DNA of 39,732 nt from Candidatus Aenigmatarchaeota archaeon (GCA_016202875.1 JACQNX010000077.1:1-39732), one strand, 5' to 3'. Positions 1 through 39,732 are shown, counted from the stretch's first letter. Program-made: numbers and translations. Notes: generated by a model not told the origin, from the sequence alone.

Positions 1-278
1 GCAGAAGCTTTATAGACCAGTACAAGAAAACATACAATTCTGACCCTGTGAATGACTGGTTCGCGGGCTCAAGCTATGATTCTGTTTTTATTATAAGCAA
101 TGCCCTGCGCAAATGCGGGGGAGATACTGAATGCGTCAAGAATTTCCTCTACAACATGGATTGGTATGAAGGCACAATTGGAAGATATAAGTTTGACAGC
201 AAGGGCGATGTTATCGGCATAGTTTTTGCTCTGAAAATTGTAAGAAACGGGGCTTTTGCTTTGTATGATGCACCCTGA
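1..278 (+). CDS. LivK/Peripla_BP_6-type ABC substrate-binding protein, C-terminal part (5' end cut by window edge)
   Basis: Frame 3 is open from nt 3 (RSFIDQYKKTYNSDP..SYDSV..GTIGRYKFDSKGDV..KIVRNGAF). It is collinear with the C-termini of the full-length paralogs in this window. TGA at 276-278. Confidence 0.85.
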   Translation, partial: RSFIDQYKKTYNSDPVNDWFAGSSYDSVFIISNALRKCGGDTECVKNFLYNMDWYEGTIGRYKFDSKGDVIGIVFALKIVRNGAFALYDAP

Positions 279-342
279 TCTGATGAACAGGTATATTTCA
301 AATGCCGCCTATCTTGCGCTGATATGCGTGGGGGAGCTGGCA

Positions 343-371
343 GGCAAAAACACGACCTACCCGTTTTTGCC
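343..371. repeat. Perfect 9-bp inverted repeat GGCAAAAAC / GTTTTTGCC with an 11-nt loop
   Basis: Read directly from the sequence, 65 nt after the SBP stop codon. Possible transcript-end hairpin or protein-binding site. Confidence 0.4.
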
Positions 372-438
372 GAGAAGCCCAGGAACCGGCAGATTCGCAG
401 ATTTTAAATACATGTATGACATGTAATATATAGGTGGT

Positions 439-666
439 TTGATGCAGCTCAGCGTAAGAGATGTTGATGACAGCGTATTCAAGAAATTCAAGGCTTGGGC
501 AGCTGAAGAAGACATGCCAATAGGAAAAGCGCTCACCATGGCTATGGACCAGTTCATAGCTTGGAGAGACACTAAAATTAAGCCAACGGATATTAAACCT
601 CTCAATCTCGGGAAACGTGCAAGGAATCTTAGCGAAGAAATAGATAAAGTTTTGTACGGTGATTAG
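439..666 (+). CDS. vapB: Small antitoxin (VapB-like) of a PIN-toxin pair
   Basis: 75-aa ORF with TTG start, immediately 5' of a PIN-domain ORF. Small, charged N-terminal DNA-binding-like region (MQLSVRDVDDSVFKKFKAWAAEE). Confidence 0.6.
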   Translation: MMQLSVRDVDDSVFKKFKAWAAEEDMPIGKALTMAMDQFIAWRDTKIKPTDIKPLNLGKRARNLSEEIDKVLYGD

Positions 667-1068
667 ATTTCTATATTAATTGACTCAAGTGTTCTGGTTT
701 CAGCCTATAGTGAGACAGATAAAAATTATGAAATAGGGCGTAAAATATTGAAAGATATAGAAAGTGGAAAGTATGGAGAATGGTTTGTATCGGACTATGT
801 AATTGATGAAACTTTAACTGCCATGTTCTCGATATCGAAAAATAAAGAAGAAGTGGCAAAACTTGGTAAAAATCTTCTAAAGGCGTTCACACTGCTCAGC
901 GTGCCTCATGTCATATTCCTTGATGCTTTTGAAATATTCTCGAAGAAAAATAAAATGAGCTTCACTGATTCCACTTTACTTTCAATGGCAAACAAATATG
1001 GTATTGAATACATAGCCACATTCGATAAGGAAATCAAAAAGCATTTCAAAAACTGTGTGGATTCGTGA
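667..1068 (+). CDS. vapC: PIN-domain ribonuclease toxin (VapC-like); start codon unresolved
   Basis: All PIN acidic positions are present: ILIDSSVL, DYVIDET, SFTDSTLL, IATFDKE. The first Asp (LID, about nt 679-687) lies upstream of the first ATG/GTG/TTG (748). The frame runs directly out of the vapB TAG at 664-666. Confidence 0.7.
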   Translation: MSILIDSSVLVSAYSETDKNYEIGRKILKDIESGKYGEWFVSDYVIDETLTAMFSISKNKEEVAKLGKNLLKAFTLLSVPHVIFLDAFEIFSKKNKMSFTDSTLLSMANKYGIEYIATFDKEIKKHFKNCVDS

Positions 1069-1076
1069 ATTGAAAA

Positions 1077-1943
1077 ATGGTCCTCGAGCAGCTCATCGTC
1101 AACGGCATCATCGCGGGCGGCATCTACGCCCTTGTTGCGATAGGCTTCTCGATGACCTACGGCCTGCTGCGGTTCCTCAACATCGCCCACGGCTCGCTCT
1201 ACGTCATCGGGGCGTACCTCGCGTTTGTGTTCTTCTCCGCGGGCTTGCATATTGTAGGCGCTTTCATCCTTGCGGTCATCGGCGGCGCGCTTGCCGGCGT
1301 CGTGATGAACTATTCAGTATACAAGCCGCTTCGCAAAAAAAAGTCCAGCTCCCTCATCATGCTGCTGGCTTCTCTCGGCATCTTCATATTTGTTGAGAAC
1401 TTCATAATCGCGGCATTCGGCGCAGAGGTGAGGACGATAAGGACAGGCCCTGTGACGCAGGGCATGGACTTTCTTGGCGCCATCATCACGCAGACGCAGG
1501 TCGTGATAATAATTGTTTCCTTGCTGACGCTGCTGCTGGTTGAATTATTCCTGCTGAAAACAAAAACAGGAAAGGCTATGCGCGCGACAGCAGACAACAA
1601 GGACGTGGCGCAGGTTGTCGGCATCAATGTTGAGAGAATTACAACTTATACATTTGCACTTGCATCTGCGCTTGCTGCGAGCGCTGGCGTGCTGATAGCG
1701 ATAGAGCAGAACCTAGAGCCGACGATGGGGTTCACTGCGATTATCAAGGGCTTTACGGCAGGCGTTGTAGGAGGGCTGGGCTCTGTCAGGGGAGCAGTGG
1801 CAGGCGCATTTCTTTTGGGATTAGTTGAGAACATCGGGATATGGTTCCTGCCATCGGGCTACAAGGACGCGATTGCGTTTGTAGTGCTTGTAATTTTCCT
1901 GCTCTTCAGGCCGCAGGGGATTTTCGGGAGGAAGGAGGCGTGA
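1077..1943 (+). CDS. livH: Branched-chain amino acid ABC transporter permease LivH
   Basis: 288 aa, multi-TM. Typical LivH N-terminus (LEQLIVNGIIAGGIYALVAIGFSMTYG) and C-terminus (GIFG). ATG 8 nt after the vapC stop. Confidence 0.9.
   Translation: MVLEQLIVNGIIAGGIYALVAIGFSMTYGLLRFLNIAHGSLYVIGAYLAFVFFSAGLHIVGAFILAVIGGALAGVVMNYSVYKPLRKKKSSSLIMLLASLGIFIFVENFIIAAFGAEVRTIRTGPVTQGMDFLGAIITQTQVVIIIVSLLTLLLVELFLLKTKTGKAMRATADNKDVAQVVGINVERITTYTFALASALAASAGVLIAIEQNLEPTMGFTAIIKGFTAGVVGGLGSVRGAVAGAFLLGLVENIGIWFLPSGYKDAIAFVVLVIFLLFRPQGIFGRKEA
1887..1938 (+). repeat. 52-nt direct repeat copy 1 (3' end of livH including GGAGGAAGGAGG)
   Basis: CTTGTAATTTTCCTGCTCTTCAGGCCGCAGGGGATTTTCGGGAGGAAGGAGG is identical to 3064-3115. 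Confidence 0.95.
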
Positions 1944-3046
1944 AGAGAAGAACGCAGTGGATTGTAATAGTCATTGTAGTTCTTATTCTGGCAGCTTATG
2001 GAACATATTTACAAATGCAACAACCAAAAGAAGAAACAATAAAGATCGGGGCAATACTACCACTAACCGGACTTTATAGCGAAAATGGTCAAAACTCGCT
2101 CAGGGGTTATGAACTTGCGGTTGGCGAAATAAACAGTAAAGGCGGGATAAATGGCAAAAAAATCGAATTAGTTATCGAAGACCATAAGGGGGATGATAAT
2201 GTAGGCGCAGTAAATGCTTATCATAGCATACAAGCTAAAGGAGTAAAAATAATACTTGGACCAAATCATAGTCCAACAGGCCTTGCTGTTGCGCCTATTG
2301 CGTGCCAGGACAAAGCATTGCTTATTTCCCCGTCTATAGGCACTAAAAAATTCTCGCCTACCTGCAATACTATATTCGATGTCTGGCCGGTAGACTATGC
2401 AAACAGCAAAAAGCTGGGAGAAATCGTGGTTAGAAAAGGCTACAAGAAAATTTCTATACTAGGCTCTGTGCAAGAATGGGAAAAAGAACAAGCAGATGCC
2501 GCAAAAGAAGGTGTTCTGTCGGAGAACGGAAACCTTGCAAATTTCATTATAACAGACAACAGCCCGGCAATCGTCAACGCAGATATAACTAAAATAATAA
2601 GTTCCGGAACAGACGCAGTAATATTCACAAACTATGGATACATGGATATCTACGCCAGAAAACTGAAGGAATTTGGATCGGATGGAGATTTTTTTGTTGT
2701 AATCCTTGACGAGACAAGAAAGGATAACGCCCAAGGAGCTTTTGAAAATGCTATAGTAATCTCGTCCTACTCACCTACCCAAGAGTTTATAGAGAAATTT
2801 TCACGCAAATACAACACCAAACCGGATTTTCCGGCAGATACAAGTTATGATGCAGTGATGATTTTAGCCAATTCAATAAAAGAAACAAACAGCACCGATC
2901 CGCCTGTGCTTTCAGAGTATATGCTGAAAATCAAAAATTATGCAGGGGCGTCCGGCAACTTTTCATTTACATCTTCAGGTGACGTCACAAAAGAGCCCAT
3001 ATTTCAAACTGTTCAGAACAACACCATAGTGATGTATGAGGGATGA
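1940..3046 (+). CDS. LivK-type ABC substrate-binding protein, membrane-anchored
   Basis: GTG 1940 overlaps the livH stop (GTGA). N-terminal TM (WIVIVIVVLILAAYG), then IKIGAILPLTG..GINGKKIELVIEDHKGD. The 1841 start in the ORF track is read-through of the livH tail in another frame. Confidence 0.85.
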   Translation: MKRRTQWIVIVIVVLILAAYGTYLQMQQPKEETIKIGAILPLTGLYSENGQNSLRGYELAVGEINSKGGINGKKIELVIEDHKGDDNVGAVNAYHSIQAKGVKIILGPNHSPTGLAVAPIACQDKALLISPSIGTKKFSPTCNTIFDVWPVDYANSKKLGEIVVRKGYKKISILGSVQEWEKEQADAAKEGVLSENGNLANFIITDNSPAIVNADITKIISSGTDAVIFTNYGYMDIYARKLKEFGSDGDFFVVILDETRKDNAQGAFENAIVISSYSPTQEFIEKFSRKYNTKPDFPADTSYDAVMILANSIKETNSTDPPVLSEYMLKIKNYAGASGNFSFTSSGDVTKEPIFQTVQNNTIVMYEG

Positions 3047-3063
3047 AGATAGCTTTCGTCATC

Positions 3064-3115
3064 CTTGTAATTTTCCTGCTCTTCAGGCCGCAGGGGATTT
3101 TCGGGAGGAAGGAGG
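3064..3115 (+). repeat. 52-nt direct repeat copy 2 (orphan copy of the livH 3' end)
   Basis: 100 percent identical to 1887-1938. Ends 1 nt before the ATG of the next SBP gene. Confidence 0.95.
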
Positions 3116-3116
3116 G

Positions 3117-4211
3117 ATGAAATTACTAATTATTTTATTGTTAATTGGGCTGGTTGCAGCAGCTGGATGCGTGCAGGAACAGAAAATGCGAGAGACCGAA
3201 CCATACAAGTTCGGAGCCGCCTTGCAGCTCTCCGGACCTCAGGCGTTTTATGGAAATTTAGTCAAGTATGGCATTGAGCTCGCTACTGAAGACATAAACA
3301 GCGCCGGCGGTATCAATGGCAGGCCAGTTGTAGCGCTTTTCGAAGATACAGCCAGCGACCGTGCGCAAGCAGCGGAAGCTGCCCAAAAGCTCATCCAGGT
3401 TAATAGGATCGATGCACTCTTTACGATTACGCCATGGGTTGCTGGTGTCGTTGCACCGATTGCCGAAGAGAACAAGGTGCCTTATATCTATATAGGATCA
3501 GTTAACGTCTTTGCCTTGAACAAAACATATGTCTTCAAGGATTATCCTTCGCCCCAAGACCTCTGCGAAATCCTGACCAAGAAAGCCCTTGAGGAAGGGC
3601 ACCGCAAAATCGCACTTTTCGGGACTAACGATGAAGTCACCCTTTTCTGCAGGGAGGGTGCCGAACGGCTTACTAACTTGGATGTATTTGAAACCTACAA
3701 TTATGGCGACAAAGACTTCAGAACGCAATTCACGAAGATAAAAGACAGCGGGGCTAGCGCATTGATATTATATGCACAGGTGGCAGACTGCCCGACCACC
3801 TTCAAACAGATCAAAGAACTTGGAATAAGTGTGCAGCTCCTTTTACCTGTACAGAGCTTTGCATGCGGCAGCGCCGATAATACCGCTGCAAACGTTGACG
3901 TATTGGAAGGCTCGTATGGGTCGGACATCGCCCTTGACGAAAACCGCAGAGATACAGCATTCGTGTCGTTCAGAAAGAGACTGGAAGAAAAAGGCTGGCT
4001 TCTCAACATCAGGGGTAGCGCACTTGCCTACGATGTTGTCCATGAAATGGCGAAGGCCTATAGCGGCTGCAACAACAGCCTTTGTGCCGTCAATAACATC
4101 AGATCATTGCAGATGCAAGGGCTTACCGGAAATATCAGCTATAATGGGACTCAAATAGTCAAACGCCAAGTGATGCTAACGAAATTCGTTAACGGCACGT
4201 GGGGAGAGTAG
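3117..4211 (+). CDS. LivK-type ABC substrate-binding lipoprotein
   Basis: MKLLIILLLIGLVAAAGC lipobox-like signal, then GAALQLSGPQAFYG..GINGRPV. The ORF-track start at 3036 is an artefact of the repeated livH tail. Confidence 0.85.
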   Translation: MKLLIILLLIGLVAAAGCVQEQKMRETEPYKFGAALQLSGPQAFYGNLVKYGIELATEDINSAGGINGRPVVALFEDTASDRAQAAEAAQKLIQVNRIDALFTITPWVAGVVAPIAEENKVPYIYIGSVNVFALNKTYVFKDYPSPQDLCEILTKKALEEGHRKIALFGTNDEVTLFCREGAERLTNLDVFETYNYGDKDFRTQFTKIKDSGASALILYAQVADCPTTFKQIKELGISVQLLLPVQSFACGSADNTAANVDVLEGSYGSDIALDENRRDTAFVSFRKRLEEKGWLLNIRGSALAYDVVHEMAKAYSGCNNSLCAVNNIRSLQMQGLTGNISYNGTQIVKRQVMLTKFVNGTWGE

Positions 4212-4273
4212 CATGAATAATGCTTTTATATACTTTAGTATTAATTTAATATTAAAATGATATTGGCGATACC

Positions 4274-4399
4274 ATGAAGATAAGAGGCAAGAACGTTACC
4301 TACTCTATGCACCTCTTAGGCAAACTTTACAGGGAAGATCACTTGGACATCGTTAACAATATACTGAAAACCGGGAAGTGGGAAAAGAAAGGTGGTTAG
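4274..4399 (+). pseudogene. Truncated small toxin-like ORF, homologous in position to 7545-7814
   Basis: 41-aa ORF (MKIRGKNVTYSMHLLGKLYREDHLDIVNNILKTGKWEKKGG) directly 5' of a Zn-ribbon/AbrB antitoxin gene. About half the length of its counterpart. Confidence 0.35.
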
Positions 4400-4443
4400 A
4401 GAGTTCCCAGACAGATTCAAAATAATAACCATAGGTGGTAAAT

Positions 4444-4758
4444 ATGAAAAGATATACCAGATGTGAATGCGGCGGAGAGTTGAAGCTGGCTGAAGTAGAA
4501 GTTGTGCCAGGTATAAAGAGCGAGGCCTACAGATGCGAGAAATGCGGGGAAATGGAATTCACAGAAGAGCAGATGAGGGAAGCTTTGCGCAAGAAAGAGA
4601 GAGCAATAAAAATAATGGTCACCCGCAAGCTTGGCGAGATTGGCGGCTCTTTGGTGCTTAGAATACCAAAGTCAGTAGAGAACCGGATGAAATTAAAGGC
4701 CGGCGAAGAAGTCAGCGTTACAGTAGAAAAAAACAAAATTATCATTGAGCCTGCATGA
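4444..4758 (+). CDS. Zn-ribbon + AbrB/SpoVT-fold antitoxin-like DNA-binding protein
   Basis: CECGG..CEKCG zinc ribbon, then SpoVT/AbrB-like GGSLVLRIPKSVENRMKLKAGEEV. AGGTGG lies 6 nt before ATG 4444. Paralog of 7232-7570. Confidence 0.65.
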   Translation: MKRYTRCECGGELKLAEVEVVPGIKSEAYRCEKCGEMEFTEEQMREALRKKERAIKIMVTRKLGEIGGSLVLRIPKSVENRMKLKAGEEVSVTVEKNKIIIEPA

Positions 4759-4795
4759 ATAGCAAAAAGCTAGCTGTAAGAAGAGACTCTCATGA

Positions 4796-5233
4796 AAAAA
4801 GAGCGCAGTGGCAGGCGCCTTCCTCAAGCAAGCAAGAGAGCTCGGAATAAATGCTACCATCATTAGCATGTCAGAGGCAGAAGATCCCAATGTTCTCGAA
4901 TCTGCAGGAAATGCTGCCGAAGGATTTATCATATCTTCATCAGAACCTGCTATAAAAACGGACAGCATCAAGCGCTTTGAAGAAAGCTACAAAAACAAAT
5001 TCGGCAGACTGCCAGATGTGCTGGCTGCAAACGCCTATGATGCACTGCATATACAGATTGCAGCCTACCAGAAGTGCCTAGGCGGGAAAGAATGCATGAA
5101 AGCCGAGCTGCACAAAACAAGCAACTATCCAGGAATCAGCGGCCAGATAACAATCCAGCCAGATGGCTCGACATCAAAGCCATTGATCTTAAAAATTGTC
5201 AGGAACGGCACGTTCGTGAGGTATGAGGAATGA
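4796..5233 (+). pseudogene. 5'-truncated LivK-type SBP gene (C-terminal lobe only)
   Basis: Frame opens after TGA 4793-4795. Encodes only ..GAFLKQARELGI..AAEGFI..ANAYDALH..ISGQITIQPDGS..KIVRNGTFVRYEE. No signal peptide or N-lobe. Confidence 0.75.
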
Positions 5234-5241
5234 AGGCGTGC

Positions 5242-5973
5242 TCACGCTTCAGCGGGCTTCGCGATTTTCCATAGTATGTCGACGTAGCTCCTGTAAGATT
5301 CTGCAACTTCTTCGCTGTCTACGACTATTACGGTGATTATCTCAAACATTAGCCAGAATGTTACCTTGTTTCCAAATATAACTGTTACTACAGGACTCTT
5401 GTAGCCTTTTGGCAGGAACCTCATGTTAAAACCTTTGATTTTGATTTGTTTTGCACCTTCCATGCTAAGATATCTTCCCTTAATGCCAAGCTTTTCCATT
5501 TGTTTATACCATCTTTTGTGGAATTCTGGAAAAAGCGACCGTGTCCTGTACTGGTCTATGCCTATACCTATTATTTCTTTCCCGGTTTTCACGGTTTCTC
5601 TTGTCCCCATGCTTATGACATTCTTGGCGCCTTCCTTGCCCTCATAAACTTCTACTTTTGGCCTGCTTTTGAGCGGTTTGTAAATACTTTTAAGATCTGG
5701 GAGGACTTCTTCCACTGCCTTCTTTTTCTGCTCAATAAAAGAAACGAGGCTCTCGGGGTCTGCAGGGATGAAAAATTTCTTATTGCCCTTGATCACAGTG
5801 CTGGTCATCCCCTTTTTGATCAGAGAATTAAGCGTGTCGTATGTATTTGTTCTCTGCTCCCCAGACATTTTCGAAATCTGGGCAGCAGTAGCCTCCTTTA
5901 GCCTTAGCAAGTTTATGTACGCCTCTGCTTCCCGCTTTGACAAACCTGCCTCTATGAGGGATTTGACTTCCAT
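5242..5973 (-). CDS. TrmB-family transcriptional regulator
   Basis: N-terminal wHTH (LIEAGLSKREAEAYINLLRLKEATAAQISKMSG) plus a TrmB-type C-terminal domain. Divergent from the SBP gene at 6056. Confidence 0.8.
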   Translation of the reverse strand: MEVKSLIEAGLSKREAEAYINLLRLKEATAAQISKMSGEQRTNTYDTLNSLIKKGMTSTVIKGNKKFFIPADPESLVSFIEQKKKAVEEVLPDLKSIYKPLKSRPKVEVYEGKEGAKNVISMGTRETVKTGKEIIGIGIDQYRTRSLFPEFHKRWYKQMEKLGIKGRYLSMEGAKQIKIKGFNMRFLPKGYKSPVVTVIFGNKVTFWLMFEIITVIVVDSEEVAESYRSYVDILWKIAKPAEA

Positions 5974-6055
5974 ACACAATAATTATGTATTCGTATTTAT
6001 ATTTGTATATTTTTATACAACATATCTTTAAACACTACCATGTAATAATAACTCT

Positions 6056-7180
6056 ATGGTGTGGTCGAAATACACGGTCCTTGCAGTGTTCGTTGCAGCA
6101 GTAGTTATTGCACTTCTTGTTGCGCTCAATACAGCGCAGCGAGCGGAGACAATAAAAATCGGCACAGACTATGCACTCACTGGGAATCTAGCGCGATACG
6201 GCGACTGGGCAACCAGGGGAATTAATCTGGCTGCTGAAGAAATAAATTCACAAGGCGAAATTAACGGGGAGCATGTTGAGATTATCTTTGAGGACAGCAA
6301 AGGCCAACCGTCTGACGCTGTAACTGCCTACAACAAATTGAAAAATGTTGACGGCGTAAAGTATGTCATCACCTTCCAGAGCAGTGTCGCATTGGCAGTC
6401 GCAAAGCTGGCAAATGAAGACAAAATAGTACAAATGGACGTTTCCGCCACTACACCGTCATACAGCACGCCAGATGATTATACTTTCAGAAGCGGCATAG
6501 TCGCGACACAGCTTGCCAAAGAATCTGCAGACGTACTGTTCAATAAGCTTAATGCAACAAAAGCCGGGATTCTTTACATCAACAACGACTTTGGCAGGGG
6601 GATGTTAAACGTTTTCAAGAATTCTTACAAAGGAGAAATAGCTGCTGAGGAGAGCTTTGATCAGGACACTTCTGATTTCAGGACGCAGCTCCTTAAGTTA
6701 AAGGAAGCAAACGTGAGCACAATATTCCTTGTTTCGCACATCAAAGAAGGCGGGATCCTTGTCAGGCAGGCTAGAGAAATGGGGCTGAATGCAAAATTCT
6801 TCAGCGATGTCTATTCTGTGGAAGGTCCGGAATTCATCAATACGGCAAAAGATGCGGCAGAAGGGATAATCTATGTTTCCCCGAAATTTGATGTGAACGG
6901 GACTGATCCAGCTGTTTCGTCATTCGTCACGCGCTACAGAGAAAAATACGGCGAAGAGCCTGTCGTGTTCGCAGCGCAGGCTTACGACGGATTAATTGCG
7001 CTTGCCAAAGCCCTGAAAAACTGCAAATACGAAGACACGGATTGTGTGAGGCAGGAACTGATGAAACTGGACATGGAGGGCGCATCCGGCCATATCAAGT
7101 TCGATATCAATGGCGATGTCCAGAAGCCTGTGGAATTAAAAATAATTTCAAATGGAACGTATATGACATACGGTGGCTGA
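6056..7180 (+). CDS. LivK-type ABC substrate-binding protein, membrane-anchored
   Basis: N-terminal TM, then IKIGTDYALTGNLARYG..INGEHVEIIFEDSKGQP..AQAYDGL..ASGHIKFDINGDV. Confidence 0.85.
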   Translation: MVWSKYTVLAVFVAAVVIALLVALNTAQRAETIKIGTDYALTGNLARYGDWATRGINLAAEEINSQGEINGEHVEIIFEDSKGQPSDAVTAYNKLKNVDGVKYVITFQSSVALAVAKLANEDKIVQMDVSATTPSYSTPDDYTFRSGIVATQLAKESADVLFNKLNATKAGILYINNDFGRGMLNVFKNSYKGEIAAEESFDQDTSDFRTQLLKLKEANVSTIFLVSHIKEGGILVRQAREMGLNAKFFSDVYSVEGPEFINTAKDAAEGIIYVSPKFDVNGTDPAVSSFVTRYREKYGEEPVVFAAQAYDGLIALAKALKNCKYEDTDCVRQELMKLDMEGASGHIKFDINGDVQKPVELKIISNGTYMTYGG

Positions 7181-7231
7181 ACTGCAGTCCTCCCCTTCGA
7201 GAACCTTACAGGCTATTTTTAACAGCCTGCG

Positions 7232-7570
7232 CTAATCGAGCTCGATCCCTATTCTTGTCATGCTTTCGGGGGACAGCCCCACGGTTTCGCCCTTTTGCAG
7301 GCCGTACAGTTCGGTGATTTCTTTGGGAAGCGTTATCACAAGGCTCTGGCCGACTGTCCTTATCTTCACCCTAACGCGGCTTTTCTTCAGCGCCTCAAAC
7401 CTGCTTATTTTCAGCGAGTCCTCGGGATGGATGTACTCCTTTTTGCACTTTTTGCAGACCCAGCCCCTTACTTCGTAGTCTTTGTATTTTACAGTGCTTC
7501 TGCCAGCCATGCCACCGCATTCGCACGGTATCTCTGTCCACTTGTTAATGTCCACCTGTTTTGCCGACAT
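7232..7570 (-). CDS. Zn-ribbon + AbrB/SpoVT-fold antitoxin-like protein
   Basis: CECGG..CKKCK zinc ribbon, then GQSLVITLPKEITELYGLQKGETV. Overlaps the upstream small toxin-like ORF by 26 nt. Confidence 0.65.
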   Translation of the reverse strand: MSAKQVDINKWTEIPCECGGMAGRSTVKYKDYEVRGWVCKKCKKEYIHPEDSLKISRFEALKKSRVRVKIRTVGQSLVITLPKEITELYGLQKGETVGLSPESMTRIGIELD

Positions 7571-7814
7571 GGATAATCCTCCAAAATGAACCTTCCCGCC
7601 ATTCTACCAGCGCTGCAACAACCCTGATCTCTTTGCCTTTCCTGTAAAGACATCTTTCAACTGTACTTTGCGCCCTTCTGCTTCTTGAGCAGTCGTAGCC
7701 TTGCTCCAATACATCCTTGACCTGCCACAGGTTTAGCATAATTTCATCCATTTCCCTCTGGCAGTCCTTGGTCGGAACCAGGGGCCTCCCTTCGAACAAC
7801 GGATATTCATACAT
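7545..7814 (-). CDS. Small putative toxin, partner of the Zn-ribbon/AbrB protein (family not recognised with certainty)
   Basis: 89-aa ORF upstream of and overlapping the antitoxin-like gene. Toxin-first order as in MqsRA/HigBA-type loci. Confidence 0.4.
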   Translation of the reverse strand: MYEYPLFEGRPLVPTKDCQREMDEIMLNLWQVKDVLEQGYDCSRSRRAQSTVERCLYRKGKEIRVVAALVEWREGSFWRIIHVGKTGGH

Positions 7815-7873
7815 AGATTTCTAGACTTATATATCTTTGATTGAATATTTAAAGATATCTTAAGATATCTTGA

Positions 7874-8035
7874 ATGGACACAATGCGGCCACCAGAAATA
7901 TATAGCAATATTGCAGAAATAAACTTTACAGGAGTTTCTGGACAAATCTATTTTGGCAATAATTATTATCCAGAAAATAAACAGCCTATGCTGGAAATTA
8001 TATCTGACGGAACTTTTGCGGGGTATGGTGGATGA
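7874..8035 (+). pseudogene. Remnant of the extreme C-terminus of a LivK-type SBP gene
   Basis: 53-codon ORF ..NFTGVSGQIYFGNNYYPENKQPMLEIISDGTFAGYGG* matches the last ~45 aa of the intact paralogs (compare GASGHIKFD..ELKIISNGTYMTYGG). Confidence 0.7.
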
Positions 8036-8095
8036 AAGCGCTGGGACACATGAGCATATTTAAGCTATAAGCTGCAATTAATTAATGGTGATATT

Positions 8096-8275
8096 ATGGA
8101 ACACATTTATCCTGAGCTGAAGAAGATAGAGAATGAGCTGAAAGAGATAAAGGTGATGCTGAAAACACAGGGTGAGAAGAAACCTGTAAAACTTGGGGGC
8201 ATGCTTAAGGGGGCGAAGATTACAGAGAATGATATTAAAGAGGCCAAGAAGTCGCTGCTGAAACCAAGGGATTAG
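8096..8275 (+). CDS. Small coiled-coil antitoxin-like protein
   Basis: 59-aa ORF below the ORF-track cutoff (MEHIYPELKKIENELKEIKVMLK..). Ends 1 nt before the PIN gene. Paralog of 16623-16793. Confidence 0.55.
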   Translation: MEHIYPELKKIENELKEIKVMLKTQGEKKPVKLGGMLKGAKITENDIKEAKKSLLKPRD

Positions 8276-8276
8276 G

Positions 8277-8660
8277 ATGTATGTTACTGACACCCATAGT
8301 TTTCTATGGCACCTTCAAAACGACGGAAAGCTCAGCAACAAGGCGAAATCTGTTTTTGATGCCTGCGACAATGAAAATGAAGTTATAATAATTCCTTCTA
8401 TTACCCTTATAGAGTCTATTTTCATATGCGAGAAAAAGAAAATTGAAATGAAGTTTCAGCAAATAATAGAAAAACTAAAGAATGCTTCTAATTATTATGT
8501 CTATCCGCTGGATGAAGAAGTAGCCTGTGAATGTAGCAAGATAAATTTGAGAGAACCTCACGACAGAATAATCGTAGCGACCTCAAAACTGATCGGCGCG
8601 CCGCTTATAACAAACGATGAAGACATTAAAAAGTCCAAACTTGCGCAAATAATCTGGTAA
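8277..8660 (+). CDS. vapC: PIN-domain toxin (VapC-like)
   Basis: MYVTDTHSFLW.. N-terminal Asp motif, ..PHDRIIVATS..PLITNDEDI C-terminal motifs. 127 aa. Confidence 0.8.
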   Translation: MYVTDTHSFLWHLQNDGKLSNKAKSVFDACDNENEVIIIPSITLIESIFICEKKKIEMKFQQIIEKLKNASNYYVYPLDEEVACECSKINLREPHDRIIVATSKLIGAPLITNDEDIKKSKLAQIIW

Positions 8661-8681
8661 TAAGAGATAAAGGTAGATTAA

Positions 8682-9581
8682 ATGGTCCTCCCCTACTTCG
8701 AGAATCTTGTGATACTGGGCTCGATATTTTCCATATTGAGCGTGTCGCTGAACCTCTCTATGGGCTGGACAGGGCTGTTCAACCTCGGGCATGCGGCTTT
8801 TTTTGCCATCGGAGCATACGTTTCTGCGCTCCTGGCACTGGGCATAGGAATGCCTTTCTGGGTCGCTTTGCTGGCTGCAGGGCTTTTCGCGGCTGTGTTC
8901 GGCTATCTTGTCAGCATACCAGCGCGCAGGCTTCGCGGCGATTACCTTGCGCTGGGCACGCTGGGATTCGCGTTCATCGTGGAAGCAGTGCTCAAGAACT
9001 GGACCGACCTCACGCGCGGGCCGCTTGGCATCCCGGGCATCCCAAAGCCTGAGCTTTTCGGGTTTGTTTTTTCTGGTCTGGAAGCATATATGTTGTTGAC
9101 AATTGCATTTCTTGCTGTCACCATCTTCATCATTCACCGCACAGTCAACTCGCCTTTCGGCCGCGTGCTGAAGGCAATAAGGGAAGACGAGACAGCCGCG
9201 CAGACGTTGGGCAAGAACAGCTCACGGTACAAATCTCTTGCTCTCACGATCTCCGCTTTCTTTGCAGGCATCGCAGGGTCGCTCTACGCGCACTACATAA
9301 CGTTCATAGACCCGACAAGCTTTTCGTTTCCGGTGCTGATACTGCTGCTGTCCATGGTGATAATCGGCGGCACGGCTTCCATAAGAGGCTCGCTCGTGGG
9401 CGCATTCCTGCTGATACTGCTGCCCGAGCCGCTGCGGTTCATAGGGCTGCCTTCCAATCTTGTGGGCGCAGGGAGGCAGATGATATATGCTTTCCTGTTG
9501 CTGGCGATACTGCTGAAGAGGCCGGGCGGGCTGTTCGGAGAGTACGTGTTCAGGAAGAAGAAAAACACATATATGGGGTAA
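8682..9581 (+). CDS. livM: Branched-chain amino acid ABC transporter permease LivM
   Basis: 299 aa, multi-TM. NLSMGWTGLFNLGHAAFFAIGAY and LRGDYLALGTLGF..GPLGIPGIP are LivM hallmarks. ATG 21 nt after the vapC stop. Confidence 0.9.
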   Translation: MVLPYFENLVILGSIFSILSVSLNLSMGWTGLFNLGHAAFFAIGAYVSALLALGIGMPFWVALLAAGLFAAVFGYLVSIPARRLRGDYLALGTLGFAFIVEAVLKNWTDLTRGPLGIPGIPKPELFGFVFSGLEAYMLLTIAFLAVTIFIIHRTVNSPFGRVLKAIREDETAAQTLGKNSSRYKSLALTISAFFAGIAGSLYAHYITFIDPTSFSFPVLILLLSMVIIGGTASIRGSLVGAFLLILLPEPLRFIGLPSNLVGAGRQMIYAFLLLAILLKRPGGLFGEYVFRKKKNTYMG

Positions 9582-9641
9582 AATTTCCTATTTACCCATA
9601 GATTTAAATACTTACCCACTCATAATAAACAAGGTGATTTT

Positions 9642-9875
9642 GTGCCGATATTAACACTTGATGAGAGGCGAAGAATAACACTGCCTAAAGACGTAGTCGA
9701 GGATTCGGAACAGCAATTTGTAGCGATAAAAACAAAGGACGGAATTTTGCTCAAGACTCTGCCAAAGGACCCCATAGCGGCGCTGCAGAAAGAGGGGGAA
9801 AAGCTCAAGGGGATTTCAAGAAAAGGTCTAAGAAAAATGGCGTATGAAGAGGCACTAAAGGAGGCCGGGAAATGA
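9642..9875 (+). CDS. vapB: AbrB/SpoVT-type antitoxin (VapB-like)
   Basis: GTG start. LDERRRITLPKDVVE swapped-hairpin-like motif. 4-nt overlap (ATGA) with the PIN gene. Confidence 0.65.
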   Translation: MPILTLDERRRITLPKDVVEDSEQQFVAIKTKDGILLKTLPKDPIAALQKEGEKLKGISRKGLRKMAYEEALKEAGK

Positions 9876-10246
9876 GCATATACGCAGATACTGATTTTTT
9901 TCTCGCAATAGCAAAAAAAGAAGACTGGCTCAAAACTAATGCTCAGAAGTTGCATAATGAACACAAAGGAAATATTGTCACAAGCGTGCCAACTATCGTA
10001 GAAGCGTCATTAATCGCCAAGAAGAAAGGCATTGATGACATTGAAAATTTCATAGGTTCCATCTTCCAGATAGCTTCTGTGGAAGGCATGAGTGCAGAAG
10101 AAGGTGTTGAAGCAGCGCATTTAATCCAAGATGAAAACGTAAATGTTTTTGACGCCTTTCATGCTGTGCTCAGCAGAGGCAGGCCCATACTCAGCTCTGA
10201 GCACATCTACGACAAACTGGGCAAAAAGAGGGTTAGATTGGAATAA
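9872..10246 (+). CDS. vapC: PIN-domain toxin (VapC-like)
   Basis: MSIYADTDFFLA N-terminal Asp motif, VFDAFHAV mid motif. 124 aa. Coupled to the upstream antitoxin. Confidence 0.7.
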   Translation: MSIYADTDFFLAIAKKEDWLKTNAQKLHNEHKGNIVTSVPTIVEASLIAKKKGIDDIENFIGSIFQIASVEGMSAEEGVEAAHLIQDENVNVFDAFHAVLSRGRPILSSEHIYDKLGKKRVRLE

Positions 10247-10252
10247 AAAACC

Positions 10253-12634
10253 TTGATGACAACATTCCTCATGAAAACAGCGCACGATGTGCTGAAGACT
10301 TATTTCGGATATTCTGATTTTCATCCACTGCAGGAAGCCATTATCACAGACATTCTCGAAGGAAAAGACGTCTTCGTGCTCATGCCCACCGGAAGCGGGA
10401 AGTCGCTCTGCTACCAGCTGCCTGCTGTCATAAAGAATGGAATAACAATTGTCATATCACCTCTTATCGCGCTCATGAAGGACCAAGTGGACAGCCTGCG
10501 GGCAAACGGCATAGGTGCATCTTTCATAAACAGCGCGCTTACGCCTGCTGAGATAGAAGATGTTAAAACACGCATGCTTGAAAACAGAGATAAAATCCTC
10601 TACATCGCCCCTGAACGGCTGACATCAAAAGACTTCCTGCCATTCCTCAAAACGCTAAACATCAGCCTGTTCGCCATCGACGAAGCTCACTGCATTTCCG
10701 AGTGGGGCCATGATTTCCGCCCGGAGTATCGCAAACTGAATCTCCTGCGGCAGCATTTTCCTTCTGTTCCTATTGTAGCGCTAACTGCAACAGCAATCCC
10801 GGAGGTGCAAAGGGACATTGTCCATCATCTTGATCTCAGGGAACCGAAGATGTACAGGGCGAGCTTCAACAGAAAGAATCTCTTGTATTATATAAGGCCA
10901 AAAAAAGACGCATACAAAGAGATTACTGACTATCTGCGCAAACGCCCTGGCATATCGGGCATCATCTACTGCCAGAGCAGGCAGACAACTGACCTGCTGG
11001 CAGAAAAGCTGCGCAGTGACGGATTCCGGGCCCTTCCATACCATGCCGGCATGCCTTCAGACATGAGGACTGAGCATCAGGAGCTTTTCATACGCGATGA
11101 TGCAGAGATCATTGTTGCTACCATAGCCTTCGGAATGGGGATCAACAAGCCGAACGTCAGGTTTGTATTTCATTATGACCTTCCGAAAAACATTGAAAGC
11201 TATTATCAGGAAACAGGACGAGCTGGAAGGGATGGTTTGCCGAGCGAATGTGTTTTGTTTTTCAGCTACGGCGACAAGGTAAAAATAGAACATTTTCTTG
11301 AAAAAATGAAAAATCCGGGCAAGCGGCGAATAGCTTATGCAAAACTGCAGGCCATGATCAGTTTTTGCGAGCGCGCTGAGTGCCGCCGGAAGATGCTTCT
11401 TGGCTACTTTGGGGAAGTGTTTAATGGAGAGTGCAACACCTGCGACACATGCCTGCAGCCTCCGGAAACTTTTGACGGTACCGAGATTGCGAAAAAGGTA
11501 TTTGCCTGTATAGCGGATAGCGGTCAGCGTTTCGGGACAAATTATATAATTTCAATTCTGACAGGCAAAGAAAGCAGAAGATCGGAGCTCTATCATCACA
11601 GCTCTTTGAAATCTTATGGCGCGGGAACACTGCATTCATCGACACAATGGCATGCATTTATCAGAGAGCTCGTGCACCGGGGCTGTCTTGATGTTGCCGG
11701 AGACAAGTATCCGGTTCTCAAGCTCAACCAGCGAAGCATGGACATTTTATCCGGCAAAGCAACTATTTTGCTGGCGAAACCCGCGGAGAAAGAACAGCCA
11801 TTACAAGTGACCAGAGAAACACAACGCACAGATATTTTTGATTCTGCGCTGTTTGAAATATTGAGAGCCCTGAGGAAGAAGATCGCAGACAGCGAAAATG
11901 TCCCGCCGTACATCGTATTTCCCGACATCACGCTGAAAGAACTTGCAACTTACTATCCGCAGGACACAGGGGGATTAAGGAAAATACGCGGCGTAGGGGA
12001 GATAAAGCTCGAACGCTATGGAAATATTTTTCTTGAAGCTGTCAGAAATTATTGCGAAAAAAATGAAATCAAACATATCAGAACAACAGCGCATAAAGAA
12101 GTTATTTATCCAATGGCTTATGCACCATGGACATCTGAAGATGATCTGCGCCTGCAGCAGGAATATTCAAAAGGCAAAAACATAAGAGAACTATCGAACA
12201 TTTTCAGGAGAAATCCGGGAGCTATTCGTTCTCGTTTAAAGAAAATAGGTTTGATTGCAAATTTCACTCACTTCCAAAATGAAGAGATGTTTAATGCAAA
12301 ATATAGTTATTCCGACACATTCAAAAAAACACTTGAGCTCTGCATGCGGCGTATGACCCTTGAACAGATAGCTGCATCAAGAAATCTCGCCACAAGCACA
12401 ATAGCGACTCATATAGAAAGGCTTATTATGGCAGGCGAGGACATAAATATTGACAGCTTTGTTGCAAAGGAGAAGCAGACAGCAATCAAGGACTGTATGA
12501 ATCGATTAAAAACGCAGACGCTCACGCCGCTGAAGGAGCAGCTTGGAGACAACTATTCTTATGACGAACTGCGCATAGCGCGGGCAAAAATAAATGCTGA
12601 TAGCTCCGGAAAAGATGATGTCAATGGAACCTGA
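10253..12634 (+). CDS. recQ: ATP-dependent DNA helicase RecQ with extended C-terminal HTH region
   Basis: YFGYSDFHPLQ, MPTGSGKSLCYQLPA (motif I), FAIDEAHCISEWGHDFRPEY (DEAH), ATIAFGMGINKPNVRFV, QETGRAGRDG. Zn-binding CRRK..C..CDTC. HRDC-like PPYIVFPDITLKELA. About 190 extra C-terminal aa with HTH-like segments. Confidence 0.9.
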   Translation: MMTTFLMKTAHDVLKTYFGYSDFHPLQEAIITDILEGKDVFVLMPTGSGKSLCYQLPAVIKNGITIVISPLIALMKDQVDSLRANGIGASFINSALTPAEIEDVKTRMLENRDKILYIAPERLTSKDFLPFLKTLNISLFAIDEAHCISEWGHDFRPEYRKLNLLRQHFPSVPIVALTATAIPEVQRDIVHHLDLREPKMYRASFNRKNLLYYIRPKKDAYKEITDYLRKRPGISGIIYCQSRQTTDLLAEKLRSDGFRALPYHAGMPSDMRTEHQELFIRDDAEIIVATIAFGMGINKPNVRFVFHYDLPKNIESYYQETGRAGRDGLPSECVLFFSYGDKVKIEHFLEKMKNPGKRRIAYAKLQAMISFCERAECRRKMLLGYFGEVFNGECNTCDTCLQPPETFDGTEIAKKVFACIADSGQRFGTNYIISILTGKESRRSELYHHSSLKSYGAGTLHSSTQWHAFIRELVHRGCLDVAGDKYPVLKLNQRSMDILSGKATILLAKPAEKEQPLQVTRETQRTDIFDSALFEILRALRKKIADSENVPPYIVFPDITLKELATYYPQDTGGLRKIRGVGEIKLERYGNIFLEAVRNYCEKNEIKHIRTTAHKEVIYPMAYAPWTSEDDLRLQQEYSKGKNIRELSNIFRRNPGAIRSRLKKIGLIANFTHFQNEEMFNAKYSYSDTFKKTLELCMRRMTLEQIAASRNLATSTIATHIERLIMAGEDINIDSFVAKEKQTAIKDCMNRLKTQTLTPLKEQLGDNYSYDELRIARAKINADSSGKDDVNGT

Positions 12635-12912
12635 AAAGCAGAGCAATTTTATAGAAGTAAATGGGAAAGCCTGCCAAATCTTTGTCGAAGAAAAAGACAT
12701 AAAAGCATCTTATGCGCGATTTCTGAATGACAAGCTTTGTATCGTGATTTCCTCAAGACTCTCTGATGAAGACAAGCAGAGGGCTATAGAATACTTCAAG
12801 AAAAGAATGCAGAAGCCAACACAAATGCATAGAGGATGAATGGGACGAGGCATACGACCTGCCCGTTGTCAACTCGCCGCGTATGGGCGAATGCGGATAT
12901 ACAGGCTGATAT
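12594..12912 (+). pseudogene. Possible decayed DUF45/YgjP-like metallopeptidase gene (two frames, no HExxH)
   Basis: The 81-aa ORF resembles the N-terminal part of DUF45 proteins. A second short frame (12790-12912) reads ..VVNSPRMGECGYTG*, reminiscent of the K-x-RWGSC segment. Weak, from memory only. Confidence 0.25.
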
Positions 12913-12999
12913 CCATGAAACGGATAACGGGAAAACATCAAAGACTTCAAAATGCCATGGCCGGATGTTGTGAATCCGTTTTGGAAGAAATAACAATTC

Positions 13000-13395
13000 T
13001 CAGTTCTTTGGTGCTGTAGACTCCCATATTTGCGCCAGTCTTTCATTTACCTTTTCATATTCTTCTCGCTCAAGAGGACATGCATCCGGCATGCTCCCAT
13101 GAAGATTGTAATATTTGTAAAGTTCCTCAAATTCTTCTATCATCCGGTACGCCTCAGGATTCCTTGCCCAGTTTCTCAAATTATCTCTGTCAGCAAACAT
13201 GTTAACCAGCCGGTATTCTGTTGCTCCTCTCTCAATCAAATAGGAAAATACGTCACGAAAATTATCATCGCTTTCATCAATATTTCTGTCGACACGGTAA
13301 GGTACGTTATCTAATAAACACTGAAATCCAATTTGTCTGCTGGCTCCAATACATGTATTTTTGTGCACGAACAGATTAACTTTCATAACATTCAC
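13000..13395 (-). CDS. Hypothetical protein (131 aa)
   Basis: ORF overlaps the stop of the upstream SBP gene by 4 nt, implying co-transcription. No recognisable motif. Confidence 0.45.
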   Translation of the reverse strand: MNVMKVNLFVHKNTCIGASRQIGFQCLLDNVPYRVDRNIDESDDNFRDVFSYLIERGATEYRLVNMFADRDNLRNWARNPEAYRMIEEFEELYKYYNLHGSMPDACPLEREEYEKVNERLAQIWESTAPKN

Positions 13396-14504
13396 TCTAC
13401 CAAAACAGCCGTCCCGTTCTCGACCACAAAGACATGCTCGAATCTCGGCGACATACCTGTCTCGTCAAAATCAACAACTCCTGTCGCGCCCTCGATATGA
13501 ATTTCATAAAGCCCGCTCTTGACCTCTTCACGGCCGATTCCTTTTGCACGGACAGCAGCATCCACTGCGTACATGGCATCGTAACCCACTGCTGTCAGCT
13601 CAATGATCTCGGGATCTTTTCCATATTTTTTAACATAAGCCTGCCTTAATTTCTGCAGCTTCTCATTGTTCGGGACATAGACATTGGTGTGATAAACGCC
13701 TTCTGCCGCGCCCTTTGAAACGTCTATTTGATTCTGGTTTAGGCCATCGGCGCTAAGCATATAGCCTTTATAGCCGATTTCTTTTGACTGCTTTACTATA
13801 TAGCTCGGAAGAAGTGTAGGCGCATAAATCGCGTCCACTGCTTGCGATTTCTCGACAACCGTTCTGAAGTCTTGTTCATTGGGATTAGTTCCTTCTAATA
13901 TTGCAACTGTTCCTCCCAATTGCTCGAATTCTTCTTTGAAAGAAGAAGCAATAAGCCTTGACCAATCGTCGAAAGAATAAACGACAGCCACGTTTCTCAC
14001 ACTTTTACTATATGCAAATTTTGCCATTGAATGCGCTGCGGCCTCTGTGGAAAAACCTATACCAAAAGTATAGTCTCCTTTTTCCAGTTCTTTGTTCGTA
14101 TCGAAAAGGACCATAAGAGGTGTTTTCTCCTCTTCGAACACGCCCGACAATGATTTGCCTTCGTTCGCAGCTGTGACGAAAGATACGTCTACATTGTCTA
14201 TGTCAATCAATTTTCTCCCGGCTTCCACAGCCTTCCGGACTTCTACATTGCCATCATCTTCTACGATAAGCCTGTATTGAATATCGCTCCTTTCATTAAG
14301 CTCTTCTTTGGCAATTTCCAGCCCTTGTCTGAGAGCATTTCCAAATATTGAGTAATCGCCTGTTAGAGAAAGAATAGCTCCTACCTTTACCTCTTTCTTT
14401 CCTGTTGCCTGGCCAGTAGGCTGCAAAAGAATTATTGTAGTTGCGAGGACAATCAGAATTACTACAACAATAACTATTTTCAAAGACCTTTTCATTTCCA
14501 CCAC
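13392..14504 (-). CDS. LivK-type ABC substrate-binding protein, membrane-anchored
   Basis: TM anchor LKIVIVVVILIVLATTIILL, then VKVGAILSLTGDYSIFG..LIVEDDGN..GATGVVDFDETG. Alternative start at 14495. Confidence 0.85.
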   Translation of the reverse strand: MVEMKRSLKIVIVVVILIVLATTIILLQPTGQATGKKEVKVGAILSLTGDYSIFGNALRQGLEIAKEELNERSDIQYRLIVEDDGNVEVRKAVEAGRKLIDIDNVDVSFVTAANEGKSLSGVFEEEKTPLMVLFDTNKELEKGDYTFGIGFSTEAAAHSMAKFAYSKSVRNVAVVYSFDDWSRLIASSFKEEFEQLGGTVAILEGTNPNEQDFRTVVEKSQAVDAIYAPTLLPSYIVKQSKEIGYKGYMLSADGLNQNQIDVSKGAAEGVYHTNVYVPNNEKLQKLRQAYVKKYGKDPEIIELTAVGYDAMYAVDAAVRAKGIGREEVKSGLYEIHIEGATGVVDFDETGMSPRFEHVFVVENGTAVLVE

Positions 14505-14589
14505 ACCATTTGTAACTATGAATAAGTGGTAATATTAATGTATGCTGTCGTTTTACCGACAACAATTTAAGGAGATACTGCAGTAAATA

Positions 14590-15312
14590 ATGATGGAAAA
14601 CAGGGATGTGCTGATAGAACTGGGGCTGTCGGAGGGCGAATCAATTGTTTATCTGGCGCTCCTCCGGCTCGGGGAGTCGCAGGTCAATAAAATAAAGGTC
14701 CATACAAAGATGCACCGGACTACTATATACGACTTCCTGGACAGCCTTGCAAAGAAGGGTCTGGTCAGTTATGTAATAAAGAATAATATCAAGTTCTACA
14801 GCGCTGCACACCCTTCGCGCCTTGAGGATCTTATCAAGGAAAAGCGCGAACATCTGGAGGAAATAGTTCCCTCCCTCCTCAAATTGGCAACACTTGAGAA
14901 GAAAGCATTGAAAGTTGAGGTTTGCGATGGGATCGAGGGCTTCAAGACATTTGTCAAGAGAATGACAGAGCGCAAAGGAGAGCTGCTCGCATTTGGGATC
15001 GATGAGAGCCAGTTCGAAACGCGCTTCCCGTATATCATGAAGGCTTATTTCAAAAAAGAAGCAGCGCTTAACCTGCAGGAGCGACTGATAACCAGCAAAG
15101 GCATCAAATTCATATACAAAAAGAAAGGCCTCGCATACCGCTATATAGACAGCAAGTTTTTCTCCCCCGTGCCGACACTTATCTGGGGAGTGCTGACCAT
15201 ATTCATAATCTGGGAGCCCCTTACGATAATAATCATAGAGAACAAGGACCTCGCCGACGCCTACCGCAAGCATTTTGAGCTTCTCTGGAAGATCGCGGAC
15301 AGGAAGCCGTGA
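14590..15312 (+). CDS. TrmB-family transcriptional regulator
   Basis: wHTH LIELGLSEGESIVYLALLRLGESQVNKI plus a TrmB C-terminal domain. Divergent from the SBP gene 13392-14504. Confidence 0.8.
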   Translation: MMENRDVLIELGLSEGESIVYLALLRLGESQVNKIKVHTKMHRTTIYDFLDSLAKKGLVSYVIKNNIKFYSAAHPSRLEDLIKEKREHLEEIVPSLLKLATLEKKALKVEVCDGIEGFKTFVKRMTERKGELLAFGIDESQFETRFPYIMKAYFKKEAALNLQERLITSKGIKFIYKKKGLAYRYIDSKFFSPVPTLIWGVLTIFIIWEPLTIIIIENKDLADAYRKHFELLWKIADRKP

Positions 15313-15387
15313 TTTTATTCAGGAGCGAAATTCAATTTACAAACGGCTAATGACATCAGATTTAAACATGCCAACAAAATAATTAGC

Positions 15388-15513
15388 ATGCTGTCAAATA
15401 AAAAAGGCAATTGGGGATTTGTGCTTTCAAAAGAGGCTTCTATTACCGAAAAGGAAGCCGCAAAGATCAAAGAAATGATTAAAATCTTTGAAAAAGAATA
15501 CGGCTTTGATTGA
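15388..15513 (+). CDS. Small ORF, possible antitoxin remnant
   Basis: 41-aa ORF immediately 5' of a PIN C-terminal remnant. No motif recognised. Confidence 0.25.
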   Translation: MLSNKKGNWGFVLSKEASITEKEAAKIKEMIKIFEKEYGFD

Positions 15514-15514
15514 C

Positions 15515-15592
15515 TTAAATGGTGCTACTATCGTTACTAGAGACAGACATTACAAGGCTGTCCGCGGGCTAAAGATATCTATGGTGAGTTAA
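15515..15592 (+). pseudogene. C-terminal remnant of a PIN-domain toxin gene
   Basis: LNGATIVTRDRHYKAVRGLKI matches the C-terminal T-x-D..F/Y..v.gl motif of VapC. Its stop overlaps the livG start (TAATG). Confidence 0.55.
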
Positions 15593-16347
15593 TGCTCCTC
15601 CAAGCCAAGAAAGTATCAAAGCGTTTCGACGGCATAACCGCAGTTGACAGCTGCAGCTTTGACGTGAAGGAGGGCGAGATTCTCGGGCTTATAGGACCCA
15701 ACGGCTCGGGCAAGACGACCATGTTCAATGTCGTGACAGGCGTACATGATGCAGACAGCGGAGCAATTGTGTACAAGGGAGAAGACATCACCGGCTGGCC
15801 AACAGATGAAAGGGCGCGCTTTGGCATAGGCAGGACATTCCAGCTCATCAGGCTATTCCCCAGGCTGACCGTAATGGACAACATGCTGATCGCGCAGAAA
15901 TACGCGCACGCGGAAAAATTCTGGTCGCAGCTTTTCAGAAAGAAACATGTAAAAGAAGAGGAACTGGCGAAGAGAAAAAGGTCCATCGAACTGCTGAAAA
16001 TGGTGAACCTGCATGAAAAGGCAGACGACCTGACTGAGAACCTCAGCTACGGCCAGCAGAAGCTGCTGGAAATAGTAAGGGCGCTTGCGATGGAGCCTGA
16101 ATTGCTGTTGTTGGATGAACCAATTGCTGGTGTAAACCCTACAATGACAAAGCAGATACTTGGTCTGATCAAACAGCTCAATGAAAGCGGCATGACCATC
16201 GTGATGATTGAGCACAACATGAACGTGATGATGCGCTTTTGCGACCGCATGGTCGTGCTTGACTACGGGAAGGAGATCGCCATGGGGAAGCCGGCGCAGA
16301 TCAGGAAGAATAAGAAGGTTGTAGAGGCGTATCTGGGGAGGAAATAA
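15592..16347 (+). CDS. livG: Branched-chain amino acid ABC transporter ATP-binding protein LivG
   Basis: Walker A GPNGSGKTT, Q-loop, signature LSYGQQKLLEI, Walker B LLLLDEP, H-loop IEHNM. Has the LivG-specific insertion between the Q-loop and the signature motif. Confidence 0.9.
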   Translation: MLLQAKKVSKRFDGITAVDSCSFDVKEGEILGLIGPNGSGKTTMFNVVTGVHDADSGAIVYKGEDITGWPTDERARFGIGRTFQLIRLFPRLTVMDNMLIAQKYAHAEKFWSQLFRKKHVKEEELAKRKRSIELLKMVNLHEKADDLTENLSYGQQKLLEIVRALAMEPELLLLDEPIAGVNPTMTKQILGLIKQLNESGMTIVMIEHNMNVMMRFCDRMVVLDYGKEIAMGKPAQIRKNKKVVEAYLGRK

Positions 16348-16617
16348 TTACCATAATGTTTTTACGAGACCAGATTTTATTATTTCTTCATCTTTCGTCA
16401 GTACTATGGCATCCTGTATTTGTGCAGTTGCAACTATAGCCCTGTCATGCAACTCTAGCTTTTGGATTTCTGCCATTCTCTTTGCAATTTCCAGATCAAG
16501 CGGCATGATGATGAAATTACTGGTTTCCTCAAAACGTGAGAGCATTTCCTTAACATTGACTACTATTTTGCCTTTTTCGGCAAGCCATAGAGTCTCACAA
16601 AGAACTATAGTAGGCAC
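16348..16617 (-). pseudogene. N-terminally truncated PIN-domain toxin
   Basis: Aligns with residues ~38-127 of the PIN protein at 8277-8660 (..LHDRAIVATAQ..VLTKDEEII..). Lacks the N-terminal Asp segment. Only 5 nt separate it from the antitoxin stop. Confidence 0.6.
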
Positions 16618-16622
16618 AAAAA

Positions 16623-16793
16623 TTATTTCAGAAATTTTGCTTTCTTGATTTCATCTTCCAGTTTTTTCTTTTTAAGTGTGGTCTTAGCCATTCCGCTAAA
16701 AGAAACTGGCTTTTTTTTATTATTTTTGACGAATTTTTTAATTTCTTTAATTTCTTTTTCTAGATTTTCAATTCTTTTTTCCATGTAATCCAT
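16623..16793 (-). CDS. Small coiled-coil antitoxin-like protein
   Basis: MDYMEKRIENLEKEIKEIKKF.. is a paralog of 8096-8275. The longer ORF-track start (16847) is unlikely. Confidence 0.5.
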   Translation of the reverse strand: MDYMEKRIENLEKEIKEIKKFVKNNKKKPVSFSGMAKTTLKKKKLEDEIKKAKFLK

Positions 16794-16909
16794 AAAACCG
16801 CCTGAGATTATATAGCGCAGTGGCTTATAAACAAATCTGTGATGCAATAACTAACTTCTATAATGCCTCTTAATATCACAACGGCACATTTGTATTGGTA
16901 AAAAAGTGA

Positions 16910-17656
16910 TCAAGGCTTCGCAACTTTCCATACAGAGTAGAAGTAATTGCGCATGTCATTGGCAATTGCCTCGGATTTTATGATAAAAACCACAAACGGC
17001 TTTCTGAAAGAAGAGATGATTACACTATTACCAATAATGTCTATGTTGCCAGGCGTAGGGAAAGAAATAAACCTTGTTTTTTGCAAGCGCCTCATCTGCC
17101 TGTAGATCTTAGTTTGCGTGTAATCTCTGTTTGCAATACCTTTCACAACTATTTTTTGGCTTTTTACTAGTCTTTTGTATAGAGGAGTAAGCGCATTTAT
17201 AATATCGATCATTTCTTCATGATGCTGATAAAACCACAACCATTCTCCTTTATGCTCTTTCAGCGTTTTCGTATAAGCAGCCTGCAGCCCTTTTAGGCCA
17301 AGATAAATTTCAGCTTCCTGCTCAGGTTTATTCTTTCTCATCTCATTTAGCAGTGGAATTATTTTTTCAACTATTTTATAGTTTTCCAAGAAGTCTTTTT
17401 CTTGCCGTTCTAAATATGTTTTCAGGGCATCAGGCTCTGCTGCCTGGAAATACTTGACCTTATTTCTGACTACGAATGACGCCAATCCTTTCCCCATAAG
17501 GCGCTGAAGAACTTCGTAGATGTTAGAATATGCTATTCCGGATTTTTTGACAATAGGGCCTACAGTAGAAGATCCAAGCTCTATCAATGCAATGTAGACA
17601 TTTGATTCGCCCTTCGTAAGCCCCATTTTCATCAATTGCTCGCTGCCAAGATGCAT
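16910..17656 (-). CDS. TrmB-family transcriptional regulator
   Basis: wHTH LMKMGLTKGESNVYIALIELGSSTVGPI. Start chosen by alignment with the other three TrmB paralogs. Divergent from the SBP gene at 17743. Confidence 0.8.
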   Translation of the reverse strand: MHLGSEQLMKMGLTKGESNVYIALIELGSSTVGPIVKKSGIAYSNIYEVLQRLMGKGLASFVVRNKVKYFQAAEPDALKTYLERQEKDFLENYKIVEKIIPLLNEMRKNKPEQEAEIYLGLKGLQAAYTKTLKEHKGEWLWFYQHHEEMIDIINALTPLYKRLVKSQKIVVKGIANRDYTQTKIYRQMRRLQKTRFISFPTPGNIDIIGNSVIISSFRKPFVVFIIKSEAIANDMRNYFYSVWKVAKP

Positions 17657-17676
17657 GTTACCACAATACCAACAAT

Positions 17677-17703
17677 GCTTAAATATACACACCCTGTACA
17701 GGG
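17677..17703. promoter_or_regulatory. Shared divergent promoter region: TATA-like GCTTAAATATAC followed by the 12-bp perfect palindrome CCCTGTACAGGG
   Basis: Read directly. Lies between the TrmB start (17656, minus) and the SBP start (17743, plus). Confidence 0.35.
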
Positions 17704-17742
17704 GGCATAAATGATAAATTGAAATTCAATTATCTAGTACTC

Positions 17743-18873
17743 ATGAAACGGGTGTGGATTGGCACAGTCGTGATAATAACAGTTGTAGCTGTTATTGCAA
17801 TCTTCAACAATTATACTGGTCAGGCTGCTGGAGAGAAGACTGTCAGAATAGGCGGCGCTTTTGCCTTGAGCGGATTCGGCTCTGGGTGGGGAGAGGTGGA
17901 AAGGAATGCAGCGATATTGGCCATAGAGGAGGCAAACGGCAATGGCGGCATTAATGGAAGAAAGATTGAACTGATTGTAGAAGATATAGCATCGTCAAAT
18001 ACCAAGACAGTTTCTGCTGTTTCCAAGCTGATAAACGTGGACAAAGTCGGCGTTATACTAGGGCCGTCATGGCTGGATACATTTAACAGCGCATCCCCGC
18101 TTTCTGATGAAAACAAAGTGGTCATGATCACACCGAGCGCGTCTATAACCGCGATAAAAAGCGAAAAGAACTACAGCTACATATTCTCTACGTGGTACAG
18201 TCCGGATCGAGAGGCAGAAGCGCTTGTGAAATATATTGAAAAGATGGGTGCAAAGCGCGTCGTATTTATTTTTCAGGATGATCCGTACTGGCAGGACTTG
18301 ACAGGATATTTGAAGACCCAACTGAAACTTTCAAATCTGGAACTTAGAGAAGACTTCAAAATTAAACCGGAAGAGACAGATTTCAGAACAGTTTTATTGA
18401 AAACAAAGAGTCTGCAACCAGATGCAATAGTCTTTGGCACAACAGGAGAACAGAGTCTTTTGTCTTTTCTGCAGCAGCGTGCTGTTATTTATCCGGAATC
18501 AATGCTTTTTACTATGACCTACATCGAGGAATTTGCATTTAAGGACAACTACAAAGGTCTGCTAGAAAACGTCAATTATCCATCTCCACAACAACCTGAT
18601 TCAAATTTTTCAGAAAAATACGAGAAAAGATTTGGCAAAAAACCTGTTTTTTCCGCTTCTAATTCTTATGATGCGGCTAACATGATAATAGCAGCTATGA
18701 AAGAAGGAAATATGGATGCTGAAAGCATAAGGACATATCTTCTCACCAAGACATTTACAACTATTACTTTTGGCGAAGCGCGGTTTGATGAAAATGGCGG
18801 TTTGGTGGGTGGTAATTTTGTCAACAAGCGTGTCAAAAACAATACAATAGAAATTGTGGCAGAGAACACTTAA
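17743..18873 (+). CDS. LivK-type ABC substrate-binding protein, membrane-anchored
   Basis: MKRVWIGTVVIITVVAVIAIF anchor, then VRIGGAFALSG..GINGRKIELIVEDI. Upstream alternative start at 17719. Confidence 0.85.
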   Translation: MKRVWIGTVVIITVVAVIAIFNNYTGQAAGEKTVRIGGAFALSGFGSGWGEVERNAAILAIEEANGNGGINGRKIELIVEDIASSNTKTVSAVSKLINVDKVGVILGPSWLDTFNSASPLSDENKVVMITPSASITAIKSEKNYSYIFSTWYSPDREAEALVKYIEKMGAKRVVFIFQDDPYWQDLTGYLKTQLKLSNLELREDFKIKPEETDFRTVLLKTKSLQPDAIVFGTTGEQSLLSFLQQRAVIYPESMLFTMTYIEEFAFKDNYKGLLENVNYPSPQQPDSNFSEKYEKRFGKKPVFSASNSYDAANMIIAAMKEGNMDAESIRTYLLTKTFTTITFGEARFDENGGLVGGNFVNKRVKNNTIEIVAENT

Positions 18874-18896
18874 AAAGACTGACTATAATTAGAATT

Positions 18897-20006
18897 ATGC
18901 GATATGCTCTGGTGCTATTTCTTGCTGCTGTTATCGCAATAAGCGGATGCGTTTCGCAGCCAACAGGCAACGTCACTGTAAGTGGTGAGAACAAGATAAA
19001 GATAGGCGCAATCCTGCCACTTACAGATGCTATAGCAGATTTCGGGCGGTTTGTGAAAGACGGCATAGAATTCGCCCGTGAAGACATAAACGACACCAAC
19101 TTAGAAATAATCTACGAAGATAACCAATTGTGTAGTACAGATCTTTCGGTAAGGGGCGCGAGGAAGCTTACAGATGTGGACAGGGTCTCTGCAGTAATAT
19201 CTATGTGTGCAGAGACTGCGCTGGGCATAGCGCCCATAGCCGAAGATGGCAAGGTTGTATCTTTTTCTGTCGGTGCGCTTCCTGACAGCGTGACGCAGGC
19301 AGGGGATTACACATTCAGGAACCAGGTCAGCGCAAAGTACGAAGGTCAGTTTCTTTCAGATTTCGCCCGCAGCAGGCTGAACGCAACGACTGTGGCGATA
19401 TTTTTTGTAAAGAACGACTATGGCGTAGGTGTGAAGGAGGGCTTCAAAAAAGCTTGGATAGAGGCAGGCGGTGCGATTGCTGCAGAAGAGGGCAGCGACA
19501 CAAACGACAAGGACTTCAGGACGCAGATAGCAAAGATAAAGGCCGCGAATCCTGATGTCGTCTTCGAGGTAGCAGAATTCCATGGCCTGTTTGCAAAACA
19601 GGCAAAAGAACTCGGGCTGAACAAGACCGTTCTTTCTATACAGACATTTCAAAATCCGGAAACCTTAACCTCGGCCGGAGACGCAGCTGACGGTATTCTT
19701 TACACCTATACGCTTAACGAGAAAAACCTCACTGAAAAACAGAAATTATTTATCAGCAGGTTTAAAGAAAAGTACGGATACGATGCTAATGTATGGAACT
19801 TGAACGCCTATGATGCATTAGTGATTCTATACGATTTAGCAAAGAAATGCAACAGCGACTCAACATGCATGAAGGACGGGCTTTACGAGGTAAAGAATTA
19901 TGAGGGCGTTGAGGGCACGATAGGCTTTGACGAAAACGGCGATGTCGTGAAGCATCTTGCGATAAAGACTGTCGTGAACGGCACGTTTATGGTGTACGAA
20001 GGATGA
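18897..20006 (+). CDS. LivK-type ABC substrate-binding lipoprotein
   Basis: Lipobox AISGC, then IKIGAILPLT..LNAYDAL..GTIGFDENGDV..TVVNGTFMVYEG. Confidence 0.85.
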   Translation: MRYALVLFLAAVIAISGCVSQPTGNVTVSGENKIKIGAILPLTDAIADFGRFVKDGIEFAREDINDTNLEIIYEDNQLCSTDLSVRGARKLTDVDRVSAVISMCAETALGIAPIAEDGKVVSFSVGALPDSVTQAGDYTFRNQVSAKYEGQFLSDFARSRLNATTVAIFFVKNDYGVGVKEGFKKAWIEAGGAIAAEEGSDTNDKDFRTQIAKIKAANPDVVFEVAEFHGLFAKQAKELGLNKTVLSIQTFQNPETLTSAGDAADGILYTYTLNEKNLTEKQKLFISRFKEKYGYDANVWNLNAYDALVILYDLAKKCNSDSTCMKDGLYEVKNYEGVEGTIGFDENGDVVKHLAIKTVVNGTFMVYEG

Positions 20007-20038
20007 ATGCATAAAAAGACTTTAGTGCTATTTCTAGT

Positions 20039-21142
20039 ATGCTGCGTGCTGCTCATCTAATAACATTGTCAATTGCCTTAGTACTTCTGGTTTCTGGCTG
20101 TGTGCAGCAGCAGACAGACACAGTTAAGATCGGCGCAGTGCTGCCGCTTACAGGGTCTGTCAGCGTCTACGGTGAATATGCACGAAATGGAATCGACCTT
20201 GCCCTGGAAGATCTTAATGCAAGCGGGAAGAAAATAGAAGTTGTCATTGAAGACAGTAAGGGACTGCCTTCAGAAGGCGTAACCGCATTTCATAAATTAG
20301 CTGCCGACAACGGCATCAAGGCAATCATCTCTATGACAAGCTCTGTTTCTGTTCCCCTAGTTCCGCTGGCTGAAGAGAAAAAAATACCGCTCATAATGAC
20401 AGTGGTAGCGGCTTCGAATGTAACAGACAAAAGTGTATGGGCATACAGATATTTTCATAGCGCTGACTTGGAAGGTCCGGCACTGGCAAAACTTGTTATT
20501 ACATATTTGAATGTGACAAAGATCGCTATCTTATATGTCAATGACGAATACGGCGGATCAACCTACAGGGCTTTCAAAAACACATGCGAGTCCCTCGGCT
20601 GTACAATAACCGCTCAGGAAACTTTCCTCTTTGCCGATACGGATTACAGGACGCAGCTGCTGAAGATAGCAGATTCGAAACCGGACGCAATATTTATTGT
20701 AGGATTTTCGCAGCATCTGCCCACAATCTATAAGCAATCAAAGGAATTAGGCATGGAACAGACGCTCATCACAACAAGCGGAATGTCTGTCCCGGCGATT
20801 ATCAACAAAACAGGCAGCGCAGCCGAGAACTCCTACCTGACAGTCAGCTACTACTCTGCAAATCCTGATGATCCCGGTGTCAAAAGATTCAATGACCGCT
20901 ACAGAAGCCGTTTCGGCACAGAGCCTAGCTACTTTGCTGCCTATATCTATGATTCGGTAATGATGATTGCCGAATCAATGAAAAACGGCACAAGCAGAGA
21001 AAATATAAAGAACAGCCTGGCAAAGATCTCTTATTCCGGCCTCATGGGCAATGCGTCCTTCCTCGAGAACAGAGACGCCAACATGCCGGTATTTTATGCT
21101 GCAATCAGGAATGGCACACTGGTACCGATAAAACAGGTGTAA
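20039..21142 (+). CDS. LivK-type ABC substrate-binding lipoprotein
   Basis: Lipobox LVSGC, then VKIGAVLPLTGSVSVYG..IEVVIEDSKG..DYRTQLLKI. Confidence 0.85.
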   Translation: MLRAAHLITLSIALVLLVSGCVQQQTDTVKIGAVLPLTGSVSVYGEYARNGIDLALEDLNASGKKIEVVIEDSKGLPSEGVTAFHKLAADNGIKAIISMTSSVSVPLVPLAEEKKIPLIMTVVAASNVTDKSVWAYRYFHSADLEGPALAKLVITYLNVTKIAILYVNDEYGGSTYRAFKNTCESLGCTITAQETFLFADTDYRTQLLKIADSKPDAIFIVGFSQHLPTIYKQSKELGMEQTLITTSGMSVPAIINKTGSAAENSYLTVSYYSANPDDPGVKRFNDRYRSRFGTEPSYFAAYIYDSVMMIAESMKNGTSRENIKNSLAKISYSGLMGNASFLENRDANMPVFYAAIRNGTLVPIKQV

Positions 21143-21198
21143 CTTGCAATTTTTACACCACAGAAACTACTTAAGCTTAGTTATATAAAATATAACTG

Positions 21199-21459
21199 GT
21201 GATGGGAGTGCAGGAAGTAGAGGCTACAACCAAGAAGTGGGGGAGTTCGGTGGGCATAGTTATACCGAAGGATGTTTTGGAGAAAGAGAAGATAAAGGTG
21301 GGAGAAAAGGTTCACCTTTTTCTAAGAAAACCTGTGGACATAAAGAAATCCATGAAGGCATGGGAAGATATGCAAAAAGCCGGTAAAGAGATTTCAAAGA
21401 GATGGAAAGGCCCTTCTGCTGTAGAGGAGATAAGGCAACAGCGCACAAAAGAGTGGTGA
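21199..21459 (+). CDS. vapB: AbrB/SpoVT-type antitoxin (VapB-like)
   Basis: KKWGSSVGIVIPKDVLEKEKIKVGEKV swapped-hairpin motif. Stop 1 nt before the PIN gene. Confidence 0.65.
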   Translation: MMGVQEVEATTKKWGSSVGIVIPKDVLEKEKIKVGEKVHLFLRKPVDIKKSMKAWEDMQKAGKEISKRWKGPSAVEEIRQQRTKEW

Positions 21460-21460
21460 A

Positions 21461-21907
21461 ATGCTCATTACTCTAGATTCTTCTGTAATTGTTGCAAGTG
21501 TCATGGAAAAAGAAGAACATCATGATGCCTGTGCAAAATTAATGAATAAGTTATCTAAAGCTGAGTACGACGCTGCTGTGCCTTATTCTGTTCTGGTGGA
21601 GGTTACAGCATCGGTCAAAAGGCGTACCGATTCCGAAGAACTAGCCACAATAATTGAGAATGACTTAAAAAATATATCCTCGATAAATTTTTTTGAGCTT
21701 TCAGAATGGAGAACAGAAGAAGCAGTTGTGATAGCAGCGAAAACTGGTTTAAGGGGCATGGATGCGATTATTGTTCAAATTGCGAAAGAGCATGACGCAT
21801 CGCTAGTCACCCTTGACAACGAGATCGTACAGCGCGCGCAGAGTATTGTTAACATCATAAAAATTGAAGACATACTAAGCAAGGAAAGAAATGGAGAAGA
21901 TGAATAG
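21461..21907 (+). CDS. vapC: PIN-domain toxin (VapC-like)
   Basis: MLITLDSSVIVA N-terminal Asp motif, LVEV, GLRGMDAIIVQIA, LVTLDNEI. 148 aa. Confidence 0.8.
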   Translation: MLITLDSSVIVASVMEKEEHHDACAKLMNKLSKAEYDAAVPYSVLVEVTASVKRRTDSEELATIIENDLKNISSINFFELSEWRTEEAVVIAAKTGLRGMDAIIVQIAKEHDASLVTLDNEIVQRAQSIVNIIKIEDILSKERNGEDE

Positions 21908-21908
21908 C

Positions 21909-22619
21909 ATGAAATCTATGACCCTCCTTTCAGTCTCGCATGTGTCGAGCGGCTACGGCAAGAACGAAGTGCTGCAGGACGTGTCGTTCCGCGTGGACGA
22001 GGGTGAGATTGTCTCGCTCATCGGGCCGAATGGCGCAGGCAAGAGCACTGCATTGAAAACGGTTTTTGGCTTCCTCGCTGTGCAGAAAGGGGATATAACA
22101 TTTGACGGGAATGGGATTACGAAAAAAAAGCCGCATGAGATGGCAAAGCTCGGGATGTGCTTCGTGCACCAGGGCAGGCAGATTTTCCGGAACATGACTG
22201 TGGAGGAGAATCTGATTTTAGGGGCTTTTGCTGACAAAAAACTCGAGAAAAATGTAGACAAAGTTTACTCTGTCTTTCCAGTCCTAAAACAAAAGAAAAA
22301 AGCTAACGCGAGCACGCTGAGCGGCGGCCAGCAGCAGCAGCTCGCGATAGGAAGGGCGCTGATGCTCAAGCCGAAGCTGCTGCTGCTTGATGAGCCGTCG
22401 CTTGGGCTGGACCCGAAAACTGTCCAGCTCGTTTTTGGCAAAATAAAAGAGATCAGAAAGCATGGCACGACAATTCTTCTCGTCGAGCAGAATGCACGCA
22501 TGGCGCTGGAGATAAGTGACAGGGCTTACGTTTTTGAGACCGGAAGGATAAAGTTGGAAGGTGCAGGCAGGAAGTTGCTGAAAAACAAAAACGTGCAGAA
22601 GCTTTATTTGGGTGGTTAA
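21909..22619 (+). CDS. livF: Branched-chain amino acid ABC transporter ATP-binding protein LivF
   Basis: Walker A GPNGAGKST, signature LSGGQQQQLAIGRAL, Walker B LLLLDEPS, LVEQN. ATG 21909 lies 1 nt after the vapC stop. In-frame ATGs at 21891 and 21900 overlap vapC. Confidence 0.9.
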   Translation: MKSMTLLSVSHVSSGYGKNEVLQDVSFRVDEGEIVSLIGPNGAGKSTALKTVFGFLAVQKGDITFDGNGITKKKPHEMAKLGMCFVHQGRQIFRNMTVEENLILGAFADKKLEKNVDKVYSVFPVLKQKKKANASTLSGGQQQQLAIGRALMLKPKLLLLDEPSLGLDPKTVQLVFGKIKEIRKHGTTILLVEQNARMALEISDRAYVFETGRIKLEGAGRKLLKNKNVQKLYLGG

Positions 22620-23356
22620 GGCTTCGCGACCTTCCAGAAGACTTCAAAATATTTTCTGTATGATTCGGCAACGCTCCTGCTGCGCACTACAAAAGCCATC
22701 GGGTCAGGAGACCATACGATGATTGCAACCTTGTCGCCATAGATGTAAGTGGTTGATGGCGTGGTATACGCATCCGGCAGAAATCGCTCCTCGCGAAACT
22801 TCAGATTTATGCTCCATTTTGCGCCCTTTGTGCTTACATTACGAATGATCTTCATAGGAATTCCAAGCTCTGCCCTGCGCTTGTGCATCTGAAAATAATA
22901 GGACGGGAAAAACTTTGAAAAATTTCCCTGAGAACCGAATACCAGCCATTCTTTCCCCTCATGAAGGACGTCCTCGCAGACGGATTTGATACCTTCCCTG
23001 CCCTTGTAGACATAGCCTTCCTGGTCTTCGCGTGAGATGGTGCGCATGGACCTGAGACGGGGAACTTCTTTCTGCAGCCTAATTTTTTGTGTCTCCAGGA
23101 GTTGCTTTTTTGTTTCCAGGTATCCCAGCAGCCTTTCCGGGTCCTGTGCCTCAAAGTATTTTTTATTGCCCTTTATGACAAAAGAAACGGCGCCCTTCTC
23201 CACCAGCATGCCGAGCGTGTCGTAGACTGCTGCACGGTGCATGCCCAGCGCTTTGATGAGTGCACCTGCAGTCGTGCTGCCCATGCGCAGCAAAGCCAGG
23301 TAAACCCTGGATTCGTTGTCCGTGAAGCCGGCAGATTTCAGAACATAGTCCATCAT
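22616..23356 (-). CDS. TrmB-family transcriptional regulator
   Basis: wHTH LKSAGFTDNESRVYLALLRMGSTTAGALI. Convergent 4-nt overlap with the livF stop. Divergent from the SBP gene at 23423. Confidence 0.8.
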   Translation of the reverse strand: MMDYVLKSAGFTDNESRVYLALLRMGSTTAGALIKALGMHRAAVYDTLGMLVEKGAVSFVIKGNKKYFEAQDPERLLGYLETKKQLLETQKIRLQKEVPRLRSMRTISREDQEGYVYKGREGIKSVCEDVLHEGKEWLVFGSQGNFSKFFPSYYFQMHKRRAELGIPMKIIRNVSTKGAKWSINLKFREERFLPDAYTTPSTTYIYGDKVAIIVWSPDPMAFVVRSRSVAESYRKYFEVFWKVAKP

Positions 23357-23365
23357 TTATATTTA

Positions 23366-23388
23366 TGTCATAATACTTAAATATGACA
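23366..23388. promoter_or_regulatory. 7-bp inverted repeat TGTCATA-N9-TATGACA bracketing a TATA-like CTTAAATA; candidate TrmB operator
   Basis: Read directly in the 66-nt TrmB/SBP divergent intergenic region. Confidence 0.35.
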
Positions 23389-23422
23389 CATCTTAATTAG
23401 CGTTGCCGGTAATTACTCACTG

Positions 23423-24559
23423 GTGGTATGGTTGAAGTTATCCGCAATTGCGATAGTTGCAGCAGCCGTTTTTATTATTGCGGCTGTAGCCATATCATTG
23501 CCTGCAAACAACAAAAACTACATCGAGCCTGCGACAATCGGCGCGATACAGCCGCTCACAAAGAGCACCGTCGCTGTGGGCGAACAGGTGAGGGAAGGCA
23601 TAGACATAGCTGTTGATGACGTGAACGCCGAAGGCGGGATAAACGGCAGGCCGCTGAAAGTTATTTACGAGGATGATCAGTGCGACTCGAAGACTGCTGT
23701 GACTGCGTTCGAAAAGCTCACGTCTGTGGAAAAGGTGAAAATAATCATAGGACCCACATGTTCCTCAAATGTCCTGGCCGTCGCGCCATCTGCCAATGAA
23801 AAGAAGGTAATCATCCTCACAACTGTGGCATCAACCCCGAAAGTCACGCAAGCGGGCGACTATGTATTCAGGAATACGCCAAGCGGTGAGGCGTATAGCA
23901 ACTATATTGCAGAATTTGCCTACTATAATCTCAGTGCGCTGACCGCTTCTGCGCTGTACCTGAACCTGGACAACGGCGTCGATTTCAAGGACGCGTTCAT
24001 CAAAAGATTCGAAGGGCTTGGCGGCTCTGTCCTTGGAGCAGAAGCATACGAGCCGACAACAACAGACTTTCGCAGCCAGCTTGCAAAGATCAAGGGACAG
24101 AATCCCGATGTGATTTTCATAGCAGGACAGATAAACCATGGCATCGCCATAAAGCAGGCCAGAGAGCTCGGGCTAACGCAGCGGATAATAGGGCCGACAA
24201 CTATCGAAAGCCCGGATCTCATTGCGCAGGCCGGGACAGCGGCAGAAGGCGTGATTTATTCTGCGCCCAAATTCGACTTGAATGATTCTGTAGTAAAATC
24301 ATTTGGAGAAAAATACAAATCAAAATATAACAAGACACTGGGATTTAGAACAGCTATTTCATACGATGCTGTCATGATTGTCGCTTCTTTATTGATAAAA
24401 TGTGGCGAAGATGTAGAATGCACGAAAAGAGGTTTATATGAAACACAAAACTATAGCGGCGTTTCTGGAATTACAAGCTTTGACAAGAATGGAGATGTTG
24501 ATAAACCTCTAATGATAAAAACAGTGAGAAACGGAAAATTCGTCCCATATGAAAGATAA
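23423..24559 (+). CDS. LivK-type ABC substrate-binding protein, membrane-anchored
   Basis: GTG start, TM anchor AIAIVAAAVFIIAAVAISL, then GAIQPLT..GINGRPLKVIYEDDQCD..ISYDAV..GITSFDKNGDV. Confidence 0.85.
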   Translation: MVWLKLSAIAIVAAAVFIIAAVAISLPANNKNYIEPATIGAIQPLTKSTVAVGEQVREGIDIAVDDVNAEGGINGRPLKVIYEDDQCDSKTAVTAFEKLTSVEKVKIIIGPTCSSNVLAVAPSANEKKVIILTTVASTPKVTQAGDYVFRNTPSGEAYSNYIAEFAYYNLSALTASALYLNLDNGVDFKDAFIKRFEGLGGSVLGAEAYEPTTTDFRSQLAKIKGQNPDVIFIAGQINHGIAIKQARELGLTQRIIGPTTIESPDLIAQAGTAAEGVIYSAPKFDLNDSVVKSFGEKYKSKYNKTLGFRTAISYDAVMIVASLLIKCGEDVECTKRGLYETQNYSGVSGITSFDKNGDVDKPLMIKTVRNGKFVPYER

Positions 24560-24571
24560 ATAAAACTCACA

Positions 24572-24631
24572 GGCACAGGAAAGAAGCTGCTTGGGAACAG
24601 GGCTGTGCAGAAGCTTTATCTGGGCGGGTAA
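24572..24631 (+). pseudogene. Orphan remnant of a livF 3' end
   Basis: GTGKKLLGNRAVQKLYLGG* compares with the intact livF end GAGRKLLKNKNVQKLYLGG* (22560-22619). Homologous but diverged at the nucleotide level. Confidence 0.7.
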
Positions 24632-24634
24632 CCT

Positions 24635-25291
24635 CTACAGTCTCGCAATCTTCCCTGCATCTGTCAGCTTGTAACCACCGCCTTCACCTGAAGGCTTTGG
24701 TTCTATGAAACCGCGGTCTGCGAGATCCTTTATGTTGCGATAGAGCATTGCCCTGCTTGTTTCTACTTCATCTGCCAGTGCTTTTGGCGTGTCTATTTTT
24801 TCGATGCTATCCAGAATTTCTTTCTGGCTAGTGGAGATATCAAAAGAAAGTATGGGCAGTGTTATGATATCTTTTGAGCCTTCAGGGATGTAGAATATTT
24901 TTTTAACATACTGTGGGCGCGCATAGCAGCCGAAAAGGACGCCGATAGCCTGGGTTTTCCTGCCCGGAGTAATGTTAACGTATACTTCATCTTTTCTTGA
25001 AATATCGTCGAGGAGGTCTACTATTGTTTTTGCGACTGAGACAAAATCGTACAGTTCGACATTTTTTTCCTTTACTTCGATGACAGGACCAAAGGTAGAT
25101 TTTATTATTTCCGTCGTTTTTTTCTGAACTTCATCAGGCTTTTTATCCAACAGGAGGTAAAGCCTGTCAGGAGAAAGGCGCGTTATAGAGAGTACTATGG
25201 ATTCTGAAGAATACACCGTCGTTATGAGAACGCATGGCATATTGTCTAATTGTGCCGAATCTTCTAAAAAAGCTTCTATTGTATTGCACAT
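24635..25291 (-). CDS. CARF-like Rossmann domain + C-terminal wHTH regulator (Csa3 / HFX_2341-like architecture)
   Basis: N-terminal alpha/beta domain with VNITPGRKTQAIGV (T-x-G-x-K-type CARF-like loop). C-terminal wHTH SRAMLYRNIKDLADRGFIE..YKLTDAGK. Confidence 0.5.
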   Translation of the reverse strand: MCNTIEAFLEDSAQLDNMPCVLITTVYSSESIVLSITRLSPDRLYLLLDKKPDEVQKKTTEIIKSTFGPVIEVKEKNVELYDFVSVAKTIVDLLDDISRKDEVYVNITPGRKTQAIGVLFGCYARPQYVKKIFYIPEGSKDIITLPILSFDISTSQKEILDSIEKIDTPKALADEVETSRAMLYRNIKDLADRGFIEPKPSGEGGGYKLTDAGKIARL

Positions 25292-25355
25292 AATACTATT
25301 CTACTTTTAAATATACTTATTTAAATCTTTGTATACAATAAAATTTGGTGATTGC

Positions 25356-25817
25356 ATGAAAGTTGGAGAAGCTCTGTCATTGCTCAAAGCAAAGAGAAGT
25401 TATCTGGCAAGTCAGTTCGAACTCCTGAAGGATCAGATGTTCTACGAAGCTGGGAAGAAACCGGATTTCTCGGTGAGCGAAATCCTGGAAAATATAGCAA
25501 AAACAGAAAGCGAAATACGCCAGCTTAAGCTTTCCATAATGAAAACGAATGTTGAAGAAAAGCTGGAAAACGGTTTAACGCTTGCAGAGGCCATAATATC
25601 CATAGGCGACCTGAGAAGCAAGATGGCACAGCTTGAGATCATAAGAAAAAATCCATACAAAGACCGGCTCTTCTTCAGGGCGGATGACAAGCGCATCGAC
25701 TATATCCCACAGATTCCTCTGCAGGACATCGAGAAGAAGATAAGGGAGCTGGAATCCAAAAAGAACAAGCTGGATGCAGAACTCCAGAAGGCGAACTGGA
25801 GCATTGAAATTATATAG
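25356..25817 (+). CDS. DIP1984-family (septicolysin-like) protein
   Basis: MKVGEALSLLKAKRSYL..RQLKLSIMKTN..LTLAEAIISIGDLRSKM..LDAELQKANWSIEI matches the remembered family pattern (MKLAEAL..R.N....tL.e.l..rD.L......N). Confidence 0.5.
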   Translation: MKVGEALSLLKAKRSYLASQFELLKDQMFYEAGKKPDFSVSEILENIAKTESEIRQLKLSIMKTNVEEKLENGLTLAEAIISIGDLRSKMAQLEIIRKNPYKDRLFFRADDKRIDYIPQIPLQDIEKKIRELESKKNKLDAELQKANWSIEII

Positions 25818-26046
25818 TCTTAGGAAAGCGGCGTAACATCAGAGTAGATAGGATGCAGATCCGCGGCTGATAACCGCTAAAACCGTAGCTGGACGGCGTG
25901 ACGCTTCAGGGCTTAAGATCAAGGCTGGACAGTTTACAGCTTCTGTTCACAGCTCATTCCTGCTATACTATCTTGACCGCATGCTTTTGTGCATGCGAAC
26001 TGATGATTTGCTGCCCTAATAGGCATACCTTCTCATGGATGATAAC

Positions 26047-26054
26047 TTTAAATA
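26047..26054 (+). promoter_or_regulatory. TATA-box-like TTTAAATA about 25 nt upstream of ATG 26075 (leaderless-type spacing)
   Basis: Read directly. The same octamer class recurs at 25304-25326 between the divergent CARF-like and DIP1984-like genes. Confidence 0.35.
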
Positions 26055-26074
26055 TCATTATCTTTTAAAAGATA

Positions 26075-26749
26075 ATGAGATGCGATATGATTGACGTGAT
26101 AAATCCCATAACAATGAGTATAATCAGAAATGCGAAAGACGGGGATACTATAAGAGAAATATCCGTGAAAACTGGATTTGCTTACTCGGCAGTATATGGA
26201 TGGATCAAAAAATTGGATGATTTCGGCGTTTTGAATTTGGAAGACAAAGGAAACAAAACAGTAATTTCTGTAAATAAAGAGTTGATTTACAACAAGTTCA
26301 TGGAATTGTTAAGTGCATTAGAAACGGCAGAAAGGGATAGGAATTTCTGGAAATTGATGAGAAGCGGGAAATATAATGCAAGATGTGTGAAAGGGACCGC
26401 TGCTGTCGTATGGACACAAGGTGGATACATAACAGGCGATTTCTTTGACAAGATATACCATATTGAAGTTTTAGAAAAAGATTCCGATAATTTTAAAGAA
26501 CAGTTAAAAAAACATATGATTGAATTTGGAAGAGAAGGAGAAATTCCAGGATCTGCCAGGCCATTTATTTGCGTTAACGTGACAAAAAAAATGATAATAG
26601 AAAAAAAGAATAGCTTACCCGTGATGCCGTTGAGGGAATTGATTTCTTGGTGCAGAAAATTACATTTGGAACCTGTATTGGAACAGTTGGATTTGATGTA
26701 TAACATGGGCTTGAAAGAGAGATACTCGGAGGTTTATACAAATGTTTAA
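26075..26749 (+). CDS. wHTH protein, AbiEi-like antitoxin candidate
   Basis: N-terminal wHTH (IREISVKTGFAYSAVYGWIKKLDDFGVL). 8-nt overlap with the downstream nucleotidyltransferase gene. Confidence 0.4.
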   Translation: MRCDMIDVINPITMSIIRNAKDGDTIREISVKTGFAYSAVYGWIKKLDDFGVLNLEDKGNKTVISVNKELIYNKFMELLSALETAERDRNFWKLMRSGKYNARCVKGTAAVVWTQGGYITGDFFDKIYHIEVLEKDSDNFKEQLKKHMIEFGREGEIPGSARPFICVNVTKKMIIEKKNSLPVMPLRELISWCRKLHLEPVLEQLDLMYNMGLKERYSEVYTNV

Positions 26750-27440
26750 GAGAAAGTCAGAAGAAAGTTTGCTGTCAAGAGAACGGGAAATGGTGAGGAT
26801 GATTTCGTCGCTTTCCAATGCCGATCTGCGATTTATAATAGTAGGCGGATATGCAGTAGCTACATTCATGCACAGATTTTCTGTTGATCTGGATGTCGTT
26901 ATGGCAAAAAGTGATATAAAAATATTTGAGGATATTTTGAGTGACAACAACTATTCACTGAAATACTCCAAAGAACTCGCTCTCATTTACGGAGAGGAAT
27001 TCAAGCGCTTCGAAAAACTTGTAAATGCCCTTCCAGTGAATGTTGACCTGCTCATCAATGGCCTTGTTTCCAGAACAACGGGTGCTTCGTGGAGCTTTGA
27101 TTACATATTGAAGGATTCAAGAAATAGCAGGCTTGATGGTGTGGAATTTCTTGTTCCCAGCAAGGAATTGCTGGTTGCAATGAAGATACATGCTGGAAGG
27201 TTTGCTGATATAAGAGACATTGTTGCCCTGATAGAAGATTGTGATATTGAGGGGATTAAAAAGAAAGCATTACGTGGGAATAAAGAAAAGCTGAAAAGTG
27301 TTTTGAACAGTGGACTACAATTTTTGTATAGTCCAAGTTTTCCGGATAGCTTCAAAGGCGTTTTTGGCCTACAGTTCTATAAAGAAGAGTCGACCAAGAA
27401 AGTACAGGAACTGCTTGAGGGAACGATAGAGATGTTATAA
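26742..27440 (+). CDS. Nucleotidyltransferase-fold protein, AbiEii/AbiGii-like toxin candidate
   Basis: FIIVGGYAVATF..FSVDLDVV is a GG..D-x-D minimal nucleotidyltransferase motif. Later KIHAGRFADIRDI. Operonic with the wHTH gene. Confidence 0.55.
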   Translation: MFKRKSEESLLSREREMVRMISSLSNADLRFIIVGGYAVATFMHRFSVDLDVVMAKSDIKIFEDILSDNNYSLKYSKELALIYGEEFKRFEKLVNALPVNVDLLINGLVSRTTGASWSFDYILKDSRNSRLDGVEFLVPSKELLVAMKIHAGRFADIRDIVALIEDCDIEGIKKKALRGNKEKLKSVLNSGLQFLYSPSFPDSFKGVFGLQFYKEESTKKVQELLEGTIEML

Positions 27441-27603
27441 CGCTAATGTTGCTTTTTAATATTTTTCTCCCAATGTAAAAACTAACCCGGCTGGGAAAAC
27501 TGGGATGCTTGCAGGTAACAAGATAGTTCTGGTTTTTCCAATCGTGTTATGAAATAAAGATAAAGTCTGTACAATTCCCTAATTCTTTTGGGGTTGATAC
27601 AGA

Positions 27604-27624
27604 CCTTTTCTTTTGAAGAAAAGG
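27604..27624 (+). promoter_or_regulatory. 7-bp stem hairpin CCTTTTC-(7 nt)-GAAAAGG ending 1 nt before the first rps6e ATG
   Basis: Read directly. Would sequester the purine-rich tract immediately 5' of the start codon. Confidence 0.25.
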
Positions 27625-27631
27625 GATGTAT

Positions 27632-28153
27632 ATGGCAGTATTCAAGTTCGTGATATCGGACAAGAAAAGCTCGGTGCAGGTCGAGAAGGACCAGAAAGAT
27701 GCGCCGGTTTTCAGCAAAAAGATAGGCGAGAAGATGAGCGGAGATTTCTTAGGTCTCATAGGATATGAACTCGAAATAACAGGCGGCTCTGACAAGGACG
27801 GCTTTCCGATGCGAAAAGATGTCGAGGGACAGGTGCGCAAAAAGCAGATACTCATAAAAGGCATAGGGTTCCATGCTGATAAAGAAGGTATGAGAAAGAG
27901 GCGCATAGTCAGGGGCAACACAATCGGTGCTGATATTGCACAGATAAATTGCAAAGTTGTAAAAGCGGGTGAGAAAACTGTGCATGAGCTGCTAGGCATA
28001 AAGCCCAAGGAGCCGAAAAAGAAAGAAGTACCGAAACAAGAGCAAGAAAAAAAGGAAGAAGTAAAAGCAGAGGCAAGTCAAGAACAAATACAACAAGAAA
28101 AGGAGAAAAAAGAAGCGAAGAAAGAAGGGACTAAAGCCGAAGCAGTGGCATAA
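27632..28153 (+). CDS. rps6e: 30S ribosomal protein S6e with Lys/Glu-rich C-terminal tail
   Basis: MAVFKFVISDKK..GYELEITGGSDKDGFPMR..RKRRIVRGNTI. Alternative ATG at 27626. Confidence 0.9.
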   Translation: MAVFKFVISDKKSSVQVEKDQKDAPVFSKKIGEKMSGDFLGLIGYELEITGGSDKDGFPMRKDVEGQVRKKQILIKGIGFHADKEGMRKRRIVRGNTIGADIAQINCKVVKAGEKTVHELLGIKPKEPKKKEVPKQEQEKKEEVKAEASQEQIQQEKEKKEAKKEGTKAEAVA

Positions 28154-28167
28154 TAGAAAAACAAGAG

Positions 28168-29454
28168 GTGACAGATTTCACACAGAAAACAGAATTGAAA
28201 ACAAAAGAAAAAAACGCTGAGCAGAGACATTTGCCTGAAATTAATATTGGTCTCGTCGGACATGCCTAAAGGACTTCTTTAAGTACCGCAAACGTTGACC
28301 ACGGGAAAACGTCTCTTACGCAGGCACTGACAGGCAAATGGACAGACACGCATAGCGAGGAGATGAAGCGCGGGATAACAATAAGGCTGGGCTATGCTGA
28401 CGTGACATTCTACTATTGTGAAAAGTGCAAATCATACAGCAACACTAACAAATGTTCAAGGTGCTTTGGAGATGCCAACCCTGTGCGCACAGTCTCAATC
28501 ATAGACGCTCCGGGGCATGAGACACTCATGGCGACGGTGCTATCAGGAGCAGCGCTCATGGATGGTGCAATCCTTGTTATCGCAGCAGACGAAGAATGCC
28601 CGCAGCCTCAGACAGCAGAGCATCTAAAAGCGCTTGATGTTGTGGGAATAAAAAATATCATCATTGTCCAGAACAAGATAGACCTTGTTCCTGAAGAGCA
28701 AGCAAAAAAGAACTATGAACAGATTAAGAATTTTGTCAAGGGCACGATAGCTAAAGATGCCCCTATTATACCAATAAGCGCTATTCACAGTGCGAATATT
28801 GATATTCTTATTGAAACAGTAGAGAATAAAATAAAAACGCCTCAGAGAGATGAGAGCAAGCCTGCGCGGTTTTATGTTGCACGGTCTTTTGACATCAATA
28901 AGCCTGGCACAGCGATAAAGGACCTCAAGGGCGGGGTTATTGGGGGTTCGCTGACAGAAGGTGTGATTTCTGTAGGCGCTGGAATAGAGATAAAGCCTGG
29001 CGTGAAACAAGGTGACAAATGGATGTCGCTGCAGAGCAACGTTGTAGAGATCGTGCAGAATGGCGCACAAAATGAGGCAAGACCTGGAGGCCTTGTTGCA
29101 CTGCAGACAGAATTAGACCCTTCGCTTACACGGGCTGACGGGTTGTCGGGCGCGGTAGTAGGAAAGGTCGGGACGCTACCTCCTGCAACTGATGACCTCA
29201 AGATGAAAGTGACACTGTTTGATCATGTTATTGGCGTAGAAGGGAAGCAGGCTGTGAAGCCTATCAAGACCGGCGATGTGCTCATGCTCACAGTCGCAAT
29301 TGCCAAGACAGTAGGTGTTGTGACATCGGCCGCCAAGGACCATGTGCAAGCAAAGCTAAAGCTCCCTGTAGTAGTGGAGAAAGGTGACAAGGCAGCTGTA
29401 AGCATGCAAGTAGGCGGCAGGTGGCATCTGGTGGGATATGGAATAATAGCATGA
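28168..29454 (+). CDS. eif2g: Translation initiation factor aIF2 gamma subunit, interrupted by a 30-nt intron-like insert (exons 28168-28261 and 28292-29454; 418 aa after removal)
   Basis: GTG 28168 preceded by AAGAGG. ..PEINIGLVGH, then the insert with TAA 28267-28269, then VDHGKTSLTQALTGKWTDTHSEEMKRGITIRLGYA, Zn knuckle CEKC..CSRC, DAPGHE, NKIDL, domains II and III. The ORF-track start at 28363 lacks the P-loop. Confidence 0.85.
28262..28291 (+). other. Candidate bulge-helix-bulge (BHB) intron within the aIF2-gamma coding sequence
   Basis: hBHBh'-like fold with 3-nt bulges ACA (28260-28262) and AAA (28290-28292) on opposite strands. They are separated by the helix 28256-28259/28286-28289. 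Excision restores GGA CAC GUU GAC CAC = GHVDH. Confidence 0.7.
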
Positions 29455-29551
29455 GATGTTGGCTGATCCAGAAGGAAACAAAATCCTTCTAATTGATCTT
29501 ACAAAAGTTCAACCTTAAGAAGATATTTTTCATAAGTTTAATGTTGGTTCT

Positions 29552-29824
29552 ATGTTTGCATGGCTAAGGAAGATTTTCGGGAAAAAGCGACAGCCAGAAG
29601 AGCCCACGCCAGCAGCGGCTGCGACCGCACAAAAACAGGCGCCTGTTGAAGATGTGCCTGAACGTGAAATAGAAGAAACACCGCAACAGAGATTGGAAAA
29701 GATGGTAAAAAAGGAGAAGGAGCTTGGCACCGATCCTAAAAGAACTGAGAAGACCTGTCCTAAATGCAGCGCGCCCAATGACGAGTTTGTAGAAATATGC
29801 TGGATGTGCAAGGAGAGGATATAA
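29552..29824 (+). CDS. Small protein with C-terminal zinc ribbon
   Basis: 90 aa. Low-complexity charged N-terminal part, then CPKC..(13 aa)..CWMC. Confidence 0.45.
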   Translation: MFAWLRKIFGKKRQPEEPTPAAAATAQKQAPVEDVPEREIEETPQQRLEKMVKKEKELGTDPKRTEKTCPKCSAPNDEFVEICWMCKERI

Positions 29825-29845
29825 AAAGAATAAGAGGTGGGAAGG

Positions 29846-29962
29846 GTGAAGAAAAAATCTGCGAAAAAAAGGAACACTAGCCACAAAACCGGCAGTAAAA
29901 TCAAAACTGCAATGTGCTCTTGCGGTTCAGGCATGGCAGTTAATAAGTGCTGCGGATGCTAA
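29846..29962 (+). CDS. 38-aa SEC-C-motif-like metal-binding peptide
   Basis: GTG start 7-9 nt after GAGGTGG. The basic N-terminal part is followed by CSCGSGMAVNKCCGC, resembling the SecA C-terminal C-x-C-G-S-G-..-K-C-C motif. Below the ORF-track cutoff. Confidence 0.4.
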   Translation: MKKKSAKKRNTSHKTGSKIKTAMCSCGSGMAVNKCCGC

Positions 29963-29968
29963 TTCTTA

Positions 29969-31144
29969 TCAATAGCCTTTGCTGATTTTCTTTTCGATGC
30001 CGAAAAATATAGGCGTGAGGATGACGGTCAGCAGGATAAATGAAATCAGTATTGTGTAGATCTGGTTGGTTATTATTCCTGCAGTCAGCGCTATCTGGGA
30101 TATCACTATGCCATACTCGCCGCGGGGTATCATGCCTATGGAAATAATTGTCTGAGATTTTCCGTCGAAGCCGAAATAGCGGGCCATGAAACCAGAGCCA
30201 ATGGCTTTTGTGAGTATGCCCACGATTAATATTATTAAAATAAGATGCCATGATGTGAAAAATGCAGAGAGATCAACAAATATGGAGCTGTAGGCAAAGA
30301 ATATAGGAATGACAAGGCCGAAACCGAGTATCTTCATTTTGGGTTGTATAATGGACTCGCGAAAATAAGAACGTGACATTGCCATGCCTGCGATAAATGC
30401 TCCTGTGATGGCTGCAAGGCCGATGTTCTCTCCCCAGATGCTGATAAGAAAGGCGATGGAAAGCGGGATTGTGAACAGTGTTTCAGGATCGTGAGATCTC
30501 TGGATGAAATTTATGAATTTGTTGATTACCTTATCTCCAAACGTGAGGATGAAGAAAATAAATCCCATGATAGCCAAGAAAAGTGACGTAACATATGTCA
30601 GGGATATATGACCCACTGAAACATAAGAGACCAGCAGCGAGAGCGCGAGGATGGCAATGACATCGTCGGCAATGGCCATGATAACAAATATCCTTCCTGT
30701 GTGGGTGTGGTATTCTTTCCTGTCAATAAGAATCTTGATGGGCACAGCAGTACTGGTAGAGATCATTGCGACGCCTATTGCCAGGGATGTGTTGAAATTG
30801 CCAAATAATAGCTGGCCTAATAAATATCCTCCTATAACTGTAAGGAGCGCGCCGCTTGCAGCAAGCACTATGCCAATATAAATATCTTTTCTGATCTCCT
30901 CAATTTTTGTCTCCAGACCGATAAGAAAAACCAGAATAGTCAGGCCCAGGAAAGAAAAAAATTCCAGTGCAGGGTTTGGATGAACCAATCCCAGCATAGG
31001 ACCGGCTATAATACCTGCGAGAATTTGACCGACGAGCGCGGAGACCCCAAGACGGGATGTTATTTCTCCTAATACCATTGCCAGAACAAGCAGAATTCCA
31101 AGTTGGAATATCACATTCTCAAGAACCATAGCAATATATTGCAA
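29969..31144 (-). CDS. Cation:proton antiporter (CPA2 / Kef-NapA type)
   Basis: 391 aa, about 12 TM. N-terminal LGEITSRLGVSALVGQILAGIIAGPMLG is typical of the Na_H_exchanger family. Confidence 0.8.
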   Translation of the reverse strand: MQYIAMVLENVIFQLGILLVLAMVLGEITSRLGVSALVGQILAGIIAGPMLGLVHPNPALEFFSFLGLTILVFLIGLETKIEEIRKDIYIGIVLAASGALLTVIGGYLLGQLLFGNFNTSLAIGVAMISTSTAVPIKILIDRKEYHTHTGRIFVIMAIADDVIAILALSLLVSYVSVGHISLTYVTSLFLAIMGFIFFILTFGDKVINKFINFIQRSHDPETLFTIPLSIAFLISIWGENIGLAAITGAFIAGMAMSRSYFRESIIQPKMKILGFGLVIPIFFAYSSIFVDLSAFFTSWHLILIILIVGILTKAIGSGFMARYFGFDGKSQTIISIGMIPRGEYGIVISQIALTAGIITNQIYTILISFILLTVILTPIFFGIEKKISKGY

Positions 31145-31247
31145 ACCAAATTATAAGTCTTTCTTTTGCAATGTTAAAATAAGCTTAAAAATGTTGAAGC
31201 TATAATTCTATACAGACAAAATACTGTTGAATGGGGGTGGAAAACAT

Positions 31248-31427
31248 ATGCCAAGAAAAGTGGCGGATTGCAGGCTGTTCCCAAGCGAGAAGAACTGTTC
31301 CCTCACAATAGCAGGCACAGAAGATGAGGTTCTGGCAGTTGCTGTGAGGCATGCAGTTGAAGAGCACGGACACGAAGATACACCTGAATTACGCGAGCAG
31401 ATCCAATCCATGCTGAAAAACGAATAA
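31248..31427 (+). CDS. DUF1059-like small protein
   Basis: MPRKVADCRLFPSEKNCSLTIAGTEDEVLAVAVRHAVEEHGH fits the DUF1059 pattern (C..C, then EEV..A..HA...HG). GGGGGTGG lies before the ATG. Confidence 0.55.
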   Translation: MPRKVADCRLFPSEKNCSLTIAGTEDEVLAVAVRHAVEEHGHEDTPELREQIQSMLKNE

Positions 31428-31455
31428 ATTCTGCTAAGGTCTTTGCAAATTATCG

Positions 31456-32145
31456 TTAACCTCTGTGGGTTGTGGTAATTGGGGCTTTGTTTGTGATAAA
31501 TGTCAACTGCCTCTCTATTTCTTCTTGATCCTCATTTCCGTAGCTTATCAGAATTTTGTCGTTGATGCCAAGGAGGTATTTTTCAAATTCGCTGTTCGGA
31601 TTTTCGTTTACATAAAACTTCAGTGTTTTGTCATTGGTATTGCAATACTGAGTGCCAGAGTCCAGAACAAGACAAGTAGAGTTAAACTTGAAACCAAGGC
31701 TGCGCAGGAAAAAGCCAATGGTCACGCCGGTAGCATGCACATGAATAACATCTCCGTCTCCGCCTTCCACATGCACATATTGGGACTTAACCTGGTAGCG
31801 TGGCAGGGAAAAATCAAGCTGCCTTCCTTCTACGATAACTTTGAAATCCTGATGTATATGCGTTGAACCCAGCGGGCCGGGCACGTCGGTATTCTTCGGC
31901 ACAAAAGAAACTGCTGCATAGACAATGCCGATAACAGCTATAACAATGGCAATTATTATACCTGTTTTCTTTATCCTCTTTCTTTTTTCCTTTTTCTGTA
32001 ATTCACTAGCATAAGCTTCGGCTCTCTCTGATTTCTTCCTTTCTTTTAACTCGTGCTTGGTTACTCCGATGCCGTGCTTGTCTAGCATGTGCTGGTTAAG
32101 GCTCTCCTGCTTTTCAAACTCCTTGCCGCAGGAATCGCAATTCAT
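31456..32145 (-). CDS. C2H2 zinc finger - TM - extracytoplasmic His-rich domain protein
   Basis: CDSCGKEFEKQESLNQHMLDKH (C-x2-C-x12-H-x4-H), one TM, then THIHQDFKVIVEGRQ..YVHVEGGDGDVIHVHATG. The domain is paralogous to that of 37257-37940. Confidence 0.6.
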   Translation of the reverse strand: MNCDSCGKEFEKQESLNQHMLDKHGIGVTKHELKERKKSERAEAYASELQKKEKRKRIKKTGIIIAIVIAVIGIVYAAVSFVPKNTDVPGPLGSTHIHQDFKVIVEGRQLDFSLPRYQVKSQYVHVEGGDGDVIHVHATGVTIGFFLRSLGFKFNSTCLVLDSGTQYCNTNDKTLKFYVNENPNSEFEKYLLGINDKILISYGNEDQEEIERQLTFITNKAPITTTHRG

Positions 32146-32600
32146 GTATCTTGCCCCTTGAAAGCGCCAAGATAATAAAGAGTAAACAGCATGAGCGCTA
32201 TGCTGATGATGTTAATAACTGTGCTGGCTTTTGAAAGGAATGTAGCAGCACCTACGGGCAGCAGCAGGGCACTCAAAGATGCACAGGCAGGGCATTGCGC
32301 AACAAAAAATGCAGCGAGCGTGGCTGCTGAGCTTGTGCCTGCTGCACTGGTTTTCTGGTTAATTGAACAAACTTTGGGCTGGCGCCACAAATAAATCTGG
32401 TAGGACACAGTCAAGCCAAAGAGCGCCACAAAAATTATAAACAAGGCTGCATTGTACCATGGAATTATTGTGATCCAGAGATCCACGTTTTGCAGATTTC
32501 CAAGCACTTGCGTATAGATGTAAATAGAAGCCATAATAATTGCGGACAAGGCTGCGATGAGCGCGTATTCAAATTTCCTCACTACAGCAAAAACTCTCAT
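32142..32600 (-). CDS. Small polytopic membrane protein with a CPAC motif
   Basis: 152 aa, 3-4 TM. Cys in PKVCS plus FFVAQCPACASL at a TM edge. 4-nt overlap with the downstream gene. Sits directly downstream of the DsbA-like gene. Confidence 0.55.
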   Translation of the reverse strand: MRVFAVVRKFEYALIAALSAIIMASIYIYTQVLGNLQNVDLWITIIPWYNAALFIIFVALFGLTVSYQIYLWRQPKVCSINQKTSAAGTSSAATLAAFFVAQCPACASLSALLLPVGAATFLSKASTVINIISIALMLFTLYYLGAFKGQDT

Positions 32601-32684
32601 TGAACCACTCTGCTGTCAATTATGCAATAAAAATTTAATAAAATTTAATAAAATGAAAACAAAAAATTTCCATTTTCTTGAACG

Positions 32685-33440
32685 TTACGCTGCCAGTTCT
32701 CTGTCTATGATCTGCTTGAACACGCTATATGGCTGCGCACCGACAACCTGCTGGCCATTGATGAAAAAGCTAGGTGTTCCAGAAACTCCTGCATTAGAGC
32801 CGTCCTGGAAATCCTTATCCACTTCATCTTTGTACTTACCTGAGTCAAGACAGGAATCAAACTGGGCTGCATTCAAGCCGAGAGTAGGTGCAGCTTCCTT
32901 AAACTTTGCAACACTTGCTGATTCTCCAAGCCCTGCCCATTGGTCTCTGCTTCCGAACAGCCAGTCGTGCATGGCTTTCCACTTGCCCTGCTCATCTGCG
33001 CACTCTGCAGCTTCAGCTGCTTTCTGGGCACTTGGATGAATGCTGTTCAGAGGAAAGTCTCTGTAAACAAGGCGTACCTTTCCTGTAGATATGTACTCCT
33101 TATCTATCTGTGGCAATGTCTGCGTGAAGAAACGGGAGCAGAACGGACATTCAAAATCAGAGAATTCTATAATTGTCACTTTTGCATTTTGATCTCCGAT
33201 TGAAGGGTCGTCATCAACGGACACATCGAATTTCACCGGGCCTGCACCTGAATCGCCACTTGGCTGGCTGGGCTGGCTGGGCGCTAACACTGACGAGCTG
33301 CCCTGTACTGTGCTCCCTGTAGGGGCTGTGAATCTTCCGACACCAAACCCTATGACAAGGGCGATGACTACGACCACGAGCCACTGCAGCGTAGATTTCC
33401 TTATAGTTACTAGTTCTTTGTCCTCTGCCATTGTTTTCAA
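32685..33440 (-). CDS. DsbA-family thioredoxin-fold protein, membrane-anchored
   Basis: TM anchor, low-complexity linker, then IIEFSDFECPFCSRF (CxxC)..VRLVYRDFPL..GTPSFFINGQ (cis-Pro loop). Confidence 0.85.
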   Translation of the reverse strand: MKTMAEDKELVTIRKSTLQWLVVVVIALVIGFGVGRFTAPTGSTVQGSSSVLAPSQPSQPSGDSGAGPVKFDVSVDDDPSIGDQNAKVTIIEFSDFECPFCSRFFTQTLPQIDKEYISTGKVRLVYRDFPLNSIHPSAQKAAEAAECADEQGKWKAMHDWLFGSRDQWAGLGESASVAKFKEAAPTLGLNAAQFDSCLDSGKYKDEVDKDFQDGSNAGVSGTPSFFINGQQVVGAQPYSVFKQIIDRELAA

Positions 33441-33584
33441 TCCTCAAATTGCTCTCAAACATTTACAAAAGTTGTAAAACTTAAAATATTATGTCATGCA
33501 TGCTTAAATAAGTTACTGATTCCACAGTTTGCTGCATCGATTACTACTATGCGAATCTTTTAATATGGAAAAGCAAATTAATTT

Positions 33585-34532
33585 ATGGTCATTGAAAATA
33601 TTCTCATATTTCTTGCAGCAAGCATCGTGCTGGTCAAATCTGCAAGCTACGCGGTCAAATCGATAGCAAAAATAGCAGAGTACATAAGATTCTCGCAGTT
33701 CTTTGCCGCTTTCGTTATCGCAGGCTTTGTGTCTATCCTGCCTGAGCTGTTCATAGGAATAAATGCGGCGCTGATAGGCGTACCGGCTGTTGGCGTAGGT
33801 ATTATCATAGGCGCCAATGTGGCTGACATGACGCTTCTTGTGGGCATTATAGCACTCGTAGGGCGGAAAATACATGTGGGCAATAAGACGATAAGCAACA
33901 ATGCCTATTTTGTAATCATCACAGCGCTGCCCATAATACTCATGGTTGACGGAAATCTCACGCGCGATGACGGGCTGATACTAATACTTGCTTTCTTGTT
34001 TTACCTTTCAACTATTTTGAAGAAAGAAAAGATTTTCTCCGGCAAGGCAAAGAAAAATAAAAAAGCTATAGGGAAACATACAATCATATTCCTTATTTCC
34101 ATGCTGCTGCTGTTCATCAGCGCGCACTACATGCTGGAGTCAGGGATGAATCTTGCAAAAGAATTTGCACTGCCTGTTATTCTCGTAGGCCTGCTGGTGA
34201 TAGCTCTGGGAACCACCTTGCCTGAATTTACGTTCTCCCTGCGCGCTGTGCTTGCAAAGCACAAAGAAATAGCTCTCGGAGACCTGCTGGGCAACGTGGC
34301 CATAGACAGCACCTTTACTATTGGGGTAGTAGCGCTGATAAGCCCTGTAGTAAATAATTTCTCGCCCATTATCGTCAGCTCCCTATTCATGATACTGGGC
34401 GCGCTTGTTGTCACGACGCTAATGCAAGCAGGCAAAGGCATAACATGGCAGGAGAGCTTCTTGCTCTTCTTCATTTATGCGATGTTCATAATGATAGAAA
34501 TCATGCTGAAAGGCGGGATAGTTGCGACGTGA
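33585..34532 (+). CDS. Sodium/calcium exchanger family (CaCA, YrbG-like) antiporter
   Basis: Two alpha-repeats: SILPELFIGINA..GANVADMTL and GTTLPEFTFSL..GDLLGNVA. Confidence 0.8.
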   Translation: MVIENILIFLAASIVLVKSASYAVKSIAKIAEYIRFSQFFAAFVIAGFVSILPELFIGINAALIGVPAVGVGIIIGANVADMTLLVGIIALVGRKIHVGNKTISNNAYFVIITALPIILMVDGNLTRDDGLILILAFLFYLSTILKKEKIFSGKAKKNKKAIGKHTIIFLISMLLLFISAHYMLESGMNLAKEFALPVILVGLLVIALGTTLPEFTFSLRAVLAKHKEIALGDLLGNVAIDSTFTIGVVALISPVVNNFSPIIVSSLFMILGALVVTTLMQAGKGITWQESFLLFFIYAMFIMIEIMLKGGIVAT

Positions 34533-34665
34533 CATCTAATCAGCCGTAATGAGTGCAAGAGACCTTTTCGCAATATCTGTTAAGAAAACAGCGATATACA
34601 TAAAGTCGGCAAAGAGCAAGATGAGAGAGTTTTATTTGTGATTTGCATAAAATATCGAATGGAGG

Positions 34666-34878
34666 TTGTCTGATATGGCTGTGGAGCCAACAAAGAAGGA
34701 GATGGACATCATGTGGCAGATGAAGAGGAATGGTAAGGCAGTTTTTCTAGTGCGTGAACTTGCCTACCTCGGCTGCGCATTTGACGAGAAAAGAATAGAC
34801 ATACGATTTTCGTGGACTCCTAATAATGAAACCAGAAACATGTTACGATTCTTTTCTGGTTTCACTATAAATATGTAG
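34666..34878 (+). CDS. Hypothetical 70-aa protein
   Basis: ORF only; no motif recognised. Confidence 0.25.
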   Translation: MSDMAVEPTKKEMDIMWQMKRNGKAVFLVRELAYLGCAFDEKRIDIRFSWTPNNETRNMLRFFSGFTINM

Positions 34879-34895
34879 CTTTCCAAGACTCCTGT

Positions 34896-35627
34896 ATGCG
34901 CTTTTGGGAAATTGATACGCTGCGCGGCATTGCTATTGTGCTCATGGTTATTTTTAACTGGGCATTTGCCCTGAACTACTTTCTCATATACTCTATCGGC
35001 AGCGGCTGGCTGTTCTGGTGGCTATTTCCACGGTTTATAGCAACGATGTTCATAGTTATTGCTGGCATTTCTTTTACGATAAGTTATTCCAGGATGAAAA
35101 CAGCAAAAAAGAAAACAAAAGCATCTGTGTACAAAAAATACATCTTCAGGGGAGGGAAGATATTTTTACTAGGCATGCTGGCGACACTAGCTACAGGGTT
35201 GTTTTTTCCACAGGGAACAATATACTTTGGCATATTGCATTTCCTTGGAATAGCGATAATGACTGCATCGCTTTTCAGGAATTTAGGAAAGTGGAATGTG
35301 TTATTGGGCATTATTTTTATATTAACCGGTATAATTGCACAAACGTTAACAGTTTCATATTTATGGCTTCTATGGGCAGGGATCAAGCCAGAAAACTTCT
35401 ACACATTTGATTATTTCCCCCTGTTTCCGTGGCTCGGTATCTTTCTGATTGGCATGTTTGCTGGCGATATATTTTACAAAAACGGCAAAAGGAATTTTAT
35501 GATAAGTGACGAAAAGAAAATAACACAAGCAATAAGTTTTCTTGGAAGACATTCGCTTGTTATCTACATACTCCATATTCCTGTGCTTCTGTTAATTTTG
35601 CATGCTTTTGGCTATGCTCTATTCTGA
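34896..35627 (+). CDS. DUF1624 / heparan-alpha-glucosaminide N-acetyltransferase-like membrane protein
   Basis: MRFWEIDTLRGIAIVLMVIFN N-terminal signature, polytopic. Confidence 0.65.
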   Translation: MRFWEIDTLRGIAIVLMVIFNWAFALNYFLIYSIGSGWLFWWLFPRFIATMFIVIAGISFTISYSRMKTAKKKTKASVYKKYIFRGGKIFLLGMLATLATGLFFPQGTIYFGILHFLGIAIMTASLFRNLGKWNVLLGIIFILTGIIAQTLTVSYLWLLWAGIKPENFYTFDYFPLFPWLGIFLIGMFAGDIFYKNGKRNFMISDEKKITQAISFLGRHSLVIYILHIPVLLLILHAFGYALF

Positions 35628-36349
35628 TTCTGGGGCTTAGCAGCAGACTTTAGCTTATTCAGATAAGGCGTGAATAAATTCATTATCAGCAGTGAACCCA
35701 AAAACAGATTGACTGGCAGATTGGCTGCAAGGGGCAGCAGCAACGCGAGGAGCGCCACTGCAGGACCAAAAATAATTTTCCCTTTTCTTGTTGCCGGGGA
35801 CGTGACAGGCTCAAGAACCATGACAAATGCAAAGAAATAAGCTGTGTAATCTTCTAATGGAAGTACGCCTTTGATGATGAAAAAGATTATGAAATAAACA
35901 GCAAGAAATGATAGCGAAGTTTCAAGCCTTCTTATTTTGTAGGCAACAAGAAGCCCTAATGGAATGACAATCCAGTGAAGCACACCCCACCATGCTGTTA
36001 CGATGCCGAAGATGGACATGACGAAAAGGGAGAATGCAGCTGGATTGAAGATATTTCTTTTTCTGATCCTTATGATGTATTTGCCTGCCATGGCGATGAC
36101 AGCTGCCACAAAGGCGAATACTGGATTAGGCGCAAGGAGCAGTGCAATGATGAGGCCGGAAATCAGCCCAAGGTAAGGAAAGTCTTTTCTCTTATCGATG
36201 AGCCATGCGAGCAGGAAATCTAGAACTGCTGCTGTCAGAGGCGCAATGACAAGATGCAGGATGTTGCCAATTGAAAACGTCAGTGCAGCAAGAATCAGAA
36301 GCATTGCTATGAGAACGTGCTCTGCTTCCAACATCTTGAAGTCTGGCAT
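35612..36349 (-). CDS. Polytopic membrane protein with an RnfD/NqrB-like FNPA motif
   Basis: 245 aa. NIFNPAAFSLFV resembles the RnfD/NqrB family motif. Assignment is tentative. Confidence 0.35.
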   Translation of the reverse strand: MPDFKMLEAEHVLIAMLLILAALTFSIGNILHLVIAPLTAAVLDFLLAWLIDKRKDFPYLGLISGLIIALLLAPNPVFAFVAAVIAMAGKYIIRIRKRNIFNPAAFSLFVMSIFGIVTAWWGVLHWIVIPLGLLVAYKIRRLETSLSFLAVYFIIFFIIKGVLPLEDYTAYFFAFVMVLEPVTSPATRKGKIIFGPAVALLALLLPLAANLPVNLFLGSLLIMNLFTPYLNKLKSAAKPQNQNRA

Positions 36350-36350
36350 C

Positions 36351-36734
36351 TTACTTCACGCGAATGAGTCCCTCTACTGCTGGGTGCAGGTGGTCGTGAT
36401 ATCGCCACTCGCCAGATTTTGTAAACGTAAACTGATATGTCTGGCCTTTGCCTATTCCTCTCAGCGGGTCAAAGCCTGGAAGCTTTGTGTGCGTTGGATG
36501 GTCATCTGATGCAGGCCATACATTTACATTCGTCCTGCTGTTTGTCCATACTACTGTGTCGCCGGCATCGATCTCAACAACTTCTGGTACAAACCCGGAA
36601 TCTGTTACTGCAACGTTTACAATGTCTCCTGTTCCTGGTTGAGGTGCAACATCTGTGCTAGGTCCTGATGTGCAGCCCGCTACAAAAACTGTTGCCACTA
36701 CTGCGAGAACAATTGTATTTATTCTTGATTTCAT
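36351..36734 (-). CDS. Cupredoxin-fold lipoprotein lacking the type-1 copper Cys
   Basis: MKSRINTIVLAVVATVFVAGC lipobox, GGAGGG before the ATG. GFVPEVVEIDAGDTVVWTN.., then HPTH and YHDHLHP in place of the C..H..M ligands. Confidence 0.6.
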   Translation of the reverse strand: MKSRINTIVLAVVATVFVAGCTSGPSTDVAPQPGTGDIVNVAVTDSGFVPEVVEIDAGDTVVWTNSRTNVNVWPASDDHPTHTKLPGFDPLRGIGKGQTYQFTFTKSGEWRYHDHLHPAVEGLIRVK

Positions 36735-36760
36735 TTTTATCCCTCCGAAATTGGTAAAGA

Positions 36761-37195
36761 TTATGACGAGATCGTCTGGACGCCGCTGAGGCCTTGTCCC
36801 CCTTGTTCTTGCTTTACTGTACTTGTGTACTCTTTGGACCAATAGTGAGCACCATTTATTATAGCATGAGCGCGGAAGTAAAGAGTGCCTGGATTGATTA
36901 CTGGTATTGAAACGGTGAACGTGGCAGGACTTGTTCCATTGTATACGTCACTCAATGCTGGGTATCCTGCTTCATCTGGTGTCGTGGTTTTTAAAAAATT
37001 TCCAGGCCTGTGCTCATACCCGTAGTGCACTGCTGTATGCTGGAAATTCAGTGCAGGTCCTTTTACAACCCACGTAATATTAACAGTTCCATCTAGGTTT
37101 GCTGTAGAGGGATAAGTTGTAACATCTATGCTAGGTTCTGCTGTACAGCCTGTTATCAGTACAATGGACAATAATGGAAGGACAAAATTTTCCAT
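36761..37195 (-). CDS. Hypothetical lipoprotein (beta-rich)
   Basis: Lipobox LITGC. 144 aa. Upstream of the cupredoxin-like gene on the same strand. Confidence 0.5.
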   Translation of the reverse strand: MENFVLPLLSIVLITGCTAEPSIDVTTYPSTANLDGTVNITWVVKGPALNFQHTAVHYGYEHRPGNFLKTTTPDEAGYPALSDVYNGTSPATFTVSIPVINPGTLYFRAHAIINGAHYWSKEYTSTVKQEQGGQGLSGVQTISS

Positions 37196-37256
37196 ATAAT
37201 TTTATTGAAAAGAGCTTTTTTATATCTATAAATATCGTATTTTCCATAACATATTT

Positions 37257-37940
37257 ATGAAGAAAATTTTTCTTTTGGTGTTCATATTATTAATACCTGC
37301 TGTCCTCGCACATGTAGGAGAGGAAAAGAAAACAGGCTTTTATTTTTTTGATGCATTCATCTATGGCGTGGTATCCCTTGCCCTAATCTCGCTGGTTGCG
37401 GTGCACTACAACAAAAAGATGTCAAAGACGGAGAAAAAATCTGTATTTGTTTTTTATGTTGTGACAGCAGCAGTTGTCACTGGCTACATCGCTGCAGGCA
37501 CAGTTTACCTGAACTGGACTTCGGCTACTGGAGGACCTGTGCACTGGCATGCTGATTTTGAGATATGGGTATGCGGGCAGAAGCTTGAACTCATAGAGTC
37601 CGAAGGCTGGGAGAACAAGGTCGGCGAAGAGGACGTGCATCATCACAATGACCTGCGCATACATGTGGAGGGCGTGCTGCAGCATCAGGATGAGGCGAGC
37701 GTGCATGAATTCTTCCACGCGATTGGCGGCGAGTTTACAGAAGATGAGCTCACAGTTCCTCTCAGGGACAAGAGCGTACGAACATGGAAGAATGGCGATC
37801 TCTGTCCTGATGGAAAACCAGGAAAAATACGGTTCTTTGTGAACGGGAAAGAGAACTTTGATTACGGAAAGTACATCATTGCGCCTTATCCTGATGTTCC
37901 TCCCGGGGATTTCCTGAACATAACTTTCAACGCAGCATGA
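37257..37940 (+). CDS. Membrane-anchored His-rich extracytoplasmic domain protein (paralog of the 31456-32145 domain)
   Basis: Signal/TM segments, then GGPVHWHADFEIWVCGQKL..VHHHNDLRIHVEG..FFVNGKEN. Confidence 0.55.
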   Translation: MKKIFLLVFILLIPAVLAHVGEEKKTGFYFFDAFIYGVVSLALISLVAVHYNKKMSKTEKKSVFVFYVVTAAVVTGYIAAGTVYLNWTSATGGPVHWHADFEIWVCGQKLELIESEGWENKVGEEDVHHHNDLRIHVEGVLQHQDEASVHEFFHAIGGEFTEDELTVPLRDKSVRTWKNGDLCPDGKPGKIRFFVNGKENFDYGKYIIAPYPDVPPGDFLNITFNAA

Positions 37941-37950
37941 TGGTGAAAAC

Positions 37951-38661
37951 ATGGTAGTGGAAGCAAGCTTACCAGCAATCGGGACAGTTGTGCTGACAGC
38001 TGTAGTTGACGCTATCAATCCCTGCGCCATAGGAATCCTGATCTTGCTGATATCAACTATGGTGAGCGGCGGGAGAACAAGGCCTTACATGCTTAAAATT
38101 GGCATCGTATATACAACTGCTGTTTTCATAACATACCTGCTTGCTGGATTAGGACTTACATTCTTTTTCCACAATATTCCGCTCTTTGTTGCTGAATACA
38201 TCTCCATTGCTGTTGCTGCGATAATAACCGTGGCAGGTCTGATTGAGATAAAGGACTACTTCTGGTACGGCCGCGGGTTCTCGCTGGCAATATCGCCTGA
38301 CATGGCAAAAAGGATACACATTTATACAAAAAGGATTACTCTCCCTGGCGCATTCCTGCTGGGCATATTTGTCACGGCTGTTGAGCTGCCATGCACAGGA
38401 GGGCCTTACCTGGCTATAACATTGCTGCTTTCCCAGAATTTCAACTTCGCTGCATTTCTCCTGCTCGTGCTCTACAACATCATCTTCATCGCGCCGCTGA
38501 TAGTAATTGTGGCAGCTGTGTTTTTCGGGATGAAAATCCAGAATGTGAAGAAGTGGAAGCACAAGCACCGCAGTTACATGCGGCTGGCTGTAGGGTTGCT
38601 GCTACTATGGCTGGCATGGTTGCTTATGTTAATTGCTAATGGGACGATTAATTTCGGATAA
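37951..38661 (+). CDS. ccdA: CcdA/DsbD-family thiol-disulfide electron transporter
   Basis: AINPCAIGILILL (TM1 Cys) and ELPCTGGPYL (second conserved Cys-Pro region). 6 TM. Confidence 0.75.
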   Translation: MVVEASLPAIGTVVLTAVVDAINPCAIGILILLISTMVSGGRTRPYMLKIGIVYTTAVFITYLLAGLGLTFFFHNIPLFVAEYISIAVAAIITVAGLIEIKDYFWYGRGFSLAISPDMAKRIHIYTKRITLPGAFLLGIFVTAVELPCTGGPYLAITLLLSQNFNFAAFLLLVLYNIIFIAPLIVIVAAVFFGMKIQNVKKWKHKHRSYMRLAVGLLLLWLAWLLMLIANGTINFG

Positions 38662-38707
38662 GTTGCATAATGAGTAAATACAAATAACAAAAAAGGACGT
38701 ATGAAAA

Positions 38708-38974
38708 ATGCACATCGTGAAAAGACAAGGGCACAAAGAGAAGTTTGACAGCAGAAAGATCTACGCATCAGTGTACTATGCCTGCAGGAGCACGCACATG
38801 GGGAAAAAGGCATGTGAAAAAACAGCCGGAAAGGTCAGCACAGAGATAAACACATGGGCCAAGAGCAAATCCAGCATGACATCAGATCAGATATTCAGAG
38901 AGATAGCAAAGAGACTGAAAAAATACGATACAGATGCTGCGTTCATGTACGAAACACACAGGGACATTTCGTAA
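38708..38974 (+). CDS. Stand-alone ATP-cone domain protein
   Basis: MHIVKRQGHKEKFDSRKIYASVYYAC fits the ATP-cone start (V-x-KR-x-G-x-x-E-x-F-D-x-x-KI). Confidence 0.65.
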   Translation: MHIVKRQGHKEKFDSRKIYASVYYACRSTHMGKKACEKTAGKVSTEINTWAKSKSSMTSDQIFREIAKRLKKYDTDAAFMYETHRDIS

Positions 38975-39066
38975 CGTAGGCTGCCTGATGCAACTGTTTA
39001 CATAGTTTATATATTCTTCATCCTTCACCACTAAATATCTTAAAATCATATTGACAGATGATATAC

Positions 39067-39513
39067 ATGAAAAAGAAAACTGCCCTCTTTATCGGCAGAT
39101 TCCAGCCGCTTCATTACGGCCATCTGCATGCAATCAGGCGAGCAAGAAGGAAGTACAATGTCATCGTTCTTATCGGGAGCATAAACAAGAAAGATGAAAA
39201 GAATCCTTTTTCTTACCCGCAGAGAAAGGATATGATTTCTTCGCTGTTCCCTAACATCAAAATAATCGGCATAAAAGACACAACAGATAGCGCGTGGACA
39301 AAGAAGATCAAGAAGTTAAAGTTCGATGTTGTTATTTCTGGGAATGCCCGTGTCTGGAAATGTTTGAAAGGCTGTGCTATAGAAATTCCAAAATTTTCAA
39401 ATCCCAAACGGTACAATGGCACGAAAATCAGGAAGCTGCTGGCTCATGGCAAAAGTGTAGATGGACTTGTGCCCAAAAAGATAGTAAAAATTACTCAAAA
39501 GAAAAGAAGCTAA
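39067..39513 (+). CDS. Nicotinamide-nucleotide adenylyltransferase-like cytidylyltransferase
   Basis: ALFIGRFQPLHYGHL (G-R-F-Q-P-x-H-x-G-H) ..IGS..KNPFSYPQRKDMI ..GTKIR. Confidence 0.7.
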   Translation: MKKKTALFIGRFQPLHYGHLHAIRRARRKYNVIVLIGSINKKDEKNPFSYPQRKDMISSLFPNIKIIGIKDTTDSAWTKKIKKLKFDVVISGNARVWKCLKGCAIEIPKFSNPKRYNGTKIRKLLAHGKSVDGLVPKKIVKITQKKRS

Positions 39514-39628
39514 CAAAATTCGCAGACCTTGCCTTTTGCATGCGAGTGTTTCTTGGATGTTTTTTTCTTTGGCATGTTTTTCTTTCTGCTGGTTATGATA
39601 TAAATAGATTTTTGTGGTAGTGAATAGC

Positions 39629-39732
39629 ATGAAATTTCTTGTCTTTCAACATGTTCCCCATGAACATCCAGGCCTCATTACCCATTATGCAGCAGAGAGA
39701 AGCATAGAAATGGATATAGTAAAATTATGGGA
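39629..39732 (+). CDS. Class I glutamine amidotransferase-like protein, N-terminal part (3' end cut by window edge)
   Basis: MKFLVFQHVPHEHPGLITHYAAERSIEMDIV is the typical start of GuaA-like stand-alone GATase1 proteins. Confidence 0.5.
   Translation, partial: MKFLVFQHVPHEHPGLITHYAAERSIEMDIVKLW

Follow-up and report, generated by a model that had tools for sequence, protein, structure and literature searches.

The window analysed here, a 39,732-nt stretch of Candidatus Aenigmatarchaeota archaeon DNA (JACQNX010000077.1), contains one HAAT-family (LivHMGF-type) ABC importer locus, for amino acids, in which all four core genes, and a recQ helicase gene, are each directly preceded by a PIN-toxin toxin-antitoxin (TA) cassette or its remnant. 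The favoured explanation, which we consider somewhat probable, is that self-promoted TA cassettes inserted before the four liv core genes and recQ, and that these genes are read through from the TA promoters. The uncultured, DPANN-type host probably belongs to the Aenigmatarchaeota.

Results and Discussion

Five cassette-gene junctions

The identities of livH, livM, livG, livF and recQ were confirmed with Pfam, and from 1077 to 22619 the core order H-M-G-F is intact, with the five heading cassettes and the genes behind them all on the plus strand. The distance from the end of each cassette to the next start is 8 nt for livH, 21 nt for livM, 6-9 nt for recQ, 0 nt for livG and about 1 nt for livF, reproducing the five same-strand junctions of the preliminary description. 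The features are as follows.

403-438, plus strand: TA1 promoter region; exact TATA consensus TTTAAATA at 403-410, palindrome ACATGT-ATG-ACATGT at 410-424, GGTGG Shine-Dalgarno
439-666, plus strand: A1, putative antitoxin, 75 aa, ribbon-helix-helix-like by eye only
667-1068, plus strand: PIN1 toxin gene (Pfam PIN, 5e-14)
1077-1943, plus strand: livH permease (BPD_transp_2), ATG at 1077
8055-8095, plus strand: TA2 promoter region; TTTAAGCTATAAGCT at 8059-8073, AATTAATTAAT palindrome, GGTGA Shine-Dalgarno
8096-8275, plus strand: A2, antitoxin of TA2, 59 aa
8277-8660, plus strand: PIN2 (Pfam PIN, 2e-12)
8682-9581, plus strand: livM permease
9576-9641, plus strand: TA3 promoter/operator; palindrome GGGTAAA...TTTACCC at 9576-9597, exact TATA TTTAAATA at 9603-9610, GGTGA Shine-Dalgarno
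9642-9875, plus strand: A3, 77 aa, marginal AbrB-like N-terminus (E 0.04)
9872-10246, plus strand: PIN3, variant PIN with "SSEH" at the fourth acidic position
10253-12634, plus strand: recQ helicase (DEAD, Helicase_C, RecQ_Zn_bind, RQC, HRDC, HTH_40)
15361-15592, plus strand: decayed VapB/PIN cassette heading livG; TATA-like TTTAAACA at 15361-15368, GGTGA Shine-Dalgarno at 15583
15592-16347, plus strand: livG ATPase (ABC_tran and BCA_ABC_TP_C), TAATG overlap with the remnant
21170-21198, plus strand: TA5 promoter region; perfect palindrome AGTTATAT-AAA-ATATAACT at 21179-21197 with a TATA-like box inside
21199-21459, plus strand: A5, AbrB/MazE antitoxin (family model match)
21461-21907, plus strand: PIN5, toxin of TA5
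21909-22619, plus strand: livF ATPase; alternative starts at 21891 and 21900 overlap PIN5

The recQ start is either TTG 10253 or ATG 10256 (gap of 6 or 9 nt behind PIN3), the ATG being likely; for livF, ATG 21909 is the likely start because homologue alignments begin at residues 6-12 of the long open reading frame (ORF). What remains of the cassette before livG is the C-terminal half of a VapB_antitox-type antitoxin (15388-15513) and the last ~27 PIN residues, "ATIVTRDRHYKAVRGLKI" (about 15509-15592).

PIN2, PIN3 and PIN5 share only 11-21% identity with PIN1 and are therefore not copies of one duplicated block, which bears out the earlier view. The accompanying claim of at least three antitoxin types is less well supported: the diversity of the PINs is clear, but three types were not confirmed by family models, as the only significant antitoxin-family match is that of A5, and A1, A2 and A3 gave no Pfam match at E<=0.01. 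PIN3 scores 22.9 bits, slightly below the Pfam cut-off of 23.6; it matches a local PIN HMM at 7e-26, and its family is conserved in the related loci L001 and L009. PIN1 keeps all four acidic residues and lacks an in-frame canonical start, a 1-nt deletion relative to L001 having put a GTG out of frame.

Altogether the window holds seven cassettes, three of them dead: the remnant before livG and two additional decayed PIN modules that head nothing.

12931-12990, plus strand: remnant of an RHH_6/PIN148 cassette, TAx (last 20 PIN residues, 70% identity, E 5e-5)
16348-16847, minus strand: decayed TA2 paralogue (A2-like antitoxin 16623-16847, N-truncated PIN 16348-16617), 0 nt from the livG stop

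Cassette boundaries and age

In an alignment of TA2 with four homologues that lie in unrelated contexts (74% identity per column), homology begins about 40 nt 5' of the antitoxin ATG, so that the TA2 promoter region forms its left limit, and it ends exactly at the PIN stop codon. The boundaries of TA3, as seen from the window, L001 and L009, likewise run from promoter/operator to toxin stop codon; its operator palindrome overlaps the livM stop, and another TTACCC repeat lies further on.

Over 67 nt the TA3 promoter of the window matches that of L001 at 94% identity, with synonymous sites near saturation (dS 0.5-1.2), and the TA1 promoter region is 87% identical to L001 over 39 nt. A1 shares 69-70% identity with its L001 orthologue. 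For PIN1, PIN3 and A3, dN/dS against L001 is 0.10-0.25 (PIN1, ~0.10) at dS of about 1 or more, indicating that the TA1 and TA3 head positions are old and that the proteins are under constraint.

Binding-protein and regulator genes within the locus

The preliminary description had the operon stretched with order kept; order and strand stood, while the stretching is mainly due to binding-protein (SBP) paralogues and TrmB regulators, which make up most of the 21.5 kb (about nine SBP genes or fragments and four TrmB genes within 1-24.6 kb).

To 3046: SBP1, in the inserted block 1940-7180
About 3117-4211: SBP2, same block
4435-4758: Zn-ribbon/AbrB protein
4808-5233: SBP C-terminal fragment
5242-5979, minus strand: TrmB
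6056-7180: SBP3
7232-7570, minus strand: AbrB-domain protein
7545-7814, minus strand: 89-aa ORF, exact TATA at 7853 (minus)
7874-8035, plus strand: SBP C-terminal fragment
13392-14504, minus strand: SBP4
14590-15312, plus strand: TrmB2
16910-17692, minus strand: TrmB3
17719-18873: SBP5
18897-20006: SBP6
20039-21142: SBP7
22616-23356, minus strand: TrmB4
23423-24559: SBP8, end of the transporter locus

Repeat family D1 was noted for the segment 7232-8035, and the 3' end of livH (1871-1944) is duplicated at 3048-3121 with 89% identity. Protein identity among the SBP paralogues is only about 30-45%, and the longest direct DNA repeat in the locus is 74 nt.

Promoter signals and probable read-through

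The window was scanned with the archaeal TATA consensus TTTAWATA at up to one mismatch, for which 0.09 matches are expected per 55 nt. Matches lie 22-41 nt 5' of A1, A3, the livG remnant and A5, that is, at four of the five cassette heads, and also 22-41 nt 5' of the first SBP gene behind each divergent TrmB; the putative TATA of A2, TTTAAGCT, has two mismatches and is weaker than those of the other heads. The window contains nine exact matches: seven have an ORF start 22-52 nt downstream of them, and another falls within the palindromic promoter of A5. No TATA-like box was found at -70 to -15 of livH, livM, recQ, livG, livF or any PIN gene, in a consensus scan that leaves room for promoters inside the PIN genes.

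The PIN-to-gene gaps are free of T-runs. T7 runs do occur within PIN3 (9895) and PIN5 (21688), where they could weaken read-through, and a T5 run (21150) separates SBP7 from the A5 promoter. With TATA boxes at the cassette heads and none before the liv genes or recQ, transcription of these genes by read-through from the TA promoters appears likely; the boxes, the missing T-runs and the cassette ends together fit liv transcription from TA or further-upstream promoters. The proposal that the liv genes are transcribed from, and autoregulated with, a TA promoter agrees with the promoter scan, whereas its co-transcription and autoregulation components are deduced from sequence only.

Relatives and independent insertions

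Relatives were retrieved with livM, and the comparison covered 81 sequences; the loci are contigs of metagenome-assembled genomes (MAGs), the events are not phylogenetically independent and several taxon labels are doubtful. The synteny agrees with lineage-specific TA insertion, as had been proposed: livHMGF is contiguous in L006, L010 and L012, and L009 is intermediate (livM-TA3-livG-livF). TrmB2 adjoins livG directly in L002 and L005, which lack the cassette remnant that separates the two genes in the window and in L003, where the antitoxin part is shared. TAx is intact at the corresponding place in L001.

Other TA types occupy the same kind of slot elsewhere: VapB/PIN 5' of livF in L002, RHH_6/PIN 5' of recQ in L003, MNT-HEPN 5' of livH in L004 and L005 and 5' of livG in L021 and L037, AbiE 5' of livG (L025), livM (L047) and livF (L062), and PIN 5' of livF in L025 and L028. 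The insertions therefore arose independently. Additionally, one and the same TA family precedes different genes across genomes (TA2 before livM or livF, TA3 before recQ or livG). Gaps at these junctions range from -8 to 25 nt (51 nt for livF in L002); TA-less liv genes of relatives follow 29-55-nt spacers carrying TATA-like boxes. TA cassettes also adjoin SBP genes (L022, L026 and, at 41 nt, L062), and many lie at convergent junctions.

In an adaptive regulatory recruitment of the cassettes, TA promoters released from repression as labile antitoxins are broken down in starvation or stress would have been co-opted, making translocon expression stress-responsive and independent of the SBP regulons, with the SBP sets under their own TrmB. 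The core genes are separated by TrmB-controlled SBP modules, and each would need a promoter tied to no single SBP regulon; palindromic operators are present in the cassette promoters, whose conservation exceeds that of synonymous sites; the TATA-like box and leader are retained in the decayed livG cassette; and different TA classes converged on one kind of slot. Bacterial TA loci, and some archaeal ones, are known to be autoregulated and induced by stress. For the window, however, this reading is purely inferential, TA cassettes head SBP genes too, and many relatives use the short TATA-bearing spacers instead; we regard it as quite unlikely.

Packing, preference and density

Plain packing would hold that the insertions are neutral or selfish, that liv is expressed from PIN-internal or upstream SBP promoters and that the pattern of all four core genes is coincidence. 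Any gene inserted in an operon abuts the next one, and 26-35% of genes in the background, for which gene calls were crude (longest ORFs), have a co-directional neighbour within 25 nt. The chance probability is 0.02-0.05 for at least four of five PINs and 0.006-0.02 for at least five of six with the remnant counted. This statistic is modest alone, and the comparative data weigh more.

Across all 81 sequences, TA occupancy was 16/272 for core-gene slots vs. 3/58 for SBP-gene slots (p = 1.0), which contradicts the suggestion that cassettes prefer core genes; a preference appears only within the window's own lineage (10/33 vs. 0/20, p = 0.008, the events not being independent). Also in keeping with packing, the two decayed window cassettes stand at the head of no gene, and neither do several intact cassettes of relatives. 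Against it, TA modules abutted a gene in 19/30 cases inside liv loci vs. 4/17 elsewhere (p = 0.015), and TA2 homologues in eight unrelated contexts abutted a co-directional gene in only 0-1. Liv loci carried TA toxin genes at about 4 times the density of same-contig flanks (32 vs. 10, p = 7e-5), a comparison biased by local TA HMMs seeded from liv-locus cassettes. Packing is further opposed by the TATA-like boxes at cassette heads with none within 70 nt of the liv starts, the T5 run before the A5 promoter, the recurrence of at least three unrelated TA classes before liv genes in several lineages, and the conservation of the TA1 and TA3 head positions over dS of about 1 or more. On balance, packing appears rather unlikely.

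Comparison with known systems

In E. coli (livJ / livKHMGF), one translocon is served by more than one binding protein. The window shares with it the family, the H-M-G-F order and several Peripla_BP_6 proteins per single LivHMGF translocon; it differs in having about nine SBP paralogues, each set with a TrmB-family regulator, and in core genes spread over 21.5 kb and broken up by TA cassettes and recQ. Canonical VapBC operons resemble the cassettes in the overlapping or abutting antitoxin and PIN genes, the palindromic-operator promoter 5' and the conserved PIN acidic residues; they are usually stand-alone and bicistronic, whereas here the 3' region is absent and an unrelated gene follows 0-21 nt behind the toxin stop. 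In the TA-chaperone (TAC) HigBA-SecB-like system of M. tuberculosis, a three-gene TA operon (mentioned in PMC8669151), the third gene is likewise co-oriented and directly adjoins the TA pair; it serves the TA itself, whereas in the window the third gene changes with the cassette and has a housekeeping or transport function.

In the Vibrio superintegron, a sedentary chromosomal integron, TA cassettes carry their own promoter, unlike their neighbours, and are thought to stabilise the array (PMC13108822); such promoters might also act on the genes that follow, which has been called largely unexplored (PMC13108822; bioRxiv 10.1101/2023.11.21.568050). The window similarly has several unrelated TA modules scattered through a co-oriented gene array. 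It differs in its archaeal host and in the genes behind the cassettes, which are one transporter's subunits and recQ rather than promoterless accessory cassettes. Neither an integrase nor an attC-like element was found in the window, and the 0-21 nt to the next start leaves no space for one.

By this analogy, the cassettes could be anti-deletion anchors, post-segregational killing penalising core-gene deletions in a recombination-prone SBP/TrmB array. The paralogue array with its tandem duplication (livH 3' end and SBP block), the interspersed and enriched cassettes, and the purifying selection on PIN1 and PIN3 are in line with anchoring, which is nevertheless very unlikely in our estimation: given the low SBP identity and the 74-nt longest repeat, homologous deletion between SBP paralogues is expected to be rare; of the seven cassettes three are dead, and the PIN1 start is broken; and neither sense orientation nor a tight 3' junction is required.

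Proposed history of the locus

Under the favoured explanation of self-promoted insertion, a compact ancestral livHMGF would have been enlarged by SBP/TrmB modules and recQ in the window's lineage, and invaded at at least seven places by compact type II TA cassettes. The cassette as mapped for TA2 and TA3 (~0.6-0.7 kb) begins with a TATA box and palindromic operator of its own and extends as far as the toxin stop, with no 3' UTR or terminator. Largely because the unit includes a promoter, has no 3' region and entered an already compact operon with very short co-directional junctions, the toxin stop would come to lie 0-21 nt from the next start codon. Each of livH, livM, recQ, livG and livF would then be read through from the preceding TA promoter, with upstream SBP promoters contributing in some cases, and each would have its own Shine-Dalgarno for translation; livM keeps a native GGTAG-type one.

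Such insertions would be tolerated because they are non-polar. Once a downstream gene depended on the cassette promoter, only precise loss would be tolerated, which would favour retention; this argument is weak since the livG cassette decayed, the PIN1 start is broken and non-head TAx copies are intact in L001 and L002.

Conclusions

The heading of all four core genes is the extreme of a clade-wide habit of liv loci, with no specific affinity for core genes. If read-through occurs, the cassettes would form tri- or polycistronic TA units with a varying third gene. Selfish elements of this kind probably now provide the transcription of the genes that they precede.

Organization of the transporter locus

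Pfam scans of all sizeable ORFs identified the window as a segment of archaeal chromosome, the first 24.6 kb of which form a single LivHMGF-type ABC importer locus with livH, livM, livG and livF in their canonical order on the + strand. Two BPD_transp_2 permeases, two ABC ATPases (one with a BCA_ABC_TP_C tail) and Peripla_BP_6 binding proteins (SBPs) place the importer in the HAAT (LivHMGF) family. Between 48 and 24559, one translocon is accompanied by about nine Peripla_BP_6 genes or fragments and four TrmB-family regulators, mostly in divergent TrmB(-)/SBP(+) modules; three of the four regulators are divergent from an SBP gene, and the arrangement points to individually regulated binding proteins with one translocon in common. 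Interleaving of liv genes with the same modules was also observed in many related loci from metagenome-assembled genomes (e.g., L030, L049, L059). No tRNA genes or Rfam families (at gathering thresholds) were found in the window.

Main genes of the window
1077-1943, +, livH
8682-9581, +, livM
10253-12634, recQ helicase
15592-16347, +, livG
21909-22619, +, livF
24635-25291, -, CARF/HFX_2341-like protein with winged helix
25329-25817, DUF6847
26075-27440, HTH protein and DUF6036/AbiEii-like nucleotidyltransferase
27626-28153, ribosomal protein S6e
28363-29454, aIF2-gamma

The last 74 nt of livH (1871-1944) recur with 89% identity at 3048-3121, the start of the second SBP gene, a footprint of tandem duplication of a block comprising the livH 3' end and an SBP gene. 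The recQ gene encodes a full-length bacterial-type RecQ with RQC, HRDC and C-terminal HTH_40 domains inside a DPANN-type archaeal transporter locus; it was found in the related loci L001 and L003 and is absent from L002 and L004-L009. Two proteins of about 110 aa, at 4435-4758 (+) and 7232-7570 (-), combine a C-terminal AbrB/MazE-like domain with an N-terminal extension of about 65 residues giving weak zinc-ribbon/MqsA-like signals; neither has a toxin partner, and both may be regulators rather than antitoxins. The former is 92% identical to its L003 orthologue, most of its neighbours being less conserved. An 89-aa ORF of unassigned family at 7545-7814 (-), with an exact TATA consensus at 7853 on the same strand, overlaps the start of the 7232-7570 gene, and together they may be a two-gene unit inserted in a former SBP gene, of which a C-terminal fragment is left at 7874-8035. 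A small defence-like cluster (24635-27440), with exact TATA boxes at 25306, 25325 (-) and 26047, separates the transporter locus from the genes for S6e and aIF2-gamma. The best named homologues of aIF2-gamma are from Aenigmatarchaeota (63-69% identity); its ORF spans 363 aa from the first canonical start, most listed homologues having about 400-420 aa, and the Pfam match begins at profile position 52. The real start is probably upstream or non-canonical.

Toxin-antitoxin cassettes at the liv and recQ junctions

The preliminary description held that each of the four core liv genes, and recQ, lies directly behind an antitoxin/PIN-toxin (TA) pair on the same strand. This observation is confirmed, all five junctions being as described.

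Cassettes heading liv genes and recQ
TA1: antitoxin A1 439-666, toxin PIN1 667-1068; livH at 1077, gap 8 nt
TA2: A2 8096-8275, PIN2 8277-8660; livM at 8682, gap 21 nt
TA3: A3 9642-9875, PIN3 9872-10246; recQ at TTG 10253 or ATG 10256, gap 6 or 9 nt
Remnant (decayed cassette): 15388-15592; livG at 15592, TAATG overlap
TA5: A5 21199-21459, PIN5 21461-21907; livF at 21909, gap 1 nt

The remnant consists of the C-terminal half of a VapB_antitox-type antitoxin and the final ~27 residues of a PIN domain. For livF, the ATG at 21909 is favoured because homologue alignments begin at residues 6-12 of the longest ORF. PIN1, PIN2 and PIN5 match the Pfam PIN family (5e-14, 2e-12 and 3e-15, respectively) and keep the D/E/D/D acidic residues; PIN3, at 22.9 bits just under the Pfam cut-off of 23.6, keeps three with a variant fourth position, and its family is conserved in L001 and L009. 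Each toxin follows directly on a small antitoxin gene, with spacings of 0 nt (A1/PIN1), 1 nt (A2/PIN2 and A5/PIN5) or a 4-nt overlap (A3/PIN3), a layout characteristic of VapBC-type modules. Among the four antitoxins, only A5 matches a family model (MazE/AbrB, 6e-7); A1, A2 and A3 gave no Pfam or NCBIfam match at a useful E-value, the similarity of A3 to AbrB (E 0.04) covering 15 residues only.

The other PIN proteins are only 11-21% identical to PIN1 and are therefore considered unrelated acquisitions, in agreement with the earlier view that the cassettes are not copies of one block. Duplication of a single block is ruled out by this divergence and by a repeat search, which returned only SBP-internal similarity and the 74-nt duplication.

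Compared with its L001 orthologue, PIN1 has a 1-nt deletion that puts its GTG start out of frame (660-680) while the catalytic residues are intact; A1 and PIN1 thereby share one frame with a single TAG between them. Read-through or recoding of this TAG was set aside: since L001 has an ordinary overlapping GTG start, the window state is best read as a 1-nt deletion, and hence recent inactivation, or as an assembly error. Two further decayed PIN modules, additional to those first listed, head no gene:

16348-16847, -, A2-like antitoxin and N-truncated PIN, a decayed TA2 paralogue, convergent on livG and 0 nt from its stop
12931-12990, +, PIN C-terminal fragment, orthologous to a cassette that L001 carries in intact form downstream of recQ

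Repeated insertion in related loci

A livM scan with one genome per species yielded 80 related loci, of which L001-L009 share 65-92% livM identity with the window. A look-up with the exact sequence of the window livM gave no record. Window proteins were mapped onto these loci and the remaining gaps were then annotated.

Gene order in relatives
L006, L010, L012: contiguous livHMGF
L004, L008: contiguous livM-livG-livF
L009: livM-[TA3]-livG-livF, no recQ
L001: [TA1]-livH-SBP-livM-[TA3]-recQ, no TA2
L003: livM-[different RHH_6/PIN cassette]-recQ ... TrmB2-[remnant]-livG
L002, L005: TrmB2 abutting livG, 29-nt spacer

This series of states, from contiguous livHMGF to partly interrupted operons, indicates that the cassettes were inserted in particular lineages, with both gain and loss in situ. 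TA classes in the relatives were assigned with Pfam and local HMMs, and the junctions were verified (gaps of -8 to 25 nt). Many of the TA-headed contigs are labelled Woesearchaeota, Micrarchaeota or similar, and such labels on metagenome-assembled genomes call for caution.

TA modules heading liv genes in relatives
VapB/PIN before livF (51 nt): L002
MNT-HEPN before livH: L004, L005
MNT-HEPN before livG: L021, L037
AbiEii/AbiEi before livG: L025
AbiEii/AbiEi before livM: L047
AbiEii/AbiEi before livF: L062
PIN before livF: L025
PIN, homologue of window TA2, before livF: L028

The partners of a given cassette bear on two other explanations. TA3 stands before recQ in the window and in L001, yet before livG in L009; TA2 precedes livM in the window, livF in L028 and no gene in eight other contexts; and in L003 another cassette heads recQ. 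A cassette and its downstream gene moving as one unit is therefore rejected, and a TAC-like tripartite operon is ruled out because the third gene varies within one TA family. Delivery of the cassettes together with SBP/TrmB blocks was likewise rejected, since L009 and L028 each hold a single cassette in an otherwise contiguous operon.

Simple gene packing could also bring TA modules against their neighbours. Crude gene calls for the window and the 80 related loci (1.12 Mb) place a co-directional neighbour no more than 25 nt away for 26-35% of genes; against this background, four of five abutting PINs gives p = 0.02-0.05 and five of six, counting the remnant, p = 0.006-0.02. The excess drawn from window counts alone is only suggestive, and the comparative data are more informative than the chance calculation. 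Homologues of TA2 in eight unrelated contexts have a co-directional gene within 25 nt in 0-1 cases, and TA modules abut the next gene in 19 of 30 cases inside liv loci vs. 4 of 17 elsewhere (p = 0.015). Additionally, the density of TA toxin genes within liv-locus spans is about four times that of the flanking parts of those contigs (32 vs. 10, p = 7e-5), a comparison for which the local TA HMM seeds were taken from inside liv loci. Combined, these results argue against pure packing.

Per-slot TA occupancy across all sequences was equal for core genes (16/272) and co-directional SBP genes (3/58; p = 1.0), whereas within the window's lineage it was 10/33 vs. 0/20 (p = 0.008), the events there not being independent. 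SBP genes are also abutted by TA modules (MNT/HepT in L022, HEPN/MNT in L026 and, 41 nt away, ParE in L062), and convergent junctions hold many cassettes. A habit of colonising co-directional junctions in liv-type loci is therefore supported; a specific affinity for the four core genes is not.

Boundaries of the mobile unit

Similarity of TA2 to four homologous cassettes from unrelated neighbourhoods (74% mean column identity at the DNA level) sets in at a conserved TTTAA(G/A)CTATAG, some 40 nt before the antitoxin ATG, and ends exactly with the PIN stop codon; the flanks are unrelated. The cassette (8055-8660) recurs with sharp ends in the metagenomic archaeal contigs L081, L086, L087 and L089, directly after a TrmB gene in L086; neither terminal repeats nor a recombinase were seen for the cassettes of these four contigs. 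TA3 follows the same boundary pattern in the window, L001 and L009. Upstream of its antitoxin are a GGGTAAA...TTTACCC palindrome, an exact TTTAAATA box and a further TTACCC repeat. At 9576-9581 the livM stop codon lies inside the left arm (GGGTAAA) of this operator palindrome, so that the last livM codons are cassette-derived, with no spacer between livM and the TA3 promoter.

From these boundaries, the mobile unit comprises promoter and operator, antitoxin and toxin, without a 3' region. Native liv operon junctions are 0-30 nt long, so that such a unit ends only a few nt before the next start codon, which explains the reported placement of the genes immediately behind the cassettes. No tRNA or other RNA integration targets were found in the window.

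Promoters and predicted read-through

A scan for the archaeal consensus TTTAWATA with at most one mismatch gave 66 + strand matches (0.09 expected per 55 nt). Such a match stands 22-41 nt ahead of four cassette heads (A1, A3, the remnant and A5) and of the SBP gene that comes first after each divergent TrmB, the candidate TATA boxes of the five heads lying at 403, about 8059 (TA2), 9603, 15361 and about 21180; none was found from -70 to -15 of livH, livM, recQ, livG, livF, any PIN gene or the internal SBP genes. The consensus has predictive value in the window: with both strands counted it has nine exact matches, of which seven fall 22-52 nt before an ORF start and one more in the palindromic A5 promoter region. 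Palindromes adjoin the TATA-like boxes of the TA cassettes, hinting at putative autoregulation, and the window's TA3 promoter is 94% identical to that of L001 over 67 nt, compared with dS of 0.5-1.2 at synonymous sites of the flanking genes. PIN1, PIN3 and A3 have dN/dS of 0.10-0.25 against L001, values used only as a qualitative sign of purifying selection with synonymous sites near or beyond saturation (dS ≥ 1 for most pairs; undefined for A1 and TrmB2), and they mark these head positions as old and the proteins as constrained.

No PIN-to-gene gap contains a T-run. The oligo-T terminator scan was uninformative, T5+ runs occurring inside many genes; T7 stretches within PIN3 and PIN5 may attenuate read-through. 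The liv genes keep Shine-Dalgarno-like motifs (e.g., GGTGA before livG), which are expected for internal genes of polycistronic archaeal mRNAs.

These results show that TA cassettes with a promoter but no terminator were inserted independently, in sense orientation and with nucleotide-tight fit, into the junctions of a liv operon which SBP/TrmB modules and recQ were also expanding. The proposal that liv genes and recQ are transcribed from TA promoters is partly supported: TATA-like boxes are present at four of the five TA heads and missing before liv genes and recQ, and from this sequence pattern we infer, with somewhat better than even confidence, that read-through from the TA promoters now transcribes them. 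Upstream SBP promoters may also read these genes wherever no opposite-strand gene or terminator intervenes. More speculatively, a cassette would survive longer once the gene behind it depends on its promoter.

Two other readings are comparably speculative. The arrangement may be adaptive, making translocon expression stress-responsive and independent of the SBP regulons. By analogy with chromosomal integrons, the cassettes might instead act as anchors against deletion, a reading weakened in that the SBP paralogues have low similarity and three cassettes have decayed.

Relation to known systems and significance

Sedentary chromosomal integrons with scattered TA cassettes are the closest analogue. 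Their TA cassettes carry their own promoters and stabilise the array (PMC13108822), and how such internal promoters affect the cassettes downstream is described as largely unexplored (bioRxiv 10.1101/2023.11.21.568050). The window case is a variant of this known arrangement, in which TA cassettes with their own promoters are inserted in gene arrays, and differs in being archaeal, in involving subunits of one transporter and in lacking integrase and attC. An integron-like array was rejected because no integrase domain was found among ORFs of ≥100 aa, no Rfam match at gathering thresholds and no attC-like or local inverted repeats at cassette ends, where homology stops at the stop codon and the next gene, 0-21 nt on, leaves no space. 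In the literature searched, no description was found of an importer with a TA module in front of every subunit gene.

What chromosomal TA modules do for the cell has long been debated as an open question. The locus and its relatives provide a natural series from a contiguous operon, through one cassette, to every core gene headed, in which promoter-bearing, terminator-less cassettes appear to have become the 5' ends of transcription units of presumably needed genes. The comparison also documents the mobile unit of an archaeal VapBC cassette with nucleotide-level boundaries, and an importer in which many individually regulated SBPs share one translocon, in a DPANN lineage probably dependent on scavenging. 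A broader reading, which we regard as rather improbable, is that compact TA cassettes lacking a terminator, from at least three unrelated classes (VapBC, MNT-HEPN and AbiE), serve as mobile promoter modules before the shared translocon genes of multi-SBP ABC importers, repeatedly recruited in DPANN-type archaea, uncoupling the translocon from the TrmB/SBP regulons and tying its expression to antitoxin turnover under starvation or stress; chromosomal TA loci would then owe a physiological role to their promoters and not to their toxins. Overall, the locus is of value mainly as a specific case in which an effect of chromosomal TA modules through their promoters can be tested, and because it defines the mobile unit precisely. 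If read-through is confirmed, it would follow that archaeal TA cassettes can rewire how the genes next to them are expressed, and the dependence of downstream genes could partly explain why the cassettes persist.
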